A DNA stretch of 64,000 nucleotides from NCBI GenBank assembly GCA_965287045.1, contig OZ336878.1:104222001-104286000 (forward strand), written 5' to 3'. This stretch comes from Carcharhinus amblyrhynchos. Its lineage: Eukaryota. This document shows, one piece after another, positions 1 to 64,000 of this stretch (positions within the stretch are counted from its first letter, which is position 1; the number at the start of each line of letters is the position of its first letter). A program made the position numbers and the translations under genes. Below the pieces are notes generated by a model, which was given only the letters and a program-made list of their open reading frames with translations, was not told the DNA's origin and made no database searches.

Positions 1-106
1 TTTAAAACAATTGAAACATAAGCCATAATTAAATGAGGAAATAAGATTCTGAACTAAAGTGAAAATTACAGGAATATATTAGCTTACTGCGCGTTATAAT
101 ATTTAC

Positions 107-133
107 CAGCTTCTTTCTCATTAAGTTTTATTT
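107..133 (-). CDS. 27-nt micro-exon, type A (EIKLNEKEA)
   Basis: ttttcattaacag|AAATAAAACTTAATGAGAAAGAAGCTG|gtaaat; open in phase 1; similar to 10304-10330. Confidence 0.72.
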
Positions 134-3100
134 CTGTTAATGAAAATGATTCCAGAAACATCTATAAATAATGCATCCGTGCTCATGATCGTAACGAAAA
201 CAAAACCAAATAACAAATAAATTGAACCTTGATTACTTGATATCCGGTAAATAAAAATAGTTACCGTATTTTAAGGAAGGTAAATGACAACAGAAATATT
301 TCTTCTGGAGCATTATTTCAAATACTGTTATCTCGGTACCTGCAAGTGAGAGGTTTCGTTCGGAAATACTGAGTTCTGAAAAAAAAAACCGTGGTTATTG
401 AAATGCTTTCCACTTCCAAATGCCTAAATATCCGTCCTTCCTTTATCAAAATTATCCAAGCTCAAAATGATAACTATTTGTTTTCTGTTGCAGCACAAGC
501 AGTTTCTTGGTAGAATACTCAGTGCCGGTATCAAAGTAAGCATTACGGACTAATTATAAACAATTTTGCTCAGGCATAATGCCCCAGTTCCATTGTAATT
601 ATTAAATGATTACATAACGTATTGAACTAATTTGAGGTGTTTGGAAAAAAAACATAAATATATGTTTCTTTTTCTCCTCAGGAAAGGGTCATCGCTACGC
701 GTGCAGCTACCGATAGCCCATGGTTAGGTATTCATTCTGTATCACCTGCAAATTTTCGTCACAACATATTGATGGAAGAGAGCGAATCCTGAGTTCAATG
801 GTAGGGAATCCAATCAGCCAATACTTGAAAAAAAACACGATCGAAGTTCATGATTGATTTTCGCTGATGCCTACTGAAGAGAATTGTTAATATTTCATCA
901 CACTGTTTCAGTCAACATTATTATGAGGTTTTCAGTCGCCTAGAGAACAGACAGTCAAAATATACGGATCTGAAAAAATACAATGCCGTTTCCCTTCTTG
1001 AAGGAGCAGCAATAAATCAGCTACGACTTCAAAATAATCTCGAAACATTTAAATGTATTCTCAGGCACTAGTCGATTATTACAACTTTTGTGTAAAGTAA
1101 TACATTTTCTCATACAAAAGCAGACAATGTTGGATAAGCTCAGGCGGTCTGATAGTATCCATGGAGAGAAACAGAGCTAGTATTTCGAATCTAAATGATC
1201 ATTCTAAAGAACTGAAGAAAGTCACTAACATAAAGGAGTACGTAATTGGAAACAGGGCAAAAGAAGTGGGGCAGAATAGAAGACCGGGTATAGGTCAGGG
1301 TGGAGGAGATGTCATCAAATTTGTTATTGACGTAAAACAAAGTGGAGGTTCAAAGGGGATGTTAGGGGATTTTTAGCGCAGCACACAGGGTGACTGGTAA
1401 TGCCTAAAGTTTAATTGATACAAGACTCACAAGGCAGGTATCGCGGTATAAAAATGTATCTTTATTTCAAGCAGCGGCTGCCAGGAGTTCATCAAATGAT
1501 TAAGTAGATTTGACATATAGCAGCAAAAATTCTCCGATGAATCTGACAGTTAGTATCAGAAACAGATCAATTGCAGCTTTTTCTTATCAACCAGTCCTGC
1601 CGTTCAATAAGTTTAAGTTAATCATCTTCAAGGTGCACAATTCAAAAATAATAGCTGACGAAAACTCTGGCCAATCGCATTCTAATCCTCAACATAACGG
1701 TATTTTACTAAAATCCAGAAGCTGGCACCTATCTTAGCTGACCCCACACCCTGTTTGCTTAATAGCCGCAGACGCCCCGCCCAGAGTTCAAATAAACATT
1801 CTCAGATTCCCTCTAAGGTCATTGTCCCGTCAGACTAACTCATGATACTATGCGTGAGCACCAGTGCATCTCGTCCGAACAGTGAATAAATCCTATCCAT
1901 GAAAGATGATTAAATATTCTCAGCGTTCTTTCCAGCTGAAACTTTACCAGATAAAAATGTCATATTTCCAAATCCCAAATTTTCTCTTGAAATACGGCTT
2001 TGCCACATTGCCATGTACCATGATGCCTTGCAGTAAACTGCCTTTGGCCAAAGCGAATCAATAATAAAACATTTAAAGTATCAGCACATGTGCTTTGCAA
2101 ACATAATCACTCATTTAAATTAATCACGGCATCGCATATGAGTACATTACTCTTGTTACTTATTTTTAAAGTAATTTAATTTAATGCTACCAGTGCCTTA
2201 ACATTTACTGAATTAAAAATCATACCACTCATTCGAAGTTCGACATGCAGGAATGAAGAGCGTCAATTGTTGCAAAAGATGGGCAGCAGAATTTGATATT
2301 GGGAGGAAATGAACAACCGGGGAAGGCAGCTAAGTGGAGGAGGGTAGGGTTGTACTGGGGCAAGTCAGGGAGCTGAAAACAAACTGAAAACAAATCACAA
2401 AACAGGAAAGTTGTCATTATGAAGGGGCAGTTAACTGCCTAAAGATTTTCAACTCATTGTTGAGACCAGAGGGCTTTAACGTGCCTAATCGGAAGATAAC
2501 ATGCTGTTCTTCCAGTTTGCGTTGAGCATCACTGGAGAATTGCAGCATGCCTACGAAAGACTAAAGGCACCACGGCGGCACGGAATAGCACTGCTGTCTC
2601 ACAGCATCTGGTACCTGGGTTCGATTCCTGGCTTGGGTTATTTACATGTGCCTGCATTGCTTTCCTCCGGGTGATCCGGTTTCCTCCCTCAGACATGCTG
2701 GCTGAATTTGTTGGCTTCTTTAAATTCTCTCTCAGTGTAACCAAGCCGGCAATGGACTGTGGCGACTAGCGGATTTTCACAGTACCTTCTTTGAACTCTT
2801 AATGTAAACCTACTTGTGCTACTAATCAATAAATAAGCGTTAATTGGGCTTGTGGGCTTGATAGCAAGATATTGTTGTTCGTCCATCGTCATTGATGACG
2901 ACCTTGACACCATTAGTCATTTTGAGGCTGGATGCGGTGTGTCCGAAAACGACTGGCCAGACCAATTGGGGCACGGAATTTCCTGGCACATATTGGTCAG
3001 ACTTGTGTAGACACTGTAGTTGTTGCGCTGTTGGTTTTGGACTTGCGCAGCTCGCACTTAAGTTGCTCTTAGGCAAAGCAACTTGCTTCGTAAGCTTGAC

Positions 3101-6100
3101 AGCCCTTGTTAACGAGGCAGCGTCAGGTAGGGAGGTTTTGTGCCAGCGTTTCCCAGGTGGTCGTGTCTATGTCCAGCGACTTCAGGGTGGCCTTGAGTGT
3201 GTCTTTGAAACGTTTCTTCTGCCCTTCATGCGAGCGTCTTCCAGCAAAGTACAGAGTCGAAGTATAGCGACTGGAGGTTTGAGGTCTTCTTGAGGGTGGA
3301 GCAAAACCATCACTCAGATTATATTTAGTCCCACCAATGGAGGAGAGACGATAATGAATGCGGCAAGTACGGAAGACCAATTTGAAGGATGTGCAAGTGA
3401 AATGCTGCTTCACCAGGAAGGAATATTTTCGTCGTTGAATATTGAGGAGGGAGACGTTAAATATATAGGTATTGCGCCTATTGCAATTGCAGGGGAAAGT
3501 GTTGTGTTAAGGGAGTGGAGCATTCCCAATGGCGGAGTGGACCAGGTTGTCAAGGGGGGAAAGGTTCCTTTGGAGTATTGACTGGGAGGTAGTGGTGGTG
3601 ACAGGGGAGGGGGGCGGGAGGGGGGGGGTGCTGGTGGTGGTGGGGGACGAACATGGTAGTAGTTGGGGGATGTGGGAGAAGGGGTGGGGGTGGGGGTGGG
3701 TGAGGGTAGCCGGCGGGGATAAGTGCAAAATATGATTTTTGGTGGCAACATACTGGTTTTCTCAGAAATGGCGGGGGAGTGCACCTGCTGTGTTACATCA
3801 GCGTTTTTTAATTTTTAGATTTCCAGTATCCGCAGCATTTTGCTTTTATAATGTTGCTGTAAAATGTTTGTCCGCCATTTGTGCTAGATTCTTCCCATAA
3901 CGGCGAGGCGTTGAATACATCTTTCCCAGATGTTTGCATTATATTAAATGCTACATAAACAAGATTCAAGTTCCGATTTGGGGAAATCAGTTTTCAACAG
4001 TAATAGAAACGGTTATGTAAAGTGACACATTTTCAAACGTTTACCGTTTTCTTTGTCTTTCAGAAGTTTTTCTGTTGAGGAAAAGATGCAAACGGTAGAA
4101 GTTCTCACGAGTATCACTGCTTCATGAACATTAATAAAATTAATGAAATGATGCTGCTTTTGGCGGAACGTTTTGTATTAGTTGGAATGCAGTACCATTG
4201 CGTTGCATCCGGCCTTCCTTCTTCTCGTATACGTGTGAACTTGCCTGGGTTGGAGAACATCGAAACTAACCAATGCATTCATTCAGGACTATATCATTCT
4301 GGCCTTCGAGTGAAACGGAGTTATGGTAGAAAATTGTAATGAACATTTCGAATGCTTGGAGGAGAACAACAATGTTCATGAATGTGTGCTTCGCTGAAAT
4401 GCCTGCATTTGCTTTGTCCATCCCCATTTACCACAGAGAATTTCGTGGAATGGTACATTCTAGAATAAAAAAAGAACAGCTAGCAAGAATACTTCGGAAG
4501 GGCAGTGAATGGTTAACCGCTCTTCTGTTCATCTCGAGATACACATAAAAGGGACCATTCCTAAACCAAATGCTGTTTTTACAAAACTCCTGCAGTTTCA
4601 TCGTCCTCGCTGCTCAAGTGAATTTAATTTGCTCCAGCTGCCATCTTGACATTTAAAAATCTAGACCAGAGTCATTAATCAAAGCCTTTGGATTTCCAGA
4701 TGAGTAACTTAACCATTCTGATACAGCAGTGCTAATGCACTACTAAATGGATTTGCCACATATGCACTCACCACTGTCCACAAGACTTCGCTTTGTATTT
4801 TCATATTCTGAAATAAATCGAAACGAAAGATAAGACCAAAAGAACTAAGAGCAGAATTAGGCCATGTGGCCCGTCAAGCCTGCTCCGCCATTCAATAAAT
4901 TCATGGCTGACCTTTTCGTGGACTCAACTCCTCTTACGCGTCCGCTCAAAATAATGCTTAGTTCCATCACTGTTCAAAAATCTATCTGTATTTGCCTGAA
5001 AAACTTTCAACGAAGTAGCTTCAACTGCTTCACTGGGATAAGATTATACATAATCATGTGTGGCGAATTTATATGACGAATTTCCGCCTCAAACCAGTCC
5101 GAAGTCTTCTCCCCCGTAATTTGAGGTTATGTTCCCTGGTTCGATTTTCACACGCCAGTGGAAACAGCCTTCCTACTTTTATCTGATCGATTTCCTTCAT
5201 AATTTTACGTTTCTGTAAGATTCCCTCCTCATTCTTGTAAATTCCAATGAGTATAGTCTCAATCTACTTTGTCTCTCCTCATACGTCAAACCTCTCAATT
5301 CCGGAATCAACGTAGTGAAATCTCTTCTGTATCCCACTTGACTCTTTTACTTTTCCTAAAGAAAATGAAATTATTGCGAAGTGCATGCAATGGCATGCAG
5401 CGACAAAAGTCCGGCACAGGAATTAGCTACTAATATAAGCATTGCGAGAAAGGAAATAGGATTAAAGCGCAAGTATACGTTTGCTTTGGCAATGACAGGA
5501 CTTAGCGCATGTTGCATTACATTCCATTTCCCCCCGTTACCATTCAAAAATAAGCAAATTGGGTGCAATATGTAACAGTTCAGTGAATATTTAGGCCAGA
5601 CAAAATCATCTTGATGCTTCATACCCTCATAATTATGAGGATAATGTAAGTCAAAATTTGCAACGAAACTGAGTTGTGAAATTGCTCCGAACAGTGTACG
5701 AAATAAATTGACACGATTTAGACACAACACTTCCTTCTGAGCGAGATGTGACCGGGCAGCTCTTTGTAAAATTTATGCTCGTGTCGTCTACTTACGTTTG
5801 GATACCTGCTTTTAAAATTCCTATGAACCTTGCAGACATTTCGATATATTCAAAGGATATGTGCACTTTTAATTTGAACCGAATAAAATTTAATGACATT
5901 CTCATTGAAAATTTTAGAAATACGGGTAATAGTCTATTCTGAACTTATTGTGCTTAATAGTTTTCAATAACTTTCTTTTCGATGAAATTATTGACAGATA
6001 CTATTCCTGTTTCAAATCTTGAAGTGATACTTGAAATTAGCAAGCGACACTGCAGCATCTCCACTGGATTTGATGTGTTTATATTGCAAGTCGAGCTGTT

Positions 6101-9100
6101 ATCCATCTGAGAATTCTGGACCTCATTTTAAGTAGAGCTTTGCAAAAACACTTTCTGACAGGGTAATTGGAGCATTTCATTCAAAGCACTGCTGATACAT
6201 CTGACATGAAGTTACGGATAATTTGCAGAAATAAAAGTGCATTCTGCTCAACCTGTGTGGGCTAGTCATGTCCCGATGCGTTTCTTAATACAAGACTTCA
6301 CCTACTACTCTAAATGCCGTTCATTTCCTTACTCTCTATGACAGGTGCGCTATGATATTTATTCATGTCTGCTTTCTCGCTTGGGAGTGAGGTACACCTG
6401 GCATCCAGTTCCCCTGTCAGTGCATTTTTCTGAGAACACTATTGAATTTATTGATGTGTATCATATAGTTCTTGCCCCACATTTCGCTCGTGGAACGTTG
6501 ATTGCTCCCTTTTTGGACTACTTCCTGCCTTATCTTTTCTGACATTTAGAGCTTCAGTCTATTGAGTTGTTTCGGATATTCTTTAATTTCATGTAGCTGA
6601 TATAATCCCTGTAAATCAATTTTCTTTTGCATCTCTCCAGGACATGTGCTTCTTTTTTGCAACGTGGAGCCTAGACTTACACACTTTGCCCCTTATTTGT
6701 GCTCCATGAAAGAAACATAGTCAAAGTTAATACAGTTTCCATGAATTCAAATTCTAACTTTCGATGAATAAACCTTTGTGTTTTATGTTGATGTTTGTTG
6801 CTTAGATGTCTGCGTTTTGTGAATGTGAAACCCTTCGACCCTTTGTCCCTTCAACCGTTTAGAATATGATTGACTGAGGTATTTATGGCCTCCTTACACT
6901 TCGTTACCAGCTCGGATTTATCTGGATCAAAATTTACAAGCGAGTTCTGCCAATCATTTAGCACAGCCATTCATGTTGTGGTGGCATATTCTGTACGAAC
7001 GCTAATACGATTCTGGAATAAAGGAGCAACGTCAACATATCCACGCATTAAATGGTGCCTCGATGGAGGCTTATGAAACATCATTTGTCAGTGTCTTTAA
7101 GGAGGGTCTTCGAGGAGGAAAGTGAACAGCGATTCAAACCGGATTTATGACAGTTAATCTATGTTTTTGTGACTCAACAGCTGAAGGATTTGTGGTCTAA
7201 GGATTGCATTTGGGGTTGCTGCAGGGCCAGAATAAAGGCATAAGATTTTCCTGTGGTGTGTGCATCCTAAGGAGATATCAGAAATAGGGAAAGTGAATAC
7301 TTGAATGAATTACCATGCTCATGGCTGACAGGTGAAATAACTTGGAAAGCACTCTAAAGCAGAAGCAGATGTTCGATATGGAAATGTTCTTGGGGAGTGG
7401 ACCGCAGTTGACCCAAAAGGAGGGCAAATCAAAAATTTACGGAGTCTTACCACTTTACCATTTTGATTCTAAGTGCTGAATCTGGGCGCACTTCAGATCC
7501 GACTTCGAAAGCCGCCCTCAGCGCCCCCACACGCACTTAGCCTGAAAAAAATCGGAGGTCTGAATTGCACTGAGGGCGGGGCTTACCGCGCCCGGAAGGC
7601 TGCAGCTTCGATCGGAGCTTTGAACTGCTCGGGGACTGTCAAACAAAATTGAAAAACGTGCCCCTGTCACGTCACTCCCAGGACGCAAAAAATCGATAAA
7701 GCGGTATGCGACCAAAAAACGAGAGCGATGGCCCTCGCACCCCCACAACCTACGTATGCCACTTATCCATCCATCCCCCCGATACCCAGACCAATCGCGA
7801 CTTTCTGCCCCCTCATTCCCCCCACCATTGCCCGCAGAGTGGCATTGGACCTCCCTGCCCCACACTGATCGTCCGCAGAGTGGCAGCGTTCCCTCCCTGC
7901 GCCGCCCCCCCCCCGCCCTCCCCCACCAGAGATCCATCTGGCCTCCCTCTTCCCTGCCCCCTCCTCAACCAATGATACATCTGACCCGCTTCTCCTTTCT
8001 ACCACGCCACCCCCCCACGCCCCAAGAGAATGGCCGGGCCTCCCTCTTCCTCTCTCCAATCAGAGAAGATCAGGCCTTCCTTCTTGCCCCGCTCGCCTCC
8101 CCCCCATCTCCCCCCATCCCCCCACCAAAGGGCAATCAAGCCTCCCTCCGCCCCTGCCAGAGAATGAGCCGGCCTTCCTCCTCTCTCTCCCTAACCAAAT
8201 GATCTAGCCTTCCTCCATCCCCTCGCCCCGCCTGCCGCTTCCCCCCCCCCCACCAATCTGAGTCAGAGAGCTGTTGGAAGGTCTGAACTTACCTCTTTGG
8301 AAGCTGGAGCGGACTAATCAGCCCTTTGCCGAGCATGCCTGCTTCGCGCCGAATCTGGATGGGCGAACGCGATTGTAAAGGGGGAAATGTTGGTAAAGTT
8401 GAGCCGGTAGCCCATTAATTCAATTTAAATGCATGCATTTCCGGCGCTGCTCCTATCGCGGCCATTTTCGGGCCTTGGTAAAGTGGGCATTTGCGCGGAT
8501 GTGGCCGTGGATCGCGCTAATCGCCTTCATGCCTGACTTTACCAAGTTTTCGTGCCGGAAAACGGGAGTGACCTAATGATACGATCCTGCCCCAAGAAGT
8601 GTTTCAGCAGCAGTTGAACTGAGGAAAAGGCGGAGTCAGGCGTTGTCACGGAAGTGAAACTAAACAATATTCATGATGGCTTGGCTCCTCGGTTCAAGCT
8701 GATCTTTAGGTCGAATGCATCATCACATTTCTGAAATAAGAACATAAGAACATAAGAAATAGGAGCAGGAGTAGGCCATCTAGCCCTTCGAGCCTGCCCC
8801 GCCATTCAATAAGATCATGGCTGATCTGTTGTGGCTCAGTTCCACTTTCCCGCCCTCTCCCCATAACCCTTAATCCCCTCTCTTATCAAGAACCCATCAA
8901 CCTGCTTCTTAAAAATATTTAGCGAGGCAGCCTCCACCACTTCAACGGGCAGAGAATTCCAGAGATTCACCACCCTTTGAGTGAAGAAGTTCCTCCTCAA
9001 CTCCGTTCTAAACCGCCTCCCCTTTATCTTGAGGCTGTGCCCCCTAGTCCTACTGTCTTTTTTGAGCGGGAAGAGTCTCTCCACCTCTATCCTATCCATC

Positions 9101-12100
9101 CCATTCATCATCTTATACGTCTCAATGAGATCTCCCCTCATTCTTCTAAACTCTAACGAGTACAAGCCTAGTTTATTCAGCCTCTCCTCATAGCTCAATC
9201 CCCTCAACTCCGGTATCAGCCTAGTAAACCTCCTCTGCACTCCCTCCAGGGCCAAAATATCCTTGCGCAGGTGACGATTGGAGGCAGGATGATGAAGCTA
9301 CTCTAGGGAATTATCTGGTTAAAAGAAACAAATGAGATAGGAGCCAGGCATCTAAGAAGCATTGGAAGAGGATGGCGCAGTAATCAAATAAACCACCACT
9401 TCAAATTTCTCTCATCATCGATATTGAATTGAATCTTCAATCTCGAGACGAAATTCCTGAAATATCAATGAAGCACTTAAGTGAAAATAAGTTTTCTGTT
9501 CTTAAAGAAAACTCTAAATCTCCATTTATTTAGCTACTCGGCAAGAACAGGTATTGTTCAAATACTCATTTGGGGACCATTTCGAATATGTGGAATTATT
9601 TCACCTGACTTTGATGTTACATTGAGTCATTTTTGTATACAACATGAAAGAAATACTCAATCGATTATACTTTGGACAGATTTGTTAGTTAGGAATTTTG
9701 GCTAATTTCACCAGTTCAATATTTCTCCTTTAATTAACAACCTTCTCCTGAAGGTTGTTAACGATGACACATGATTAACCTACCAACTTGTTAAAGCGCA
9801 GATAGATAATGTTTTCTTGAAGGATGGGGATTGGAAAGTCAGTAACAATGTAAGATAATAGAATAATCCTTCCATTCACAAAGAAAGGGGGTCAACAACT
9901 CATTAAATCATCGAGGTGAAATTTCATATTGGTTTGGAGGTAAATGTAAATGGCCCCATCGTAAATTTAATGCTGAAGAGTTCATATAATTGGGCATTGA
10001 TCATGCCTATAAAGATCTACAAGTGAGATTCAGACTGTTTCCTGCCTCTGCGCATATTGCTTTTCACTCCTCCACACTACTGATCACGAAAACTCTTAAG
10101 TCCTTTCTCTCTGCTTTTTGAATCAAATGGTTGCCCATTTATGCTGATTTGTATCTGTATGAGCGCGCATGTGCTCGAACATGTATCTCATCTAGTTAAC
10201 AGAAACCTCAGCCGTTTCAACACTTGCAATGTGGAAAACGCCATGTCGCCGAGAAAGGATGACAAGACATCTGAAGAAAGGATGCGCCTTTACGCCCTCT
10301 TACCCTTCGCTTTTTCCCTGAGTTGTATTTCTGCGATCAGTAATTAAAACAGCAAAATATTACCTCAGAATATATGTTTCAGACAAACTTAGAACCCTAT
10401 AAATAGTCAGCCAGCCAGAACATATTCAATTATATTTAAAAAAAAGTCCTGGCTGTACGCTTCAAGTCAACGAGTTGCAATCACAGCCATCAGTTGGTGC
10501 CTGCGTATAACCAATAGTGTCTGTTTTAAGTTGAGTTATTTTGCAACTGCAATTTTTTACTTACATATTCACAACTGTAAATGTCAGGATATAAAGGCTC
10601 CTAAAACCGACCAAAGTCGGAAAGTTGATTTAATTTCTTTGTTGTGTAAGATCGGTGATCCACGTGAAATTGCAGCTCATGCTCATTCGTTATATTATTT
10701 TTAGAATGCATCCCCTAATTGTTGATGTTGTAGCTGGAGCTACCAATAATATCGAAGAAATACTTTTCTTCTCCTTGTTGCGACTGATTTTCCCTTTGCA
10801 AAACATCCCGAAGCCCGTCGCTTATGGAAACAATATTTGGTAACAATTCTAATGCCTCTGTTTGTTATAAAAATACTCTTTTATTTCGGAACCATCTCCC
10901 CACAAACAGCAATAAAAAGAATAGCCATTTGCTACTGCGATCCAGTAATCTGGTTTTAGTTGATAATATTCAACTGTCAATCACTTAACGCGATAAATGC
11001 ATTAAAATCAATGATTTATAATTGGCTGTGATGATGTATTAGGCCAAAAGTTTCCAAAATGGTTCCTGAAAGAAGAGCCAACAAGCGTTGAGTGGTCCGC
11101 AAACTGCCTTATTTGAATGCCTCCGTAGTTCTTAATGATAGTACCTAACGTAGACTCGGAAATAATTCCCTATGGTCCTAGACATTCCCACAAGGGGAAA
11201 CACATCTCAGCCTCTGCCCAGTCAAGCATACAGAGAATCCAAACTGCTTCAGTATGGTCGCCTCTCATTCTTCTGAACTACTGCGAGTAGAGGCACAACC
11301 ACACCAACGTCTTCTCATAAGAAAATCCATCCATTCCCGAGATCAACCTGGTGAACCTTCTCTGGACTGTTTCCAATGCATCTTTCCTAAGATAAGGGGT
11401 CGCTTATATGAAAGAAAGTTCAGGGGGATGTTTGTTTTTTGGAGTTTCCTGAGTTTTTGTAACTTTCTTCCTCAAAAGACAGTGGAAGCAGAGTTCGTGA
11501 ATATTTTTGAGACAGAGCGAGACAGATTATTGATTGACAGGAAGGGGGGGGGGCGGGAAATGTTATCGGGAGTTAGCAGGATTAGCAAAGATTTACCCGA
11601 GTGGCAGAGCAGGCTGGAGTATCCAAGTGGCCTACCCTTGCTCCTAATTCATACGTAAGGATAGTTGTAGATACAATATCGCCAATGTCATCGAGGGAAC
11701 ACATGTCAAATTTCTTCCGTTCGACCATTGTCTGATGCAACAACTTTGCTTACAAAGAAGTTTGATGCGGTATTATATGTTACATGCAATACTTAGCCAC
11801 AAACGTATTCCACTTTTTAACGTTAGATCTTTTTCATTGCCTGCTTTCTGATTCTTTGTAATCTTGTCATAGTGCAATTGATCGAAGTTACTTGAGTTCA
11901 TTGTTGCTACCGAATAATTCAGGGAAAAAGAAACAAAGCTCCCAGTTCTGGTTTACTGGATGTTATTCAGCAACTATAAATCGGTTGCCCTCCAATATGA
12001 ATCTCAGTGTTATAATTCTGTGTATAAAGGATACTTGGCTCATTAAGGTCAGGTGCATTTTTTTCAAAATCGACTGCCTGTTTTGATACTTGGGCTAATT

Positions 12101-15100
12101 GATTTAAATGAATTGAAGATAGCCTTAACCAAGGCATTATACATTGGTCATTATAGCCATGCGTGCCACCATTGTGTAACACTAACCAGGTAACGTAATG
12201 GCAGAACACATATTGAACCGTAGAGCAGTCAAAAACAGTGAATGGATTCTGGTCAATTCAGAGACACTTATTTTCCAATATTTGACGGCAGAAAACATTC
12301 CAAAAATGTTGATTACATGCGTATAAATGAAATACGAGGAATCCATTACTCCTACCCAAATTCTCTATTGTTCTCTTTTGTTCTAAAGAAAGAGATAATT
12401 ATTCAACAGAACTACCGATTGCTTACATTAACAGTGGAAAACTTCTCCTGAACCCATTCTCCAATCGTGCTGAAAACATGTTTACTTCGGAAAGGATACT
12501 CGGAACAGAGTACATCCTACTCTTTACAGAAGCCTCTATATTTCCTTTCTATATTACAGGTTGGTCCTGTAGTGAACTAACTGCTTCAGGTTGAAGAAAA
12601 AGAACACAGGGTTGGTCAAGGTAAAATAACTAAGCTTGTTTAAAATTTCAGAGCACACTGAAGTCACACTTGATTTTAGAAAGAAACATTTTTATATTTG
12701 TCTATGTCCACAACACATCTCTTTGTGGAAAGGTATGCACATCCTTTCATCAGTAATACAGCCTTTGCCTTGCCATCTTGGTGAGCTATCTCTGTTAATG
12801 GTTCTACTCAGTAAGAAGTCTGACAACACCAGGTTTCAGTCCAACCAATTTATTTGATAGTAAACTCACAAGCTTTTGGGGTTTGCCCTTCGTCGGGTGA
12901 ATGGAGAGTTCTGGCCTACTCTCCATTCACCTGAGGAAGAGCAAACCCCGAAAGCTTGTGAGTTTACTATCAAACAAACTGGTTGGACTGAAACCTGGTG
13001 TTGTCAGACTTCTTACTGTGTTTACCCCAGTCCAACGCAGGCATCTCCACATAATGGTTCTACTGCCACATATTAGTGGAGCCATAATACATGTAACCGT
13101 GGATTGGTCACGATTTTCTTTTAATGTTGCAGTAAGTGTGACTGTTTAATTATGTGACTGCCTGAAAAACTAGATCAGCTGATTCTTCCAATGTTTGCTG
13201 TCAATTTATACCTAACATTGTGGTTTCTGAAGCTCGTTCCACAAGCAATGGTTTCTCTGAATTACTGTTGTGATCCGCTCAAAATTAATTCTTCAAAGAC
13301 TTCTAAAATAGTTTTCTTATTTCTTTGCAAACAATATTTTTATCCCCCGTGTCATCATTGTTTTGGAAATGCAACATGCTGGGTTTAATATAATTCTGAA
13401 AGTCGACTTCAAAATATTTAGCAACATATCGTAGAGCAGTTGCTTTATAATCGGGTCCTCAACATCGTTTGCTTTGACTCACGAGTTACGTTTCCCTGGA
13501 ATTTGTATGAAGATTAGTTAGAGGGATAGTCAATACTGACTATGACTGCTACAACAATAGAAGGATGACAAAAAATTGCAAAGAGTTGGACAATTTAGTT
13601 ATATAGATATATCGAGAATAGTGCGTTTTTGTAATGAGAATAGACAGGTCAGTTTTCATTGTCAATGCATAAGTCTACACTTGTTAATGGAATCAAAGGA
13701 TTTTGGTGCACAAATATCACAATCATTAACATGACATTGTTAGAAAGGTTATTAAGGAAGCAGTCAGGCACATGGACCTATTTCCAGGGGACCAATTTGA
13801 ACATGAGGGAGGTTATGATCAATCAGCATCGGATTTGGGTTAGATGGTACTTTGAGTATGCGTTCTTCCTGACCGATTTTTGAACAAGGCTGTACGAGAA
13901 TAGAAAAGGTGCAGCGAAGTTTGTGACGATGATACTGAGAATGAGTGGGGTGCATGTTGAAGCAGGATGGGTGACACGATGGTACGGTGTTTAACGCCGC
14001 TGCCTCATAGATCCAGGGACCTGGTTTCTATTTCCAGCTTGGGAACTCTGTGCAGAGTTTTCGCGTTCTCCATGTCTTCATGGGTTTCCTCTAGGTGCGC
14101 TGTTTTCCGCCCAAAGTTTAATGATGTGCGGGTTTGGTGCATTGACCATGCTAAATTGCCAATTAGTGTCCTGGTATGTGTAGGTTAGAGGAATTAGTGG
14201 GTGAAATACGTGAGGCTACAGGGATAGGGGCTAGGTAGGATTATTGTCGATGCATACTCGATGGGCCGAATGACCTCCTTCTGCACTGTAGGGTTTCTAT
14301 GAAAAAACATTTCTCCTTTTCTTAAGAGAGGATGAAAAATGTAAAAATATTCCTATCTAAAATTATGAATATTACTGACGGATTGAACACTGGCAGGTTC
14401 GTTCCTTTTGCAGGGAGTATCATAACTACAGCATATCAATAAAATGTGGCGGCCTTTAAATCACCAACGTAATTGTCACTTGCTGACTCAAGATTGGATG
14501 TTGTCCAGGTCCTGTCACATTTGTACATGGACCATTTCAGTATTTGAGAAGTTGTCCATAAGCAACTTAATTACACAAAGGGAAGCGGGAAAGTGGATCT
14601 CGTTCGAAAATCCACGATTGAAGTGAATATCTTTCAAGAAGAAACCTGGCATACATATGGGCACACACATATCTAGACTTCCAAAGGTATATTTAGATAA
14701 CAACAAAAAGTAATTTGTATGAAACTTAACGATAAAACTTTGCCTGTCCACGTTCCATGAATCAGTGAAAAAGCACATTATTAGTTCTGCCCTCAAGGCT
14801 AATATTACAAAACGATTCTGCTAAGTATTCCTTTTGCACCAGGGAATCTCGAAAATGTGGAGTGCACTGTGGCCACAAAAAATGTTCTATATGGCTTTCC
14901 TACATTATCGTTTTCCCGAACGTTAGTAACAAATGGGCTTTCAGAATACCTCTGAATGCAATTAGCTTGACTTATTTTTAATGGAGTTATGATCATAGAA
15001 TCACAACAGAGCAGAAGAGGTCATTCGGCCAGTCGAGGCTGGGCCGACAATTTGGAGTGGGTCACACAGGCCCGGTCCCCCGCCCAATCATTATAGCATG

Positions 15101-18100
15101 ATACATTTCCCATGGCTAATCCACCTAAGCTACACATCCTGATGCAATATGGGGCTGTTTGGCACGGCCAACCCACCGAACCTGCACTTCATTGGACTAC
15201 AGGAAGGAACTGGAGCGCCTAGAGGAAACCCAGATAGGCATAGGAGAATGTCCACACAACCAACCAATGCTGGAATTGAGCCCTGTGCAGCTGTTAGGCA
15301 GCAATGGTATCCACTGTGCCACCGTGAACGACAGTCGTACAACAGAATATTAGAATTAAGAAGATATATCAGACGATGTTATGTTGCAAATTATTGACTG
15401 TCGTAAAATGAACCCTTCTAATGTTGCTGAAAACGACCATCATAAATTCAGTTGCAGTGTGTTTTAAAGCAACTATTTGATTCATACGTACTGGCTGATT
15501 CTTCTTAAATTGTTTGCGGACAACAGAATTTGCAATTTTAATGCTTTAATTGCATACGAGAGCACGGCTGGCGAGAGCTAAACCTTTGTGTACCTTTCTT
15601 GAAATAATGAATTATCTTGAATCTATTTACTTCTACCAAAATATACCACTGATTTTTTGCACATTGCCATGAAAATTACCTTTATTTTCTTTGAACGTTG
15701 TCACTAATGGAGCAGAATATATTCTCAATTAACGGACAACGTATGCCAACTTCAGGCGGAGTTTACAAATTAGCACAAGCTGGACTGAAGATTCACCCAT
15801 CATTTTATTTTTCTCAATCTTTTATTATCCCAGTAATGACTCTGGTATAAAATTCATATCGATTGCACCATTTCTTCAGTCATGCCTTAATGCACATTAT
15901 TTCACCGTTTTTAACGTTCATTTATTAGTGTCTCACACATAGACTTACTAGTGTCATACGTAGACTTAGCCATGTGAAATTGCTGTGAAAGTCCCCTGGT
16001 CGCCACGCTCCGGCGCTTGTTCGCGGTGCGCTGAGAGGGAATTTAGCACGGCCAATGCACCTAATCAGCAAATCTTTCGGACTGTGTGAGGGAACCCGAG
16101 CACCCGGAGTAACCCCATGCAGACACGGGGAGACCGTACAGGCTCGGCACAGACAAGCTGGAAATCGAATTCATGTCTCTGGTGTTGTGATGCAGCAGTG
16201 CTTACCACTGTGCCACCATGTCGCATTTATTTTACAGTGGCAGTTAGCTGAAGATAAGCACGTTTAAGTTTGTACTTTTGAATTTAATTCTGAGTTTCCA
16301 AAAAAATCCAATTGCATGAACGCATTCCTCTTTTTATCCCTCATATTTGTGGTGATTTGAAGCACACTTTGTGACCAATCACCCCCTGAACACAGATCGC
16401 ATTTGAACAAATTTTTGACATACTTCACCCGACAGCCATTTCACTCACCAAATACCTCGCTCATGAGTGTGCCCAGGACCTCTGAATGAACCGCTGGTTC
16501 TCATGGACCCTCCAGTGTATGATGTTTGTCCTGTTGTTTTGAAATTCCAAATCAAATATGTTGTAGGGAATAGAGGTTTGTTTTACATACTGTACCTGCC
16601 GATTGTAACTAATCGTCCGCTATGGAGATTTACAGAGCATCTGATATTGAATTAAATTGAAAGCAATATAACTGAGCACTGGGCGGTGGGACTATTCACT
16701 TTCACGATGTAGTTAAACTCGTCTCAATGGAGAATGCACTTTTCTTGTGAAAAAACATATTACCAATATCAACAATTATATGTGCTGTAAATCACTTCGA
16801 TACTTAACCGAGTTGCAGGCGAAGTACATCAGCACCTGAAATAGAACAGATTAATTGACATAAAATCATCATTGTCTCAGATGACCTTTGTCAGTAACTG
16901 GTGTTGATTTAACCGGAGAGTTACCACACCTCAGGCGAGGGACAAGCATGAAAAGACGGGCCGTCATGAATAATTGCAACCAGTATGAGAATGTGAATCC
17001 GAGCTGCTGGCGCCGCCCTGCAAAACTAACCAGTTCTCTCGTCGAGAACCAGACTGAGCAGACCTAAACCGAGCAGAGTAGGACGCAAAGCGACTGAAAT
17101 AATGTGACAATTTTTCGCTGAAACATTACCAGAAGTGTTTTTGCTTCAATCATGTTAGCTTAAATATTCGCATACAATACTTCAGTTTTACCATATGGGA
17201 TGTTTCTCATTGTTGCATGAAAAACAATGCAAATTAATTAACTTCAACAGCAACTAGTTGGATAAAAAGGGTAAATAAACGGTGATAAGTGACTTGCTTC
17301 CTGATAGATGTAACTTTCTTACCATACGAAGATTGCTTCACTGAAAACCAAAAAGGAGAAAATTCGATCAATAAAGTCGTGCCCTAACAAAATTCAGCAC
17401 CAAGGGCTACCTTTCAAAATACTTCCTGCAAGTCGATGAAAGTATCGCAATTCGCCGTCCCACAATGAAACATTAGTACAAGCTTTGAAAAAAATTTGTT
17501 ACGAGCGGTAGAAGTTATTTTTCCCCTTGCAGCAACCCTTTTGTTTTGACGAACGTAGACTGATTCCGAGTGCAAATCAAGTTCCCAGCAAGATGCTTGC
17601 ATAACAGCTGTACCAATCGAATTTTCATGATTTGCATTCCGAAGGCACCGAATTCATGTTACTCGAAATAATGTTTCACCCCAATTATCGCAATCGTCCC
17701 TTCTGAGGACTATTTTGAGGATTCGTATCACACTAATTTGGGAAACACTGTGAGATCCCCTCATTTCTAAGCATTTAACATCAAACGTTTATCCTGAAGA
17801 GTAAGGAACGATCGACCAAGCATATTAATGTTGAAGACCTGCCTTACGTTGTTTCTCCGATTCTAATTTTTTGATCAGATTATATTTACTAAGCATAATT
17901 TGCACTTTAAATGTACGATTATTATGAGTATTTTAAACTGTAACCACGTTAGGTATTTGATGAATGTTATGTAGTTGAGCGCCGAATTACTGGGGTGGTC
18001 TTCGGAGCGTGTGATAGACCAAAGACCGTTCTCACAGGATTCCCCTCATTCGTCTGACAATCCTTTCATATATATATATATATGAAACAATGTCGAATTC

Positions 18101-21100
18101 CCCTACGCTGTGAGTCGCTTTGTTCCTCATTCAAACAATTGGTAAATAAAGAATTAAAAGTTATTACAGAATTTCCGTTCCTCATTTCATGTTCTGATGA
18201 AGGTTCAGCTGGATTCGAACATTAGCTCTATTCGTTCTCCACAGCTGTTGTCGTACCTGATGCCAGAATCCGCAGTATTTTTCTTCGACCTTTGGAATTT
18301 TCATTACCTTGCTTGTTGCAGAACTGATTTTTTACGGAAGAGGCCTCCTGACGCATCTTTTCGTCTTGGAATCACCAGAATAGTTGCCGGATCGCCAAAT
18401 TTCGATGGCACAATAATTCTGAATGAAAAATTATGTTTGATAATTGTCAAGTTGGCACTGCTTGATCAAAGAGTTACCTGGGGGAAAGCATCAGGGAGAT
18501 GAGTGCCTATTAATGCGTCTGGATCAAAATGGGCTCAAGTCCTGCTGAGATCAGTTCCCTGCATAGGATGACATTTAGTTTCTAGCATTTATAAATGTGC
18601 CCCAGAACAAGCTCAATTGTGTATCGTGAATTGAACATTAGTGCAATTTTTAGCACAGTCGTGATCGTTGACTAAGCAGTGCCAAAACGGCGATTCATAG
18701 TCAATATATGGTTTGATTTTGCAAGTGCTGCCTTGTTGATTATGGTCAGTTTTCAGCCTATTGCGAACAACCAAAGGGAGATGCTGTTTGAGATTATCGA
18801 TCTGTGGTTGGGCCAAGTGAGCCAACTGCCTGGCATCGCGCCAGCACTGAGGTTCACATACCACATTATTACATTTTCATACACCAATCTATTTGAAAAT
18901 GTATTTTATGTCTCAATAGCACATTTGCAATTGTTTTCCATCATCTCATCCTGGCGTTTAACTTAAATGTGCTTCGCTTAGAAAGGAAAGGTAGTTAACG
19001 CCGTGGCATAGTTCAAGAGTTTGCCTAGTAAACAGAAGATTCTTAGTTCAAATCTCAGCGGTGCCTCGGTAAATTTGGCCAATGTATGAACTTTACGTCA
19101 AGACCACCTAAAAAGAGTTGGCAACAAAGTAATCTTAAAACAGCATGTGGCACAGTTGTTAGCGCTGCTGCTACATCTGAGCGCCACGGACCCGTGTTTG
19201 ATTCCCGACTTAGGTCATTATCTGTGTGGAGTCTGCACGTTCTCCCCATGTCTTCGTGGTTTTCCTTTGGGTGCTGCTGTTTCCTCCCAAAATTCGACAG
19301 TTGAGCTGGTTAGGTGGAATGGCCATGCAAAATTCTCCCTCAGCACCCGAACAGGCGCCGATGTGAGGCGACTAGGGGATTTTAACAGTAACTTCATTGG
19401 AATGTTAATGGAAGCCTACATGTGACATCACTGAATAAACTGAATAATGTTTTATTTTTAGACTCCACCAAAACCCTTCAGTGCGTATACGTTTATATTC
19501 ACCCCTTGAACATCCCTGCATAATGAAGAACTGATAATTATTTAGGTATTTCTACTTAACTGAACTCCAATATTCTGGACAATTCATAGGAAGCTTTTCT
19601 CTACCACGTTTGAGGCATTAAGAATCTTCTTAAACAAAGGTGCCGAGAATACAGGACGACTTTCGTTGTTGCCTGGCCCAAGGATGTGAGGATGACATTT
19701 ACTCGTGGTCGTCAGTTTCTGCCACTGACTTTCCTGGATTTGCAAATGCTTGGGGATATGGCACTTTGCGATAGTGGGATCCGGAATGCAACACTTCCGT
19801 CCGTGTATGGCATTCCCTGCTATTGCTGTCTAATCCGTTCAGACATTTAGACTAAATTTATGATCCATCATGACTTACAAGTTGTCACCTTCTTGAACAA
19901 TTGGCATCAGCCTCCTCCCCAGCATTGATGTGAATACTGCTGTGATTCAAGTGGAGCCTCACGGTGATTTTGAAATATTTTCTTTCCTTTCCTTGGACTG
20001 CACGGAACTGACGACAAGTACACGTTTTCGCAATGCCGAGAAATTGTCTAGTCGATCGCAATTAATGTTGCCGTCGTCTTGTCTGAATGTTTGTGGAGCT
20101 GGTTTCAGGATTGATAGAATCAGCAGCATTTATTCAACACTCCTCTGATTGGATCTAGATAGGATGTCGAGGTGCTGGCGTTAGATTGGGGTAAACACAA
20201 TAAGAAGTCTCACAACACCAGGTTTAAGTCCAACCAGTTTATTTGATAGTAATCCCACAAGCTTTCGGAAACGGTGTTCCTTCGTCACGTGTGTGGAAGG
20301 TGTGTGGAACCTTCCACACACGTGACGAAGGAACACCGTTTCCGAAAGCTTGTGGGATTACTACCAAATAAACTGGTTGGACTTAAACCTGGTGCTGTGA
20401 GACTTCTTACTGGATCTAGATGTGGCAGTAGCGTTGCTGTTGCAATTTCTGGGGAATCTTGTGTACATCTCAAACGCATCGAACAGGTCTCCCTGCAGTA
20501 CAGTAGTAGTGGTGACGAAAAGTGTTTTTTACACTATGGTTTTCTGTTCCCTGGAGATCTTCGATGTCACATACTTGCTCCAATGTAGAACCTCCCAGTC
20601 TGATCGGTCCAAATACCAGATCAATATTATTTACCAAATCACAAGAATAACAATCTTGGTCTCTAGGTTATCCCCCAATTCATGTTTAAGCGCTCTGCAA
20701 TTTGATTTTTTCAATCATTAAGCTTTTACTTCATCGCTTTTCTTTCTTGCAAATGTTCCTCTTTTTCATAGAATTCAATATTTTTCCAGTTCTTTCGAAT
20801 TCATAGCATCTTTCCTTCAACCTGAGTTCCACAGGCATGGTCTTCGCCAAAATATCGCACTTCTCCAAAAGATCCTTATCTCTCCTGACGATAGTCTTGA
20901 TAACGGGCATTCACCCGCATTACCCATTAACGAACGTTCAATGCCAATTCTGTGCTTGTATAGTCGAATTTGGACAGTTACGTTGAGCATCAGAAACGCT
21001 GCAGCAAACCTGCGTCTACTATTCCTGTAGCCAGAGCTTTACTTTAGCACGAGGGTAACGTTTGTAGCTTTCCATTTGCCTCAGAAGAATAGTCAATTAT

Positions 21101-24100
21101 AACAAGATTATGTTTCAACCATGATTTTTTTCAGCCACACCATTGAATGTGTTGGACTTGGATTATTTTGTATATTTAGCTTGGTCAACCTTGAAATCTG
21201 GAGGGTCAGTTTCACTGCCAGTTCTGCCCTGTCCTCATCTCGAAAAGAAAAATACAAAATACAAGCTTTGAACTGATGCAATACTTTCATTTTGCGCCAA
21301 CAGCCCCAGAAAAGTTTATATTCAATGAAGAATCTGTTAGGCATACGATAATGCAAAAGTTCATAGAAAGCACGTTGATTGATGACGTTCAATTATGTAT
21401 ACAGGATATTACTCTTTCTTGCAAATATTTAATTATAAAATTACCCAGGCCAGGTCTGCTCTCACTGTGTTTGTACAGGCCGCCCACTTATTAAGCACTA
21501 TAAGTCACGGCCGTGGTTCTTCACAGCAGCTAAACCAATTCCTATTATGCTGTGATCATTTTTCCCTAATATGAGAGCATATACAATTGACCTACCTGAC
21601 GACCTAATCGACGGGAACGACATCAAACAATTTCCCCTTACATGTTGAATATCTGAGCACGTGATCAAGTGAATACTATGTAATACACGTTGAAACTTGT
21701 GAAAACTCTCCACTCATTACAGCACTGCAATAGCTCATTTTGAATATGCTTCACGTGACCTGCTCACAAAGTCCCCAATACCGTGAAAATATTAAAACTC
21801 GAATAAGCTCTCCCTTTCGTCAATTTCCTCCCATACTTACAATTGGCTGAAGAACTTTCCGCTGGTTCTTTAGTAAAATAGTAATTGATTATAATCGATG
21901 AAATATCAACGTTTTCGTTATAGTAAAATATCAATTAATGAGATATATAAATGGCGTGGCATATTTCTCTTTGATTGCGCCGCTATAGATTGCACAATTA
22001 TATGTTTGCACAACGGTTAGTCCGTCTTTATAATAAGTGGATGGAAAGTCAAACAAGAACAAACATGGCAGAGGGGTACAGTGATGCTTAGATGTTGTAT
22101 TCCCCTTTTTTTAAAAATGCGGTGATGCGTTCGCTCCAAGATAGTTATGTGCCTGAATTTGCTCACTCCAGCATTTTAGAGTCGATGCTATTGCGGAATG
22201 CTTAATTCCCGTTCCCTTGGAAGCAATGACCTGGGCCGGCATTCTCTGGCAGATAGGAAGTGCCCATATAATGTTGCCCATCACGATTACTAGAAAGACA
22301 TTTGCTTTAACTTGCACCCACATTCAAATATGCTGACTTTTTTCTTGTTTCGTGGGCGTCTTTTATTATTCATTGACATTTTCTGCCAACAAAGTTAAAA
22401 TTTCCTCGTTAATCTCATGTGACTGTGCGTTTTCTGAAATTCTGCAGGCAATCTGGGCAGTATTATCTAAGTGGATTCTTCCGGCTCACAGTGCATTTTA
22501 ATTGTATTCGAGTAGAGAGTTGTTTTTCATGCCTGCAGTGAATATATTCATAAATCAATTGGCTCTTTGAATGACACGGATGGTCAAGAAAGTTGTTTTA
22601 CTCCAAATAGGTCCAATGCTAATAATGCTGGGATACCTGTTTCTGGACAAGATTTGGGAACAAATCTGCCTCCACACTTGGCTAGCGACTCAAGGTATGA
22701 ATTGCAATCGCCTCAAATTTTCTTTTAGTTTGTGTGGCTCACTGGTGTTTAGTTAGGCCAGGGCGGTGTGCCCTCAAAGACATTGCTTCTCCGCTTTCTC
22801 ATAGATCGTTTGCAGTGAATGGCTGAACTCCAATGTGTGAATCTGAAACTGTTGCTTCAATCAAGATCCAGAATATTTTTGGCAAATGGAGTAACTCCAT
22901 CGCTTTATAAATATGCATCTCACACCTGCAATTACTTAATCGGCTCCGGCGTAATTTTATGATGTGATGGAAAGTAATTCAACAAAGTCATTTATTTTTA
23001 CCCCTGCATTCGTATTTTTAATCACTGAGGCGTTCCTTTCCTCATCTTTTCATTAGCACTTTTTCTGGTCTGCCAAAAACCCCTGCGAATATCAGCATTT
23101 TGCACGGTTTCAACATCATTCATTGATTTGGCTGATGAGTCTTATCTTGCTTTGAGCATGCTGCTCATGAATTATCGCCTCCTTTCCTCATTGCTGTTTA
23201 CTGTCACTTCTCATGACCTCATATTGTTTATGTTGTTCAAGGACCTTTGTTTCCAAACACTCGTCCTAGCTATTCCTGGATTCTCCCCGAAAGCCAATGC
23301 CTTTTAAACTTATTGACTTGGACCTTGTAAGAATATACCAAAGTGATTCTCTTTTAATCGTAACTGCATAGGGAATATGGCGGTTTAGTGAGATTTAATA
23401 CTTCATATAAACCAATCTATGAAATGTAGATTCCGAATACTGAAACATTCGTAAGGGACCGAAATGCTGAATCAGTCTAAGTGAAAATAAAAAGCAAGAA
23501 TCGAAACCTCTTCAGGACTTCTGAAGTAGGGCATGATATAAACCAGTAAATAATAACGGTTTGTAAGAAGATGTGACAGTAACTGAGTGATTTTAACAAG
23601 CATATTGATAAGATCAGTCAATTTGGCAAGGATAACCTTAAGGGAAGGTTCACAGAGTTTATGGCGGATTATTTCTTAGGGCAACATGCGATGGAGCCAA
23701 GCAGAAAACTGGCTACTTTAGATTTGGTATTACGTGACGCTGAAGGATTTATAAACAGTGTTGTCGTTAAGTATCCTCTTGGAAGGAGTGAGCACAGCAT
23801 GCTAGAGTTTCACATTTGGATTGCAGGAGTGAAGACAGAATCGGATAATAGGGCTTTAGTGTTTGGGAAAAGATAAACAGGCCTGAGGAAGGAGTTGGCT
23901 CTCATGGATTAGTCACACATATTAAAGCGCTGTGAAGTTCAAGAGCGGTGGAAAATGTTTATGGGAGATACTAACTACCTCCCAATTTAAGTATATTCCT
24001 GACAGGGAAAGGACATGAAAGAAGGGAAAAAATCATCCAGGGCTTAACAAGGAAGTCAAGGATAAAGTAAAGTTCCAAATTCGGGCCTAAAATACTGCAA

Positions 24101-27100
24101 AAGTTAGTGGGACTTTGGACGATTGGGACAATATTCAACATCAGCAAATAATTACTAAAAACGAATCATAAAGATCCAGGATGAACTACGAAAGGAAACT
24201 ACCAGAAGACATAAGCATCAATTCCAGAAGTTTCTATAAGTATATACAAAGAAGAGAATAGTGAAAGTACATGTTACCATTTAGAGGACGATACTGGCGA
24301 GATAATAACTGGAAACCCAGAAATAGTAGAGATACTAAACCAGTACTTTGTCTCTTATTCACTCTGTATTCTGGGGCAGCGGTAATGCCACTGCACTGGT
24401 GATCCAGACAGGTTGCTCAGGGGAACGGGAGTTCAAGACCCGCCAAAGCAGTGGGTGGAGTTTAAATTCAATTAATTACTTTAGGCTAGTACGGTGGCAC
24501 AATTGATTAGCACTGCTACCTCACCAGTCTCTGCTGTGTGGAGTTTGCCCGATTTCTCGTTGTCTGTGTCGGTTTCCTCCGAGAGCTTCAATTTTCTCTC
24601 ACAGTCGAAAGACGTGCATAATAGGTTGATTGACCATGCTAAATCGTCCATTATTTTCAGTGGGATTCAGCACAGTAAATATGTGGGGTTATGGGGATAG
24701 GGTTGGGTAGAATTGTTGTTGATGTAGGGTCGATGGGGCAAGTGGCCTCCTTCTAAACTTGAGTAATACTGTGATGAAACAAGGGAAACAAAAATGGGAA
24801 AGTATAGGCCAGGTGGCTGGACTTCTGTGGTGGGGAAATTGCTACAGTCAAACATTAAAGAGGAGATAACTGAACAGCTAGAAAATCAAAGCTCAATTCA
24901 TCGGTGTCAGCACGGCTTACTGAAGGTTAAGCAGTGCTTGACAAACTTGCATAAGATCTTTGAAGATGGAATAAGAAATGTAGATTACGGGGATCCTGTG
25001 AATGTGGCATAACTAGGCTTTCATAAGTCATTTTACAAGGTGCCACATAAAAAAAACTCATCCGGGAGATTAGATACCATGGAGTTTGAGGTAGGATATA
25101 GGGTTTGATATTGGATTGGCCGGCTGACAGAAAGCCGAGTGTTAGGAAAGGAGGTCGCTCTGGATGGCGAACTGTAACCAATGGGATGCTGCAGGATTGA
25201 GTTCTCTCGCTTGAGCAGTTTGCAAACTATACAAATGAGCTGCAAGTGGGGACAAAGTGTAACTTGGTAAAAGTGAGGAGTGGTACTAAAATAGGTGGGA
25301 CAGAAGGCTGTGATGAGGACGAAAGGAGTTTACAGATGGACATGATAGGCTAGGAGAACGGGCCCGAATCTGGCAGATGAACTGTAATGTTGATAAGTGC
25401 GTGTTTATCCATTTTGGCAGGAAAAAAAATGAAAAGTCAAATTATTATTTAAACGAGAAGCAGATTGAAAGTGTGGCAGGGCCGAGGGATACGTGTGTCC
25501 TTGTGTTTGATTCGCAGAATTTGGATATGCAGTTGCAGCATATAACAAGAAAGGCGAATGGGATCTTGACTTATATTGCAAAAGGGCTGAATATTAAAAG
25601 TAAAGAAGTGCTGTTACAAACTTATAAAGTGTTGCGGAGATAGGATCTGGAGTATTGTGTCCGATTTTGATCTCCTTTATTGAGGACGGATGTGGTGGCA
25701 TTGGAAACAGTTCAAGGAAGCTTCAGCAGATTGATTCCAGGGATGAAAGCGTTATAGTGCGAAAAGTGATTGAATAGGTTGGACTAGTACTCGCTAGAGT
25801 TCAGAAGTTGGGGGTGGGGGTGGGGGGGCTATCAGATTGAGGTATATAAGATGCTAAAGGCGATTGAAAGGCGGATATTCAACAGATGTTTACCCTTGTG
25901 GGATAATTTAGAACAGGAAGCGTAGAGGAAAACACGCCCCTGTCAACATCAAAGGCGACACTACAGTTAAGAAAGCCCACCACCGATTTTACTTTCTCAG
26001 AAAACGAAGGAAATTTGGCATGTCAGCTACGATTCTCACCAACAGATGCACCATCGAAAGTATTCTTTCTGGTTGCATCACAGCTTGGTGTGGATCCTGC
26101 TCTGTCCAAGACACCAGGAAACTAAAGGTCCCTGAATGTAGCCCAATTCATCACGCAAACCAGCCTCGTATCCATTAACTATGTCTACCCTTCCCGCTGC
26201 TTCAGAAAAGCAGTCAACATAATTAAGAACTCCACGCACCGAGGGATATAGTCTTAAAAGTTAATTTGTTAGTCACAAGTAAGGCTGACATTAACATTTC
26301 AATGAAGTTACTGTGAAATTCTCCCAGTTGCTACAATCCGACGCCTGTTCGAGTCAATTCACCTAACCAGCACGTTTTTTGGACTATGGAAGGAAACCGA
26401 CGCAGGCATAGGAGAATATGCAAACTCCACATCGGCAACGACTCAAGCCAGGAATCGAACCTGGGTCCCTGACGTTATGAAGCAGCGGAGCTAACTACTG
26501 TGCTACCATGTCATCCCTTCTGCCTTCTGTGAGGAAAAAGAAAGGTCATGTACCAGCTCACTCGAGCACAACTTCTTCCCCGCTGCTATCAGGTTTTTCA
26601 ATGAGCCCACCTTGCACTAAGTTGATCTTTCTGTACACCCCAGCTGTGACTGTAACACTACATTTTGCACACCTTTCCTTCTCTATGAATGGTATGGTTT
26701 GTCTGTGTATCGTGCAAGAAACAATACTTCTCGCTGTATGCGAATGTATATGACAACAATAAATCGAATCAAATCAAATTAAAATCAAAGTGGTTACAAA
26801 TATAAGGTGAGAGGAGGTAAGTTCAAAACTGAGATGAGAAGACCCTAATTATCTCAGTGAATTGTAAATCTATGGAACTCAGTATCCCAAAGTGCAGTGG
26901 AGGCAGAAGCATCAAGAAAGATTCAGATGACAAAACGGAATAAAGTCAGCAGTAGGAAAGTGGAGTTTCGGGGAGGATTCGAACAGCCTTGATCATGCTA
27001 AATGGTGGAGCAGACTCGAAATGCTGAATTGCCTGCTTCCGCCTCAAAATCAGTTCTTACTATGTTCCTGTAATTCTGGAATATGAAGTAGACAAGGTTC

Positions 27101-30100
27101 CTTTTTTTCTGTTAATGCAATCTCTGTTTCAAACACGATTGAAATAATGTACACAACTCTGTGAAAGACGTAGTAGAATTCACTCATTTGACATAGAAGA
27201 AGTGCAGGTTCTCCAGAGTCTTTTCATGGATCGAAAAGTTAGACAATGAGGACTGACTGCATTAAGTACTCTTGCAGGATAATAAACTTAAATTAATTTA
27301 AAATATTCTTGGAATATTAAATTTCACTAAGGTTTTTAGGGTAATTATTAAAAGTTGATCTGCTATATGGAGAGAAGTTTTGCTGTTGCTGACAAAATCT
27401 AATGCGAAAGACATAAGTTTCTGAGTCAGATTTCCCTCCGTACAATTATTGGACGAGTTTAGAAATTAAGGCACCAGTTTCTTTCTGTGCTCAGGCGCCT
27501 ATCTAAATGACACTGACGACAACTTTGCTGGTATATATTATTTGATATTACGTTTCTAAGGAAAATTACTTTCTCGTAATTACACATTGAAGATCTTTTG
27601 ATGGCGTTACTCACCGCTCAGCTGTTGAAGTTTCTCGCATTTTTCGAGCTCTGAAAAGTTAAAAAGCAGACTTAAGTGTACGGTTCCAGAAATCTGGAAT
27701 GGCCTTTTCCATTTAGGCATAGCTTACTTTGTGCAGTTCTTGGGAGAGATTAGAAATGAATTCTGGTGCTCCATTTGCAGCCCTGATTTTTTCTTGCATT
27801 TATGCCAAGTTGTGTAAAAATCACATGTTTTCGGTTTCTGCCATTAGGAAAGTCACGTGGCAAAGTCTACGGTATAATCTTTTGATTTCGTATTACTTTG
27901 ATGCGTTTTATGTGATTGCTGCACTCCGTGTTCAAACATCCATACTGCTTAGGCGGCCCTATATATTAAAACGGCTAAACATTGCATAAAGTAACTAGAA
28001 TATTTTAAATTCCAGATTTTTACCATGACTTGCATCTTGAAGTTGTGACTCTATGAAATAGGAATGAAAGTAAGATATATAAAGAGGAAAGCGTAAACAG
28101 GTTGAATTTATATAACGATTTCAGTCTAATAAATCTTTCAATGGCACTTTTTAAACAATTATGAAACAAAATACTACAGGCAGATGATACCGTAGTTTTT
28201 TTTTAAAAAATCCTTCCTGAAGGAATGGAAACAGCGAAATACAGGAGGGAAGGGACGCGAGAATGGCAGACGGATGTATTTCAGAGGTCAGTGCCTTGGC
28301 AGGTGGACCATCGCCTGTGCTGTGCTTAAAATTCGGAAGGGTATAGGGATTGGAAATAGCCGAGCACAGTTATGAGGACGGCTGCAGACTGGCGCAATTC
28401 ACACAGATAAAGCGTAGAAACGCTTTGGAGGGTTCAATTAAGCGATCAATTAAATTAAGATTCTGAGATTTGCTTCAATCGAACGTGTTAAGTATGGGCA
28501 AGAGTGATTTGAATGACTTCAAGTTTACGCAAGGCAGAATTTCTTCTGGGGAGACAATGGCCAAGTGGTATTGTCGCTAGACTATTGATCAAGAAACTCT
28601 GCTAATATTCTGGATTCGAATCCTACCACACCAACCTGATGGAACGTGAATTCAATGAAAAATGGCTTGAAATTAATAATCTGCACGTAAGCATGAACGT
28701 ATGATGGACTGTCGGAAATATCCATCTGATTCACGAATGTCCTTTACGGATGGTAATTGGCTACCCTACCTGGTCTGGCCTGCTCTGGAACTCGAAAGGA
28801 CTACTCTGGAGCCACAGCAATGTGGTTGACTGCCCTTGGGCAACTCAGGATGCAATAAATGCTGGCCAGCCAGCGACGCCCATGTCCCACAAGTTAATAG
28901 AATAAAACAGGAGGCTGGCTTGCTTAATGGCGAGAGCGCCCCGTTTGAAAATAGGAAGGTCTCTTTCCAATGTTACCTCTTTTCTTCGCAAAATTTTAAT
29001 ATGATGACAATTAGAGATGTGTGGAGCAAGCGAGCGAGCGAGAGATATATGGACCAGCCTGGAGTGCATGAGCATATTCCAATCTTGAGTTAATTAAATT
29101 ACAATTCAAGTTTCAGCACCAGGTAAACTAAGAAAGTAACAAAGCTGGGTGATATTATGAAGGTGGACCGAATGTATACGTAATATATGACGAAACATCA
29201 TTGGTGAAGCAAGTTATTTAATTGCCCATTCTTAACTGCTCATGAGAATATACTTCTCATGGGCACTTAGGTCTACATTCTTGAGTTGCAGAAGCACATG
29301 TGGCGTAAGGTCAACCACAATACTGTTAGGATGAGCGTACTGTGGTTTGAATCCACGACACTAAGAAACGGAACTATAGTTCCAAATGAGGACGGTGTGT
29401 GTATTGGAAGACGTCGCGGAAGTGCTGGGTTTTCCAAATATGTTCTAACCTGGCTGTTCTCCGTGGTAGAATTTGCTGGTTTGTAAAGTCTTCACGGATG
29501 AGACTTAGTGAGTTGCTGCAGTACATCTTGTACTTGGTACACCCAGTTGCAACTTTGCGGCGGTGATGGAGGAAATGGATATAGAAGCTGTTAAATGGGT
29601 TAATAGTGAAGCAGGTTGCCTTGTTCTGGATGGCAACGAGCTTACTGCGTGTGTTGAAGCTGCACTCATCCGGGAAAATACAGAGTTCTCTATCACAATC
29701 CATGCTTGTAACTTGGAGATGGATGACAGTCTTTAGGATGTCAGAAAATGAGTTAGTCTCCACAGAATGCTTAGCATTTGATGTGCTCTTGTAGTTACAG
29801 CATTTATGTTGCTGGTCCAGTTCAGTTTCTGGTCGATGATAATGTCTGGATATTAAGCAATGTTCTTGACATTGAACGTGCAAGGGAGAAGGATGGGTTT
29901 TTTATGGAATGGCCATTGGCTCGCACTACTGTGGCGTATATGTTATATGCCAGTTATCAGCTGAAGACTGAACGTTGTCCTTGTCTTGCTGTGTTTGGAA
30001 AAAGTCTGCTTCAGAATGAATGGAGTCGTGATTGCACAATAATCAGAATTCCTCGCGACTCCATTCATTCTGAAGCAGCCCTTTTCCAAACACAGCAAGA

Positions 30101-33100
30101 CAAGGACAACGAAAAATCTTCATCTGCGTCATCAATGACTCTCCCTCCATCATAGGAAAACGATAGGGGTATTAGCCTATCGTTTTCCTATGGTGGAGGG
30201 AGAGTCATTGATGACGCAGATGAAGATTTTTCGCTCTGGAAATACCCTGAAGAATCGCAATCATGCTTCGCGATTGAAGTAATTCACAGCTAATGACAAC
30301 AGCTACCCTGCTCTGTGGTGGGTATATGACTCCAATCACTGGTTTGTTTCTCCCATTAATTCCCATTGATTACTGTTTCTGGAGGACTTATTCCACCAAA
30401 TCGGTAAGATGTTTGAATGATCAAATTTTCCAAGTGTCTTGGGCTTTGAATGGCCTAATTTAACGTTTAATAATTTCCAGGGAGAGGGATGGTGTCTGTA
30501 ACTAGGGAATAGAATTTGGACCAGGGATAAAAATCAACGTTTCAGTACTTGCAGTGTTTAGTTGAATGAACGTTATGTCCCCGCAATTCTATGTATTGGA
30601 TAGACCGGAAATCTGGCAAACGTAAAGCTGTTGGTAGAGGGGCTTTGGAGATAAATTGTGCACCCTGCTAAACGTTGATTGATCCTTGCAAACAGAAAAA
30701 CGTTCAGTTCTGTTGATGACCATTGGGACGTGGGCAGTCACTGTCGATTATGATTAATATGGCAGCCGTGGCATTTCGGAATGAAGCATTTGAGAATTCC
30801 TGTCCCTCTTGAGTTGAAAGCACTGTGCACCTTTAAGGTGAGCCTTTTCTTAAAAAAAAGTTTGGCATTTTAAACTAGCTTTTAAGAATTCAAGTCTATT
30901 TGAAATGATTGTCACTCGTATATTAATAATATTACTTTTCACAAAAGTGGCACTAACGCCAGGATACAACAGAATGGCCATTTTGTTTTACTGTGTTACA
31001 CAAGGTACAACCTGCTGTAAATCAATTAGATTTCTGAAACGGTTGACGTTTTGTTATAGTTTTTAGGTTGCTCTAAAACTACGAGACTTGTCGAAGTATT
31101 GACAGTGCTGGTGCAGAAAGAGAGTAAGCGTTTTTTGGTGCTTCATAGGCTTGGAGACACAAAGCTCCAAAAGAGGTCGCTCGGCCCATCGTGCCAAGCG
31201 CCGATCTATTCTAATCTCATTTTCCAGTACTTAGTCAGTAGCCTTAATGATATGGCGATTCAACTGCTCATATCATTTCCTCTCAAATTCTCCGAAGGCT
31301 CCTGCCTCTACCACTCTTTAAGCTAATGAGTTCCAGATTTCCACCACCCATTGAGTTAAAACTTTTTTCCCCTAAATCCTGCTCATTAACTGAAAAATAT
31401 GGCGCCTTGTTATTGAAACCTCTAGGTGGAATCGTGTTTTTCCGTTTACCCTATCTATGTCCTTTATAATTTTGTACTCCTCAATCATGTCCGTCCTCCC
31501 CACCCCCGTTTCTGACACGCCCCCCCCGCAACGCCCCCCCCCCCCCGCCACATCCTCCGTCAGCCATCTTTGCTCTAAGGGAAAAAAACTCTAGCATAAC
31601 CAGCCTCTCTTCATAATGAAAACGCTCCAGCATAGGCAACATCCTGCTAAATCTCCTCTATAGGGTTTCCACTGTGATTAAATCCTTCCTATAGTATGAC
31701 GTCCAGAAATGCACACAGTACGCGAGCTGTGAACTGACGCACATATTATAAAGCTTCATTATAACTCCCCTGCTCCTCTATCCTATCTATGTCTTGGCTA
31801 ATGAAGATAAATATCCCTTATGCTTTTTATCCATATTTCCTATCTGTCGTTCTGCTTTCAGGGATCTATGCACATGAACACCGAAGTTCCTCTGATCCTA
31901 TGTATTTCTGAACGTCCCACCGTTCCTTGCGTTTTTATCCTCCCAAAATGCATCATAGCACACTTTTCAGGTTTAGTGACGTTTCATTAACTAAATTACT
32001 CTCTCCAGGGATACTTCCAGACATTATAACTTTTTTTACATTATGGCTTACATACCTGCTACAAAACTATCACATTCTGTATCCATGAATGACCTCCTTC
32101 TGCACTGCAGGGATTCTATGATTCTGTTAAAAGAATGCTTTACTGAGCTGTCCTAAAACTATTACATTTATTATGCCTTGATATTTTTATGCGTAACACA
32201 AGACGCAACTCCTGTAATGCAGTTGGAATTCTGAATGGATTGGCAATTACGATTGTTGTTTGCACAGCTGATCTGATGTTGCATGACTTGCGAATGTGTT
32301 AGCAAATTGTATTGCTTGTTATATAGTTGCTCTAAAGACATTAAACTTCTGAAGACATTGAAAGTATTTTTCCGACTGATAAATGTAATATAAATGGACG
32401 CAACTGCTTGATATTCTCTGAAGCACAGGAGGGATTATCAATGGACAAATGACGCTCGCTGTTGGGGTATAATGAGTGGGATGAATGGACAAAGAAAATG
32501 AGTGGTGGATGAAATTTTGCTATAAAAATTGATGCTAAATTAAGTTAAATGAGACTTGGGGCATCGTGCTAGGTGGACTCAAGGACAACTTGTTCCACGA
32601 AGCCATCGGACTTTTGAATGGTATTCAAAACCTTGTATTAAGTTGTTCTTTCCCTACATCCCAGCTATGACTGTAAAACTATATTCGGCAACCACTCCCG
32701 TCTCTCTCTCTTTACAGTAAATTTTGTTTGCACAGCATGCAAGAAACAACATTTTCATTGCATGCTAATACATGTGACAATGATACAAACCAAATCAGAG
32801 TGTGGGTTGGAGCTGAATCTCACGGAATCAGATTCGTGTAGGAGTTAATTTCCATTACGTAAGAAATGAAGCAGGGATAATCGTATAAATTACAGGCCGG
32901 TCAGTCTGATGTCTATGGTGGGAAAGTTTTGAAGAAGATACTGAGGGACGGGATATATGCACATTTGAAAGAAATGGAATAGCTAGTGACAGGCAGCATG
33001 GTTTTGTACGGGGACGATCATGTCTCACCAACTTGATGAGTTCTTTGAAGAGGTGTCAAAGATTATTGATGAGGGAAAGGCTGTGGATGTAGGTTATATG

Positions 33101-36100
33101 GATTTAGTAAGGCATTTGTCAAGGTCCCACATGGAAGACTGGCATAGAACTGAAATCACATGGGATCGGGGGTGGGCTGACTAGAGGAACACAGAACAGG
33201 CTTGGTCCTAGGTGACAGAGAGTAATGGAGATCTGTCACTAGTAGTATTCCGCGGGGATTATTGCTAGAATCTCTGTTATTTGTAGTACATACAAGTATC
33301 TGGAAGAAAATGTTGGTGGTCTGTTGAGGAAGTTTGTGGATGACACGAAGGTTGATGGAGTTGCTGATAGAGCTGAGGATTGCCAGAGGATGCAACAAGA
33401 TATCGATAGACTGGAGAATTGGGCACAGATGCATTTTGGAGAATCAAATTTCGGTGTGAAAATGTGAAGATACAGTGGGATCTGGGCTTCAGGTTCACAT
33501 TTTCCTAAAAGGTGCAACACAAGTGTTCAAGGTGATTGAGAAGGCATATGTCATGCTTGCCTTCATTGGCCATGACATTGAGTATACGAGTTGGCAAATC
33601 GTGCTGCAGCTATGTAAAACCTTGGTTAGGTCCCATTTAGATTATTGACAGCTGTTCTGGTCGCCACACTACCAGAAAGATGTATAAGCTTTGAAAAGGA
33701 TGCAATGAATGTTCACCAGGATGTTGTCTGTTTTCGAGAGCGTTGACTAAGAGGAGAGGTTGAATAAATTAGAATTGTTGTCACTGGAAAAACAGAGGTT
33801 AAGGGAAGACCTGATGGAGCTCTACAAAATTATGAGAGAGATTGATATGATGGATCGACAGAAGCACTTTCCCAGGATGGAAGTGCCAATTACAAGAGCA
33901 TCTCCACTTCGTGATTACAAGGGAGCAAAGGTTCAAAATGAGTGGGAGAAGTTTAAGGACGATGCGTGGGGAAAGCTTTTCAAGCAGATTGGTAGATGCC
34001 TGGAATGTGCTATCTGAAGACAAGGAACATTAGCATCATCTAAGAGGAACCTGGATGTATGTATGGAGAGGGAGGGAACAGAGAGATGCAGACTAAGGGC
34101 AGAAGTTTTATTTAGTTTAGTTAGAGCATCATGATCGGTGCGGGATGAAGGACTAAAAGTCGTTTACTTTGTTCTTGGTTATTTGCTCAGCTTTGAAATT
34201 GTGAAAGTGTACTTTGAATAATTATTGCAGGAAATACATTACGACATATTTCATTTGACAATATTGCGCTCATTTAACGTTTCCACGTTTTTTTTCTTCG
34301 CACTTAGCTTGTAGAGGTATTATTCTTATCGGAATGACAGTCCAATAAAATACACATGTATGTATGATAGAACCATTATATGTATATTTCACCTAAAGTT
34401 TGTATGGTTTGTTTCAGTTTATTCATTTCTGAAAGATTAAAGAAGAAACATTTGAGATTTTATACTGTCTTGCACATTTATCGATTGCCATTAATTACAG
34501 TAAATTTAAGTGAAACAATTAACAGGAAAATTACGTGCATCATATTTTCATGGACTTTGCAATGATCAGCAGCGACCTTTTCCCAGGAACTGACAATATG
34601 GACAATAGGCACCACATTCGTATTCTATTAACTTCAAGTCAGGTAAAATTATGTAACTTCCATTCTATGCCCGCAGTGAGCATTCACTTGACTTGAAGCT
34701 TCAACAATGTTGAACAAGGCAACAATATCTGGCCAAAGTAGTTTGCTTCTTTAGGACTCCACACATAAAGATTTACTTTCTCAAATATGAGTTATAGAGG
34801 ATTCAATTTTAAGGAGAATAGACGGGCATTTCCGTGGACAGAAACGACAGTACAGGATAGTACGATGCCTACCTTGTTCTAGGATGAAGGATGTCTCAGA
34901 GCTATTACAGGGCATTTCTGAGGGGGAGGGTAAACAGCTTGTGGCTGTTGTACACATCGGGACAAATGACAGAAGTAAACAAATAGGTGAAGTCTGAAAA
35001 GCAGAATTGAGGGAGTTCACAATAAAATCAAGAAGGTTGTGATCTCAGGATCATTCCTTGTGCCATGTACTATTCAGTTAAAAAATATCAGGATATATTG
35101 GATTGTTACGTGGCTCAGCATATTCGGGGATGGTTTCCGATTCCTGGTGTACTAGAGCCGACTCTGGGGAAGATGGGAACAGTATAAGCTAAATCAGTTA
35201 CACCTGGGAAGGGCCAGGGCCGATGTCTGAGCGCTTGCTAAAGTGGTTGGAAAGTGTTTAGATCAAAATGGCAGGGGAATGGGAACCTATGCAAGGAATC
35301 AGAAGAGGAGGAATCAAGGGAAAAAACAAAGACAGAGAGGGAATAAGGAAAAGTGATTGGAAGAGAAAATAAGGGCTGGATTCAAAAAGTCCTTCACTGA
35401 AAAGTACTCGGAACATGGTAAGTAATGTTGACAAGACGAACTGAAAGGTTTAGCGCCATAATGCGTGGAGCATTGGCAATAAAGTGGATGATTTAATCAT
35501 GCGAATAAATGCAAATGGGTATGATATTGGGAGCGGCACGATGGCACGGTGGATAGCACTGCTGCCTCACAGGTCAGAAATCGGGTTAAATTCTAACCTT
35601 GGGTTACTGCCTGTGTGGAGTTTGCACATTCTTCCCATGTCTGCATTGTTTTCCCCCGGGGGCTGTGGTTTCCTCCCACTGTTCAAAGATGTGCGGGTTA
35701 GGTTGATTGGCTGTGCTAAAAAATTACCCCGGTGTCAGGGGAATTAGTGGGGTAAATATGTGGGGTTACGGGAATACGTCCTGGATGGGGTTGTGGTCGG
35801 TGCGGACTCGATGGTCTGAATGGTCTCCTTCTGCACTGTTCGGGATTCTGTGATTCCATAATATAGCCGCGATTAAAGAGACATAGCTGCAGGCTGACCA
35901 CGGGTGAAAACTGGACATCCAGGGGTATTCAGTTTTAGGAAGAAAAGTAAAGAATGGTGGGGAAGTAGAATTGCTAGATAAAGGGGAAATTATACATAAT
36001 GTTGAGGGAAGTTAGCTACGTCGATGTGGAATCGGTATAGCTAGAGCTAAGAAACACCAAGAAGCACAAAATGTTTGCAGCCGTTGTATATAGATCCTGG

Positions 36101-39100
36101 ATTGTTGTTGTGATGTTACAAATTACATTAAACAGGAAATTAGAGATGCATGTGATGAAGGAACATCTTTAATAATGGGTCAATTTAACTTGCATTATAG
36201 ATATGGGGGCCACTCATCTAACAAAGGGGCAAAACCCCCAAAGCTAGTGGCGTTTGCTACCAAAATTAAACCTGTTGGACTTTAACCTGGTGTTGTGAGA
36301 CTACTTACTGTGAACAACTGAATACATACCTTGGGTCTGTCTTAACAAAGGAGGATACACATAAATTACTAGAAACATTGGGGAACACAGGGTGTAGATG
36401 ATGGGTATTGAAGGAGATCATATGAGTGGAGAAATGGTGTTGGGTAAACTGATGGGGATGAAGGACAATAAATCCCCAGGGTCTGATAACCTACATTTCA
36501 GTATAATTATAGAAGCCACCCAAGAAATAATCGATGAATGGCTGGTCATGTTCTAAGAGTGTATATACTCTGCAATAGTTCCTATAGATTAGAATGTAGC
36601 TAGTGGAAACCCAATATTTTTAAAAAGGAGCTAAATAGAAAACAGTGAATTATAGACCAGTAAGGCTGACGTCGGCATTGGGGAAAATTCTAGAATCTAT
36701 ATTAATGATTTTATCGAAAAACACTCAGAAAGCACTGACAGTTTCGGACAGAATTTAAGAAAAATAAACATTGCTTGGCAAAGCTATTGAATCCTTGAAG
36801 ATGTAGCTGGTAGAGTTGATAAGTGGGAGACAGCGAATGTGGTTTATTTCGACCTTCTGAAGGCTTCTGATAAAATCCCACGTAAGAGATTTTAATTTTA
36901 AACTTCATTGGATTGAAGCTAATGCTTCAAGGTGGATAGAAAATTGGTTGGCAGATAGGATCCAAAGAGTAGGAAGATATGGGTACTTTCCGAAATGGCA
37001 GGCAGTACCTACTGGGGTGCTACAGAAATCAATGCTGGGACCCCAACTATACACGATATATATTAATGATTTAGGCGAGGGAACTAAATGTAGTGTCTTC
37101 AAATTTGCAGATAACACAAACTGAGCTGTGCGGAGAATTTACAGATCTTTTAGCCTGATTTGAGCAAGTACAGTGATTAGCCAATACAGTATAACTTGAA
37201 TATGTGTGAGGTTATCCAGCTTGGGAGCAATAAAGGGAAGGAAGATTACGACCTGCAGGTCCTTAAATTAGAAGAGGGGGGTGTGCAACAAGTCCTATGT
37301 ACCCTCATTCATCACCCACTAAAGTTAAGCATGTAGGTGTAGCAGGCAGTAAAAAAAGCATATGTTAATTTGGCCTTCGTAGTGCAGATTCAAATACAGG
37401 AAAGGGATTTCTTGATGCAATTATTCAGCGGCTTGGTGAGGTCACACCAGGACTATTGCGTGAAGTTTTGGCCTGTTTAGCTGAGGAAGTTTATTCTTGC
37501 TTTAAAGAGAATGTAAGACGGTTTACGAGACTCATTCCTGGGATGGCAAGACTGACGATATTGGGATATTGAGTTAGTAAGCATTGCATTCACTAGAGTT
37601 CAGAATAATGAGGCTGGGGTGGGGTGGGGTGGGGTGGAGTGGGGTGGGGCGGGGTGCTGGAGTGGGGGAGGAAAGGAGGGGATGGGGTTGATGCTGGAGG
37701 GCCCTCATTGAAGCAGATGAAATTTGATGAGATAGATGAAAACAACGACATTCCCACTGACGGGAGTGCCCAGTCTGCTGAGAATAAACGTAAACCATGT
37801 ACGGCCGAGATGAGGATACAATTCTTTACCAGAGTTTGAGTTCACTTACTAGTGTCACAAGTAGGCTTACATGAACTACAAATTTATTGTGAAATCCCTG
37901 AGTCGCTGCACTCCACATCTTGTTCGCATACACTGAGGGAGAATTTTAGCGTGGCGAATACACCTAACCAGCAGGTCTTTAGGACATTAGGAGGAAGCCA
38001 GAGCAGTCAGAGGAAACCCATGCATACACAGGGAGAACGTACAGACTCCCCAAAGACCGTTACTCAAGCTAAGAATCGAGCGTGTGTCCCGAGCGCTGCG
38101 CAGCAGCAATGCTGTGTGACTGCAGTGACCACTATGTCACTGCGCCGTCGGTTGTCAGAATTTGCTACCACAGAATGCAATGAAGTCACGCAATTGTATG
38201 TTTTCAGGAAGAATTCCGATATAGCACTTAGGGTGAAGGGGTTAAAGGATCTGGGGTGAAGGTGGGGTCAGGCATGATCATAATGAATGGCGAAGCAGCC
38301 TCGAAGGGTCGAATTGCCTCTTTTTCTCCTATAAGCTATGTTTCTATTATCTCCGGAGTCTTGGCAATGAGAACGTTTTGATGAAATGCAGACCTCTTAA
38401 ATGCATATTCACAGGTCATTATGGCATTGTTCTTTCGGTGAACCTGATGTGCAGACATGACTTTTGTGTTTCCTGCTTACAACACTGATTATGCTTTAAA
38501 AGCATTTTATCAGCCCTGATTCACTTTAGGAAGTATTGTGGCCTTGAAGAGTGAAGTAAAAATGCAAACCTTCCCTTTTCCGATTCCTAAGGTACAATAT
38601 TTGAAACTACGTTGCATTGTTTACAGCCTCAACGTTGTATTGGACTGCAACGGACGTACAATAACGGGGCACAACTTCACATGAAATGCAAAATCTTACT
38701 GAGAGTTTTTTGTATCTTTCCAATGGGTTCAATCTTTCATTATTTCCATTGAAACGGCATAGTTTTCGTGAGTTACGAATTGCAACTTGAAAATAGCATC
38801 TTATTTGCATTGATTTACATGTTTGGATGGTAAAGGCAACCAATAGCCTTCGTGGCAAATGCATTGAAAATACTGTCGATTTTTTATACAAACCCTTCCG
38901 CAAACAGTTTGGACGGCAAATAACCAACTTATATAAATTCCGCTGCCATATAAATTATAAATTGCAGATATATTTACCCTTGGCGTAACGCAAAGGCACG
39001 AGATTTTAACAATTAATTGTGATATTCTACTAATATATACCTGCAGTTTTGTTCGAAAGTCGATTTTCTAAAACAAAATGCAAAATAACAAAATCTTAAA

Positions 39101-42100
39101 TATGATAATCATTCTTGTTGTCATAAGAATTCGGCATCACTGGCAGGATCAAGATTGATTGAAAGTCTCCAATTGGCTCCTGATGGGTCAAATCATTTGC
39201 TTGTACAGTTGCAATTGATGGCGCGTGCTTAGACCCTTTATTGGAGGGGCGGGTGAAGGGGCGGGAGTTTCATCCCAGTGACGTGTCCAATTGACTGTAC
39301 ATTCCACCGTACATGAATAGAACGAAATGCAACACGTAAAGATAATGCTTACTTATTACTTGATGACTGCACAATTGAAACAGATCATTTGTCAATCGTA
39401 AACTATTGCTTTACAGAAGGCAAGTTCAGCAAAGAACGTCACGCTTTAGAGGTATATAAATTAACGTTTGATGAGCTTGCTCACCTTTATCTTGCTGATT
39501 GAGAAGTGCAGCGTTCAATTCTATTATCAAAACAAAAAGAAGAGAGTTAAAACTGAAAAAAGAATCAGTTAATGATGTCTTATAGCAAAGCGTCCAGAAA
39601 CACATAAACAATATTTTAGATACATATCGGGTCTAATAGGGGAAGATAAAACAGCACAAAATTAATTTGATTTTACAAGAATATTATATTATTTATGAAT
39701 TTAATGCTATTTCATTTTTAGAAGAAAGTCAAAACATTTGTTAAATGTCGAAACATCGTATTGAGTTTATACAATTGATATGAACGATCTGGATTTTATT
39801 TGGTGCACAGGTTTCTGGAAAATGAATTAATCAAGATAAAAATATATGCAGCAATCTGCATGGAATAATGACATTTCTACGCAATCACTTGCATAATCAG
39901 TAATTTTGCGTGATATTAATAAGTTAAATGGCAAGCAAATGCATTCATCATTAATCAAAATCAATGAAGTACCATTGTCTTTGGCAAGCAGTTGCTGCTC
40001 TGAAAAATAATTTCTGAGATCAGTACACATGTTAACCATAACAGCATGCAGTAAAGTTTGTAATCAATCTACAACACTTTTCATGACAGTGGCAACCCGA
40101 AAATCGATGGTGAAGGCGTCAGTGATGGAAATCCCAAGAGAATATTGTTAGTTTCTTTTTTCTTGGAGATCGCCATTTCTGGCTGTTGCATGGTATGAGT
40201 GACGCTTGAAACTAACCAGAGCAAATTAAACTTCTCCTGAGTATTTTTGCCTTCTTCAGTATTTGAACATTTAAGACTGATACTGAAAAAGTGCTATTAT
40301 CACTGGATTCTACTTTTTAAATTTGGTATTGAAAAAGTGTTATCATCAGTGAACATCCTACTTTTGAAATTATGTAAATGTTTTGTTATATTGCATTGCT
40401 CTCCAAACCTCTGACAGTGATATCCTAATGCTGAAATTATTGAGTTCGAAGGATCACAACCAATTATCTTTGTGATAAGTATTAGTTTAAGCAATGACAA
40501 TTTTCTCCAGCGTTTCGCTCTTACTTCCTACTGCTACATCAGGTAGAATGCAGTCTTGATGCCGATGAATGACTCATCTCTGGAATTCAGTTGTGGCATG
40601 AGTTTGGATGTAATGCACTCTGGAAATGGATGGCCCTGATTCAACCCAAGTTTAGTGGTTGTGATCAATTTTTTGTTAAAGAAGTGAAGCTACAACCCAG
40701 GTGTATTTGCTTGTTACATGGTGAAAGCAGCGTACATAACAGAGCTAACCGATCCCACAACCAACGGTTCAGATCTCATTTTTGCAGTGTTGCTACACCC
40801 AGTTGCGAATGGTGATGGACAATTACACAACTAACAGAAGCAGTAGGATCCACAAATATCTCGATCGTCAACCAAGGTGAACTGGTCACATCAGTGCAAA
40901 AGACAAGGCTGAATAACGTGCAACGATCTTCAGCCAGTCCTGCCAGATGCATGGTCAATCACTGACTTTTCCGAGATTCTGGTGTTGTCAGACTTCTTAC
41001 TGTGTTTACCCCAGTCCAAACGCCGGCATATCCACATCATGACTACTTTTCTGAGATTATCAGCATCACAGATGGACTTCGTGATCTAAGTTGATTCAAG
41101 AATTTTCAAGAAACTCCATTGGGCACTGGATTTACAAATGCTATGGAATCCGACAACATTTCAACAATAGCACTGGCGAATACTGACATCTACCTGTCAA
41201 AGTGCAAAGTTATCCAGATACGACCTGACACCAAAACGCCAGATAACATAAACTGGCTAATTAACGTTCCATCAGACTATGTCCATATTCATCAATGATG
41301 AAATTTATATTCGGCCGTGCTATGGTGCATGACAACTAAGCAGTCACCTATTTGCCGAAGCTTCCACAGCTCCTGACTTCAATGCACCCTTGTTAAAAGC
41401 ATGCACTCAACAGGTGAGGTGACATCAAAGCAACACTTGACAGATTGTATGACCAAGGAACCCTAACAGAACTGAAGTTCACTGGAATCATGGGAAAAGC
41501 TTTCCACTACTTTGAGTCATACCTAGAAAAGTCGTAGCTGGTTGTTAGTGTTGGCGATCATCCTCTCAGTCCCAGGACTGCAGTTCATATGATTCACAGG
41601 ACAATATTCGAGCTCTGCCCATCTTTAGTAGCTTCCTCAATCATTTTTTCTCCATTATTAAGTCAGGATTGTAGATGGTTGCTGATGTTCGAGGAATGCT
41701 CAGCGCTATTCCTGCCTGTACAGCTGTCCAGCTGTAAAGCAATCGTGTCCACGTGCAGCAAGGACTGAAAAACATTCAAACTCGGGCTGCATGGCTAGTA
41801 AAATGCATGTCACATAAACTGCAGGCAATGGCCATATCCACGCCTCGGAAATTAAACAATCCCCTCTTCATGTTCAATTGCATTATGATCACCGGCTTGG
41901 TTGGCACTCGATTAGCAACCTCCAACTTTCACTTCCTCCACCACAGAGGCACAGCGGCTGTAGTACATGTCATCTATATGGTACGTTGCAGCAATTTAGT
42001 AAGGCTGACTCGATAGCACCTGCCAACTTACGAACTCGACCACCTAGAAGGGCAAACATAGAAAATGAGTGGAACATGACCACGTGCAATTTTCCTACCC

Positions 42101-45100
42101 ACTGCATAACATTGGTCCTTGGAAGCATATTGCTCTTCCTTGAACACCGCTGAGCAACATCACAGAAACTCCGTCCTAACAGCACTGTGGGTACACCTAC
42201 ACCACATGTTTCAAGAGGGCGGCTCTCCTCCACCTTTTTAAGTGCCATTATGGATGCAAAATAAATGTTGGCCGCTGCAATGATTCTCCCTCGCCCCTTT
42301 TACACCCTGCATCCCAAGAAATGATAATAATATTTATTATAATTTGCTTAATAACTTGAAAGTAGAGGGCAGTTTTCCTAACGTTGCTGACTTTAAGATT
42401 AGACTCATGGGATATCATTGAGGATGAGGATGTATTTGATTATTACTCTTCCTGCTCTCTATATAATTATTCGTCATCATTCCCAACAGGATGTCACTGC
42501 CATGCAGTGTTTTGATTTGATCCGTTGAATGGGATCGAATTTTGCATGGAACTGTTACTTCTACTGTGAATTATGCATATAATCCTAATGCTGATATTTG
42601 AGGTTTGCAGCACATTTTATGTAGGCCATCTGACGAACTTGCCCTGCTCTGTTACACACCTCAGTGAACCAGGGTTGAGTCTCTGACTTGATGATAACGG
42701 TAGTGTACCGTTTGCAACGGATCATGATGCTGCAAGATTGTGACTGAAAGCAATTCTGTTTATTTCAATGACCCAAAATTAGTCATGAATGACCAGAGAT
42801 ACCACATTTCTTCTGCTCCCCACCTCCGCCACCCCATTTATCAGAAAAATGCAACACAATGAGTTCCATCTTTTCTGAGAAGATGTTGTTGAGTTCAAGT
42901 AATAGAATCTCAGGATGATGTATCTGTCACACGTACACAGCTCAAAAGGAGATGAGGAAAAACCAACTTTTGTTCACTCTCACCTGTTGTATATGTTAGC
43001 AGCATGCTATTATAATATAAAGATTTTTGACAGAGCAAGGGTTAATGTGAGTCTGGGGAATGGTTCCATTCCTGGTGCGATGTATAGAATTACAAGTAGA
43101 AGGCTTTTGGATTATATTCTAGAGAAATCCAACATGCAGCAGCACAAATGCATGATGATACCTGGAAAACATAGATATATATGGACGAGTTAAGAACAAA
43201 TGGTTAATGTTTAAACAGACCAAACAAACTTTTGCAGTAGTACCAATTTGCTTTCAGGGATATATCTATCCGGTCCAGTATTGACAATGACGTCAATCGC
43301 ATAATGACACCCTCAGAATTTATTGTGATACACTAAGCATTGATGAGCATGATGGATTCCGAACAGATCCAGCAGGTCTGGACATGACCTCCACGGGGAG
43401 CTGAGGGCGAGCAGGACGAGCAGAATTACATGCGGCTGCAGTCACTAAACGTATTGAATACTAACCGTATTCAATTCACTAATATTTCCATGAATCTTGC
43501 GATTAAGTCATTTCAGTTGGGAGAGGAATGCAGTACGCCACCAGCAGCATATGCGTAATCAAAGAATACAGTGTTAGCCTGGCGAAGAAATGCTGCTTCC
43601 ACAGCTATTAATCCCTGCCAAGCAGTGAAAGCTGCTACTTTATTAACCACTTTCCATTCATCATAACATTGGGGATGTTCACTGATAATGACGCAGTGTT
43701 CAATTTAATCTCGAAGACCTTACACAATGAAGCATTGTAAGCCCATCTGCAGAAAGACGTGCAAACAGTTGAGACTTGTTCTGATAAGCATTATAGCATC
43801 AAAGGAATTTCAGCTGCCGAAAAAGAGCGGCTAAAGAACTTCGAGCGCCATTTAATAGCGTTAGCACAATCTAATCTCCAAAGATTAGCATGTTGGACAT
43901 GCTCCTTAAACAAAGGCTGGGTATGGCTAGTGAGCAGGTGCCCGGGAGCTTTGAAGCCTAATTGCCCACAACTTCTGCCCTGTACATTTCCAATGCTTAA
44001 TGCAGCTTTGAAATTGATACTTTCTTGAGTGGATAGGCGAAGTTGCAAAAATGCTCAAGAACCTGAACAAGGCAAACAAAAGCTTTGTTTGTATTTTAAA
44101 CTTCTCACTCTGATAGACAGCTTACCTATTCGCTCCTCCCATCACAAGTGTACAGTGAGTGTAATATTCATCACTTACGAAATTCATTCACTGAGATTTC
44201 TGCAAAGACATTTCTCAAGTTCACTCCTTCGATTAACTAAGACAACCGTTGTAGGCTCTCGGGAACGCTACCACATCATTGCTCCCCTCCAAGGCACAGT
44301 GTACCAAACTGACTTGCAAATATATCGTACCTTATTATTGCTGAATCAAAATGCTGGAAAATGCTCCTTGGTAGAAACAAGGAGTATTTTAAGAGCATGT
44401 ATTGCGGCGGTTCAAGACGTTTGCTCAGATTAAAAGTTTCAAGGGCAATTGAGGAGGGGAAATAAATATTGAGCACTCAAGTGACATTTCCAAATAGTCA
44501 ACTAATCCCCTTTCAGCAGCATTGCCTGTTCACCGCTCCGTGCCGTGCCTTGATCCAATTATACCCAGGTCCTTATCTATGCTTCAGATGAACTCTAAGT
44601 TTCTGATTGCAGGTACGCATCATCACAAGTGAACAACACATATATACATTCAAGTGAAGTATCAGTTATCTAACGTACATTTTGACTTGGATGCTGCTTG
44701 GATACTAACTTGTGACTTCACGAAGTTTTTGAAGTTCTGATGAAGAAGATAATTTCAATTAGGTTGCATGATCCATTCTCTGAATGTAGAGATAAAGAGC
44801 AACAAGCATATTGCCCAATATTAAAGATAGCACATGAACAACAATTCCACCGATTGGAAAGAGATTAAAGGCATTACCTGCCCTCAGTTGGATCAACCTC
44901 TCATCTGCAAAATGGAATGTTTTATTGGAAAGTAATTGCCGATTTAGATAAATATTCAGAAAGAAAGGAAAACAGTCTCCCAACAATGTTCGCTTTTCAG
45001 TTCAATCATTCGAATCAACTCATGTTCCGTAGCATTGAAGGCCATACAACTGAAAGCAAATTATGCTCAAGTATTTTGAGTCATTTTGTGTCTCCTGTTT

Positions 45101-48100
45101 TTTCGAACAGTCAGTCCCTGAGCTCCACCAACCTCCAGGTAAAGAAATGCTTCTCTTCCGCTAGCAACTTGTGTGTCTTTACCATGAATCGACTTCCCTT
45201 GCTATGCATCCCTCAAGAAAAAACGAATGAATAGGCTTTATGAGGCATTCTATCCAGATAATTCATGATTATACGTGTTTAGTTAGATTTGTTCTTCATT
45301 TATAGTGTTACAAAACCATATTCCGATCCCATGCAAGCTTTCTTCATACTTAAAACATACCAGTAAAGCAAAAACCCTCGTAATATCATTTTTATTCCTT
45401 CTAATGCAATGAAATCTTTCTTGTCTTGACTTTCCAAAATTGCATCCAGCTGTTGAATTATTGCCAAGCCAATATTTTATGCTGTTTCACCATAACTTAG
45501 AAGCTCTGACATTCGCTCTAAGACTCCTGTACTGAACGCAGGTTGCCTCGTACCTTCTACGTTTTCCAGGTATCAGAAATGTGTATACAATCATCATGCT
45601 ACCTTTTTGATTTAATCTTCTTATTATCATACCATTTACCGTGGCTTCAGTTGCTTGTCAACCTTCTTCAAATGTATTGCTTCAGATTTCTTTGATATGA
45701 ATTATCTTTATCACGGTCCACCCACGTGTCTTGTTCAATGATATCGTCCCTCAATTACAGAGCTTTGCTTCATAATCAAACACGCCTTCAATTTGCACGT
45801 TATTTGAAGTCGTCTTGATCATACTTCATCCATTTGAGACCAGATGTTTGGCACATCCTACCAAAAGGACATCACCTTAAGCAACCACACAGCAAACAAG
45901 CTCCAGTCAAGAAACAAGACTTTTTTTTAGTTAAACTTCTGCCTCTGAAACAAATTTGCTGTCATATTGTGACTGTTTCTTCGATGCTTTAGACTTATTC
46001 TTCCGTTGCAGACCGGCCTTGATAAAATCCAAATGAATCCATTTCAATTGCACAATGAGATCATAGAACATTGTCGTCTTTTGGAGCATGGGACGACATT
46101 TGTTCCGTTCTCTTTGGGAAAAAAAGGCTCTCTATCTCTCTCACCTTCTCAAGCCCCATAGCTCTGAAGGCATATTTTCTTCATCTGCCCATCTAATCTC
46201 CCTTTTTAACCTTTGTTTGAGACTATTTTCTCGTTTGTTTACCAGTCACAAGTAAGCTTTTATTAACACTGCAATGAAGTTGCTGTGAAAATCCCCTAGC
46301 TGCCACACTCTGGCATCAGTTCGGATACACTGACGAAAAGTTTTGCACGGCCAATGCATCTTACCAGCACGTCTTCCAGACAGTGGGAGGAAAGCGGATC
46401 ACCCAGAGGAAACCTACCCATTACACAGGGACAACGTGGAAACTGCACACAGACAGTGATGCAAGCAAGGAATCCGACCCAGGTCCCTGGCGCTGTGAGA
46501 TATCAATGCTAATTAGTGTTCCACCGTGCTGTCCCTTTGTGGGCACTGAGCTTCACATCATTGCCATTTGTTGTGTGGAGACTTTCCTCGCGAAATTCCC
46601 CTTGCCTACACCACGGAATCTTTCCCTTTGCTAAAAACTCAGAACCTGCATGGTGGTGCCCTTGTACAGTTAATTAATGGAAACATTGTTTTATTCTTGC
46701 CTATCTGGTCAAAGTTTGCCAGAATCCTGTAGACCTCTACAAAATCTCCTACTAGTTTTATTTTCATAAAGGGGAACCAACCTAAAGCTCTTCAATCCAT
46801 CCTTGCAATTGAATTCCCACATTCCTCGAATTATTCTGGTAAATGTCTTCTGCTAAAATCCTTCTTCACAAAGTGCAGTGATCAGAACTGGACACCATCC
46901 TCAAATTGCAGCCTAGCCTCTGCTTTAGAATTGTGTAATATGTTTTCCCAGCTCTGACATTCAATGCCTCTATTAGTGAAGTTCATAATGATTTGTGCAC
47001 CATTCTCTCAATGCACCTTGTCACCTTGAAAATTCAATCTAAGTATAACCAGATCCCTCAGCTCCAGCAGACTATTTGGCGCTATACCATCAGCAATTGG
47101 TTGCTTTTCGAAATCCCCTTTCCAACTCGGCATCACCTTCTACTTTTCTGTATTAAATTCCAGCTTTCACTTGTTTGCTTATTCTTCGAATCTACTAATC
47201 TGATATTATGAAGTTAGTTTTTCGTTAACCTTTTGTACATTTTGATAGAATATCATTCCGGACTAATTTTCAAGTAGTTTGAATTGTTGGCAATGCCAAG
47301 ATTATTACCAATTACTATCTGAGGGATGTTGGACTACCGCCAGGTGAGGAACATGTTATCTTTTTTCTCGGGTGATCTAACAAAACCCATGATTTGCATG
47401 CTGGATGATATTTTCACTGGACCATTAATCTAGTGGCCAAGGCTATTACTCAACTTCCACCACAGCAACTTTCTGTTAATAATTTGGAATTAAATGCGAG
47501 TCTCAGCAATGGTGACCATTAACTTGTTGCCAATTGTCATAATTAGGTTCACAAACATCCTATCGGGAAGCAAATCAGATCTGTCGGCAAAATACGTAAA
47601 ATAAAAATGAGTAATGCTCTGATCCAAGGCAATTGCTTCTCATTCTTCAAGAACTAGCAATGTGAGTATTTGGACAGGGTAACAAGTACGAACACAAAGA
47701 AGTTCCAAAAGCAAAGCAGTCGAATACGCAATTGATACGTTAGAGTTAATTGTTTTTTTCTTTGTTGAGGTCATTAAAAGTTGACATCCATTTAGTGGAA
47801 TCACAATATCGACAAGCCTCTCTAACAACAGAAATGAAGTGCAATCAAATATATACGTGATTCCATTGAAAATCTTAAAAGGTGAAATCATGGCGCCCAG
47901 GATGAGAAAGGAGGAAAACACAAATTCAACAATGTTGTGTGTTCAAAACTTATTTTTAAAAGATCTGCTGCAAGTGATTACCCTGCTATGTGAAACAAAA
48001 CATAAATTTGGAGGAATCGGTTGGAAAAAATGACAGGACAGCATTATCTTAACAGAAAGATTCCTAGAAAAAGGGCTAAACTTGGATGTAATTACGTTCA

Positions 48101-51100
48101 CGTTATACTTAGAAAATGTAGAAGGTTTGAAGAGAGACACAAGCATTAATATAGTTCTCAGGGTTCCATATATACATATTACCGGGGGTGGCACGGTGGC
48201 ACAGTGGTTAGCACTGCTGCCTCACAGCACCAGGGACGCGTGTTCGGTTCCTGGCATCGGTCATTCTCTGTGTGGAGTTTGCACATTCTCCCCGTGTTTG
48301 CGTGGGTTTCCTCCGGGTGCTCCGGTTTCCTCCCACAGTCCAAAATGTGCGGGTCAGGTGTATTGGCCATGCTAACGTGTCAGAGGCACTAGCTAGGGTA
48401 AGTGCATGGGGTTATAGGGATAGGGGCTTGGTGGGAACGTGGTCGATGCAGACTCGATGGTCCGAATGGCCTCCTTCTGCACTGTAGGATTCTGTGATTT
48501 AAGGTAAAGGCTAATAGACGGACCACTTCAGTTTTTCGGCGAAGTTTGCTTATTAGTTATGTATTTTGAGACAGATTTTCACGTTATTAACATATTCCGC
48601 AGGACTTACCATCGGTTTTGTATTTCGTGTCCTGGTCTGAGCGAGAGCAATAATAAAAATCATCTTAGCCACAATATAAATCGTAGGATCAAGGTTTATT
48701 ATTATTTTTGTCACTTCATTCATCCTTTAAGAATACAGGAGGGAAGAACGATTTATTACTTGGAGAAAAAATCTTTTTACCTTTCTTGGCGTCAGTGAGC
48801 TTTTTTTCTGTTGCGAAACATCAACAATCACTTTGCTGTAATGCCGGAAAATATCTATGATTTGTTTTCATTGGCAATTCTTGATAGTGTTTGCAACCAC
48901 GATATAGAAGAATGTCACTGACGTAATAGCGAAGCACTGCCGCTGCTGGAGGTCAGAAATAAAAAGAATAAGTAAAGAACGGACTGCAAGGACGCTGTGC
49001 CATTCGGTGAGAGTATGGACGATCTGACTGTGATTTCAAATTCACTTTCCTGTCCGCCAAAAACATTTACCTCCCTTGTATTTGAAAAAGCTTTCAAACT
49101 TAGATTGAATGAAATGAATTGCCAAACGCTTTTTGGCGCAGAGAATTCGACAGGCTAATGATATTCGGAGAGAAATAATATATTTGAATCTATATTTCTG
49201 ATTGTTGAATTCTGATTTTAAACATTGTACCCTTGATCCAGACGTGCCCACAAAATTCTCATCTTCTTGCGCTGCATCTTATAAAGTCCCATCACGATAT
49301 TTTATGTTTCAGTGACATCACCTTGCGTTCTGCTGAATTACAATGCATAAAGTATCTTGTACGCGAACATAAAATCGGAACGCTGCTCTATACCCATCGT
49401 AACTCATAAGCGTTAACTAGAACAACTTACGCTGTTTCATTGTTAACATGGCACCATTCTGCCACGCCACACCCAGTTGAATCTGATGTTTTGTTTGGAA
49501 AGTAAGCGATCATCTTTGAAGTTTAATCAGAACAAATCTAGACAAACTCTTTTAGCTGCAAATTTCACGCATCAACTTTTCCACTATTCTGAGGGGTCCA
49601 TCTTAAATTAAAATGCACGTGATCAAAAACAAGTATTTTCACTTTCATGCCATGAGTAGGTCTTGGGTTATAATTTCTGAAATTGGCAAATGTTACGTGG
49701 TTCTGCTCCATAATGCGATGCTGCCAAATTTAAATTAATATTTAAGCATATAACGGTTCGAATTAATTAAAAAGCAAAAATGTTAAAAATAATTCACATA
49801 CATAACAAGACACGTATCACGTGGCTAAAGAGCCCAATCCGTAAGCCGCTCCGCTGAAGACAAACCTGTGAAATGTTTTGGGTGGTAGAATTTGTCTTTT
49901 GATTTGAGATCGCCGGCAATTCTTTCTCAGGTTCCTGTTCGGACCTCCTCTTGTTGTCTGATGTTCCCAAAAAATTGTGCTTTCAATCAGGAGGCCCTTA
50001 GGCCCATTCCGGCAGTTGGTTGTGGACAATGGTGCAGCGTTCCTTTAAAAAAAGAAGTCTACGGTTTTGCAGAAAGGCGATTGCCTTGGTACCAATTCCT
50101 TTTGGGCGATAACATCATATAGCGCAAGTCTATTGGTCCCATCATGATTGAATGCAATTGAAGTCAATGATACAAAACATCAGACAGAACACAGACGGGG
50201 AAACGTCTCCGTCATCGATCTTGTTCTGCAACGCAAGTGAAATCTTGCATTGTTGAAAAGCACTTACCTGAAATTTGTAGCATTTTAGTTAATTCTGTTT
50301 TTTCTGAAAAAGAGAAAATGACCGACTATCGAGTAAATGACACCCTGTTAAACCACTGAGATTAAACTACGACTTTTACTTTGCAGTGTATGGACTCTAA
50401 AAAACAGATGTTGAAATCTGTTATACAATTGCCACGTAACTCTTTAACATTCCATCCCAAGAGGCCGACCAAGTTAACCTACATTTCAATATAGAGATTA
50501 TCATGTCCGCTCTTGAAATTTCCCGTGCCCCAGGTTCCCACAAGGTCTTGAAAGGGCGGACATTCTCTGAGCGTTTTATAATTGTAGCTCATGATGATGT
50601 AGGCACATTTCCTGAGCAAAAATATACATGAAGAATATGTGTCGTATAGATTAATCCAAAATGAACTTATATTTTCCCTGTGGATTTCAATAAGATAATT
50701 ATTATGATCATTATTATTATAACGACGAACACTTAAACATTTGTTTCGATCAACTGATGACAGTTCATCCAGAGTTACAGTTAAAGATGTCAGCTGCAAT
50801 AACATAGCAAGACGATTCAGAAGTATACATTTTTAACGTTGTATCGAATTGTTGCACAAACGGAGTGGTACCGATCCTAGCTATAGGTCACAGTTTTACA
50901 ACAGACAGATATTCTATTCTTCATCGCTCAGTAATTACTTATGGGTTTCTGTGTCGCTGGCCTTTCGTCAGAGGCGACAGCTTCAGGTCTGCCGATCCAC
51001 ATCAAGCATGTCTGACCAGGGGACTCCCCGGCTCAATGATGGATTTACAAGTTGGTAATAAATTTGTTTGCTGCATTAAGAGCATAGCTTCTGTGACCAT

Positions 51101-54100
51101 CAAGTCCCGAGGTTTGCCTTGAACCCAGAACATGCGAAAAAAGAACTAAGAACGGGAGTAGACAATTCAGCCATTCGAACTCACTCCGCCATTTAACATC
51201 ATTATGGCTGATCTTATTCTGGTCGGAAATTCACTTTCCTGCCCTATAGCCCTTTATTCCGCTTTTCATCAGTAACATATCTATCTTTTTCTTGAATTTG
51301 CTGATTGATTCTGTCTCCACTCCCATCTGGGCTAAAGAGCTCCACAGATTCACAACGACCTGAGAGATGTATTTGCTCCTCACCTCAGTTTTGAACCTAC
51401 CTCTTGTCACTCTATGTCCAGAACCTCTTGTTCTAGACTGTCTCACAAGGGCAGACAACTATTCAACGTCCAGCTTCTCAATCCTCTTTGGCATTTTATA
51501 CACCTTAAAGAGATCTCTTTGATTCTTCTGAAATCCAGCGAGAACAGGCCAAAGCCAATCAACTGCTTCGTTGATTTTCATCTCCCATCAATGTTTTCTG
51601 GCATTGCTGTGTGAGTTATTGTTCTTCTTGGATACCTCCCTTTCTCTAAAGTCCGTGACAACACGTGCCATTTGCATTTTGTACGATGTCTTTCAATTTC
51701 ACGTCATTTATTCTCTCAGTTCTGGAAGTGCGCATTTTGCTATTTATAGAAACTCTTGAGTACAGAAGGAGGCCATTCGGCCCTTCGAGTCTGCGCCAAC
51801 CACAATCCCACCCAGGCCCTATTTCCATAACCATAACTACCATGCTAATACACCTGACATTGGGGTCAATTTAGCATTGCCAATCAACCTAACCCGCACA
51901 TCTTTAGAGTGTGAGAGAAAACTGGAGCACCCAGAGGAAACCTACGCAGAAACGGGGAGAATGTGCAAACTCCGTATAGATAGTGACAGGAGGCCGGAAT
52001 TGAACCGGGTCTCTGGCGCTGTGAGGCATCAGTGTTAACCGCTGTGCCGCAGTGCTGCCCTCTTTCTGCTGCACAGCAAATTCCTTTTTGATTAGCTTAC
52101 TCTCCTTTAAACCATTAAGGAATTTGCGCTGTTTAGTTTAATTCAATTACAGATACAGAACATTTAGATACTTTTTTTCCTAAGAAACATTACCTTTGTC
52201 TTTTATTTCAATCTGTTTGTCTGTAAAGACAATGTTAACTTTAATTTAAAGGGTAGGAATCAAACAGACATATTTTCTTTGCAATCTTCCAAAAATGGAA
52301 TAAACATTGCGATCTACAATCTAGAGAAAACAATACTGCATTGTTCAATTTTCTTTGTTATGGACTTAAGCTTATTTCGAATTACTGTCAACATTCTTAT
52401 GTTTAGCACCTCTAATGCATCTAAAAATCAAATTGATAGTCGAGTTCCCTTATATAACATTATCCTGAATATTTACAGCGTGAAAGTTATGCGTTTCGGA
52501 GACTAATTTTACCGATTTACTTCGATATATTTTTGTGCTTTCGCATTACTCCTCACGAAAACATCAACATTCTCGAAAGAATCAGATAACAGGTCGCAAG
52601 AAAGATGTTAAAAAAAAGCAGTCAAAGATTTCTGGGACTAAGTGTGCCTCACACGAACTGTGCACAAAATAATTCTCATGATAGGTGTTGGGAATTTTAA
52701 AGTAAACAGAATCTGCTGGAAATGCAACACAAGTCAACCAGCACCTTTATCAAAGTTCATGCGCCAGTTTCTTGACCTAAATCGTTTCCCCTTTTGACAG
52801 ATGGGGCTTAACTTTTTGAGGGTTTCTTGCATTTTCTATTCGTATCTTTACATGTCTACGTAGAAACGTGCTGATATGGAATGTTTTGCACCACCCACTC
52901 TTCTCCTCAAGTTTGTATTTGGCCAAAGAAGGGATACTGGCTTATTTTGAATTCACTGACCTAGATACTCTGACGCCATTTATATTCATTCCTTTCCACC
53001 CCTTTCCCCGCCCCCCTCCCCCTCCAACCCCCGTCCCCCAAAGTTACATCCAATACTGAAATCAACCAGTTAGTCATTTGATGGCATCAACTATGGGCTG
53101 GATTTTTCCTGTTCTTTGTAGCGATCTGAACAGTCAGGAATCAAGCGTGTTGAGCGGCGGAGTGTGGGGGTGGGGGCGGATCGCACGTGCGACCGATGGG
53201 ACCAAGAGAATAAAATGCCATTGGTTTTAAGCAGCCACAGCATACGTCCAGGAGAAGCCTCCAAATAGACAATTTTGAATATTGGCCTGGATGCCCCCTT
53301 GTTATGCCCCCTGAGCCTCCCAGACGCTTCTCATCATGTGTTTCACACCCGGGTAGTCATCCTCCGCGTACTGTCTACCTTATTCTCCTCCCAAAGTCTT
53401 CTTGCTGGAGGAATACCACCTGACTTACAACACCGTATCTTCTTCTTGCATGACTTAGTGCAGTACTAGTGATGGCCGTGGTGAGAAACTAGAGAACGAG
53501 TGGCCTCCGATTAACCAGCGGTTTTCTAAGGCAAGGATTACTGCTGATGGGGGGCATAAAACAAGCCGCGAGCCAAATTACTGTAGACCAATGTGGCTGA
53601 GGGAATGAATTGAATCAAATGCCATTTCAGTCGATAAGAACAGTTACGTCAATATTGGACATAATACACCGGACCACATGCTTGCTGTAGAATTTCATAG
53701 CACCTGAAGATACAAAGCGTTGTTAAGCCAATGAAAATGTATCATAAATGATGCATTTCTATGAACATAATCTCTATTCTTTCCATTATCCTAGAAACTG
53801 CGCGCTTTATTAACAATAAAACATTTAGGAATCAATGCATTGTGCTAAAATTCCGAAATATTTCTGGCAGATATACAAGAGTGATGGCACAAACCTGACA
53901 TTTTTATACGATTTTCTAGTTCTGTTATCCAAACAAAAAAAAATTGACCCTCATTCCACGATCTTTGTTGGTTGGATGCAATTGTGTCGAAAATCTTACT
54001 GCGTATTTTTCCATGACTTTAAATAATTATATTTTGTATTATCAGCTGGACGCCAGCCAGCATTACAAGTAAGAAAAGATCATAAAGTGTAACAAAGGGG

Positions 54101-57100
54101 TTCTGCCAGATGTTTTAAATTTGATTTACCAGAAAGAAAGTTGTGCCAAGTTGCTTAACCAGCTCGTGGCTGCGTTCGTGCACCTCCTTCCTTTTCATTC
54201 AAGTGATGCTTATGACTCTAGCACATTGTTTGCAATTCACCTGTTCTTTTCAAACACTTTTACAGAAACCGCTGACATGAATTGCTTTTTAAACGTATTA
54301 TAAAAAATTTCAAATGCATTAATTCCAAATGAAGACTTTACATGTTTTTGATGCCTCCGATCTAGATGTTTTCCAACTCTGAGTCACTGGGCATAACTGC
54401 TAGACTCAGGAATACCAGTATTGCGTTTTGAAGATTAGTTCAGTAAACGGAAGGAAGCACATTTGATTTGCATTCGGCCTTCTCTTAAAATGGTCTGTGA
54501 GAAAAAAATGTACTTCAATCCCTCAACGCCTTCCAGCAGCTCAAAGATAACATTCAGAAGTGCAGAATCACGTAAGCTGTCACGAGTGTTTCTCAGAAAT
54601 GTGATTTGATTTGATTTATTACTGTCACATGTATTAGCAGACAGTTAGAAATATTGTTTCTCGCGTGTTATGCAGATAGAGCATACCGTTCATTGAGAAG
54701 GAAAATACAGAGTGCAGAATGTATCGTTCTTGTCATAGCTAGGGTGTGAAGAATGATTAACTTAATGCAAGATAGGTCCATTCAAAAGTCTGATGGCAGC
54801 ATGGGAGAAACTGCTCTTGAGTCGGTTGGTCTGTGACCTCAGACTTATGTATCATTTTCCCGACCGAAGAAAGTGGAAGGGAGAATATTCAGGGTGCGTA
54901 GGGTCCTTAATTGATTTGCCGAGGCAACGGGAAGAGCAGACAGAGTCAATGGATGGAAGGCTTGTTTGCGTGATGGATTGAATATATCGAGATGCGATCA
55001 TTGTTTCAGTGATAATTGTTTCCGATTATTACAAACTAAATGTGCCAGCGTTATATCTTACAGCATTGGCTTATCCAACTTGTCGTAATTGTTGAAAACT
55101 TGAACAATGTTACCTCATTTAATTTTCATTTAATTAACCATGAATGAAAGGTAAAATGAGTGCCTTGTTTTTCAAACGTTTTTCCTTTAAATAGTAGCAA
55201 CATTCCTGTGACGTTGTAAATTGTTCTGTTTAACTGCAATAGGGTGACGCTACGGAGGTCAAATGATGACATAAATGACAGAAATGTCGTGACTTACAAT
55301 GAGAAAAATGTATAGAATGTTGTGAATTTAACAAAATTAAACATAAAGCTTTGTTTATTGAACCCAGTTTGCCCAACTTCAAACAGTGAGGGAAAATTGT
55401 AGAAGTACGCTGTATATTTCAGATGCTATGTGTTTTTCTTTCTGAGTAGATCCCTGAATAGATAATGCAATTTTTTTGAAAGTGGTGACTTCTATATCAA
55501 AGACACCATTCTTATGCTTACCTATCTGTTTTTCAAACATTTGATTCTCTATGAGGAATTGATACATACTTTCAATATAAAATCAAGTAGAAATGCAATG
55601 CTATCTTTTCAGGTAAATCGAGGAGATAACTTTTTTCATGTCCCGTTCCACTTAATCAGATTTATGGAATTATTCTTGATCCGAAATTTTATAGGTTTAG
55701 CTCTTGTTATCTTGCTCACGAAATCACGGAATACCGAAACACAATCAGGAGCAGTAGAATCAACAGTTACATCCAGTTCAACATCATTGTCATAACCCTT
55801 TTGGTAAAAATTGTCCATAAGCTATGAAGGACTGATGCACCATTTTGACAGTAAGAAGTCTCACAACGCCAGGTTAAAGCCCAACAGGTTTATTTGTAGC
55901 AAATGCCACTACATTTCGGAAGTGGCTGTTCCTTCGTCAGGTGGACTTTTGGGCCAGAGTCATCGTGGCAAAATTTAAATTCAATGCAAGCTCTTGGAAG
56001 TAAATTTTTAACGAAGACCATTAAACAATTTTCTATGTGGTAAAAACACAACTCCTTCATTTATTCCCTTTAGGGAAGCGAATCTGTCGCCTTGGCCTCC
56101 AGGTGGCTCCCAACCACAGCAATGTAGATGAATCCCAGGTGCTCTCCGAAATTGCTTAGCAAGCCATTGACTTGTATCTAATCGCTACAATTAAAACAGA
56201 AATAAATGAAAGCAGTCAGACAACACAGCATCGTCATAGACACCGGATATGAAAAGGGGCTACCTAGTCCTGTTCATTCAGCAAAGTACACCATAATCGC
56301 ATGTAGGATTTGCGCCAAAATTGGAAGGTTCGTCTCATAATCCATTCCATCAGTAATCTGGCATAGTTTTACTCACGGAATCATTCCCTACAGACAATGA
56401 TCCAGACACCGCTATCAGCAATCGGCTCTTTGTCCTATTACACCAGAAGGACAGATCCAGCAGATGGGGTGGCACAGTTGGATACCGTTTAGAGGGAAAC
56501 CTCAGCATCGACTGCAGACCGTATCAAAATCTCATGGCATCAGGTCAGTCGTGGTTTTGCGCTGATTACGACATAGCGTCCCCCTTCAGCACAGAACGAG
56601 AATTCCTCTATTTTGAACAGCACATGGAGGAATCATTAAGGGCGGTAGCGGCGCAGAATATATTTGTTTGACGGACTTGAATTCCTATTAACGACAGTGG
56701 CTCTGTAGCATCATTTCAGAACAAGCTGGCCCGTTTCTAAAGGAAACAAACCATCGACGAGGACAGTGGCAGTTGATGAGTGAACAAACAAGAGGGAAGA
56801 TATATTTGACTTTATCCTTACCAAACTGCCTTCCTCAGATGTATCTGTCCTTGACAGTATCGATAGGAGTGAGCATCACACAGTCCTTATGGAAGCAACG
56901 TCCCGTTTTCACACCGAGAATGCCCTCCATCGTGTTGTGTGGTACCGCCATCGTTCTAAGTGCGATTGGTTGCGAACGGACCTAGCAAACCAAGACGGGA
57001 CATCCATGTGACTCTAATAGCTAACAGCAGCAACAGAATCAAGCATCAAGACAACATTTGACAGAGTGACGCATCACAATGCCCCAGCAAAACTTAGCCA

Positions 57101-60100
57101 TAATCTGTAATTTCATAGTTCGACATGTGCTCTACTCTATAATTACTACCATGACAGTTGGTCAGCCTTGGTTTATGAAGAGTGCAAAAGGTCATGGCAG
57201 GAGCAGCATTCCTAAAATGAGCTAACAACCTGATGAAGCCACAGTTTAGGGCTCCATGTGTGCTGAAAAAACATAACTGACAAGTATTAGAGTTTACCAA
57301 TTCTTCAGCAGTGGATAAGTTTTAATCACTACAGTCCTGTCACCCAGTTGTGAATGGTGGTACATGATTAACCAACGCACTGAAGGAGGAGGAAATATTC
57401 AGAACCTCAATGCTGCAGGAGTTCTAAAAGTATGTAAAGCCATTCTCAACAATCTTCAGTCAGAAGTGCCAAAAATATCGTAGAATCTCTATAGTGCAGG
57501 AGAGGCCATTCTGCCCGACATCCTTGCACGGATTTGGGGCGGCAGGGTAGGACAGTGATTAGCACTGCTGCTTCACAGCTCCAGGGACCTGGGTTCGATT
57601 TCCGACTTGGGACAGTGTCTATGTGGAGTTTGCACATTCACCCCGTGTCTGCGTGGGTTTCCTCCAGGTGATCCGGTTTCCTCCCACAGGGTTTCATCCC
57701 TATGCTCGGGATGCACTGGGTTCCTTCCATAGGGTTTCCTCCCTGATCAAAAATTGCCCCTTAGTGTCCTGAGATGCATAGGCTAGAGTGATTAGCGGGT
57801 AAATGTGTTGGGATATGGGGTTAGGGCCTTGGTGGGATTGTGGTCTGCGCAGACTTGATGGGTCAGATAGCCTTTTTCTGCATTGTAGGGTTTCTATAAT
57901 TCTTTCTATGGTTCTTTAACATTGTATCTCTCCCTGACCCTTTCCCCATCCTACCCCCAGAAAATCTCACATATCCAAGTCTAATCCAACTAACCTATAA
58001 ATTCAGGAACACTATGTGCTAGGTTAGAATGGCTTCAAATCCAACTAACATGTGTATCTTTGGATTGTGGGAGGAAAATGGAGTACCCTGCCGAAACTCT
58101 CTCGAGCTGTGAGACAGTTGTGATAACCACTGTGCCAACATGCCACCCCCATTATCCGTCATGGCCTCATTCAGAGATGCGCAACATTCCAGAAATCAGT
58201 CTTAAAAAAATTAGACTCGCTGCGCATGATATCAAGAAAAGGCAGAAGGCATAGGATACTGCAAATGCTATGGACTCTTACAATAATCCAGTAACAGCAC
58301 AGTAGTGGTGACCCTGACCTTGCTATGCCCCTGGTCAAGCTGTTCCAGTATAGCTGCAGCAAAAACATCTTCTCCACAATGTGGAACCCTATCGAGGTAT
58401 ATCTTATACATTAGAAATCAGGGCAAATCTAACCGGGCGAGCTAATGCCCCATTAGTCTACTCTCAATCCACAGTGAAGTGATGGAATGGATTCGCAAGA
58501 ATGCTGTGAAGCTGAACTTATTCTGCAATGAGCTGTTAATTTTCTCTCAGTTAGGTCCCGCCATGTAACTCAGCTCTATGCTTCCATTGCTGATTTCGTT
58601 CAAACATGGACAAAGGAGCCTATTTCCAGAGGTGAGGCCATAGCCACTTTCCTGAACATCAAGGCAGCATTTGACCGAGTATGGCATCAAAACGCCCCGG
58701 GAATCTCAACTCTGTGGGAATCAGGGATCAGGGTCAAATCAGGGCCCTTGATCTTCAATGTTATTACTAAGGCTGAATCCCACGCTATGAACATCCCTGG
58801 GGTTTATCATTAATTATACACGGATCTAGATTTGTCCAATATGCATACTATTGGTAGAAGAGCAGGTCAAAAGCGAGGAAGCCTGCAGAGAGAAACTCCG
58901 CTCCAAATTCTGCAAACCATGTCCAACATCTATACAGCATGTCTCTGGTGTGTGATGGAATATTCTCCACTTTCCTAGAGACCTCAACAATACTGGTTCG
59001 TTGCCACCTCTTCAACAAACGTTCAAACCTTCCCAGTAAACTTTGGCAGCAACGTGTAACGTCTACATAATGCACTGCAGGGATTCATGAAAATTCCGCA
59101 GGTAACACAATCCGAACCCATGGGAACTATAACATAGAACGATAATGATTACAATTACCTGGAAGACTCTTCAACGTTATTCATCAACCTGGTATGGAAA
59201 TTTATCGCTGTTCGTTCACTGTCGCTATGCGCTAGGTAAACGTTCCGGTATTCCCTCCCTAACATCACGATGGGATTGCAGTGGTGCAAGAAGGCAACTA
59301 ACTACCACCTTCCCAAGGGCAACGAGAGATGGGAAATGAATGATGGCCGAGCCAGAGACATCCACCTTCCCGAAACAAATAAAATGATTATAATTCTGAG
59401 TTCAAACATTTTCAATGACAATTTTGAAGCGAAACTGGGAAGAGGTCGTGAAGTATAGAGCTGAATTTAATGAAGCTTGCAGCGTAGTTATTATATCGGA
59501 GTGGTTAAGAGCGCGTTGTGGGGAAAAGCGATGACAAGCCACCCCTGCTGATTCCTGATTCAGGATATTTTTGTTTAATTGGCTTTCGTATGGAGTCGCT
59601 CAAGGACAATTGGCCCTGTGCCCAGCGGATTTGGGTGGTGGTTCGCTAAGTTATTTGATCAAGCATGGACCTCCCCTGCCTCCTAACGACGGTCCAATAA
59701 TCCCTGTCAGGTTTTCTTGTGGCCTTGTAGGGAGGGTTTCTTGTTTACATATACTCATTGCCCAATCCAGGACAAAACATCGGGAAAAATCGATAAGATT
59801 TGCTCGGTGCATGCAAACATTTAATTGAATTTAAGCAAAATAGTTTTGTGCTGAGGAGAGGAAAAGAAAAACATTTTGTTCAGTCGCTTGCATTTCACCT
59901 GCAATCAGCAGAATTGCAGTACATGTTGCATGTCAAACAATTAATGTATCCATTGGGCCCAGTTTACACCTGTTCACAATTTCTGTGCCACATTGTGTTA
60001 ATTTCATAAAGGATTCAACTTCGATTAATATATTTTTGTAGTCACAAAAAGGTTTAATTTGCATCAAAACGCACACAAGGCCTGAAAATTATGCAATAAT

Positions 60101-60196
60101 TTCAGCCTTTCGCCTGCAATACTTTCACAGTCGATATGTTCCTAATAACCCTCATGTTAGTGATTTATTCACCTGTATCTTGACACCTCTTCAATT
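107..60196 (-). CDS. Internal part of an unnamed micro-exon gene encoding a coiled-coil-like protein (span of exons listed individually below)
   Basis: At least 20 short exons on one strand, each with pyrimidine tract+AG and GT, length a multiple of 3, open in phase 1, almost all starting with A and ending with G. Spliced reading: ELKRCQDT-ENQMFEKQI-ELENRIKMS-DKQIEIKDK-EKTELTKMLQIS-EKKLTDAKK-DQDTKYKTD-DERLIQLRA-ELQKLREVT-KQQLLAKDN-ELNAALLNQQDK-ENRLSNKTA-EMNKLKQTIQTL-ESQLQDASH-ELEKCEKLQQLS-...-EQKRTIENL-EIQLREKAK-EYENTKRSLVDS-EKLLKDKEN-ELSISERNLSLA-EIKLNEKEA. Confidence 0.75.
340..375 (-). CDS. 36-nt micro-exon, type B (ELSISERNLSLA)
   Basis: ttttttttttcag|AACTC...TTGCAG|gtaccg; fits A/B alternation; alternative in-frame donor at 264. 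Confidence 0.62.
1360..2245 (-). mobile_element. Unclassified ~0.9-kb insertion, possibly a solo LTR
   Basis: Interrupts the PLE; TG...CA ends possible; minus-strand AATAAA about 100 nt from one end; no TSD found. Confidence 0.3.
2566..2840 (+). mobile_element. tRNA-derived SINE (HE1/V-SINE-like)
   Basis: ggcacgg...agcactgctgtctcacagc head, B box gggttcgattcc, same family as many other copies here. Confidence 0.8.
2845..3290 (-). mobile_element. RTE/BovB-like LINE 3' fragment
   Basis: RRSHEGQKKRFKDTLKATLKSLDIDTTTWETLAQ is characteristic of the RTE-clade ORF C-terminus. Confidence 0.8.
4045..4071 (-). CDS. 27-nt micro-exon, type A (EKLLKDKEN)
   Basis: cttttcctcaacag|AAAAACTTCTGAAAGACAAAGAAAACG|gtaaac. 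Confidence 0.72.
4772..4807 (-). CDS. 36-nt micro-exon, type B (EYENTKRSLVDS)
   Basis: tttcgatttatttcag|AATATG...GACAGTG|gtgagt; found where the alternation predicted a 36-nt exon. Confidence 0.75.
4835..5335 (-). mobile_element. CR1 LINE 3' fragment (decayed)
   Basis: Colinear with the intact CR1 3' end at 8740-9270. Confidence 0.85.
7420..8595. mobile_element. GC/CpG-rich non-coding insertion, probably a non-autonomous DNA transposon, inside an old LINE remnant
   Basis: Sharp composition change, imperfect GGGC(A)...GCCC termini, internal C-rich minisatellite-like repeats 7740-8250. Confidence 0.5.
8738..9270 (-). mobile_element. Young 5'-truncated CR1 LINE (ORF2 C-terminus + 3' UTR)
   Basis: Intact ORF ALEGVQRRFTRLIP...TRGHSLKI...FFTQRVVNLWNSLP; (aagaacat)n tail. 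Confidence 0.95.
10304..10330 (-). CDS. 27-nt micro-exon, type A (EIQLREKAK)
   Basis: ctgatcgcag|AAATACAACTCAGGGAAAAAGCGAAGG|gtaaga. Confidence 0.7.
11160..11655. mobile_element. CR1 3' fragment with inverted 5' segment
   Basis: 11160-11395 is CR1 on minus, 11390-11655 is the contiguous downstream CR1 part on plus. Confidence 0.7.
12356..12382 (-). CDS. 27-nt micro-exon, short type B (EQKRTIENL)
   Basis: atctctttctttag|AACAAAAGAGAACAATAGAGAATTTGG|gtagga; resembles the end of EMNKLKQTIQTL. Confidence 0.6.
12809..13051 (+). mobile_element. Penelope-like terminal repeat insertion forming a ~101-bp inverted repeat
   Basis: Arms 12809-12909 / 12918-13018; flanking duplication taatggttctact at 12796-12808 and 13052-13064; CTGAnGA...GAAA core. 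Confidence 0.8.
13640..14440 (+). mobile_element. Highly decayed CR1 remnant with nested SINE (13970-14300, +)
   Basis: gaaaaggtgcagcgaagttt (QRRF-like) and SINE head/tail ccttctgcactgtaggg. Confidence 0.65.
14995..15325 (-). mobile_element. HE1/V-SINE-like SINE
   Basis: Reverse complement of family head (cactgtgccaccgtg) and CR1-like tail. Confidence 0.8.
15680..15703 (-). CDS. Candidate 24-nt micro-exon (VTTFKENK)
   Basis: ctgctccattag|TGACAACGTTCAAAGAAAATAAAG|gtaatt; only phase 1 is open. Confidence 0.45.
15915..16225 (-). mobile_element. HE1/V-SINE-like SINE (second tail type)
   Basis: Same family as 19145-19445, 26255-26515, 37835-38150, 46230-46535, 61800-62095. Confidence 0.8.
16809..16835 (-). 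CDS. Candidate 27-nt micro-exon (GADVLRLQL)
   Basis: tctgttctatttcag|GTGCTG...CAACTCG|gttaag; donor moderate. Confidence 0.45.
17323..17340 (-). CDS. Candidate 18-nt micro-exon (xKQSSY)
   Basis: ctcctttttggttttcag|TGAAGCAATCTTCGTATG|gtaaga; strong splice sites, open in phase 1. Confidence 0.55.
19145..19445 (+). mobile_element. HE1/V-SINE-like SINE
   Basis: tggcacagttgttagcgctgctg head; tgtgtggagtctgcacgttctcccc core. Confidence 0.8.
20161..20410 (-). mobile_element. Penelope-like terminal repeat insertion forming a 101-bp inverted repeat, inside an old LINE remnant (~19640-20580)
   Basis: Arms 20201-20301 / 20309-20409; 11-bp TSD tggatctagat at 20150-20160 and 20411-20421. Confidence 0.85.
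21841..21867 (-). CDS. Candidate 27-nt micro-exon (EPAESSSAN)
   Basis: tattttactaaag|AACCAG...CCAATT|gtaagt; AAG acceptor, peptide not coiled-coil-like. Confidence 0.35.
23560..27070 (+). mobile_element. Decayed CR1 LINE ORF2 with nested SINEs (24375-24775, 26255-26515) and Rex/Babar fragment
   Basis: LDLVL...LGRSEHSMLEF; YRP..TSVVGKLL; QHG..K.KQCLTNL; W.M..NVDKC..IHFG; 3' UTR. Confidence 0.9.
25925..26790 (+). mobile_element. Rex1/Babar-like LINE 3' fragment
   Basis: KKAHHRFYFLRK..KFG...TIESILSGCITAW; tail aataaatc(aaatc)n; related tails at 32620-32800 (+) and 54600-54980 (-). Confidence 0.75.
27615..27650 (-). CDS. 36-nt micro-exon, type B (ELEKCEKLQQLS)
   Basis: ctttttaacttttcag|AGCTCG...CTGAGCG|gtgagt. 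Confidence 0.78.
28024..28050 (-). CDS. 27-nt micro-exon, type A (ESQLQDASH)
   Basis: ttcctatttcatag|AGTCACAACTTCAAGATGCAAGTCATG|gtaaaa. Confidence 0.72.
28550..28895 (+). mobile_element. DeuSINE/SacSINE1-like SINE
   Basis: tRNA-like head, central gttcactaatgtcctttagg-like domain, tail caataaatgctggcc shared with the old LINE family; partial copies at 24375, 47395, 55960. Confidence 0.55.
29210..30450 (-). mobile_element. Old decayed LINE 3' part
   Basis: Reverse complement of the family at 55960-59385 and 40560-42300. Confidence 0.75.
29973..30233. repeat. Two abutting near-perfect inverted repeats (59-bp and 58-bp arms)
   Basis: 29973-30031/30053-30111 (3 mismatches) and 30110-30167/30176-30233 (1 mismatch). 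Confidence 0.95.
31130..32000 (-). mobile_element. Decayed CR1 3' fragment
   Basis: CR1 ORF2 C-terminal/3' UTR similarity; C-run expansion at 31495-31560. Confidence 0.75.
32840..34170 (+). mobile_element. Decayed CR1 LINE (RT to 3' end)
   Basis: NYRPVSL.S.VGK; QHGFV.GRSCLTNL; KF.DDTK; L.LLSLEKQRLREDL. Confidence 0.9.
34393..34428 (-). CDS. 36-nt micro-exon, type B (EMNKLKQTIQTL)
   Basis: cttctttaatctttcag|AAATGA...ACTTTAG|gtgaaa. Confidence 0.75.
34800..38350 (+). mobile_element. Decayed near-full CR1 (esterase-like ORF1 end, EN, RT) with nested SINEs (35530-35860 +, 37835-38150 -) and PLE fragment (36210-36312)
   Basis: VVHIGTND (ORF1 esterase-like motif) at ~34945-34970; KSPG.D.LH; NYRPV.LT; FKFADNTK; CR1 3' UTR. 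Confidence 0.88.
39041..39067 (-). CDS. 27-nt micro-exon, type A (ENRLSNKTA)
   Basis: gcattttgttttag|AAAATCGACTTTCGAACAAAACTGCAG|gtatat. Confidence 0.72.
39485..39520 (-). CDS. 36-nt micro-exon, type B (ELNAALLNQQDK)
   Basis: tttttgttttgataatag|AATTGA...GATAAAG|gtgagc. Confidence 0.75.
39973..39999 (-). CDS. 27-nt micro-exon, type A ([E/K]QQLLAKDN)
   Basis: attatttttcag|AGCAGCAACTGCTTGCCAAAGACAATG|gtactt. Confidence 0.68.
40050..42800. mobile_element. Nested old LINE remnants (plus-strand copy ~40560-42300 inside a minus-strand copy); 66-bp PLE fragment at 40979-41044
   Basis: Same family as 55960-59385; PLE piece flanked by acttttc(c/t)gagatt duplication. Confidence 0.7.
43590..44480 (+). 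mobile_element. Old decayed LINE 3' fragment
   Basis: Ends in aagggcaattgaggagggg aaataaat, the family tail. Confidence 0.6.
44710..44736 (-). CDS. 27-nt micro-exon, short type B (ELQKLREVT)
   Basis: atcttcttcatcag|AACTTCAAAAACTTCGTGAAGTCACAA|gttagt. Confidence 0.62.
44878..44904 (-). CDS. 27-nt micro-exon, type A (DERLIQLRA)
   Basis: ttccattttgcag|ATGAGAGGTTGATCCAACTGAGGGCAG|gtaatg. Confidence 0.72.
45030..47210 (-). mobile_element. Two very decayed CR1 3' remnants with nested SINE (46230-46535)
   Basis: Recognisable CR1 3' motifs on minus strand. Confidence 0.55.
48185..48500 (+). mobile_element. Well-preserved HE1/V-SINE-like SINE
   Basis: ggcacggtggcacagtggttagcactgctgcctcacagc...gggtttcctccgggtgctccggtttcctcccacagtcc...ccttctgcactgtagg. 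Confidence 0.9.
48610..48636 (-). CDS. 27-nt micro-exon (DQDTKYKTD)
   Basis: ttgctctcgctcag|ACCAGGACACGAAATACAAAACCGATG|gtaagt. Confidence 0.7.
48781..48807 (-). CDS. 27-nt micro-exon, type A (EKKLTDAKK)
   Basis: tgtttcgcaacag|AAAAAAAGCTCACTGACGCCAAGAAAG|gtaaaa. Confidence 0.72.
50268..50303 (-). CDS. 36-nt micro-exon, type B (EKTELTKMLQIS)
   Basis: ttttctctttttcag|AAAAAAC...ATTTCAG|gtaagt; consensus splice sites, only phase 1 open. Confidence 0.8.
51140..51590 (-). mobile_element. CR1 3' fragment
   Basis: SRTRG...FKTEVR...SQVVVNLWSSL. Confidence 0.85.
51750..52060 (-). mobile_element. HE1/V-SINE-like SINE
   Basis: Reverse complement of 48185-48500 family. Confidence 0.88.
52194..52220 (-). 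CDS. 27-nt micro-exon, type A (DKQIEIKDK)
   Basis: attgtctttacag|ACAAACAGATTGAAATAAAAGACAAAG|gtaatg. Confidence 0.74.
53895..53921 (-). CDS. 27-nt micro-exon, short type B (ELENRIKMS)
   Basis: ttttgtttggataacag|AACTAGAAAATCGTATAAAAATGTCAG|gtttgt. Confidence 0.65.
55522..55548 (-). CDS. 27-nt micro-exon, type A (ENQMFEKQI)
   Basis: caattcctcatag|AGAATCAAATGTTTGAAAAACAGATAG|gtaagc. Confidence 0.7.
   Translation of the reverse strand, partial: RIKCLKNR
55850..55945 (-). mobile_element. Penelope-like terminal repeat fragment
   Basis: Single arm homologous to 12809-12909. Confidence 0.8.
55960..59385 (+). mobile_element. Old decayed LINE (EN + RT, CR1-superfamily-like) with two nested SINEs (57478-58150)
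   Basis: IKAAFDRVWH at ~58655-58690; KA(M)..DN.P-like and PISLLS motifs; family 3' tail; plus SINE 57538-57905 inside a minus SINE. Confidence 0.8.
60173..60196 (-). CDS. 24-nt micro-exon (ELKRCQDT)
   Basis: tttctcattaccag|AATTGAAGAGGTGTCAAGATACAG|gtgaat. Confidence 0.62.
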
Positions 60197-61439
60197 CTGG
60201 TAATGAGAAATATTTATATATTTTAGTTCTGCGATTAAATGTATGTTTGGTATTTATTACCATGTGTTAGCATTGCAGAAAAATGAAACGTTTTCCTTTG
60301 CATTAATGAAATGATCCCAAATCTATTGTGATCATAATGAATACATTCATGTAATTTCAAATCAACGGAAAATATTCGTCAACAAATAGTGGAGGCATTC
60401 TCCGGCCGCGCTCAATTGAAAATCGGATATTCCCGAGCGAACTCATTGGATATTTACATGGTCTGTCCCCCGCCATCTTGTATTCCAGTGGCGGGCTGGA
60501 GTGTAGAATTCCGGTTATAATTTCAACATTATTTAATAACTGAATTTGGAAAAATCCTGCAGTTCTTCCATTGCAACAAAGCTCCAGCAAAGTAAATATT
60601 ACGGAGATGATCTATTAGAAGCGGTTTGGTGCGAACTTTCCAGTTCCGCCCGCCACGGGAACCGTAGCGGACGCGGGGTGGACCATGGAAAAGTCCGTTG
60701 ACTTCGACGTAAATTTCCAGTTTCGGGACGACAGCGTCCGGAAAAACTCACCCCCGATTCAGCAAGAGAAATGTAAAAAATTGCAAGAAAATTAAAATCA
60801 GTTTGAATATCCTATTGAAGAGCTCATTTTGTAAATGACAGTTAAGCGTCGTTTGTTAAAAAAAAATTACTAAAAGGTAAATGTGACTAAAGTACGCTGG
60901 GATGCTGAGCAACTATCGCGTATGTATCAGTTAGATCTTTGAAATGAACACTATCATACTTCCCAAGGGGTGTCTCGCTTCTTTATTTTCAATTCTATCC
61001 TTTTTAATATTTCATTAATTTGCAGCTCTCCAAAACCACTTCTTATTTTTCTGTTGCATCTCGATATGCTCGTTGTCACTGTTACATTGCAATTCAGCCT
61101 CTATATGTTTTCAAACGTAGCTATTTGGTTCCATTACTCTTCCTATTTCCATTTCTTTCTCAATCGAATCTGAGATTATGCTATCTATGTTGGTTTTGGT
61201 GAAGTCCGAACATCGATAACCTGTAGACATGCACATCAAATAATTAAGAAGGCATGGAAAACCTAGGTGCATTTCCTTATATTCAACAGGAGGTTATGAT
61301 CCATTTCCATTAGAAACGGGCCGATAAATTGGCTTTTTTGATGTGATCTAAAATTCATCTTAAATATGTCCACTTAGCTGTTTGTGTCAATGTAAATGAC
61401 AAACAATTCCTAAATTTCTATTGATTTAGAAAAGACCTT

Positions 61440-63310
61440 AAACATAGGAGCAGAAGTAGAGGGTCCGGCTAGTTGAGTCTGCTCCGCTAGTCAATGAGGC
61501 AATGGTTGCTCATCACTTTCCCGCCTTATCCCATTTTCCTTGAGTCACTTATCAATTAGGATCCTGTTTATCTCCGCGTTCAGTATACTTAACAACTCAT
61601 CTTCTGCAGCCACGGATTCACGACCGATCAGAGAAGGAATTTCTCCTCATCATTGTCTTAAAAGGGCGACCACATATGCTGAGATTAAAATCTCCGATCT
61701 TAGACTCTTCCACAAGGGAAAATAATCTCCGAGCACCTACGCTGTCAAGTCCCAGAAGAGTTATATATGACTAAATATTTATTCCTCTAAACTCTAGTTT
61801 AAGTTCTATTTATCAGTGTCATGAGTAGGCTTACATTAACACTGCAGTGAAGTTAATGTGAAGATCCGCTGGCCATCACACTACGGTGACTGTTCGGGTA
61901 TACTGAGGGGGAATTTTAGCATGGCGAATGCACCGAACCAGTCTTTCGGTCAATGTGAGGAAATGGGAGCGCCCAGAGGAAAGTCAGGCAGACACGCTGA
62001 GAATGTGCAGAAGATGGCACGTCTTCAGCTAAAGCTCAACCCCTCTGCCGGTTCCTTGGCACAGTGAGACAGCAGTGCCAACCACTGTGCCACCCACTCT
62101 ATTGAGTACAGGCCCAATAAACACCACCTCTTATAAGAAAATCCCAGCTACCCTGGTGAACACAATGGATATTATCTAGACTACCTCAAAGGCCAGGATA
62201 CCTTTCCCTAGATAAGGAGAACAAAACTGTTCAAAATCCAGGTTTGGTCTAATGGGTGCCTTGAATAATTTTAGCAAGATTTCCTTTTTTGTATGTTCAT
62301 TTTCACTGAAATAAAGACCAGCATTCCGTTTGCTATCCCTACGATTTACTGACTCTGGAAACGGGATTTATGTTATTTATGTATATGGACACCCAAATCC
62401 CTCTGGGCTGCAGCTGTTCACAGTATTTCTCCATTTAGATAATATTGATCTTCTTTCCTCTTCCCATCACAGTGCATAGCCTCACATTTTCTGATCGGAT
62501 GCTTCATCTACTAAGTGTTCTCCCAACCATTTTACCTATCTATATCTCTCTGTAAACTATTTGTTTGCCTCAACGTCATCGCTCGCCTACCCACCAACGT
62601 TTGTGTCATCCGCAAACTTTGCAATAGTGCATTCACTTTCCCAGCAGTGATCCATGTGGCATTCCACTAATTATAGATTGGCAGCTTAAAAAAATTCTCT
62701 TTTATCCTAACTTTATCTTCTGTTAAATAGCCAATTAACTATTCGTGCTGGAGATTACCCCCAAATCCTTGGGCTCTTATCTTATTTAGTAATGTTTGTA
62801 GGTATGATTTTTGTAAACTCAAATATATTCTGACAAAGGGTAATCCCGGCTCGGAACATTGGCTTTATTCGCTGTTCACAAACGCAATCAGACCTAATGA
62901 AATGTTAAGTATAATCTGTGTAATCCACAATACTTTCCTTTAATTTTACATTCATTGGTTCCTCTTTATCTATCCTCGATAACATCTCAAAAAATTTTAA
63001 TAATCTTTTCAGGCATTATTTCTTATTCATAAAGCCATGCTGTTTTTTTTTCTTGATTTTATTATTTATTTTGCAATGCTGTGCAATAATGCATTGTAAT
63101 GGACTCTAATCATGACGTTTGTAAATGGATGTTAAGCTAATTGGGCTTATTTTTTTTTGTCCCCCTCCCATTTTGAAACAGGGTTTTCCATTTGCAGTTT
63201 TCCAAACATTTGGGTATTTTGTAAAATGCAGATTCTCCTTCGAGATTAATAGTAGTGCATCAACTATCTCTACAACTGTTTCATTTATATCCGAAAAAGC
63301 AAAATGAGAT
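61440..63310 (-). mobile_element. Decayed CR1 LINE with nested SINE (61800-62095) and short PLE-type end (62830-62915)
   Basis: KFADDT on minus at ~62605-62620; CR1 3' UTR at 61440-61560. Confidence 0.8.
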
Positions 63311-64000
63311 TGTAACTCTTCAAATAATGTCATGGCCAAACGCATCACAACATGTATATTGACCAGGATGAGATTAAATGAGCTTGTCCCCATCATAATA
63401 TTTGTCAGCACGTACTTTAAATGTATTCTGAAAATTAATTTTCGGCCAGATTGCTCATTAGTTTGTAACAATCCACTTTTGATGAGGGCGTTAATATTCC
63501 CTATCCAGAATGCACCTTCTTCTTTTCTCTCACTGTTTCTTTCAAGATGTGTTCCTTATACCATCATTCGCTGTGAGAAGGCGATTGGTCATAATCAGCA
63601 GGGAGGCATCTGTGTCTGGTTTTGCCCTGATTCCATCAGATGTCGCGAGATACAAACCAACGTTGAGGGCTCCAATGGAATTTCGGACTTCATAGCACTG
63701 CGCCATCAGTACTGGGACAGGGCATATGCATGAATAGTGCTGGAGTTGAATAGAATATTCGTTGAAAAATAAAGTTTGGTGAGTATTTTGATATCATGCA
63801 GATGCCAGGAAAGCCTGCGGGACTTTTCCACACATTTTGATATCAGTTCCTAAACTTTCATAGGAATGTGCCACGTCCATCGTTTAAGCACTGCGTTTTT
63901 ATTTTGGGTCTTTAAGTCGATGCTGATTGGTCCATTTAGTTTTATCCTGAATCAAACACGATTCGCTGATTTATAAAACTGATTGGTTCACAGAGAAAAA

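What the first reader, a model, noticed from the sequence alone, without database searches (positions are those of the whole stretch)
107..60196. Hidden micro-exon gene: 20+ symmetric 24-36-nt exons over 60 kb encoding a coiled coil
Seen: about 21 well-supported exons, all minus strand, phase 1-1 and stop-free, nearly all starting with A and ending with G, so most junction codons are Glu/Asp. The spliced peptide is E/K/Q-rich with periodic L/I/M. About 1% of the window is coding, so ORF finders miss it. Established: chicken BG and butyrophilin genes build coiled coils from 21/27-nt phase-1 exons, and schistosome micro-exon genes use symmetric micro-exons for variation. I do not recognise a family with a 27/36 pattern. 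Inference: this is a functional and possibly unannotated gene, since the exons remain open while neighbouring old repeats are heavily decayed. Caveat: I searched preferentially for open exons.
Basis: partly seen in the sequence, partly recalled or inferred. Interest (0 to 1): 0.88.

Follow-up and report, generated by a model that had tools for sequence, protein, structure and literature searches.

The report
Giant shark micro-exon coiled-coil B30.2 gene
The 24 tiny exons in this window are a slice of a predicted 404-kb shark gene that spells a long helical rod in about 130 exons of 18-42 bases and ends in a B30.2 binding domain, likely making a soluble, unstudied relative-in-design of the chicken BG and butyrophilin immune proteins.

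Summary
Confirmed. The window holds 24 minus-strand, phase 1-1 micro-exons (15×27, 6×36, 2×24, 1×18 nt). In order they match residues 295-526 of the catshark RefSeq model XP_072329363.1 at 69% identity. All 24 keep AG/GT and an open frame in a tandem paralog whose introns are ~68% identical (dN/dS 0.35). Flanking DNA gives a model of 134 exons over 404 kb (1,470 aa): a start exon with a conserved D-E-Y-I-N motif, 132 micro-exons and an intact B30.2/SPRY exon. The 3' part matches XP_038671249.1. No Ig, RING or B-box exon was found. A 36+27-nt pair encodes exactly three heptads. Two upstream paralogs have a broken or undetected B30.2. A fourth member and at least four loci on another contig share the exon design and a separate B30.2 clade. 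Electric-ray RefSeq isoforms differ by exon-sized blocks. It is built like chicken BG or butyrophilin tails but is a member of neither, nor a TRIM. Function is inferred, and no RNA from this species was examined. The scan reported this architecture seven times before on other DNA; I found no paper describing it.

The parts
60173..60196 (-). micro-exon, 24 nt; first exon inside the window. Upstream, outside the window, lie 20 more micro-exons (+66,388 to +128,565) and the 132-nt ATG exon (+137,539 to +137,670; C9:104359539-104359670)
   Evidence: paralog partner 473496; upstream exons
55522..55548 (-). micro-exon, 27 nt
   Evidence: partner 467094
53895..53921 (-). micro-exon, 27 nt
   Evidence: partner 465573
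52194..52220 (-). micro-exon, 27 nt
   Evidence: partner 463868
50268..50303 (-). micro-exon, 36 nt
   Evidence: partner 462710
48781..48807 (-). micro-exon, 27 nt
   Evidence: partner 454124
48610..48636 (-). micro-exon, 27 nt
   Evidence: partner 453942
44878..44904 (-). micro-exon, 27 nt
   Evidence: partner 450866
44710..44736 (-). micro-exon, 27 nt (ends in A)
   Evidence: partner 450695
39973..39999 (-). micro-exon, 27 nt (weak splice scores)
   Evidence: partner 442714
39485..39520 (-). micro-exon, 36 nt
   Evidence: partner 440763
39041..39067 (-). micro-exon, 27 nt
   Evidence: partner 438595
34393..34428 (-). micro-exon, 36 nt
   Evidence: partner 435915
28024..28050 (-). micro-exon, 27 nt (placed by slot size; divergent)
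   Evidence: fills the 9-residue gap; partner 431205 assigned by hand
27615..27650 (-). micro-exon, 36 nt
   Evidence: partner 430789
17323..17340 (-). micro-exon, 18 nt, in the predicted non-helical linker
   Evidence: partner 415315
16809..16835 (-). micro-exon, 27 nt (weak donor)
   Evidence: partner 415028
15680..15703 (-). micro-exon, 24 nt
   Evidence: partner 414218
12356..12382 (-). micro-exon, 27 nt
   Evidence: partner 411126
10304..10330 (-). micro-exon, 27 nt
   Evidence: partner 406874
4772..4807 (-). micro-exon, 36 nt
   Evidence: partner 397159
4045..4071 (-). micro-exon, 27 nt
   Evidence: partner 396433
340..375 (-). micro-exon, 36 nt
   Evidence: partner 393982
107..133 (-). 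micro-exon, 27 nt; last exon inside the window. Downstream, outside the window, lie 88 more modelled micro-exons and the intact terminal B30.2/SPRY exon (C9:103955180-103955691)
   Evidence: partner 393756; terminal exon

Best explanation
The window is a 60-kb slice from the 5' half of a predicted 404-kb, 134-exon shark gene whose product (~1,470 aa) is likely a soluble rod: a short tyrosine-motif tail, ~1,250 residues of predicted segmented coiled coil written in symmetric micro-exons, and a C-terminal B30.2 domain. Shown: the exons, their order, purifying selection, the heptad period, the B30.2 exon, and the tandem paralogs. The basic module is a 36-nt plus a 27-nt exon, which is 21 residues or three heptads. 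Every internal exon is phase 1-1, so exon duplication, loss or skipping keeps the frame. Inferred mechanism: the rod self-associates and presents two or more B30.2 domains for avid binding of a cytosolic ligand, as butyrophilin tails and TRIM dimers do. Rod length and register would be adjusted in evolution by exon gain and loss, and in cells by cassette skipping. With no RING, the output would not be ubiquitination; the conserved D-E-Y-I/M-N motif is a candidate phosphotyrosine docking site (the pY-x-N preference of Grb2-type SH2 domains is recalled, not tested). Odds: real spliced gene ending in B30.2 ~0.93; soluble oligomeric B30.2 scaffold or sensor ~0.55.
For: The window chain aligns to XP_072329363.1 residues 295-526 at 69% identity, score 758, against a maximum of 303 in 200 shuffles of exon order. 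Exon ends chosen from splice signals leave exactly one junction residue at most joints. The model from residue 531 aligns to XP_038671249.1 residues 1-940 at 62%, B30.2 included, and the two catshark models overlap. dN/dS against the paralog is 0.35 (bootstrap 0.23-0.53, 205 codons). Hydrophobic period is 3.50. In 23 36+27 pairs, positions a1, d4, a8, d11 and a15 are hydrophobic in 78, 91, 83, 61 and 96%. AlphaFold2 of the catshark protein gives long helices over the window-equivalent part (single sequence, mean pLDDT 64.5). No Pfam Ig or RING hit among 49 minus-strand frames of 70+ aa in the 29 kb between the start exon and the previous gene's end. Of 8 Narcine isoforms compared with X1, 5 lack internal blocks of 8, 8, 11 or 12 residues. 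BG and butyrophilin precedent: PMC5938342 and PMC4046983 passages.
Against: No transcript from this species was seen; the supporting records are predicted models and none is full length. dN/dS of 0.35-0.46 is only moderate constraint. Position d18 of the module is hydrophobic in only 13% and charged in 74%, and 31 27-27 adjacencies shift the register, so the rod may be discontinuous or partly single helix. The two upstream paralogs keep open micro-exons without an intact B30.2, so the rod may matter on its own. The start exon is itself phase 1-1 and open upstream of the ATG, and six hydrophobic stretches lie in the upstream 29 kb, so a small upstream TM or leader exon is not excluded. No ligand, tissue or immune role was tested.
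Confidence: 0.6

Rival explanations
1. The product is mainly a structural or cytoskeletal coiled-coil rod, like the chicken BG-derived zipper protein, and B30.2 is dispensable.
For: The nearest paralog keeps 78 of 78 paired exons stop-free with dN/dS 0.46 although its B30.2 exon has frameshifts and stops. No B30.2 was found after the last exons of the third copy. The Narcine isoform scanned has no B30.2. Zipper-protein precedent in PMC5938342 and PMC4046983 passages.
Against: B30.2 is intact in this gene, in the catshark model and in the C9:106.38 Mb member, and the related C16 B30.2 exons have no stops. The B30.2-less database models may be fragments.
Confidence: 0.22
2. It is the cytoplasmic tail of a membrane receptor of the butyrophilin or BG type whose leader, Ig and TM exons lie upstream and were missed.
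For: The ATG exon has a good acceptor, is phase 1-1 and is open for the 14 nt before the ATG in all three copies. Heptad repeats followed by B30.2 is the order of a butyrophilin tail.
Against: Only 29 kb separate it from the previous gene's decayed end, with no Pfam Ig hit in 49 frames. Sequence conservation is highest from the ATG on. GCB74337.1 starts at the same Met. XP_072329363.1 has 22 extra N-terminal residues but no Pfam domain. The B30.2 does not group with the Ig-bearing rows.
Confidence: 0.1
3. The three tandem copies form one ~1.4-Mb transcription unit: the upstream copies skip their broken ends and splice in frame into the next ATG exon, making one multi-thousand-residue rod with a single B30.2.
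For: All exons, the ATG exons included, are phase 1-1. Upstream copies are open where a pseudogene would not be, and mainly their last exons have decayed.
Against: Non-coding blocks up to ~18 kb upstream of the ATG are conserved between two copies, as expected of a duplicated promoter. No database model found joins two copies.
Confidence: 0.06
4. The exons are chance AG...GT matches or a dead relic.
For: No RNA evidence from this species; a few exons have weak splice scores.
Against: Strand and length controls, paralog conservation, dN/dS and colinear catshark proteins.
Confidence: 0.02

Closest known systems
Predicted elasmobranch models with stand-in names: S. torazame XP_072329363.1 and XP_072329362.1 (uncharacterized), GCB74337.1; S. 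canicula XP_038671249.1 ('zinc-binding protein A33-like'); Narcine bancroftii XP_069775418-428 ('golgin A6-like', 'trichohyalin-like')
   Same: Direct homologs: 49-69% identity over colinear stretches; same start motif in the two S. torazame 5' models; same B30.2 clade for the S. canicula model.
   Different: Each covers only part of the gene. The names are automatic and no paper on them was found. The five scanned have no zinc-finger family, despite the A33 name.
Chicken BG genes and the BG-derived zipper protein (PMC5938342, PMC4046983; passages read)
   Same: A long coiled coil built from many symmetric micro-exons with a split first codon (1+2 nt), varying exon numbers between tandem paralogs, and tyrosine motifs in some tails.
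   Different: BG has a leader, IgV, TM and 13-37 exons of 21 nt (one heptad each). Here there are 132 exons, mostly 27 and 36 nt (three heptads per pair), no Ig exon found, and a terminal B30.2.
Butyrophilins (for example BTN3A1)
   Same: Heptad repeats followed by B30.2. BTN3A1 B30.2 is the top solved-structure match, E 4e-14, level with TRIM21 at 1.5e-13.
   Different: Butyrophilins have two Ig domains, a TM and only a few heptads. The shark B30.2 falls in a separate clade.
Class IV TRIM proteins (RING, B-box, coiled coil, B30.2), which crowd C9 96-112 Mb
   Same: Coiled coil plus C-terminal B30.2; neighbouring location.
   Different: 4 of 4 neighbouring loci sampled have RING and B-box motifs and 96-nt and 23-nt exons. 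This gene has none of these.
Unnamed long coiled-coil + PRY/SPRY proteins (P0088, P0093, P0102, P0112, P0122-P0125, P0132, P0137, P0155; 725-2,602 aa)
   Same: Same domain layout; similar Atlas clusters are chordate, one named 'isoform X51'.
   Different: Their B30.2 forms its own clade away from the shark family. P0123 starts with a signal-peptide-like stretch. Their exon structure and species were not available.
Schistosome micro-exon genes (MEGs)
   Same: Coding sequence mostly in short symmetric exons (recalled; search listing only).
   Different: MEGs are small secreted parasite proteins (recalled). No homology is implied.

Membership tests
BG / butyrophilin | Extracellular IgV (plus IgC) domain | tested here: not met
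   0 Ig hits in 49 upstream frames; no Ig family in P0001, P0046, P0043, P0050 or P0042
BG / butyrophilin | Signal peptide and transmembrane exon | tested here: inconclusive
   None in the model or in the homolog starting at the same Met; six hydrophobic stretches upstream were not linked to exons; needs 5' RACE
BG / butyrophilin | Coiled coil encoded by symmetric phase-1 micro-exons | tested here: met
   132 of 132 modelled internal exons are multiples of 3 and stop-free in phase 1-1
BG | 21-nt one-heptad exon unit | tested here: not met
   5 of 132 exons are 21 nt; 70 are 27 nt and 33 are 36 nt
Butyrophilin / class IV TRIM | C-terminal B30.2 (PRY-SPRY) | tested here: met
   PF00622 E 1.4e-9, but PRY PF13765 not detected; PDB matches to BTN3A1 and TRIM21
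Butyrophilin / class IV TRIM | B30.2 nested among BTN or TRIM sequences | tested here: not met
   16-row clade apart from the other 181 rows, SH-aLRT 100, quick tree, midpoint root, long stem; no one-clade test was run
TRIM | RING and B-box before the coiled coil | tested here: not met
   No RING motif in 1,064 kb and one unlinked intronic B-box-like motif; no such Pfam hit in the homologs; similar patterns find them in 4 of 4 neighbouring TRIM loci
TRIM | Coiled coil from 96, 231/234 and 23-nt exons | tested here: not met
   Seen in neighbours, absent from the model
Collagen-type 27/36-nt exon genes | Gly-X-Y repeat in phase-0 exons (recalled) | tested here: not met
   Gly is 2% of the rod; 82 of 132 exons have a stop when read from their first base
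Micro-exon gene with combinatorial splicing (MEG-like) | Frequent skipping of symmetric exons in transcripts | tested here: inconclusive
   Narcine predicted isoforms lack 8-23-residue blocks; no reads examined
Coiled-coil oligomer | Self-association of the rod | not testable with these tools
   Needs biophysics; heptad period 3.50 is indirect

The most novel reading that the evidence does not exclude
Cartilaginous fishes have their own multigene family of soluble B30.2 receptors, a third lineage beside TRIMs and butyrophilins. In it, a rod of up to ~130 freely skippable micro-exons acts as a splice-tunable molecular ruler between a phosphotyrosine docking tail and the B30.2 sensor. That would be vertebrate protein diversification by combinatorial micro-exon splicing on a scale known from parasite micro-exon genes.
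Probability: 0.2. Interest if true: 0.82.

Novelty: new variant of a known kind. Interest (0 to 1): 0.58.

Why it matters
It defines, start to end, a gene type that annotation splits and mislabels: 132 modelled micro-exons in 404 kb, about 1% coding. The sharks and ray sampled share it. In this genome it is a family on at least two contigs with its own B30.2 clade. It extends the BG and butyrophilin heptad-exon principle to a different unit (36+27 nt = three heptads) and to a protein with no ectodomain found. It gives testable handles: a conserved tyrosine motif, a divergent B30.2, paralogs that kept the rod but lost the domain, and a large array of frame-neutral exons for studying micro-exon splicing.

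Tried and rejected
Sequencing runs: no RNA holder listed. No reads were laid on the window, so splicing in this species stays open. The two-copy complex prediction of P0046 258-435 gave no answer and is not used as evidence. Long-ORF listing found only repeat-derived or unsupported frames. Tandem repeats do not explain the exons. I first read the region as four separate genes, until P0001 joined the stretch at -16 to -82 kb with the stretch at -84 to -267 kb. The automatic chain also picked two window candidates that I dropped (27061, 6681), plus spurious hits at the ends of both runs. A possible 21-nt exon matching catshark residues 441-446 was not found between 17.4 and 27.6 kb. Candidates 51504 (in-frame stop), 28770 and 26673 were rejected. 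For dN/dS over the whole gene, 9 exons without a credible partner and all exons beyond -131.4 kb were left out, and 4 partners were set by hand. No B30.2 was found after the third copy by tblastn or HMM. Teleost 'zinc-binding protein A33' hits are generic B30.2 similarity and sit elsewhere in the tree. Literature searches listed no paper describing this family; the library lacks most subscription journals, and no supplements were opened. Look-ups of earlier findings by place and by sequence were blank.
Full report
Coordinates. The window is G000:C9:104,222,001-104,286,000, in a 2.92-Gb genome. Coordinates outside the window are the C9 position minus 104,222,000. 'Shark' is inferred from the closest homologs being catshark proteins.

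Observation. A scan on splice signals alone showed an excess of 27- and 36-nt candidates on the minus strand: 13 and 10, against 4 and 3 on the plus strand. With a second threshold there were 25 minus, 5 plus, 5-6 at neighbouring lengths, and a mean of 6.2 (maximum 15) in 30 shuffles. The curated set has 24 exons and 687 nt: 15 of 27 nt, 6 of 36, 2 of 24 and 1 of 18. All are stop-free in phase 1-1. 20 are A...G, and the junction residues are 16 E, 4 D, 2 V, 1 K and 1 G.

Independent tests. (a) An upstream tandem paralog lies about 390-410 kb away. The best nucleotide match for each window exon, sought with no splice or frame filter, was an intact open exon in 23 of 24 cases. With the 24th set by hand, 24 of 24 keep AG and GT and have no stop. 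dN/dS is 0.35 (0.23-0.53), and identity by codon position is 0.76, 0.82 and 0.63. Flanking introns are 68% identical with frequent gaps, and a neutral simulation keeps 3-6 exons on average. (b) The S. torazame model XP_072329363.1 matches the window chain at 69% over residues 295-526, score 758 against at most 303 for shuffled exon order. An automatic chain placed 20 of the 24 exons on it, mostly with exactly one junction residue between neighbours. The other four were placed by slot size and paralog. These records are predicted models. That such models need transcript alignments to find micro-exons is my own inference; I did not see their RNA support.

The whole gene. The array runs on in both directions: 20 modelled micro-exons upstream of the window and 88 downstream. 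Downstream it ends in an intact phase-1 terminal exon at -266,309 to -266,820 that encodes SPRY. Its best hit is S. canicula XP_038671249.1, 945 aa, 63% identical, which maps colinearly from about -16 kb to the B30.2 exon. Upstream, a 132-nt exon at 137,539-137,670 carries an ATG at 137,656 followed by AAPVDEYINIG. Conservation with the paralog is highest from the ATG on. A third copy and S. torazame GCB74337.1 begin with nearly the same motif. The assembled model has 134 exons, 132 of them 18-42 nt, spans 404,490 nt (median intron 2.2 kb) and gives 1,470 aa with no internal stop. About ten exons outside the window were placed by hand and are less certain. In the 29 kb upstream of the ATG exon, 49 frames gave no Ig or RING family; six hydrophobic stretches there remain unassigned.

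The rod. It is 15% K, 14% L and 14% E, and its hydrophobic period peaks at 3.50. A 36-nt exon is followed by a 27-nt exon in 23 of 33 cases (shuffle mean 17.5, P 0.02). The 21-residue pair has hydrophobic a1, d4, a8, d11 and a15 (78, 91, 83, 61, 96%) but a charged d18. The module is therefore three heptads with one weak core position, and runs of 27-nt exons shift the register. AlphaFold2 on the catshark protein alone gives helices at 258-348, 353-432 and 452-532; pTM is 0.23, so there is no reliable global fold.

The family. Copy 1 (ATG near +535.7 kb) keeps 78 of 78 paired exons stop-free (dN/dS 0.46). However, it lacks the block homologous to about -140 to -253 kb, two of its 5' exons have non-canonical donors, its last micro-exons show a stop or lost splice sites, and its B30.2 exon has frameshifts. 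Copy 0 starts at C9:105,372,322, and micro-exons that I take to be its 3' end stop near +593 kb with no B30.2 found; its middle was not fetched. A fourth member at C9:106.38-106.49 Mb has micro-exons and an intact B30.2. In a quick tree of 197 B30.2 rows, the two intact C9 exons, six C16 exons and eight database proteins form one clade (SH-aLRT 100) apart from the TRIM, butyrophilin and other rows. 4 of 4 C16 loci sampled have 27- or 36-nt phase-1 exons upstream on the coding strand, few at two loci and many at the other two. In contrast, 4 of 4 ordinary C9 loci sampled are RING/B-box TRIMs with 96- and 23-nt exons. Nine Narcine bancroftii isoforms are homologous (49% for X1). Compared with X1, they lack internal blocks of 8, 8, 11, 12 and 23 residues, or differ at an end, which fits exon skipping.

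Mechanism. Shown: a selected, frame-neutral exon array encoding heptad-periodic helix between a conserved tyrosine motif and B30.2. Inferred: the rod oligomerises and positions B30.2 domains for multivalent binding in the cytosol; length and register change by exon gain, loss and skipping; and the Y-x-N motif may recruit an SH2 adaptor (motif preference recalled). Against this: no RNA or binding data, moderate constraint, and rod-only paralogs, which support a structural role like the BG-derived zipper protein.

Known systems. Passages of PMC5938342 and PMC4046983 describe BG tails of 21-nt heptad exons with a split first codon, the zipper protein, and butyrophilins as Ig domains, a few heptads and B30.2. 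Passages of PMC3137616 describe RING loss and exon shuffling in fish TRIMs but not this design. The gene works on the BG/butyrophilin tail principle but fails the Ig, 21-nt unit, RING/B-box and clade tests. Seven literature searches listed no description of it. Seven earlier notes of this scan report the same architecture on other DNA. I read them after reaching this reading; they are not independent evidence.

Verdict. A real feature: a new variant of a known kind, present in databases only as fragmentary models with stand-in names. Interest 0.58.

Noticed in passing
window 8836-9297 (minus) and many flanking ORFs: Fragments that look like LINE reverse-transcriptase C-termini recur in near-identical copies across the locus, including long intact-looking ORFs near +222 to +225 kb and +250 to +253 kb; family not tested.
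   Followed up: no
+165 kb to +536 kb (C9:104.39-104.76 Mb): Tandem paralog with a mostly open, selected micro-exon array but decayed last exons and a frameshifted B30.2: either a rod-only gene or a recent pseudogene.
   Followed up: partly
+295,924 to +317,019: Recent triplicated ~6.7-kb tandem repeat (92-93% identity) inside the paralog.
   Followed up: no
-71,867 and -71,055: Two identical 24-nt exons with identical flanks 812 nt apart: a very recent exon duplication, suggesting the array is still growing.
   Followed up: partly
C16:60.4-66.4 Mb (L084-L088, L090, L137-L156): A second cluster of B30.2 exons of the same clade, with 27/36-nt micro-exons upstream at the four loci sampled; 5' ends not found.
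   Followed up: partly
C9:96-112 Mb, C41, C46, C53, C73: At least 150 B30.2 exons genome-wide, mostly in dense clusters on these contigs; the four sampled are ordinary TRIMs.
   Followed up: partly
P0054, P0056, P0057, P0060 (unnamed library proteins): PYRIN domain followed by 3-8 tandem PRY/SPRY domains.
   Followed up: no
P0088, P0093, P0122-P0125, P0137 and others: A separate family of 725-2,602-aa coiled-coil plus PRY/SPRY proteins, one with a signal-peptide-like start; may be a convergent design worth checking for micro-exons.
   Followed up: partly
-46,548, -188,435, -193,472, -194,023: Four modelled exons use GC donors, three of them clustered within 6 kb.
   Followed up: no

Follow-up and report, generated by a model that had tools for sequence, protein, structure and literature searches.

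The window analysed here, 64,000 nt of Carcharhinus amblyrhynchos DNA, is intragenic throughout and covers about one sixth of a B30.2 gene; its short coding segments are, with near certainty, phase-1 micro-exons of this one shark gene, which spans ~404 kb on the minus strand. The gene opens with a short coding exon, continues through no fewer than 126 micro-exons and closes with a B30.2/SPRY exon. Its product, predicted to be soluble and ~1,450 residues long, comprises a short head, a rod built from two exon types (A and B) and a C-terminal B30.2/SPRY domain. Taken together, we consider it quite probable that the exons, the two-class rod, its coiled coil, a B30.2 domain of the immune-ligand kind, growth by duplication and loose splicing form a single coherent picture. 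The exons are listed below.

window-frame 137539-137670 (L009:3539-3670), minus strand: first coding exon, 39 codons from ATG
window-frame 66388-128565, minus strand: ~20 micro-exons outside the window
60173..60196, minus strand: B-type exon, 24 nt, matched in paralogue and orthologue
55522..55548, minus strand: A exon, 27 nt
53895..53921, minus strand: B exon, 27 nt, stutter module; ray orthologue skipped alone and also with the preceding A
52194..52220, minus strand: A exon, 27 nt
50268..50303, minus strand: B exon, 36 nt; ray orthologue skipped alone
48781..48807, minus strand: A exon, 27 nt
48610..48636, minus strand: B exon, 27 nt; ray orthologue (8 aa) skipped alone
44878..44904, minus strand: A exon, 27 nt
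44710..44736, minus strand: B exon, 27 nt; ray orthologue skipped alone
39973..39999, minus strand: A exon, 27 nt, weak donor; 93% identity to the paralogue exon, orthologue match
39485..39520, minus strand: B exon, 36 nt
39041..39067, minus strand: A exon, 27 nt; ray orthologue skipped alone
34393..34428, minus strand: B exon, 36 nt
28024..28050, minus strand: A exon, 27 nt, diverged, with splice sites
27615..27650, minus strand: B exon, 36 nt; ray orthologue (9 aa) skipped alone
17323..17340, minus strand: linker exon, 18 nt; counterpart in the paralogue, with intron homology
16809..16835, minus strand: 27-nt exon, weak donor, projected from the paralogue (E 1e-11)
15680..15703, minus strand: A-type exon, 24 nt
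12356..12382, minus strand: B exon, 27 nt
10304..10330, minus strand: A exon, 27 nt
4772..4807, minus strand: B exon, 36 nt
4045..4071, minus strand: A exon, 27 nt; ray orthologue skipped alone
340..375, minus strand: B exon, 36 nt, by length and position (A in the blind mixture)
107..133, minus strand: A exon, 27 nt
window-frame -261223 to -1024, minus strand: ~85 micro-exons outside the window
-266820 to -266309 (L056:3180-3691; G000:C9:103955180-103955691), minus strand: terminal B30.2/SPRY exon

All 12 exons named in a first-pass annotation of this DNA, which quoted minus-strand exons by their low coordinates, proved to be AG...GT-bounded, open and in phase 1 on the minus strand. Over 264 kb, splice-bounded segments on this strand peaked at 27 nt (n = 44) and 36 nt (n = 29), as against 11 and 14, respectively, on the plus strand. 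Within the gene span, 94 minus-strand candidates and no plus-strand candidate attained a combined splice and composition score of at least 10. Given this excess in strand and length, the exon pattern is not a product of chance. A tandem paralogue 400 kb away supplied colinear partners for 70 exons, and RefSeq proteins from two catsharks string the orthologous peptides together in this order. In the catalogue, 27 nt is the most frequent length (68/126), followed by 36 nt (32/126), while 21 nt is rare (3/126). The 126 high-confidence exons concatenate without a stop, and none of the 7,875 possible forward junctions creates one. To our knowledge, the array is among the longest micro-exon arrays.

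A few exons deserve comment. The exons at 28024 and 39973 have weak donors, and calling them depends on position in the paralogue or orthologue; for the former, a 9-aa unit occupies the same position in the catshark model and in the paralogue, and the donor flank is identical to the paralogue at 16 of 17 nt. The exon at 16809..16835 was overlooked by the scored scan, and the S. torazame model contains a peptide that corresponds to it. The first coding exon is conserved in the paralogue and at the catshark protein start. Window candidates at 45491, 34873, 28770, 27061 and 5338 were dropped, since they lie in repeats or have no paralogue or orthologue support, and short low-score matches were excluded from the orthologue chains.

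Splicing was inferred from the RefSeq models of three other species, each split in two, which represent orthologous pieces of the gene or of its tandem paralogue: XP_038671248.1 and XP_038671249.1 (S. canicula), XP_072329363.1 and XP_072329362.1 (S. torazame) and XP_069775393-428 (N. bancroftii). These models are automatic and misnamed as zinc-binding protein A33-like, CENP-E-like, golgin-like or myosin-like. Four sequencing runs with matches to part of the window also cover introns and derive from DNA of related organisms. Taken at face value, the consecutive split models in all three species would mean two genes, one rod-only and one rod-plus-SPRY, as RefSeq annotates them. We regard this as very unlikely, because the site of the break varies by species and each break is bridged by a model from another species, the exons are phase 1 and colinear over all breaks, and no second start or terminal exon common with the paralogue was found. 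Overlapping models cover a single gene from the first Met through the SPRY domain.

The two exon types proposed in the first-pass annotation separated in a two-class mixture fitted to residues 2-8, blind to exon length and order (120 of the 126 catalogued exons; the 6 exons below 24 nt were excluded). The gain was 78 log-likelihood units, compared with at most 32 in 15 column shuffles. A and B alternated at 98 of 119 junctions gene-wide, whereas 20,000 shuffles gave a mean of 58.6 (sd 5.3) and none reached 98; from 55548 to 27615, where alternation had been reported, the 14 exons (138 aa) follow an unbroken ABAB order. The 27 + 36 nt module claimed for this region is real, but it describes only 4 of its 7 pairs and 21 of the 49 A-to-B pairs of the gene. 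Another 14 are 27 + 27 nt pairs, matching the 18-aa (7 + 11) modules that had also been described, and 14 have other lengths.

We are highly confident that a coiled-coil register underlies the logic of the A and B exons. An A exon begins at heptad position e, with residue 4 at a and residue 7, often Lys, at d; a B exon begins at g, with residue 2 at a and residue 5 at d. Consequently, a 27 + 36 nt pair (9 + 12 residues) closes three heptads and keeps the register, as had been anticipated for the 21-aa modules, and a pair of 9 + 9 residues leaves a stutter. By this e/g rule, 67 of the 119 junctions are continuous, 21 are stutters and 31 are neither. The 3.5-residue hydrophobic periodicity expected of a coiled coil continues over the exon junctions, the hydrophobic power at this period being 0.553, versus at most 0.382 in 300 exon-order shuffles. 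Position a is 73% hydrophobic; position d is 42% hydrophobic and 27% K/R.

The rod is likely a dimeric coiled coil, and the Leu/Ile at a and Leu/Lys at d suggest two parallel chains. With a coiled-coil rise of 0.1485 nm per residue, a rod of 1,211 residues would extend up to ~180 nm and carry two B30.2 domains. The out-of-register junctions, together with B-B-B runs and Gly/Pro/Ser linkers present along the array, imply that the rod is segmented. Selection on the coiled coil would presumably maintain the A/B order in the gene.

Since all introns are in phase 1, any gain, loss or skip of an exon stays in frame. The earlier model held that isoforms skip exons in A+B pairs, whose regulated removal would give a rod tunable in three-heptad steps. 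Isoform data were available as RefSeq gene models, not counted reads, of the electric ray Narcine bancroftii, and they do not bear this out: of 16 distinct internal differences, 14 match one exon in size (8, 9, 11 or 12 aa), one amounts to an 18-aa A+B pair, the last is 23 aa and a 21-aa difference does not occur. Models with multiple events lose 17, 20, 29 and 30 aa, lengths that 7 does not divide. Moreover, one 9-aa unit of catsharks is missing from all ray models, and A-B introns (median 2.4 kb) are not shorter than B-A introns (2.0 kb). Besides the single 18-aa deletion, paired skipping could draw on the strong preservation of alternation in the gene, on a single tandem 27 + 36 duplication in the S. 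torazame model and on the paralogue, where 66 of 70 projected rod exons are intact and the only dead ones are an adjacent B36+A27 pair (87758, 80457; both still present), a single event. On balance, we judge paired skipping improbable, although abundant transcripts may yet show it.

We instead think that single-exon skipping is probably common, while acknowledging that low-level noise or misalignment of micro-exons may lie behind the ray isoform differences. Splicing would then be looser than gene order, and the dropping of lone exons would produce local register breaks, not three-heptad length steps.

The idea that the gene grew by duplication of an exon pair holds in part. The S. torazame duplication is a pair, repeated in tandem with a 21-aa gap, but 3-4-exon blocks and single exons were also duplicated, so that growth was wider than claimed; runs of at least three similar exons numbered 11, against 1.2 expected. 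The array has grown through duplicated pairs and 3-4-exon blocks. Two apparent duplications at 100% turned out to be overlapping flanks of neighbouring exons and were discarded. Third-position identity was near-equal within and between classes (AA 0.319, BB 0.308, AB 0.292) and does not demonstrate that all A and all B exons stem from one ancestral pair.

Comparison with the paralogue gave a dN/dS of 0.47 (95% interval 0.37-0.60; 580 codons), with values of 0.35 at heptad position a, 0.29 at d and 0.52 at the others. Exon identity to the paralogue (75%) is scarcely above that of the flanking introns (72%, a figure biased upward), indicating moderate constraint.

At the C-terminus, the SPRY/B30.2 domain matched Pfam PF00622 with 38.5 bits (cut-off 26.3; E 1.4e-9), and Pfam PRY had no match in it. 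The product of the SPRY exon is 63% identical to S. canicula XP_038671249.1, and in a comparison with solved structures it matched 86 sequences, led by BTN3A1 and TRIM21. A 27-nt phase-1 exon (window-frame -261223) stands next to the SPRY exon, in a butyrophilin-like order. In a midpoint-rooted B30.2 tree of 31 rows, only 3 of them Ig-bearing, the 13 rod-type rows formed one side of a 100/100 branch, separate from the sampled TRIMs and butyrophilins.

A further reading would make the array the cytoplasmic tail of a membrane protein, a butyrophilin or BG, with Ig and transmembrane exons upstream. PMC6790196 and PMC5938342 describe short heptad exons before B30.2 in BTN and 27-38 heptad repeats in 21-nt exons in BG; codon 4 of A exons is hydrophobic, as in BG exons, and the reading frame of the first coding exon is open 5' of its ATG. 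However, only ~28 kb separate this exon from the last exon of the paralogue, and the S. canicula and ray models begin at its Met; a putative non-coding exon lies ~1.6 kb upstream of it. In the stretch that extends from the last paralogue exon to the first micro-exon, none of 113 ORFs of at least 55 aa matched the Ig, RING or B-box Pfam families, and no Ig, RING or paralogue-shared transmembrane motifs were found across ~1 Mb. Ig was likewise absent from the orthologue models, as were RING and B-box, although similar patterns do detect both in neighbouring TRIMs. There was no hydrophobic transmembrane exon common to both paralogues, and none was evident in the catshark rod models. With the B30.2 domain also falling outside the sampled BTN rows, we find a membrane tail extremely improbable and retain the soluble protein.

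Other readings were also rejected. No signalling motif is claimed, since a Tyr motif in the first exon occurs in sharks but not in the ray model. A C-type lectin neck and triadin-like or collagen-like proteins were set aside, as no lectin exon was found by motif and the array terminates in SPRY.

Genome-wide there are 82 MHC class I matches, all of them at 89.6-101.1 Mb of the contig that also carries the gene. With its end at 103.96 Mb, the gene is 2.9 Mb from this class I cluster, and TRIM genes adjoin; like chicken BG, it belongs to an MHC-linked tandem family. MHC linkage alone is no proof of an immune role. The B30.2/SPRY domain is likely ligand-binding in innate immunity, and a rod with two such domains could act as a RING-less scaffold or tether. 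Between an immune and a trafficking role we consider the odds even. The same architecture could also make the protein a tether of the cytoskeleton or of endosomes, comparable to enterophilin or the BG-derived zipper protein, and not an immune sensor: a soluble BG tail controls actin-myosin (PMC5938342, PMC8813856), enterophilin-1 binds sorting nexin 1 (PMC13749957), and the rod length would fit. Against such a tether, MHC linkage, tandem copies that gain and lose parts, and B30.2 are typical of immune families, and we hold it to be possible but not favoured.

We would also venture, as a doubtful conjecture, that sharks and rays have MHC-linked soluble B30.2 receptors on a 180-nm rod diversified by splicing, with more than 120 droppable micro-exons, perhaps the ancestral BTN/BG heptad cassette. 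If so, single skips would place stutters or hinges and pair skips would alter length, and one locus could yield many spacers or partner-selective dimers.

No paper on the gene was found in our literature search (subscription journals and supplements could list it), nor any on B30.2 with heptad exons in shark; TRIM, butyrophilin, BTN and coiled are not mentioned in the main text of the shark MHC paper PMC10751288. The analysis defines a gene family of cartilaginous fish that lies beside the MHC, is mis-annotated and has no description in the literature searched. Its two-exon code is a clean natural test case for the question of whether duplication, loss and splicing of exons must respect coiled-coil register: gene order follows the register, whereas isoform models mostly do not. 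It also bears on the origin of the heptad-exon tails of butyrophilins and BG.

Among known systems, chicken BG, as portrayed in PMC5938342 and PMC8813856, is likewise an MHC-linked tandem multigene family with a long coiled coil in many tiny exons, the first codon split, a hydrophobic residue at codon 4 (here in A exons) and variable exon number and splicing. It has one 21-nt exon per heptad, in 27-38 repeats, while the shark gene spreads three heptads over two exon types, the one 27 nt and the other 36 (or 27) nt long, and has at least 126 exons. BG, as described there, has IgV and a transmembrane helix and no B30.2; the shark gene, as far as found, is the reverse.

Butyrophilins (BTN/BTNL), according to PMC6790196, PMC12841164 and PMC8813856, also place short heptad exons ahead of a B30.2 exon and lie on the MHC chromosome, cartilaginous fish included; in macaque BTN3A a lone heptad exon is skippable. 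They have IgV, IgC, a transmembrane helix and few heptad exons, whereas no Ig or transmembrane exon was found in the shark gene, whose B30.2 gives no Pfam PRY match and sits apart from the BTN rows of the tree. TRIM-B30.2 proteins, encoded by neighbours on the same contig, are similarly soluble and combine a coiled coil with B30.2, but the shark gene is without RING or B-box and occupies a separate B30.2 branch; no heptad micro-exon array was found within the 20 kb examined around the neighbouring TRIMs.

Enterophilins are soluble proteins with a long leucine zipper ending in B30.2, lacking RING and Ig, a protein architecture like that of the shark gene. Other chordates have proteins of similar layout, with a long coiled coil and SPRY, and one of them (P0099) falls outside the rod-type branch, on a long branch of unsure placement. 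The shark gene resembles the heptad-exon tails of BG and butyrophilins, yet it is neither.

The coordinates quoted in the first-pass annotation hold, each being the low end of a minus-strand segment of 27 or 36 nt that is flanked by AG and GT and reads open in phase 1. By tracing the limits of the array outward from the window in 10-kb stretches, we could place the following features (G000:C9, contig OZ336878.1 of the assembly; other positions are counted from the window start, negative values and those above 64,000 lying outside it; L numbers, neighbouring stretches):

G000:C9:104222001-104286000, the window
137539-137670, minus strand, conserved first coding exon, 39 codons (the head)
128565 to -261223, minus strand, micro-exon array
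-266309, minus strand, terminal exon with a divergent B30.2/SPRY domain
166,000-536,000 (L034-L081), tandem paralogue
592,000-783,000 (L086-L095, L112-L121), third copy
G000:C9:106383670-106473301 (L102-L111; 106.38 Mb), sister gene, whose A/B micro-exons are of the same types and precede an intact SPRY exon
G000:C16, 63.07, 63.15 and 66.44 Mb (L122-L127), one related SPRY exon at each position, on another contig of chromosome size

The gene spans 404 kb. Over 264 kb, 27-nt candidates numbered 44 on the minus and 11 on the plus strand, and 36-nt candidates 29 and 14. Scoring by splice strength (with approximate matrices) and rod-like composition, with the plus strand as control, left 94 minus-strand and no plus-strand candidates at 10 or more across the gene span. 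The high-confidence catalogue, drawn from 136 retained candidates and exon 28024, holds 126 micro-exons (68 of 27 nt, 32 of 36 nt, 16 of 24 nt and 10 others); projection recovered a few additional exons with weak sites. Together the 126 encode 1,211 residues, or 1,420 with head and SPRY domain, free of stops, and none of the 7,875 possible forward exon junctions creates one. GC donors occur in four exons (-46548, -188435, -193472 and -194023), all matching catshark protein, and a 36-nt exon at 123034-123069 retains its splice sites with the hydrophobic pattern gone, a pattern that the paralogue and the catsharks keep. Very high-copy repeats, as judged by contig depth, lie within introns at 40742-41048, 41970-42276 and 45961-46574, and LINE reverse-transcriptase fragments in others. 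The stretch at 139,286-139,671 (L009), conserved between the paralogues, which share a donor site there and differ by an indel, is probably a non-coding first exon plus promoter.

In RefSeq proteins of Scyliorhinus canicula, S. torazame and Narcine bancroftii, the orthologous peptides follow one another in the order seen here. The RefSeq models split the gene in all three species; because the S. canicula break is spanned by the S. torazame N-half, and the S. torazame break by the S. canicula C-half, we read the split models as one gene, not two.

A two-class mixture fitted to residues 2-8 of the 120 exons of at least 24 nt, blind to length and order, gained 78 units, versus a maximum of 32 among 15 shuffles. 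Class A is hydrophobic at position 4, with K/R at 7 and D/E at 6 and 8; class B is hydrophobic at 2 and 5. The alternation proposed at first pass was seen at all 13 junctions of the 14 exons between 55548 and 27615 and at 98 of 119 gene-wide, versus 58.6 by chance. If A exons start at heptad e and B exons at g, position a is 73% hydrophobic, and d 42% hydrophobic and 27% K/R. Periodicity in the joined peptide peaks at 3.5, exceeding all 300 exon-order shuffles, and the register is continuous at 67 of the 119 junctions, with 21 stutters and 31 other breaks. The logic of alternation and register was sound; the 27+36 module is the commonest unit (21 of 49 A-to-B pairs) but not the rule, 27+27 accounting for 14.

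The suggestion that isoforms skip A+B pairs does not hold on the evidence so far. As a proxy for skipping we used Narcine isoform models, which carry no abundance and whose exon limits come from alignment: for the N-half 16, made up of X17 and 15 listed members of a cluster of 19, and for the C-half all eight. Four models were set aside for an altered start or end. Among 16 distinct internal differences, 14 were of single-exon size, one was an 18-aa A+B pair, one was 23 aa and none was 21 aa. In the pair, the ray counterparts of 55522 and 53895 are missing together, and that of 53895 is also skipped by itself; six single skips hit orthologues of the 14 exons. Pointing the opposite way, the only two dead rod exons of the paralogue form an adjacent B36+A27 pair. 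From this one event and the gene models, register seems to constrain fixation in the gene more than splicing.

Growth by duplication left several traces. Runs of at least three similar exons recur 11 times, versus 1.2 expected; one 27+36 pair occurs twice in the S. torazame model; and the third copy, further upstream, contains a repeated block, apparently of ~27-36-27-30 nt exons, with intron homology. (Its 5' end lies beyond the stretch examined, and tblastn found no SPRY exon at its 3' end.) Single exons were duplicated too, namely two neighbouring 36-nt B exons and linker exons of 24 and 21 nt. One 24-nt linker exon is repeated in tandem at -71,867 to -70,127, 812 bp apart, with flanks 100% identical over 324 nt; a 5.3-kb duplication at -123,400 to -114,000 includes a linker exon, and neither copy retains its acceptor. 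Descent from a single ancestral A+B pair is plausible, and no firmer, because third-position identity hardly separates A from B exons.

The tandem paralogue, 400 kb upstream, has 70 exon pairs colinear with the gene. Projecting 81 gene exons onto it aligned 70 fully, 66 of them intact, the remainder being the two dead rod exons and two shifted linker alignments; in reverse, 72 of 84 aligned, 67 intact, the other five being linker exons. Between the two, dN/dS is 0.47 (0.37-0.60), lower in A exons (0.31) than in B exons (0.59). The paralogue has no counterpart of the gene's stretch from about -140 kb to -253 kb, and L047-L049 (296,133-316,427) hold four copies of a ~6.7-kb tandem repeat, each with one 21-nt linker exon. 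The paralogue's SPRY exon is disrupted by frameshifts and stops, yet its rod exons are intact and purifying selection acts on them; its product may be a rod lacking B30.2.

In a midpoint-rooted B30.2 tree of 31 thinly sampled rows, a 100/100 branch separates 13 rod-type domains, including those of the sister gene and C16, from the TRIM, fish and Ig-bearing rows. The sister gene is close to protein P0079, and a few micro-exons of 21, 27 and 36 nt precede the C16 SPRY exons. Large B30.2 exon clusters lie at 96-112 Mb of C9 and on contigs C41, C46, C53 and C73, with RING and B-box motifs (TRIM genes) at six of seven sampled loci. None of 113 ORFs across the 5' region matched an Ig, RING or B-box family, and the paralogues have no transmembrane exon in common. 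The product is likely a soluble protein, a dimeric coiled coil that is segmented along its length and has B30.2 domains at its terminus. TRIM genes are neighbours of the gene. The MHC class I matches, 82 in all, are confined to the same contig and reach as far as 101.1 Mb, which leaves 2.9 Mb to the end of the gene. Judging from domain and location, the chances that it serves as an immune scaffold are about even, the main rival being a cytoskeletal or endosomal tether.

Enterophilin has a similar layout, a long zipper plus B30.2. PMC13749957 mentions enterophilin in passing. Chicken BG tails (PMC5938342, PMC8813856) are built of 21-nt exons in which codons 4 and 7 are hydrophobic; variation among the tails comes from the number of exons and from read-through of introns. 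Butyrophilins, according to PMC6790196, carry a few heptad exons ahead of B30.2, one of which can be skipped, and PMC12841164 places them, for several cartilaginous fish, on the chromosome that carries MHC class I. The shark gene resembles BG and butyrophilin tails in its heptad-exon build, but differs from them in showing no Ig or transmembrane exon, and from TRIM in showing no RING. The literature searched, mostly at listing level, held no description of it; the feature is real, and is a variant of the heptad-exon B30.2 kind that is new in that literature.
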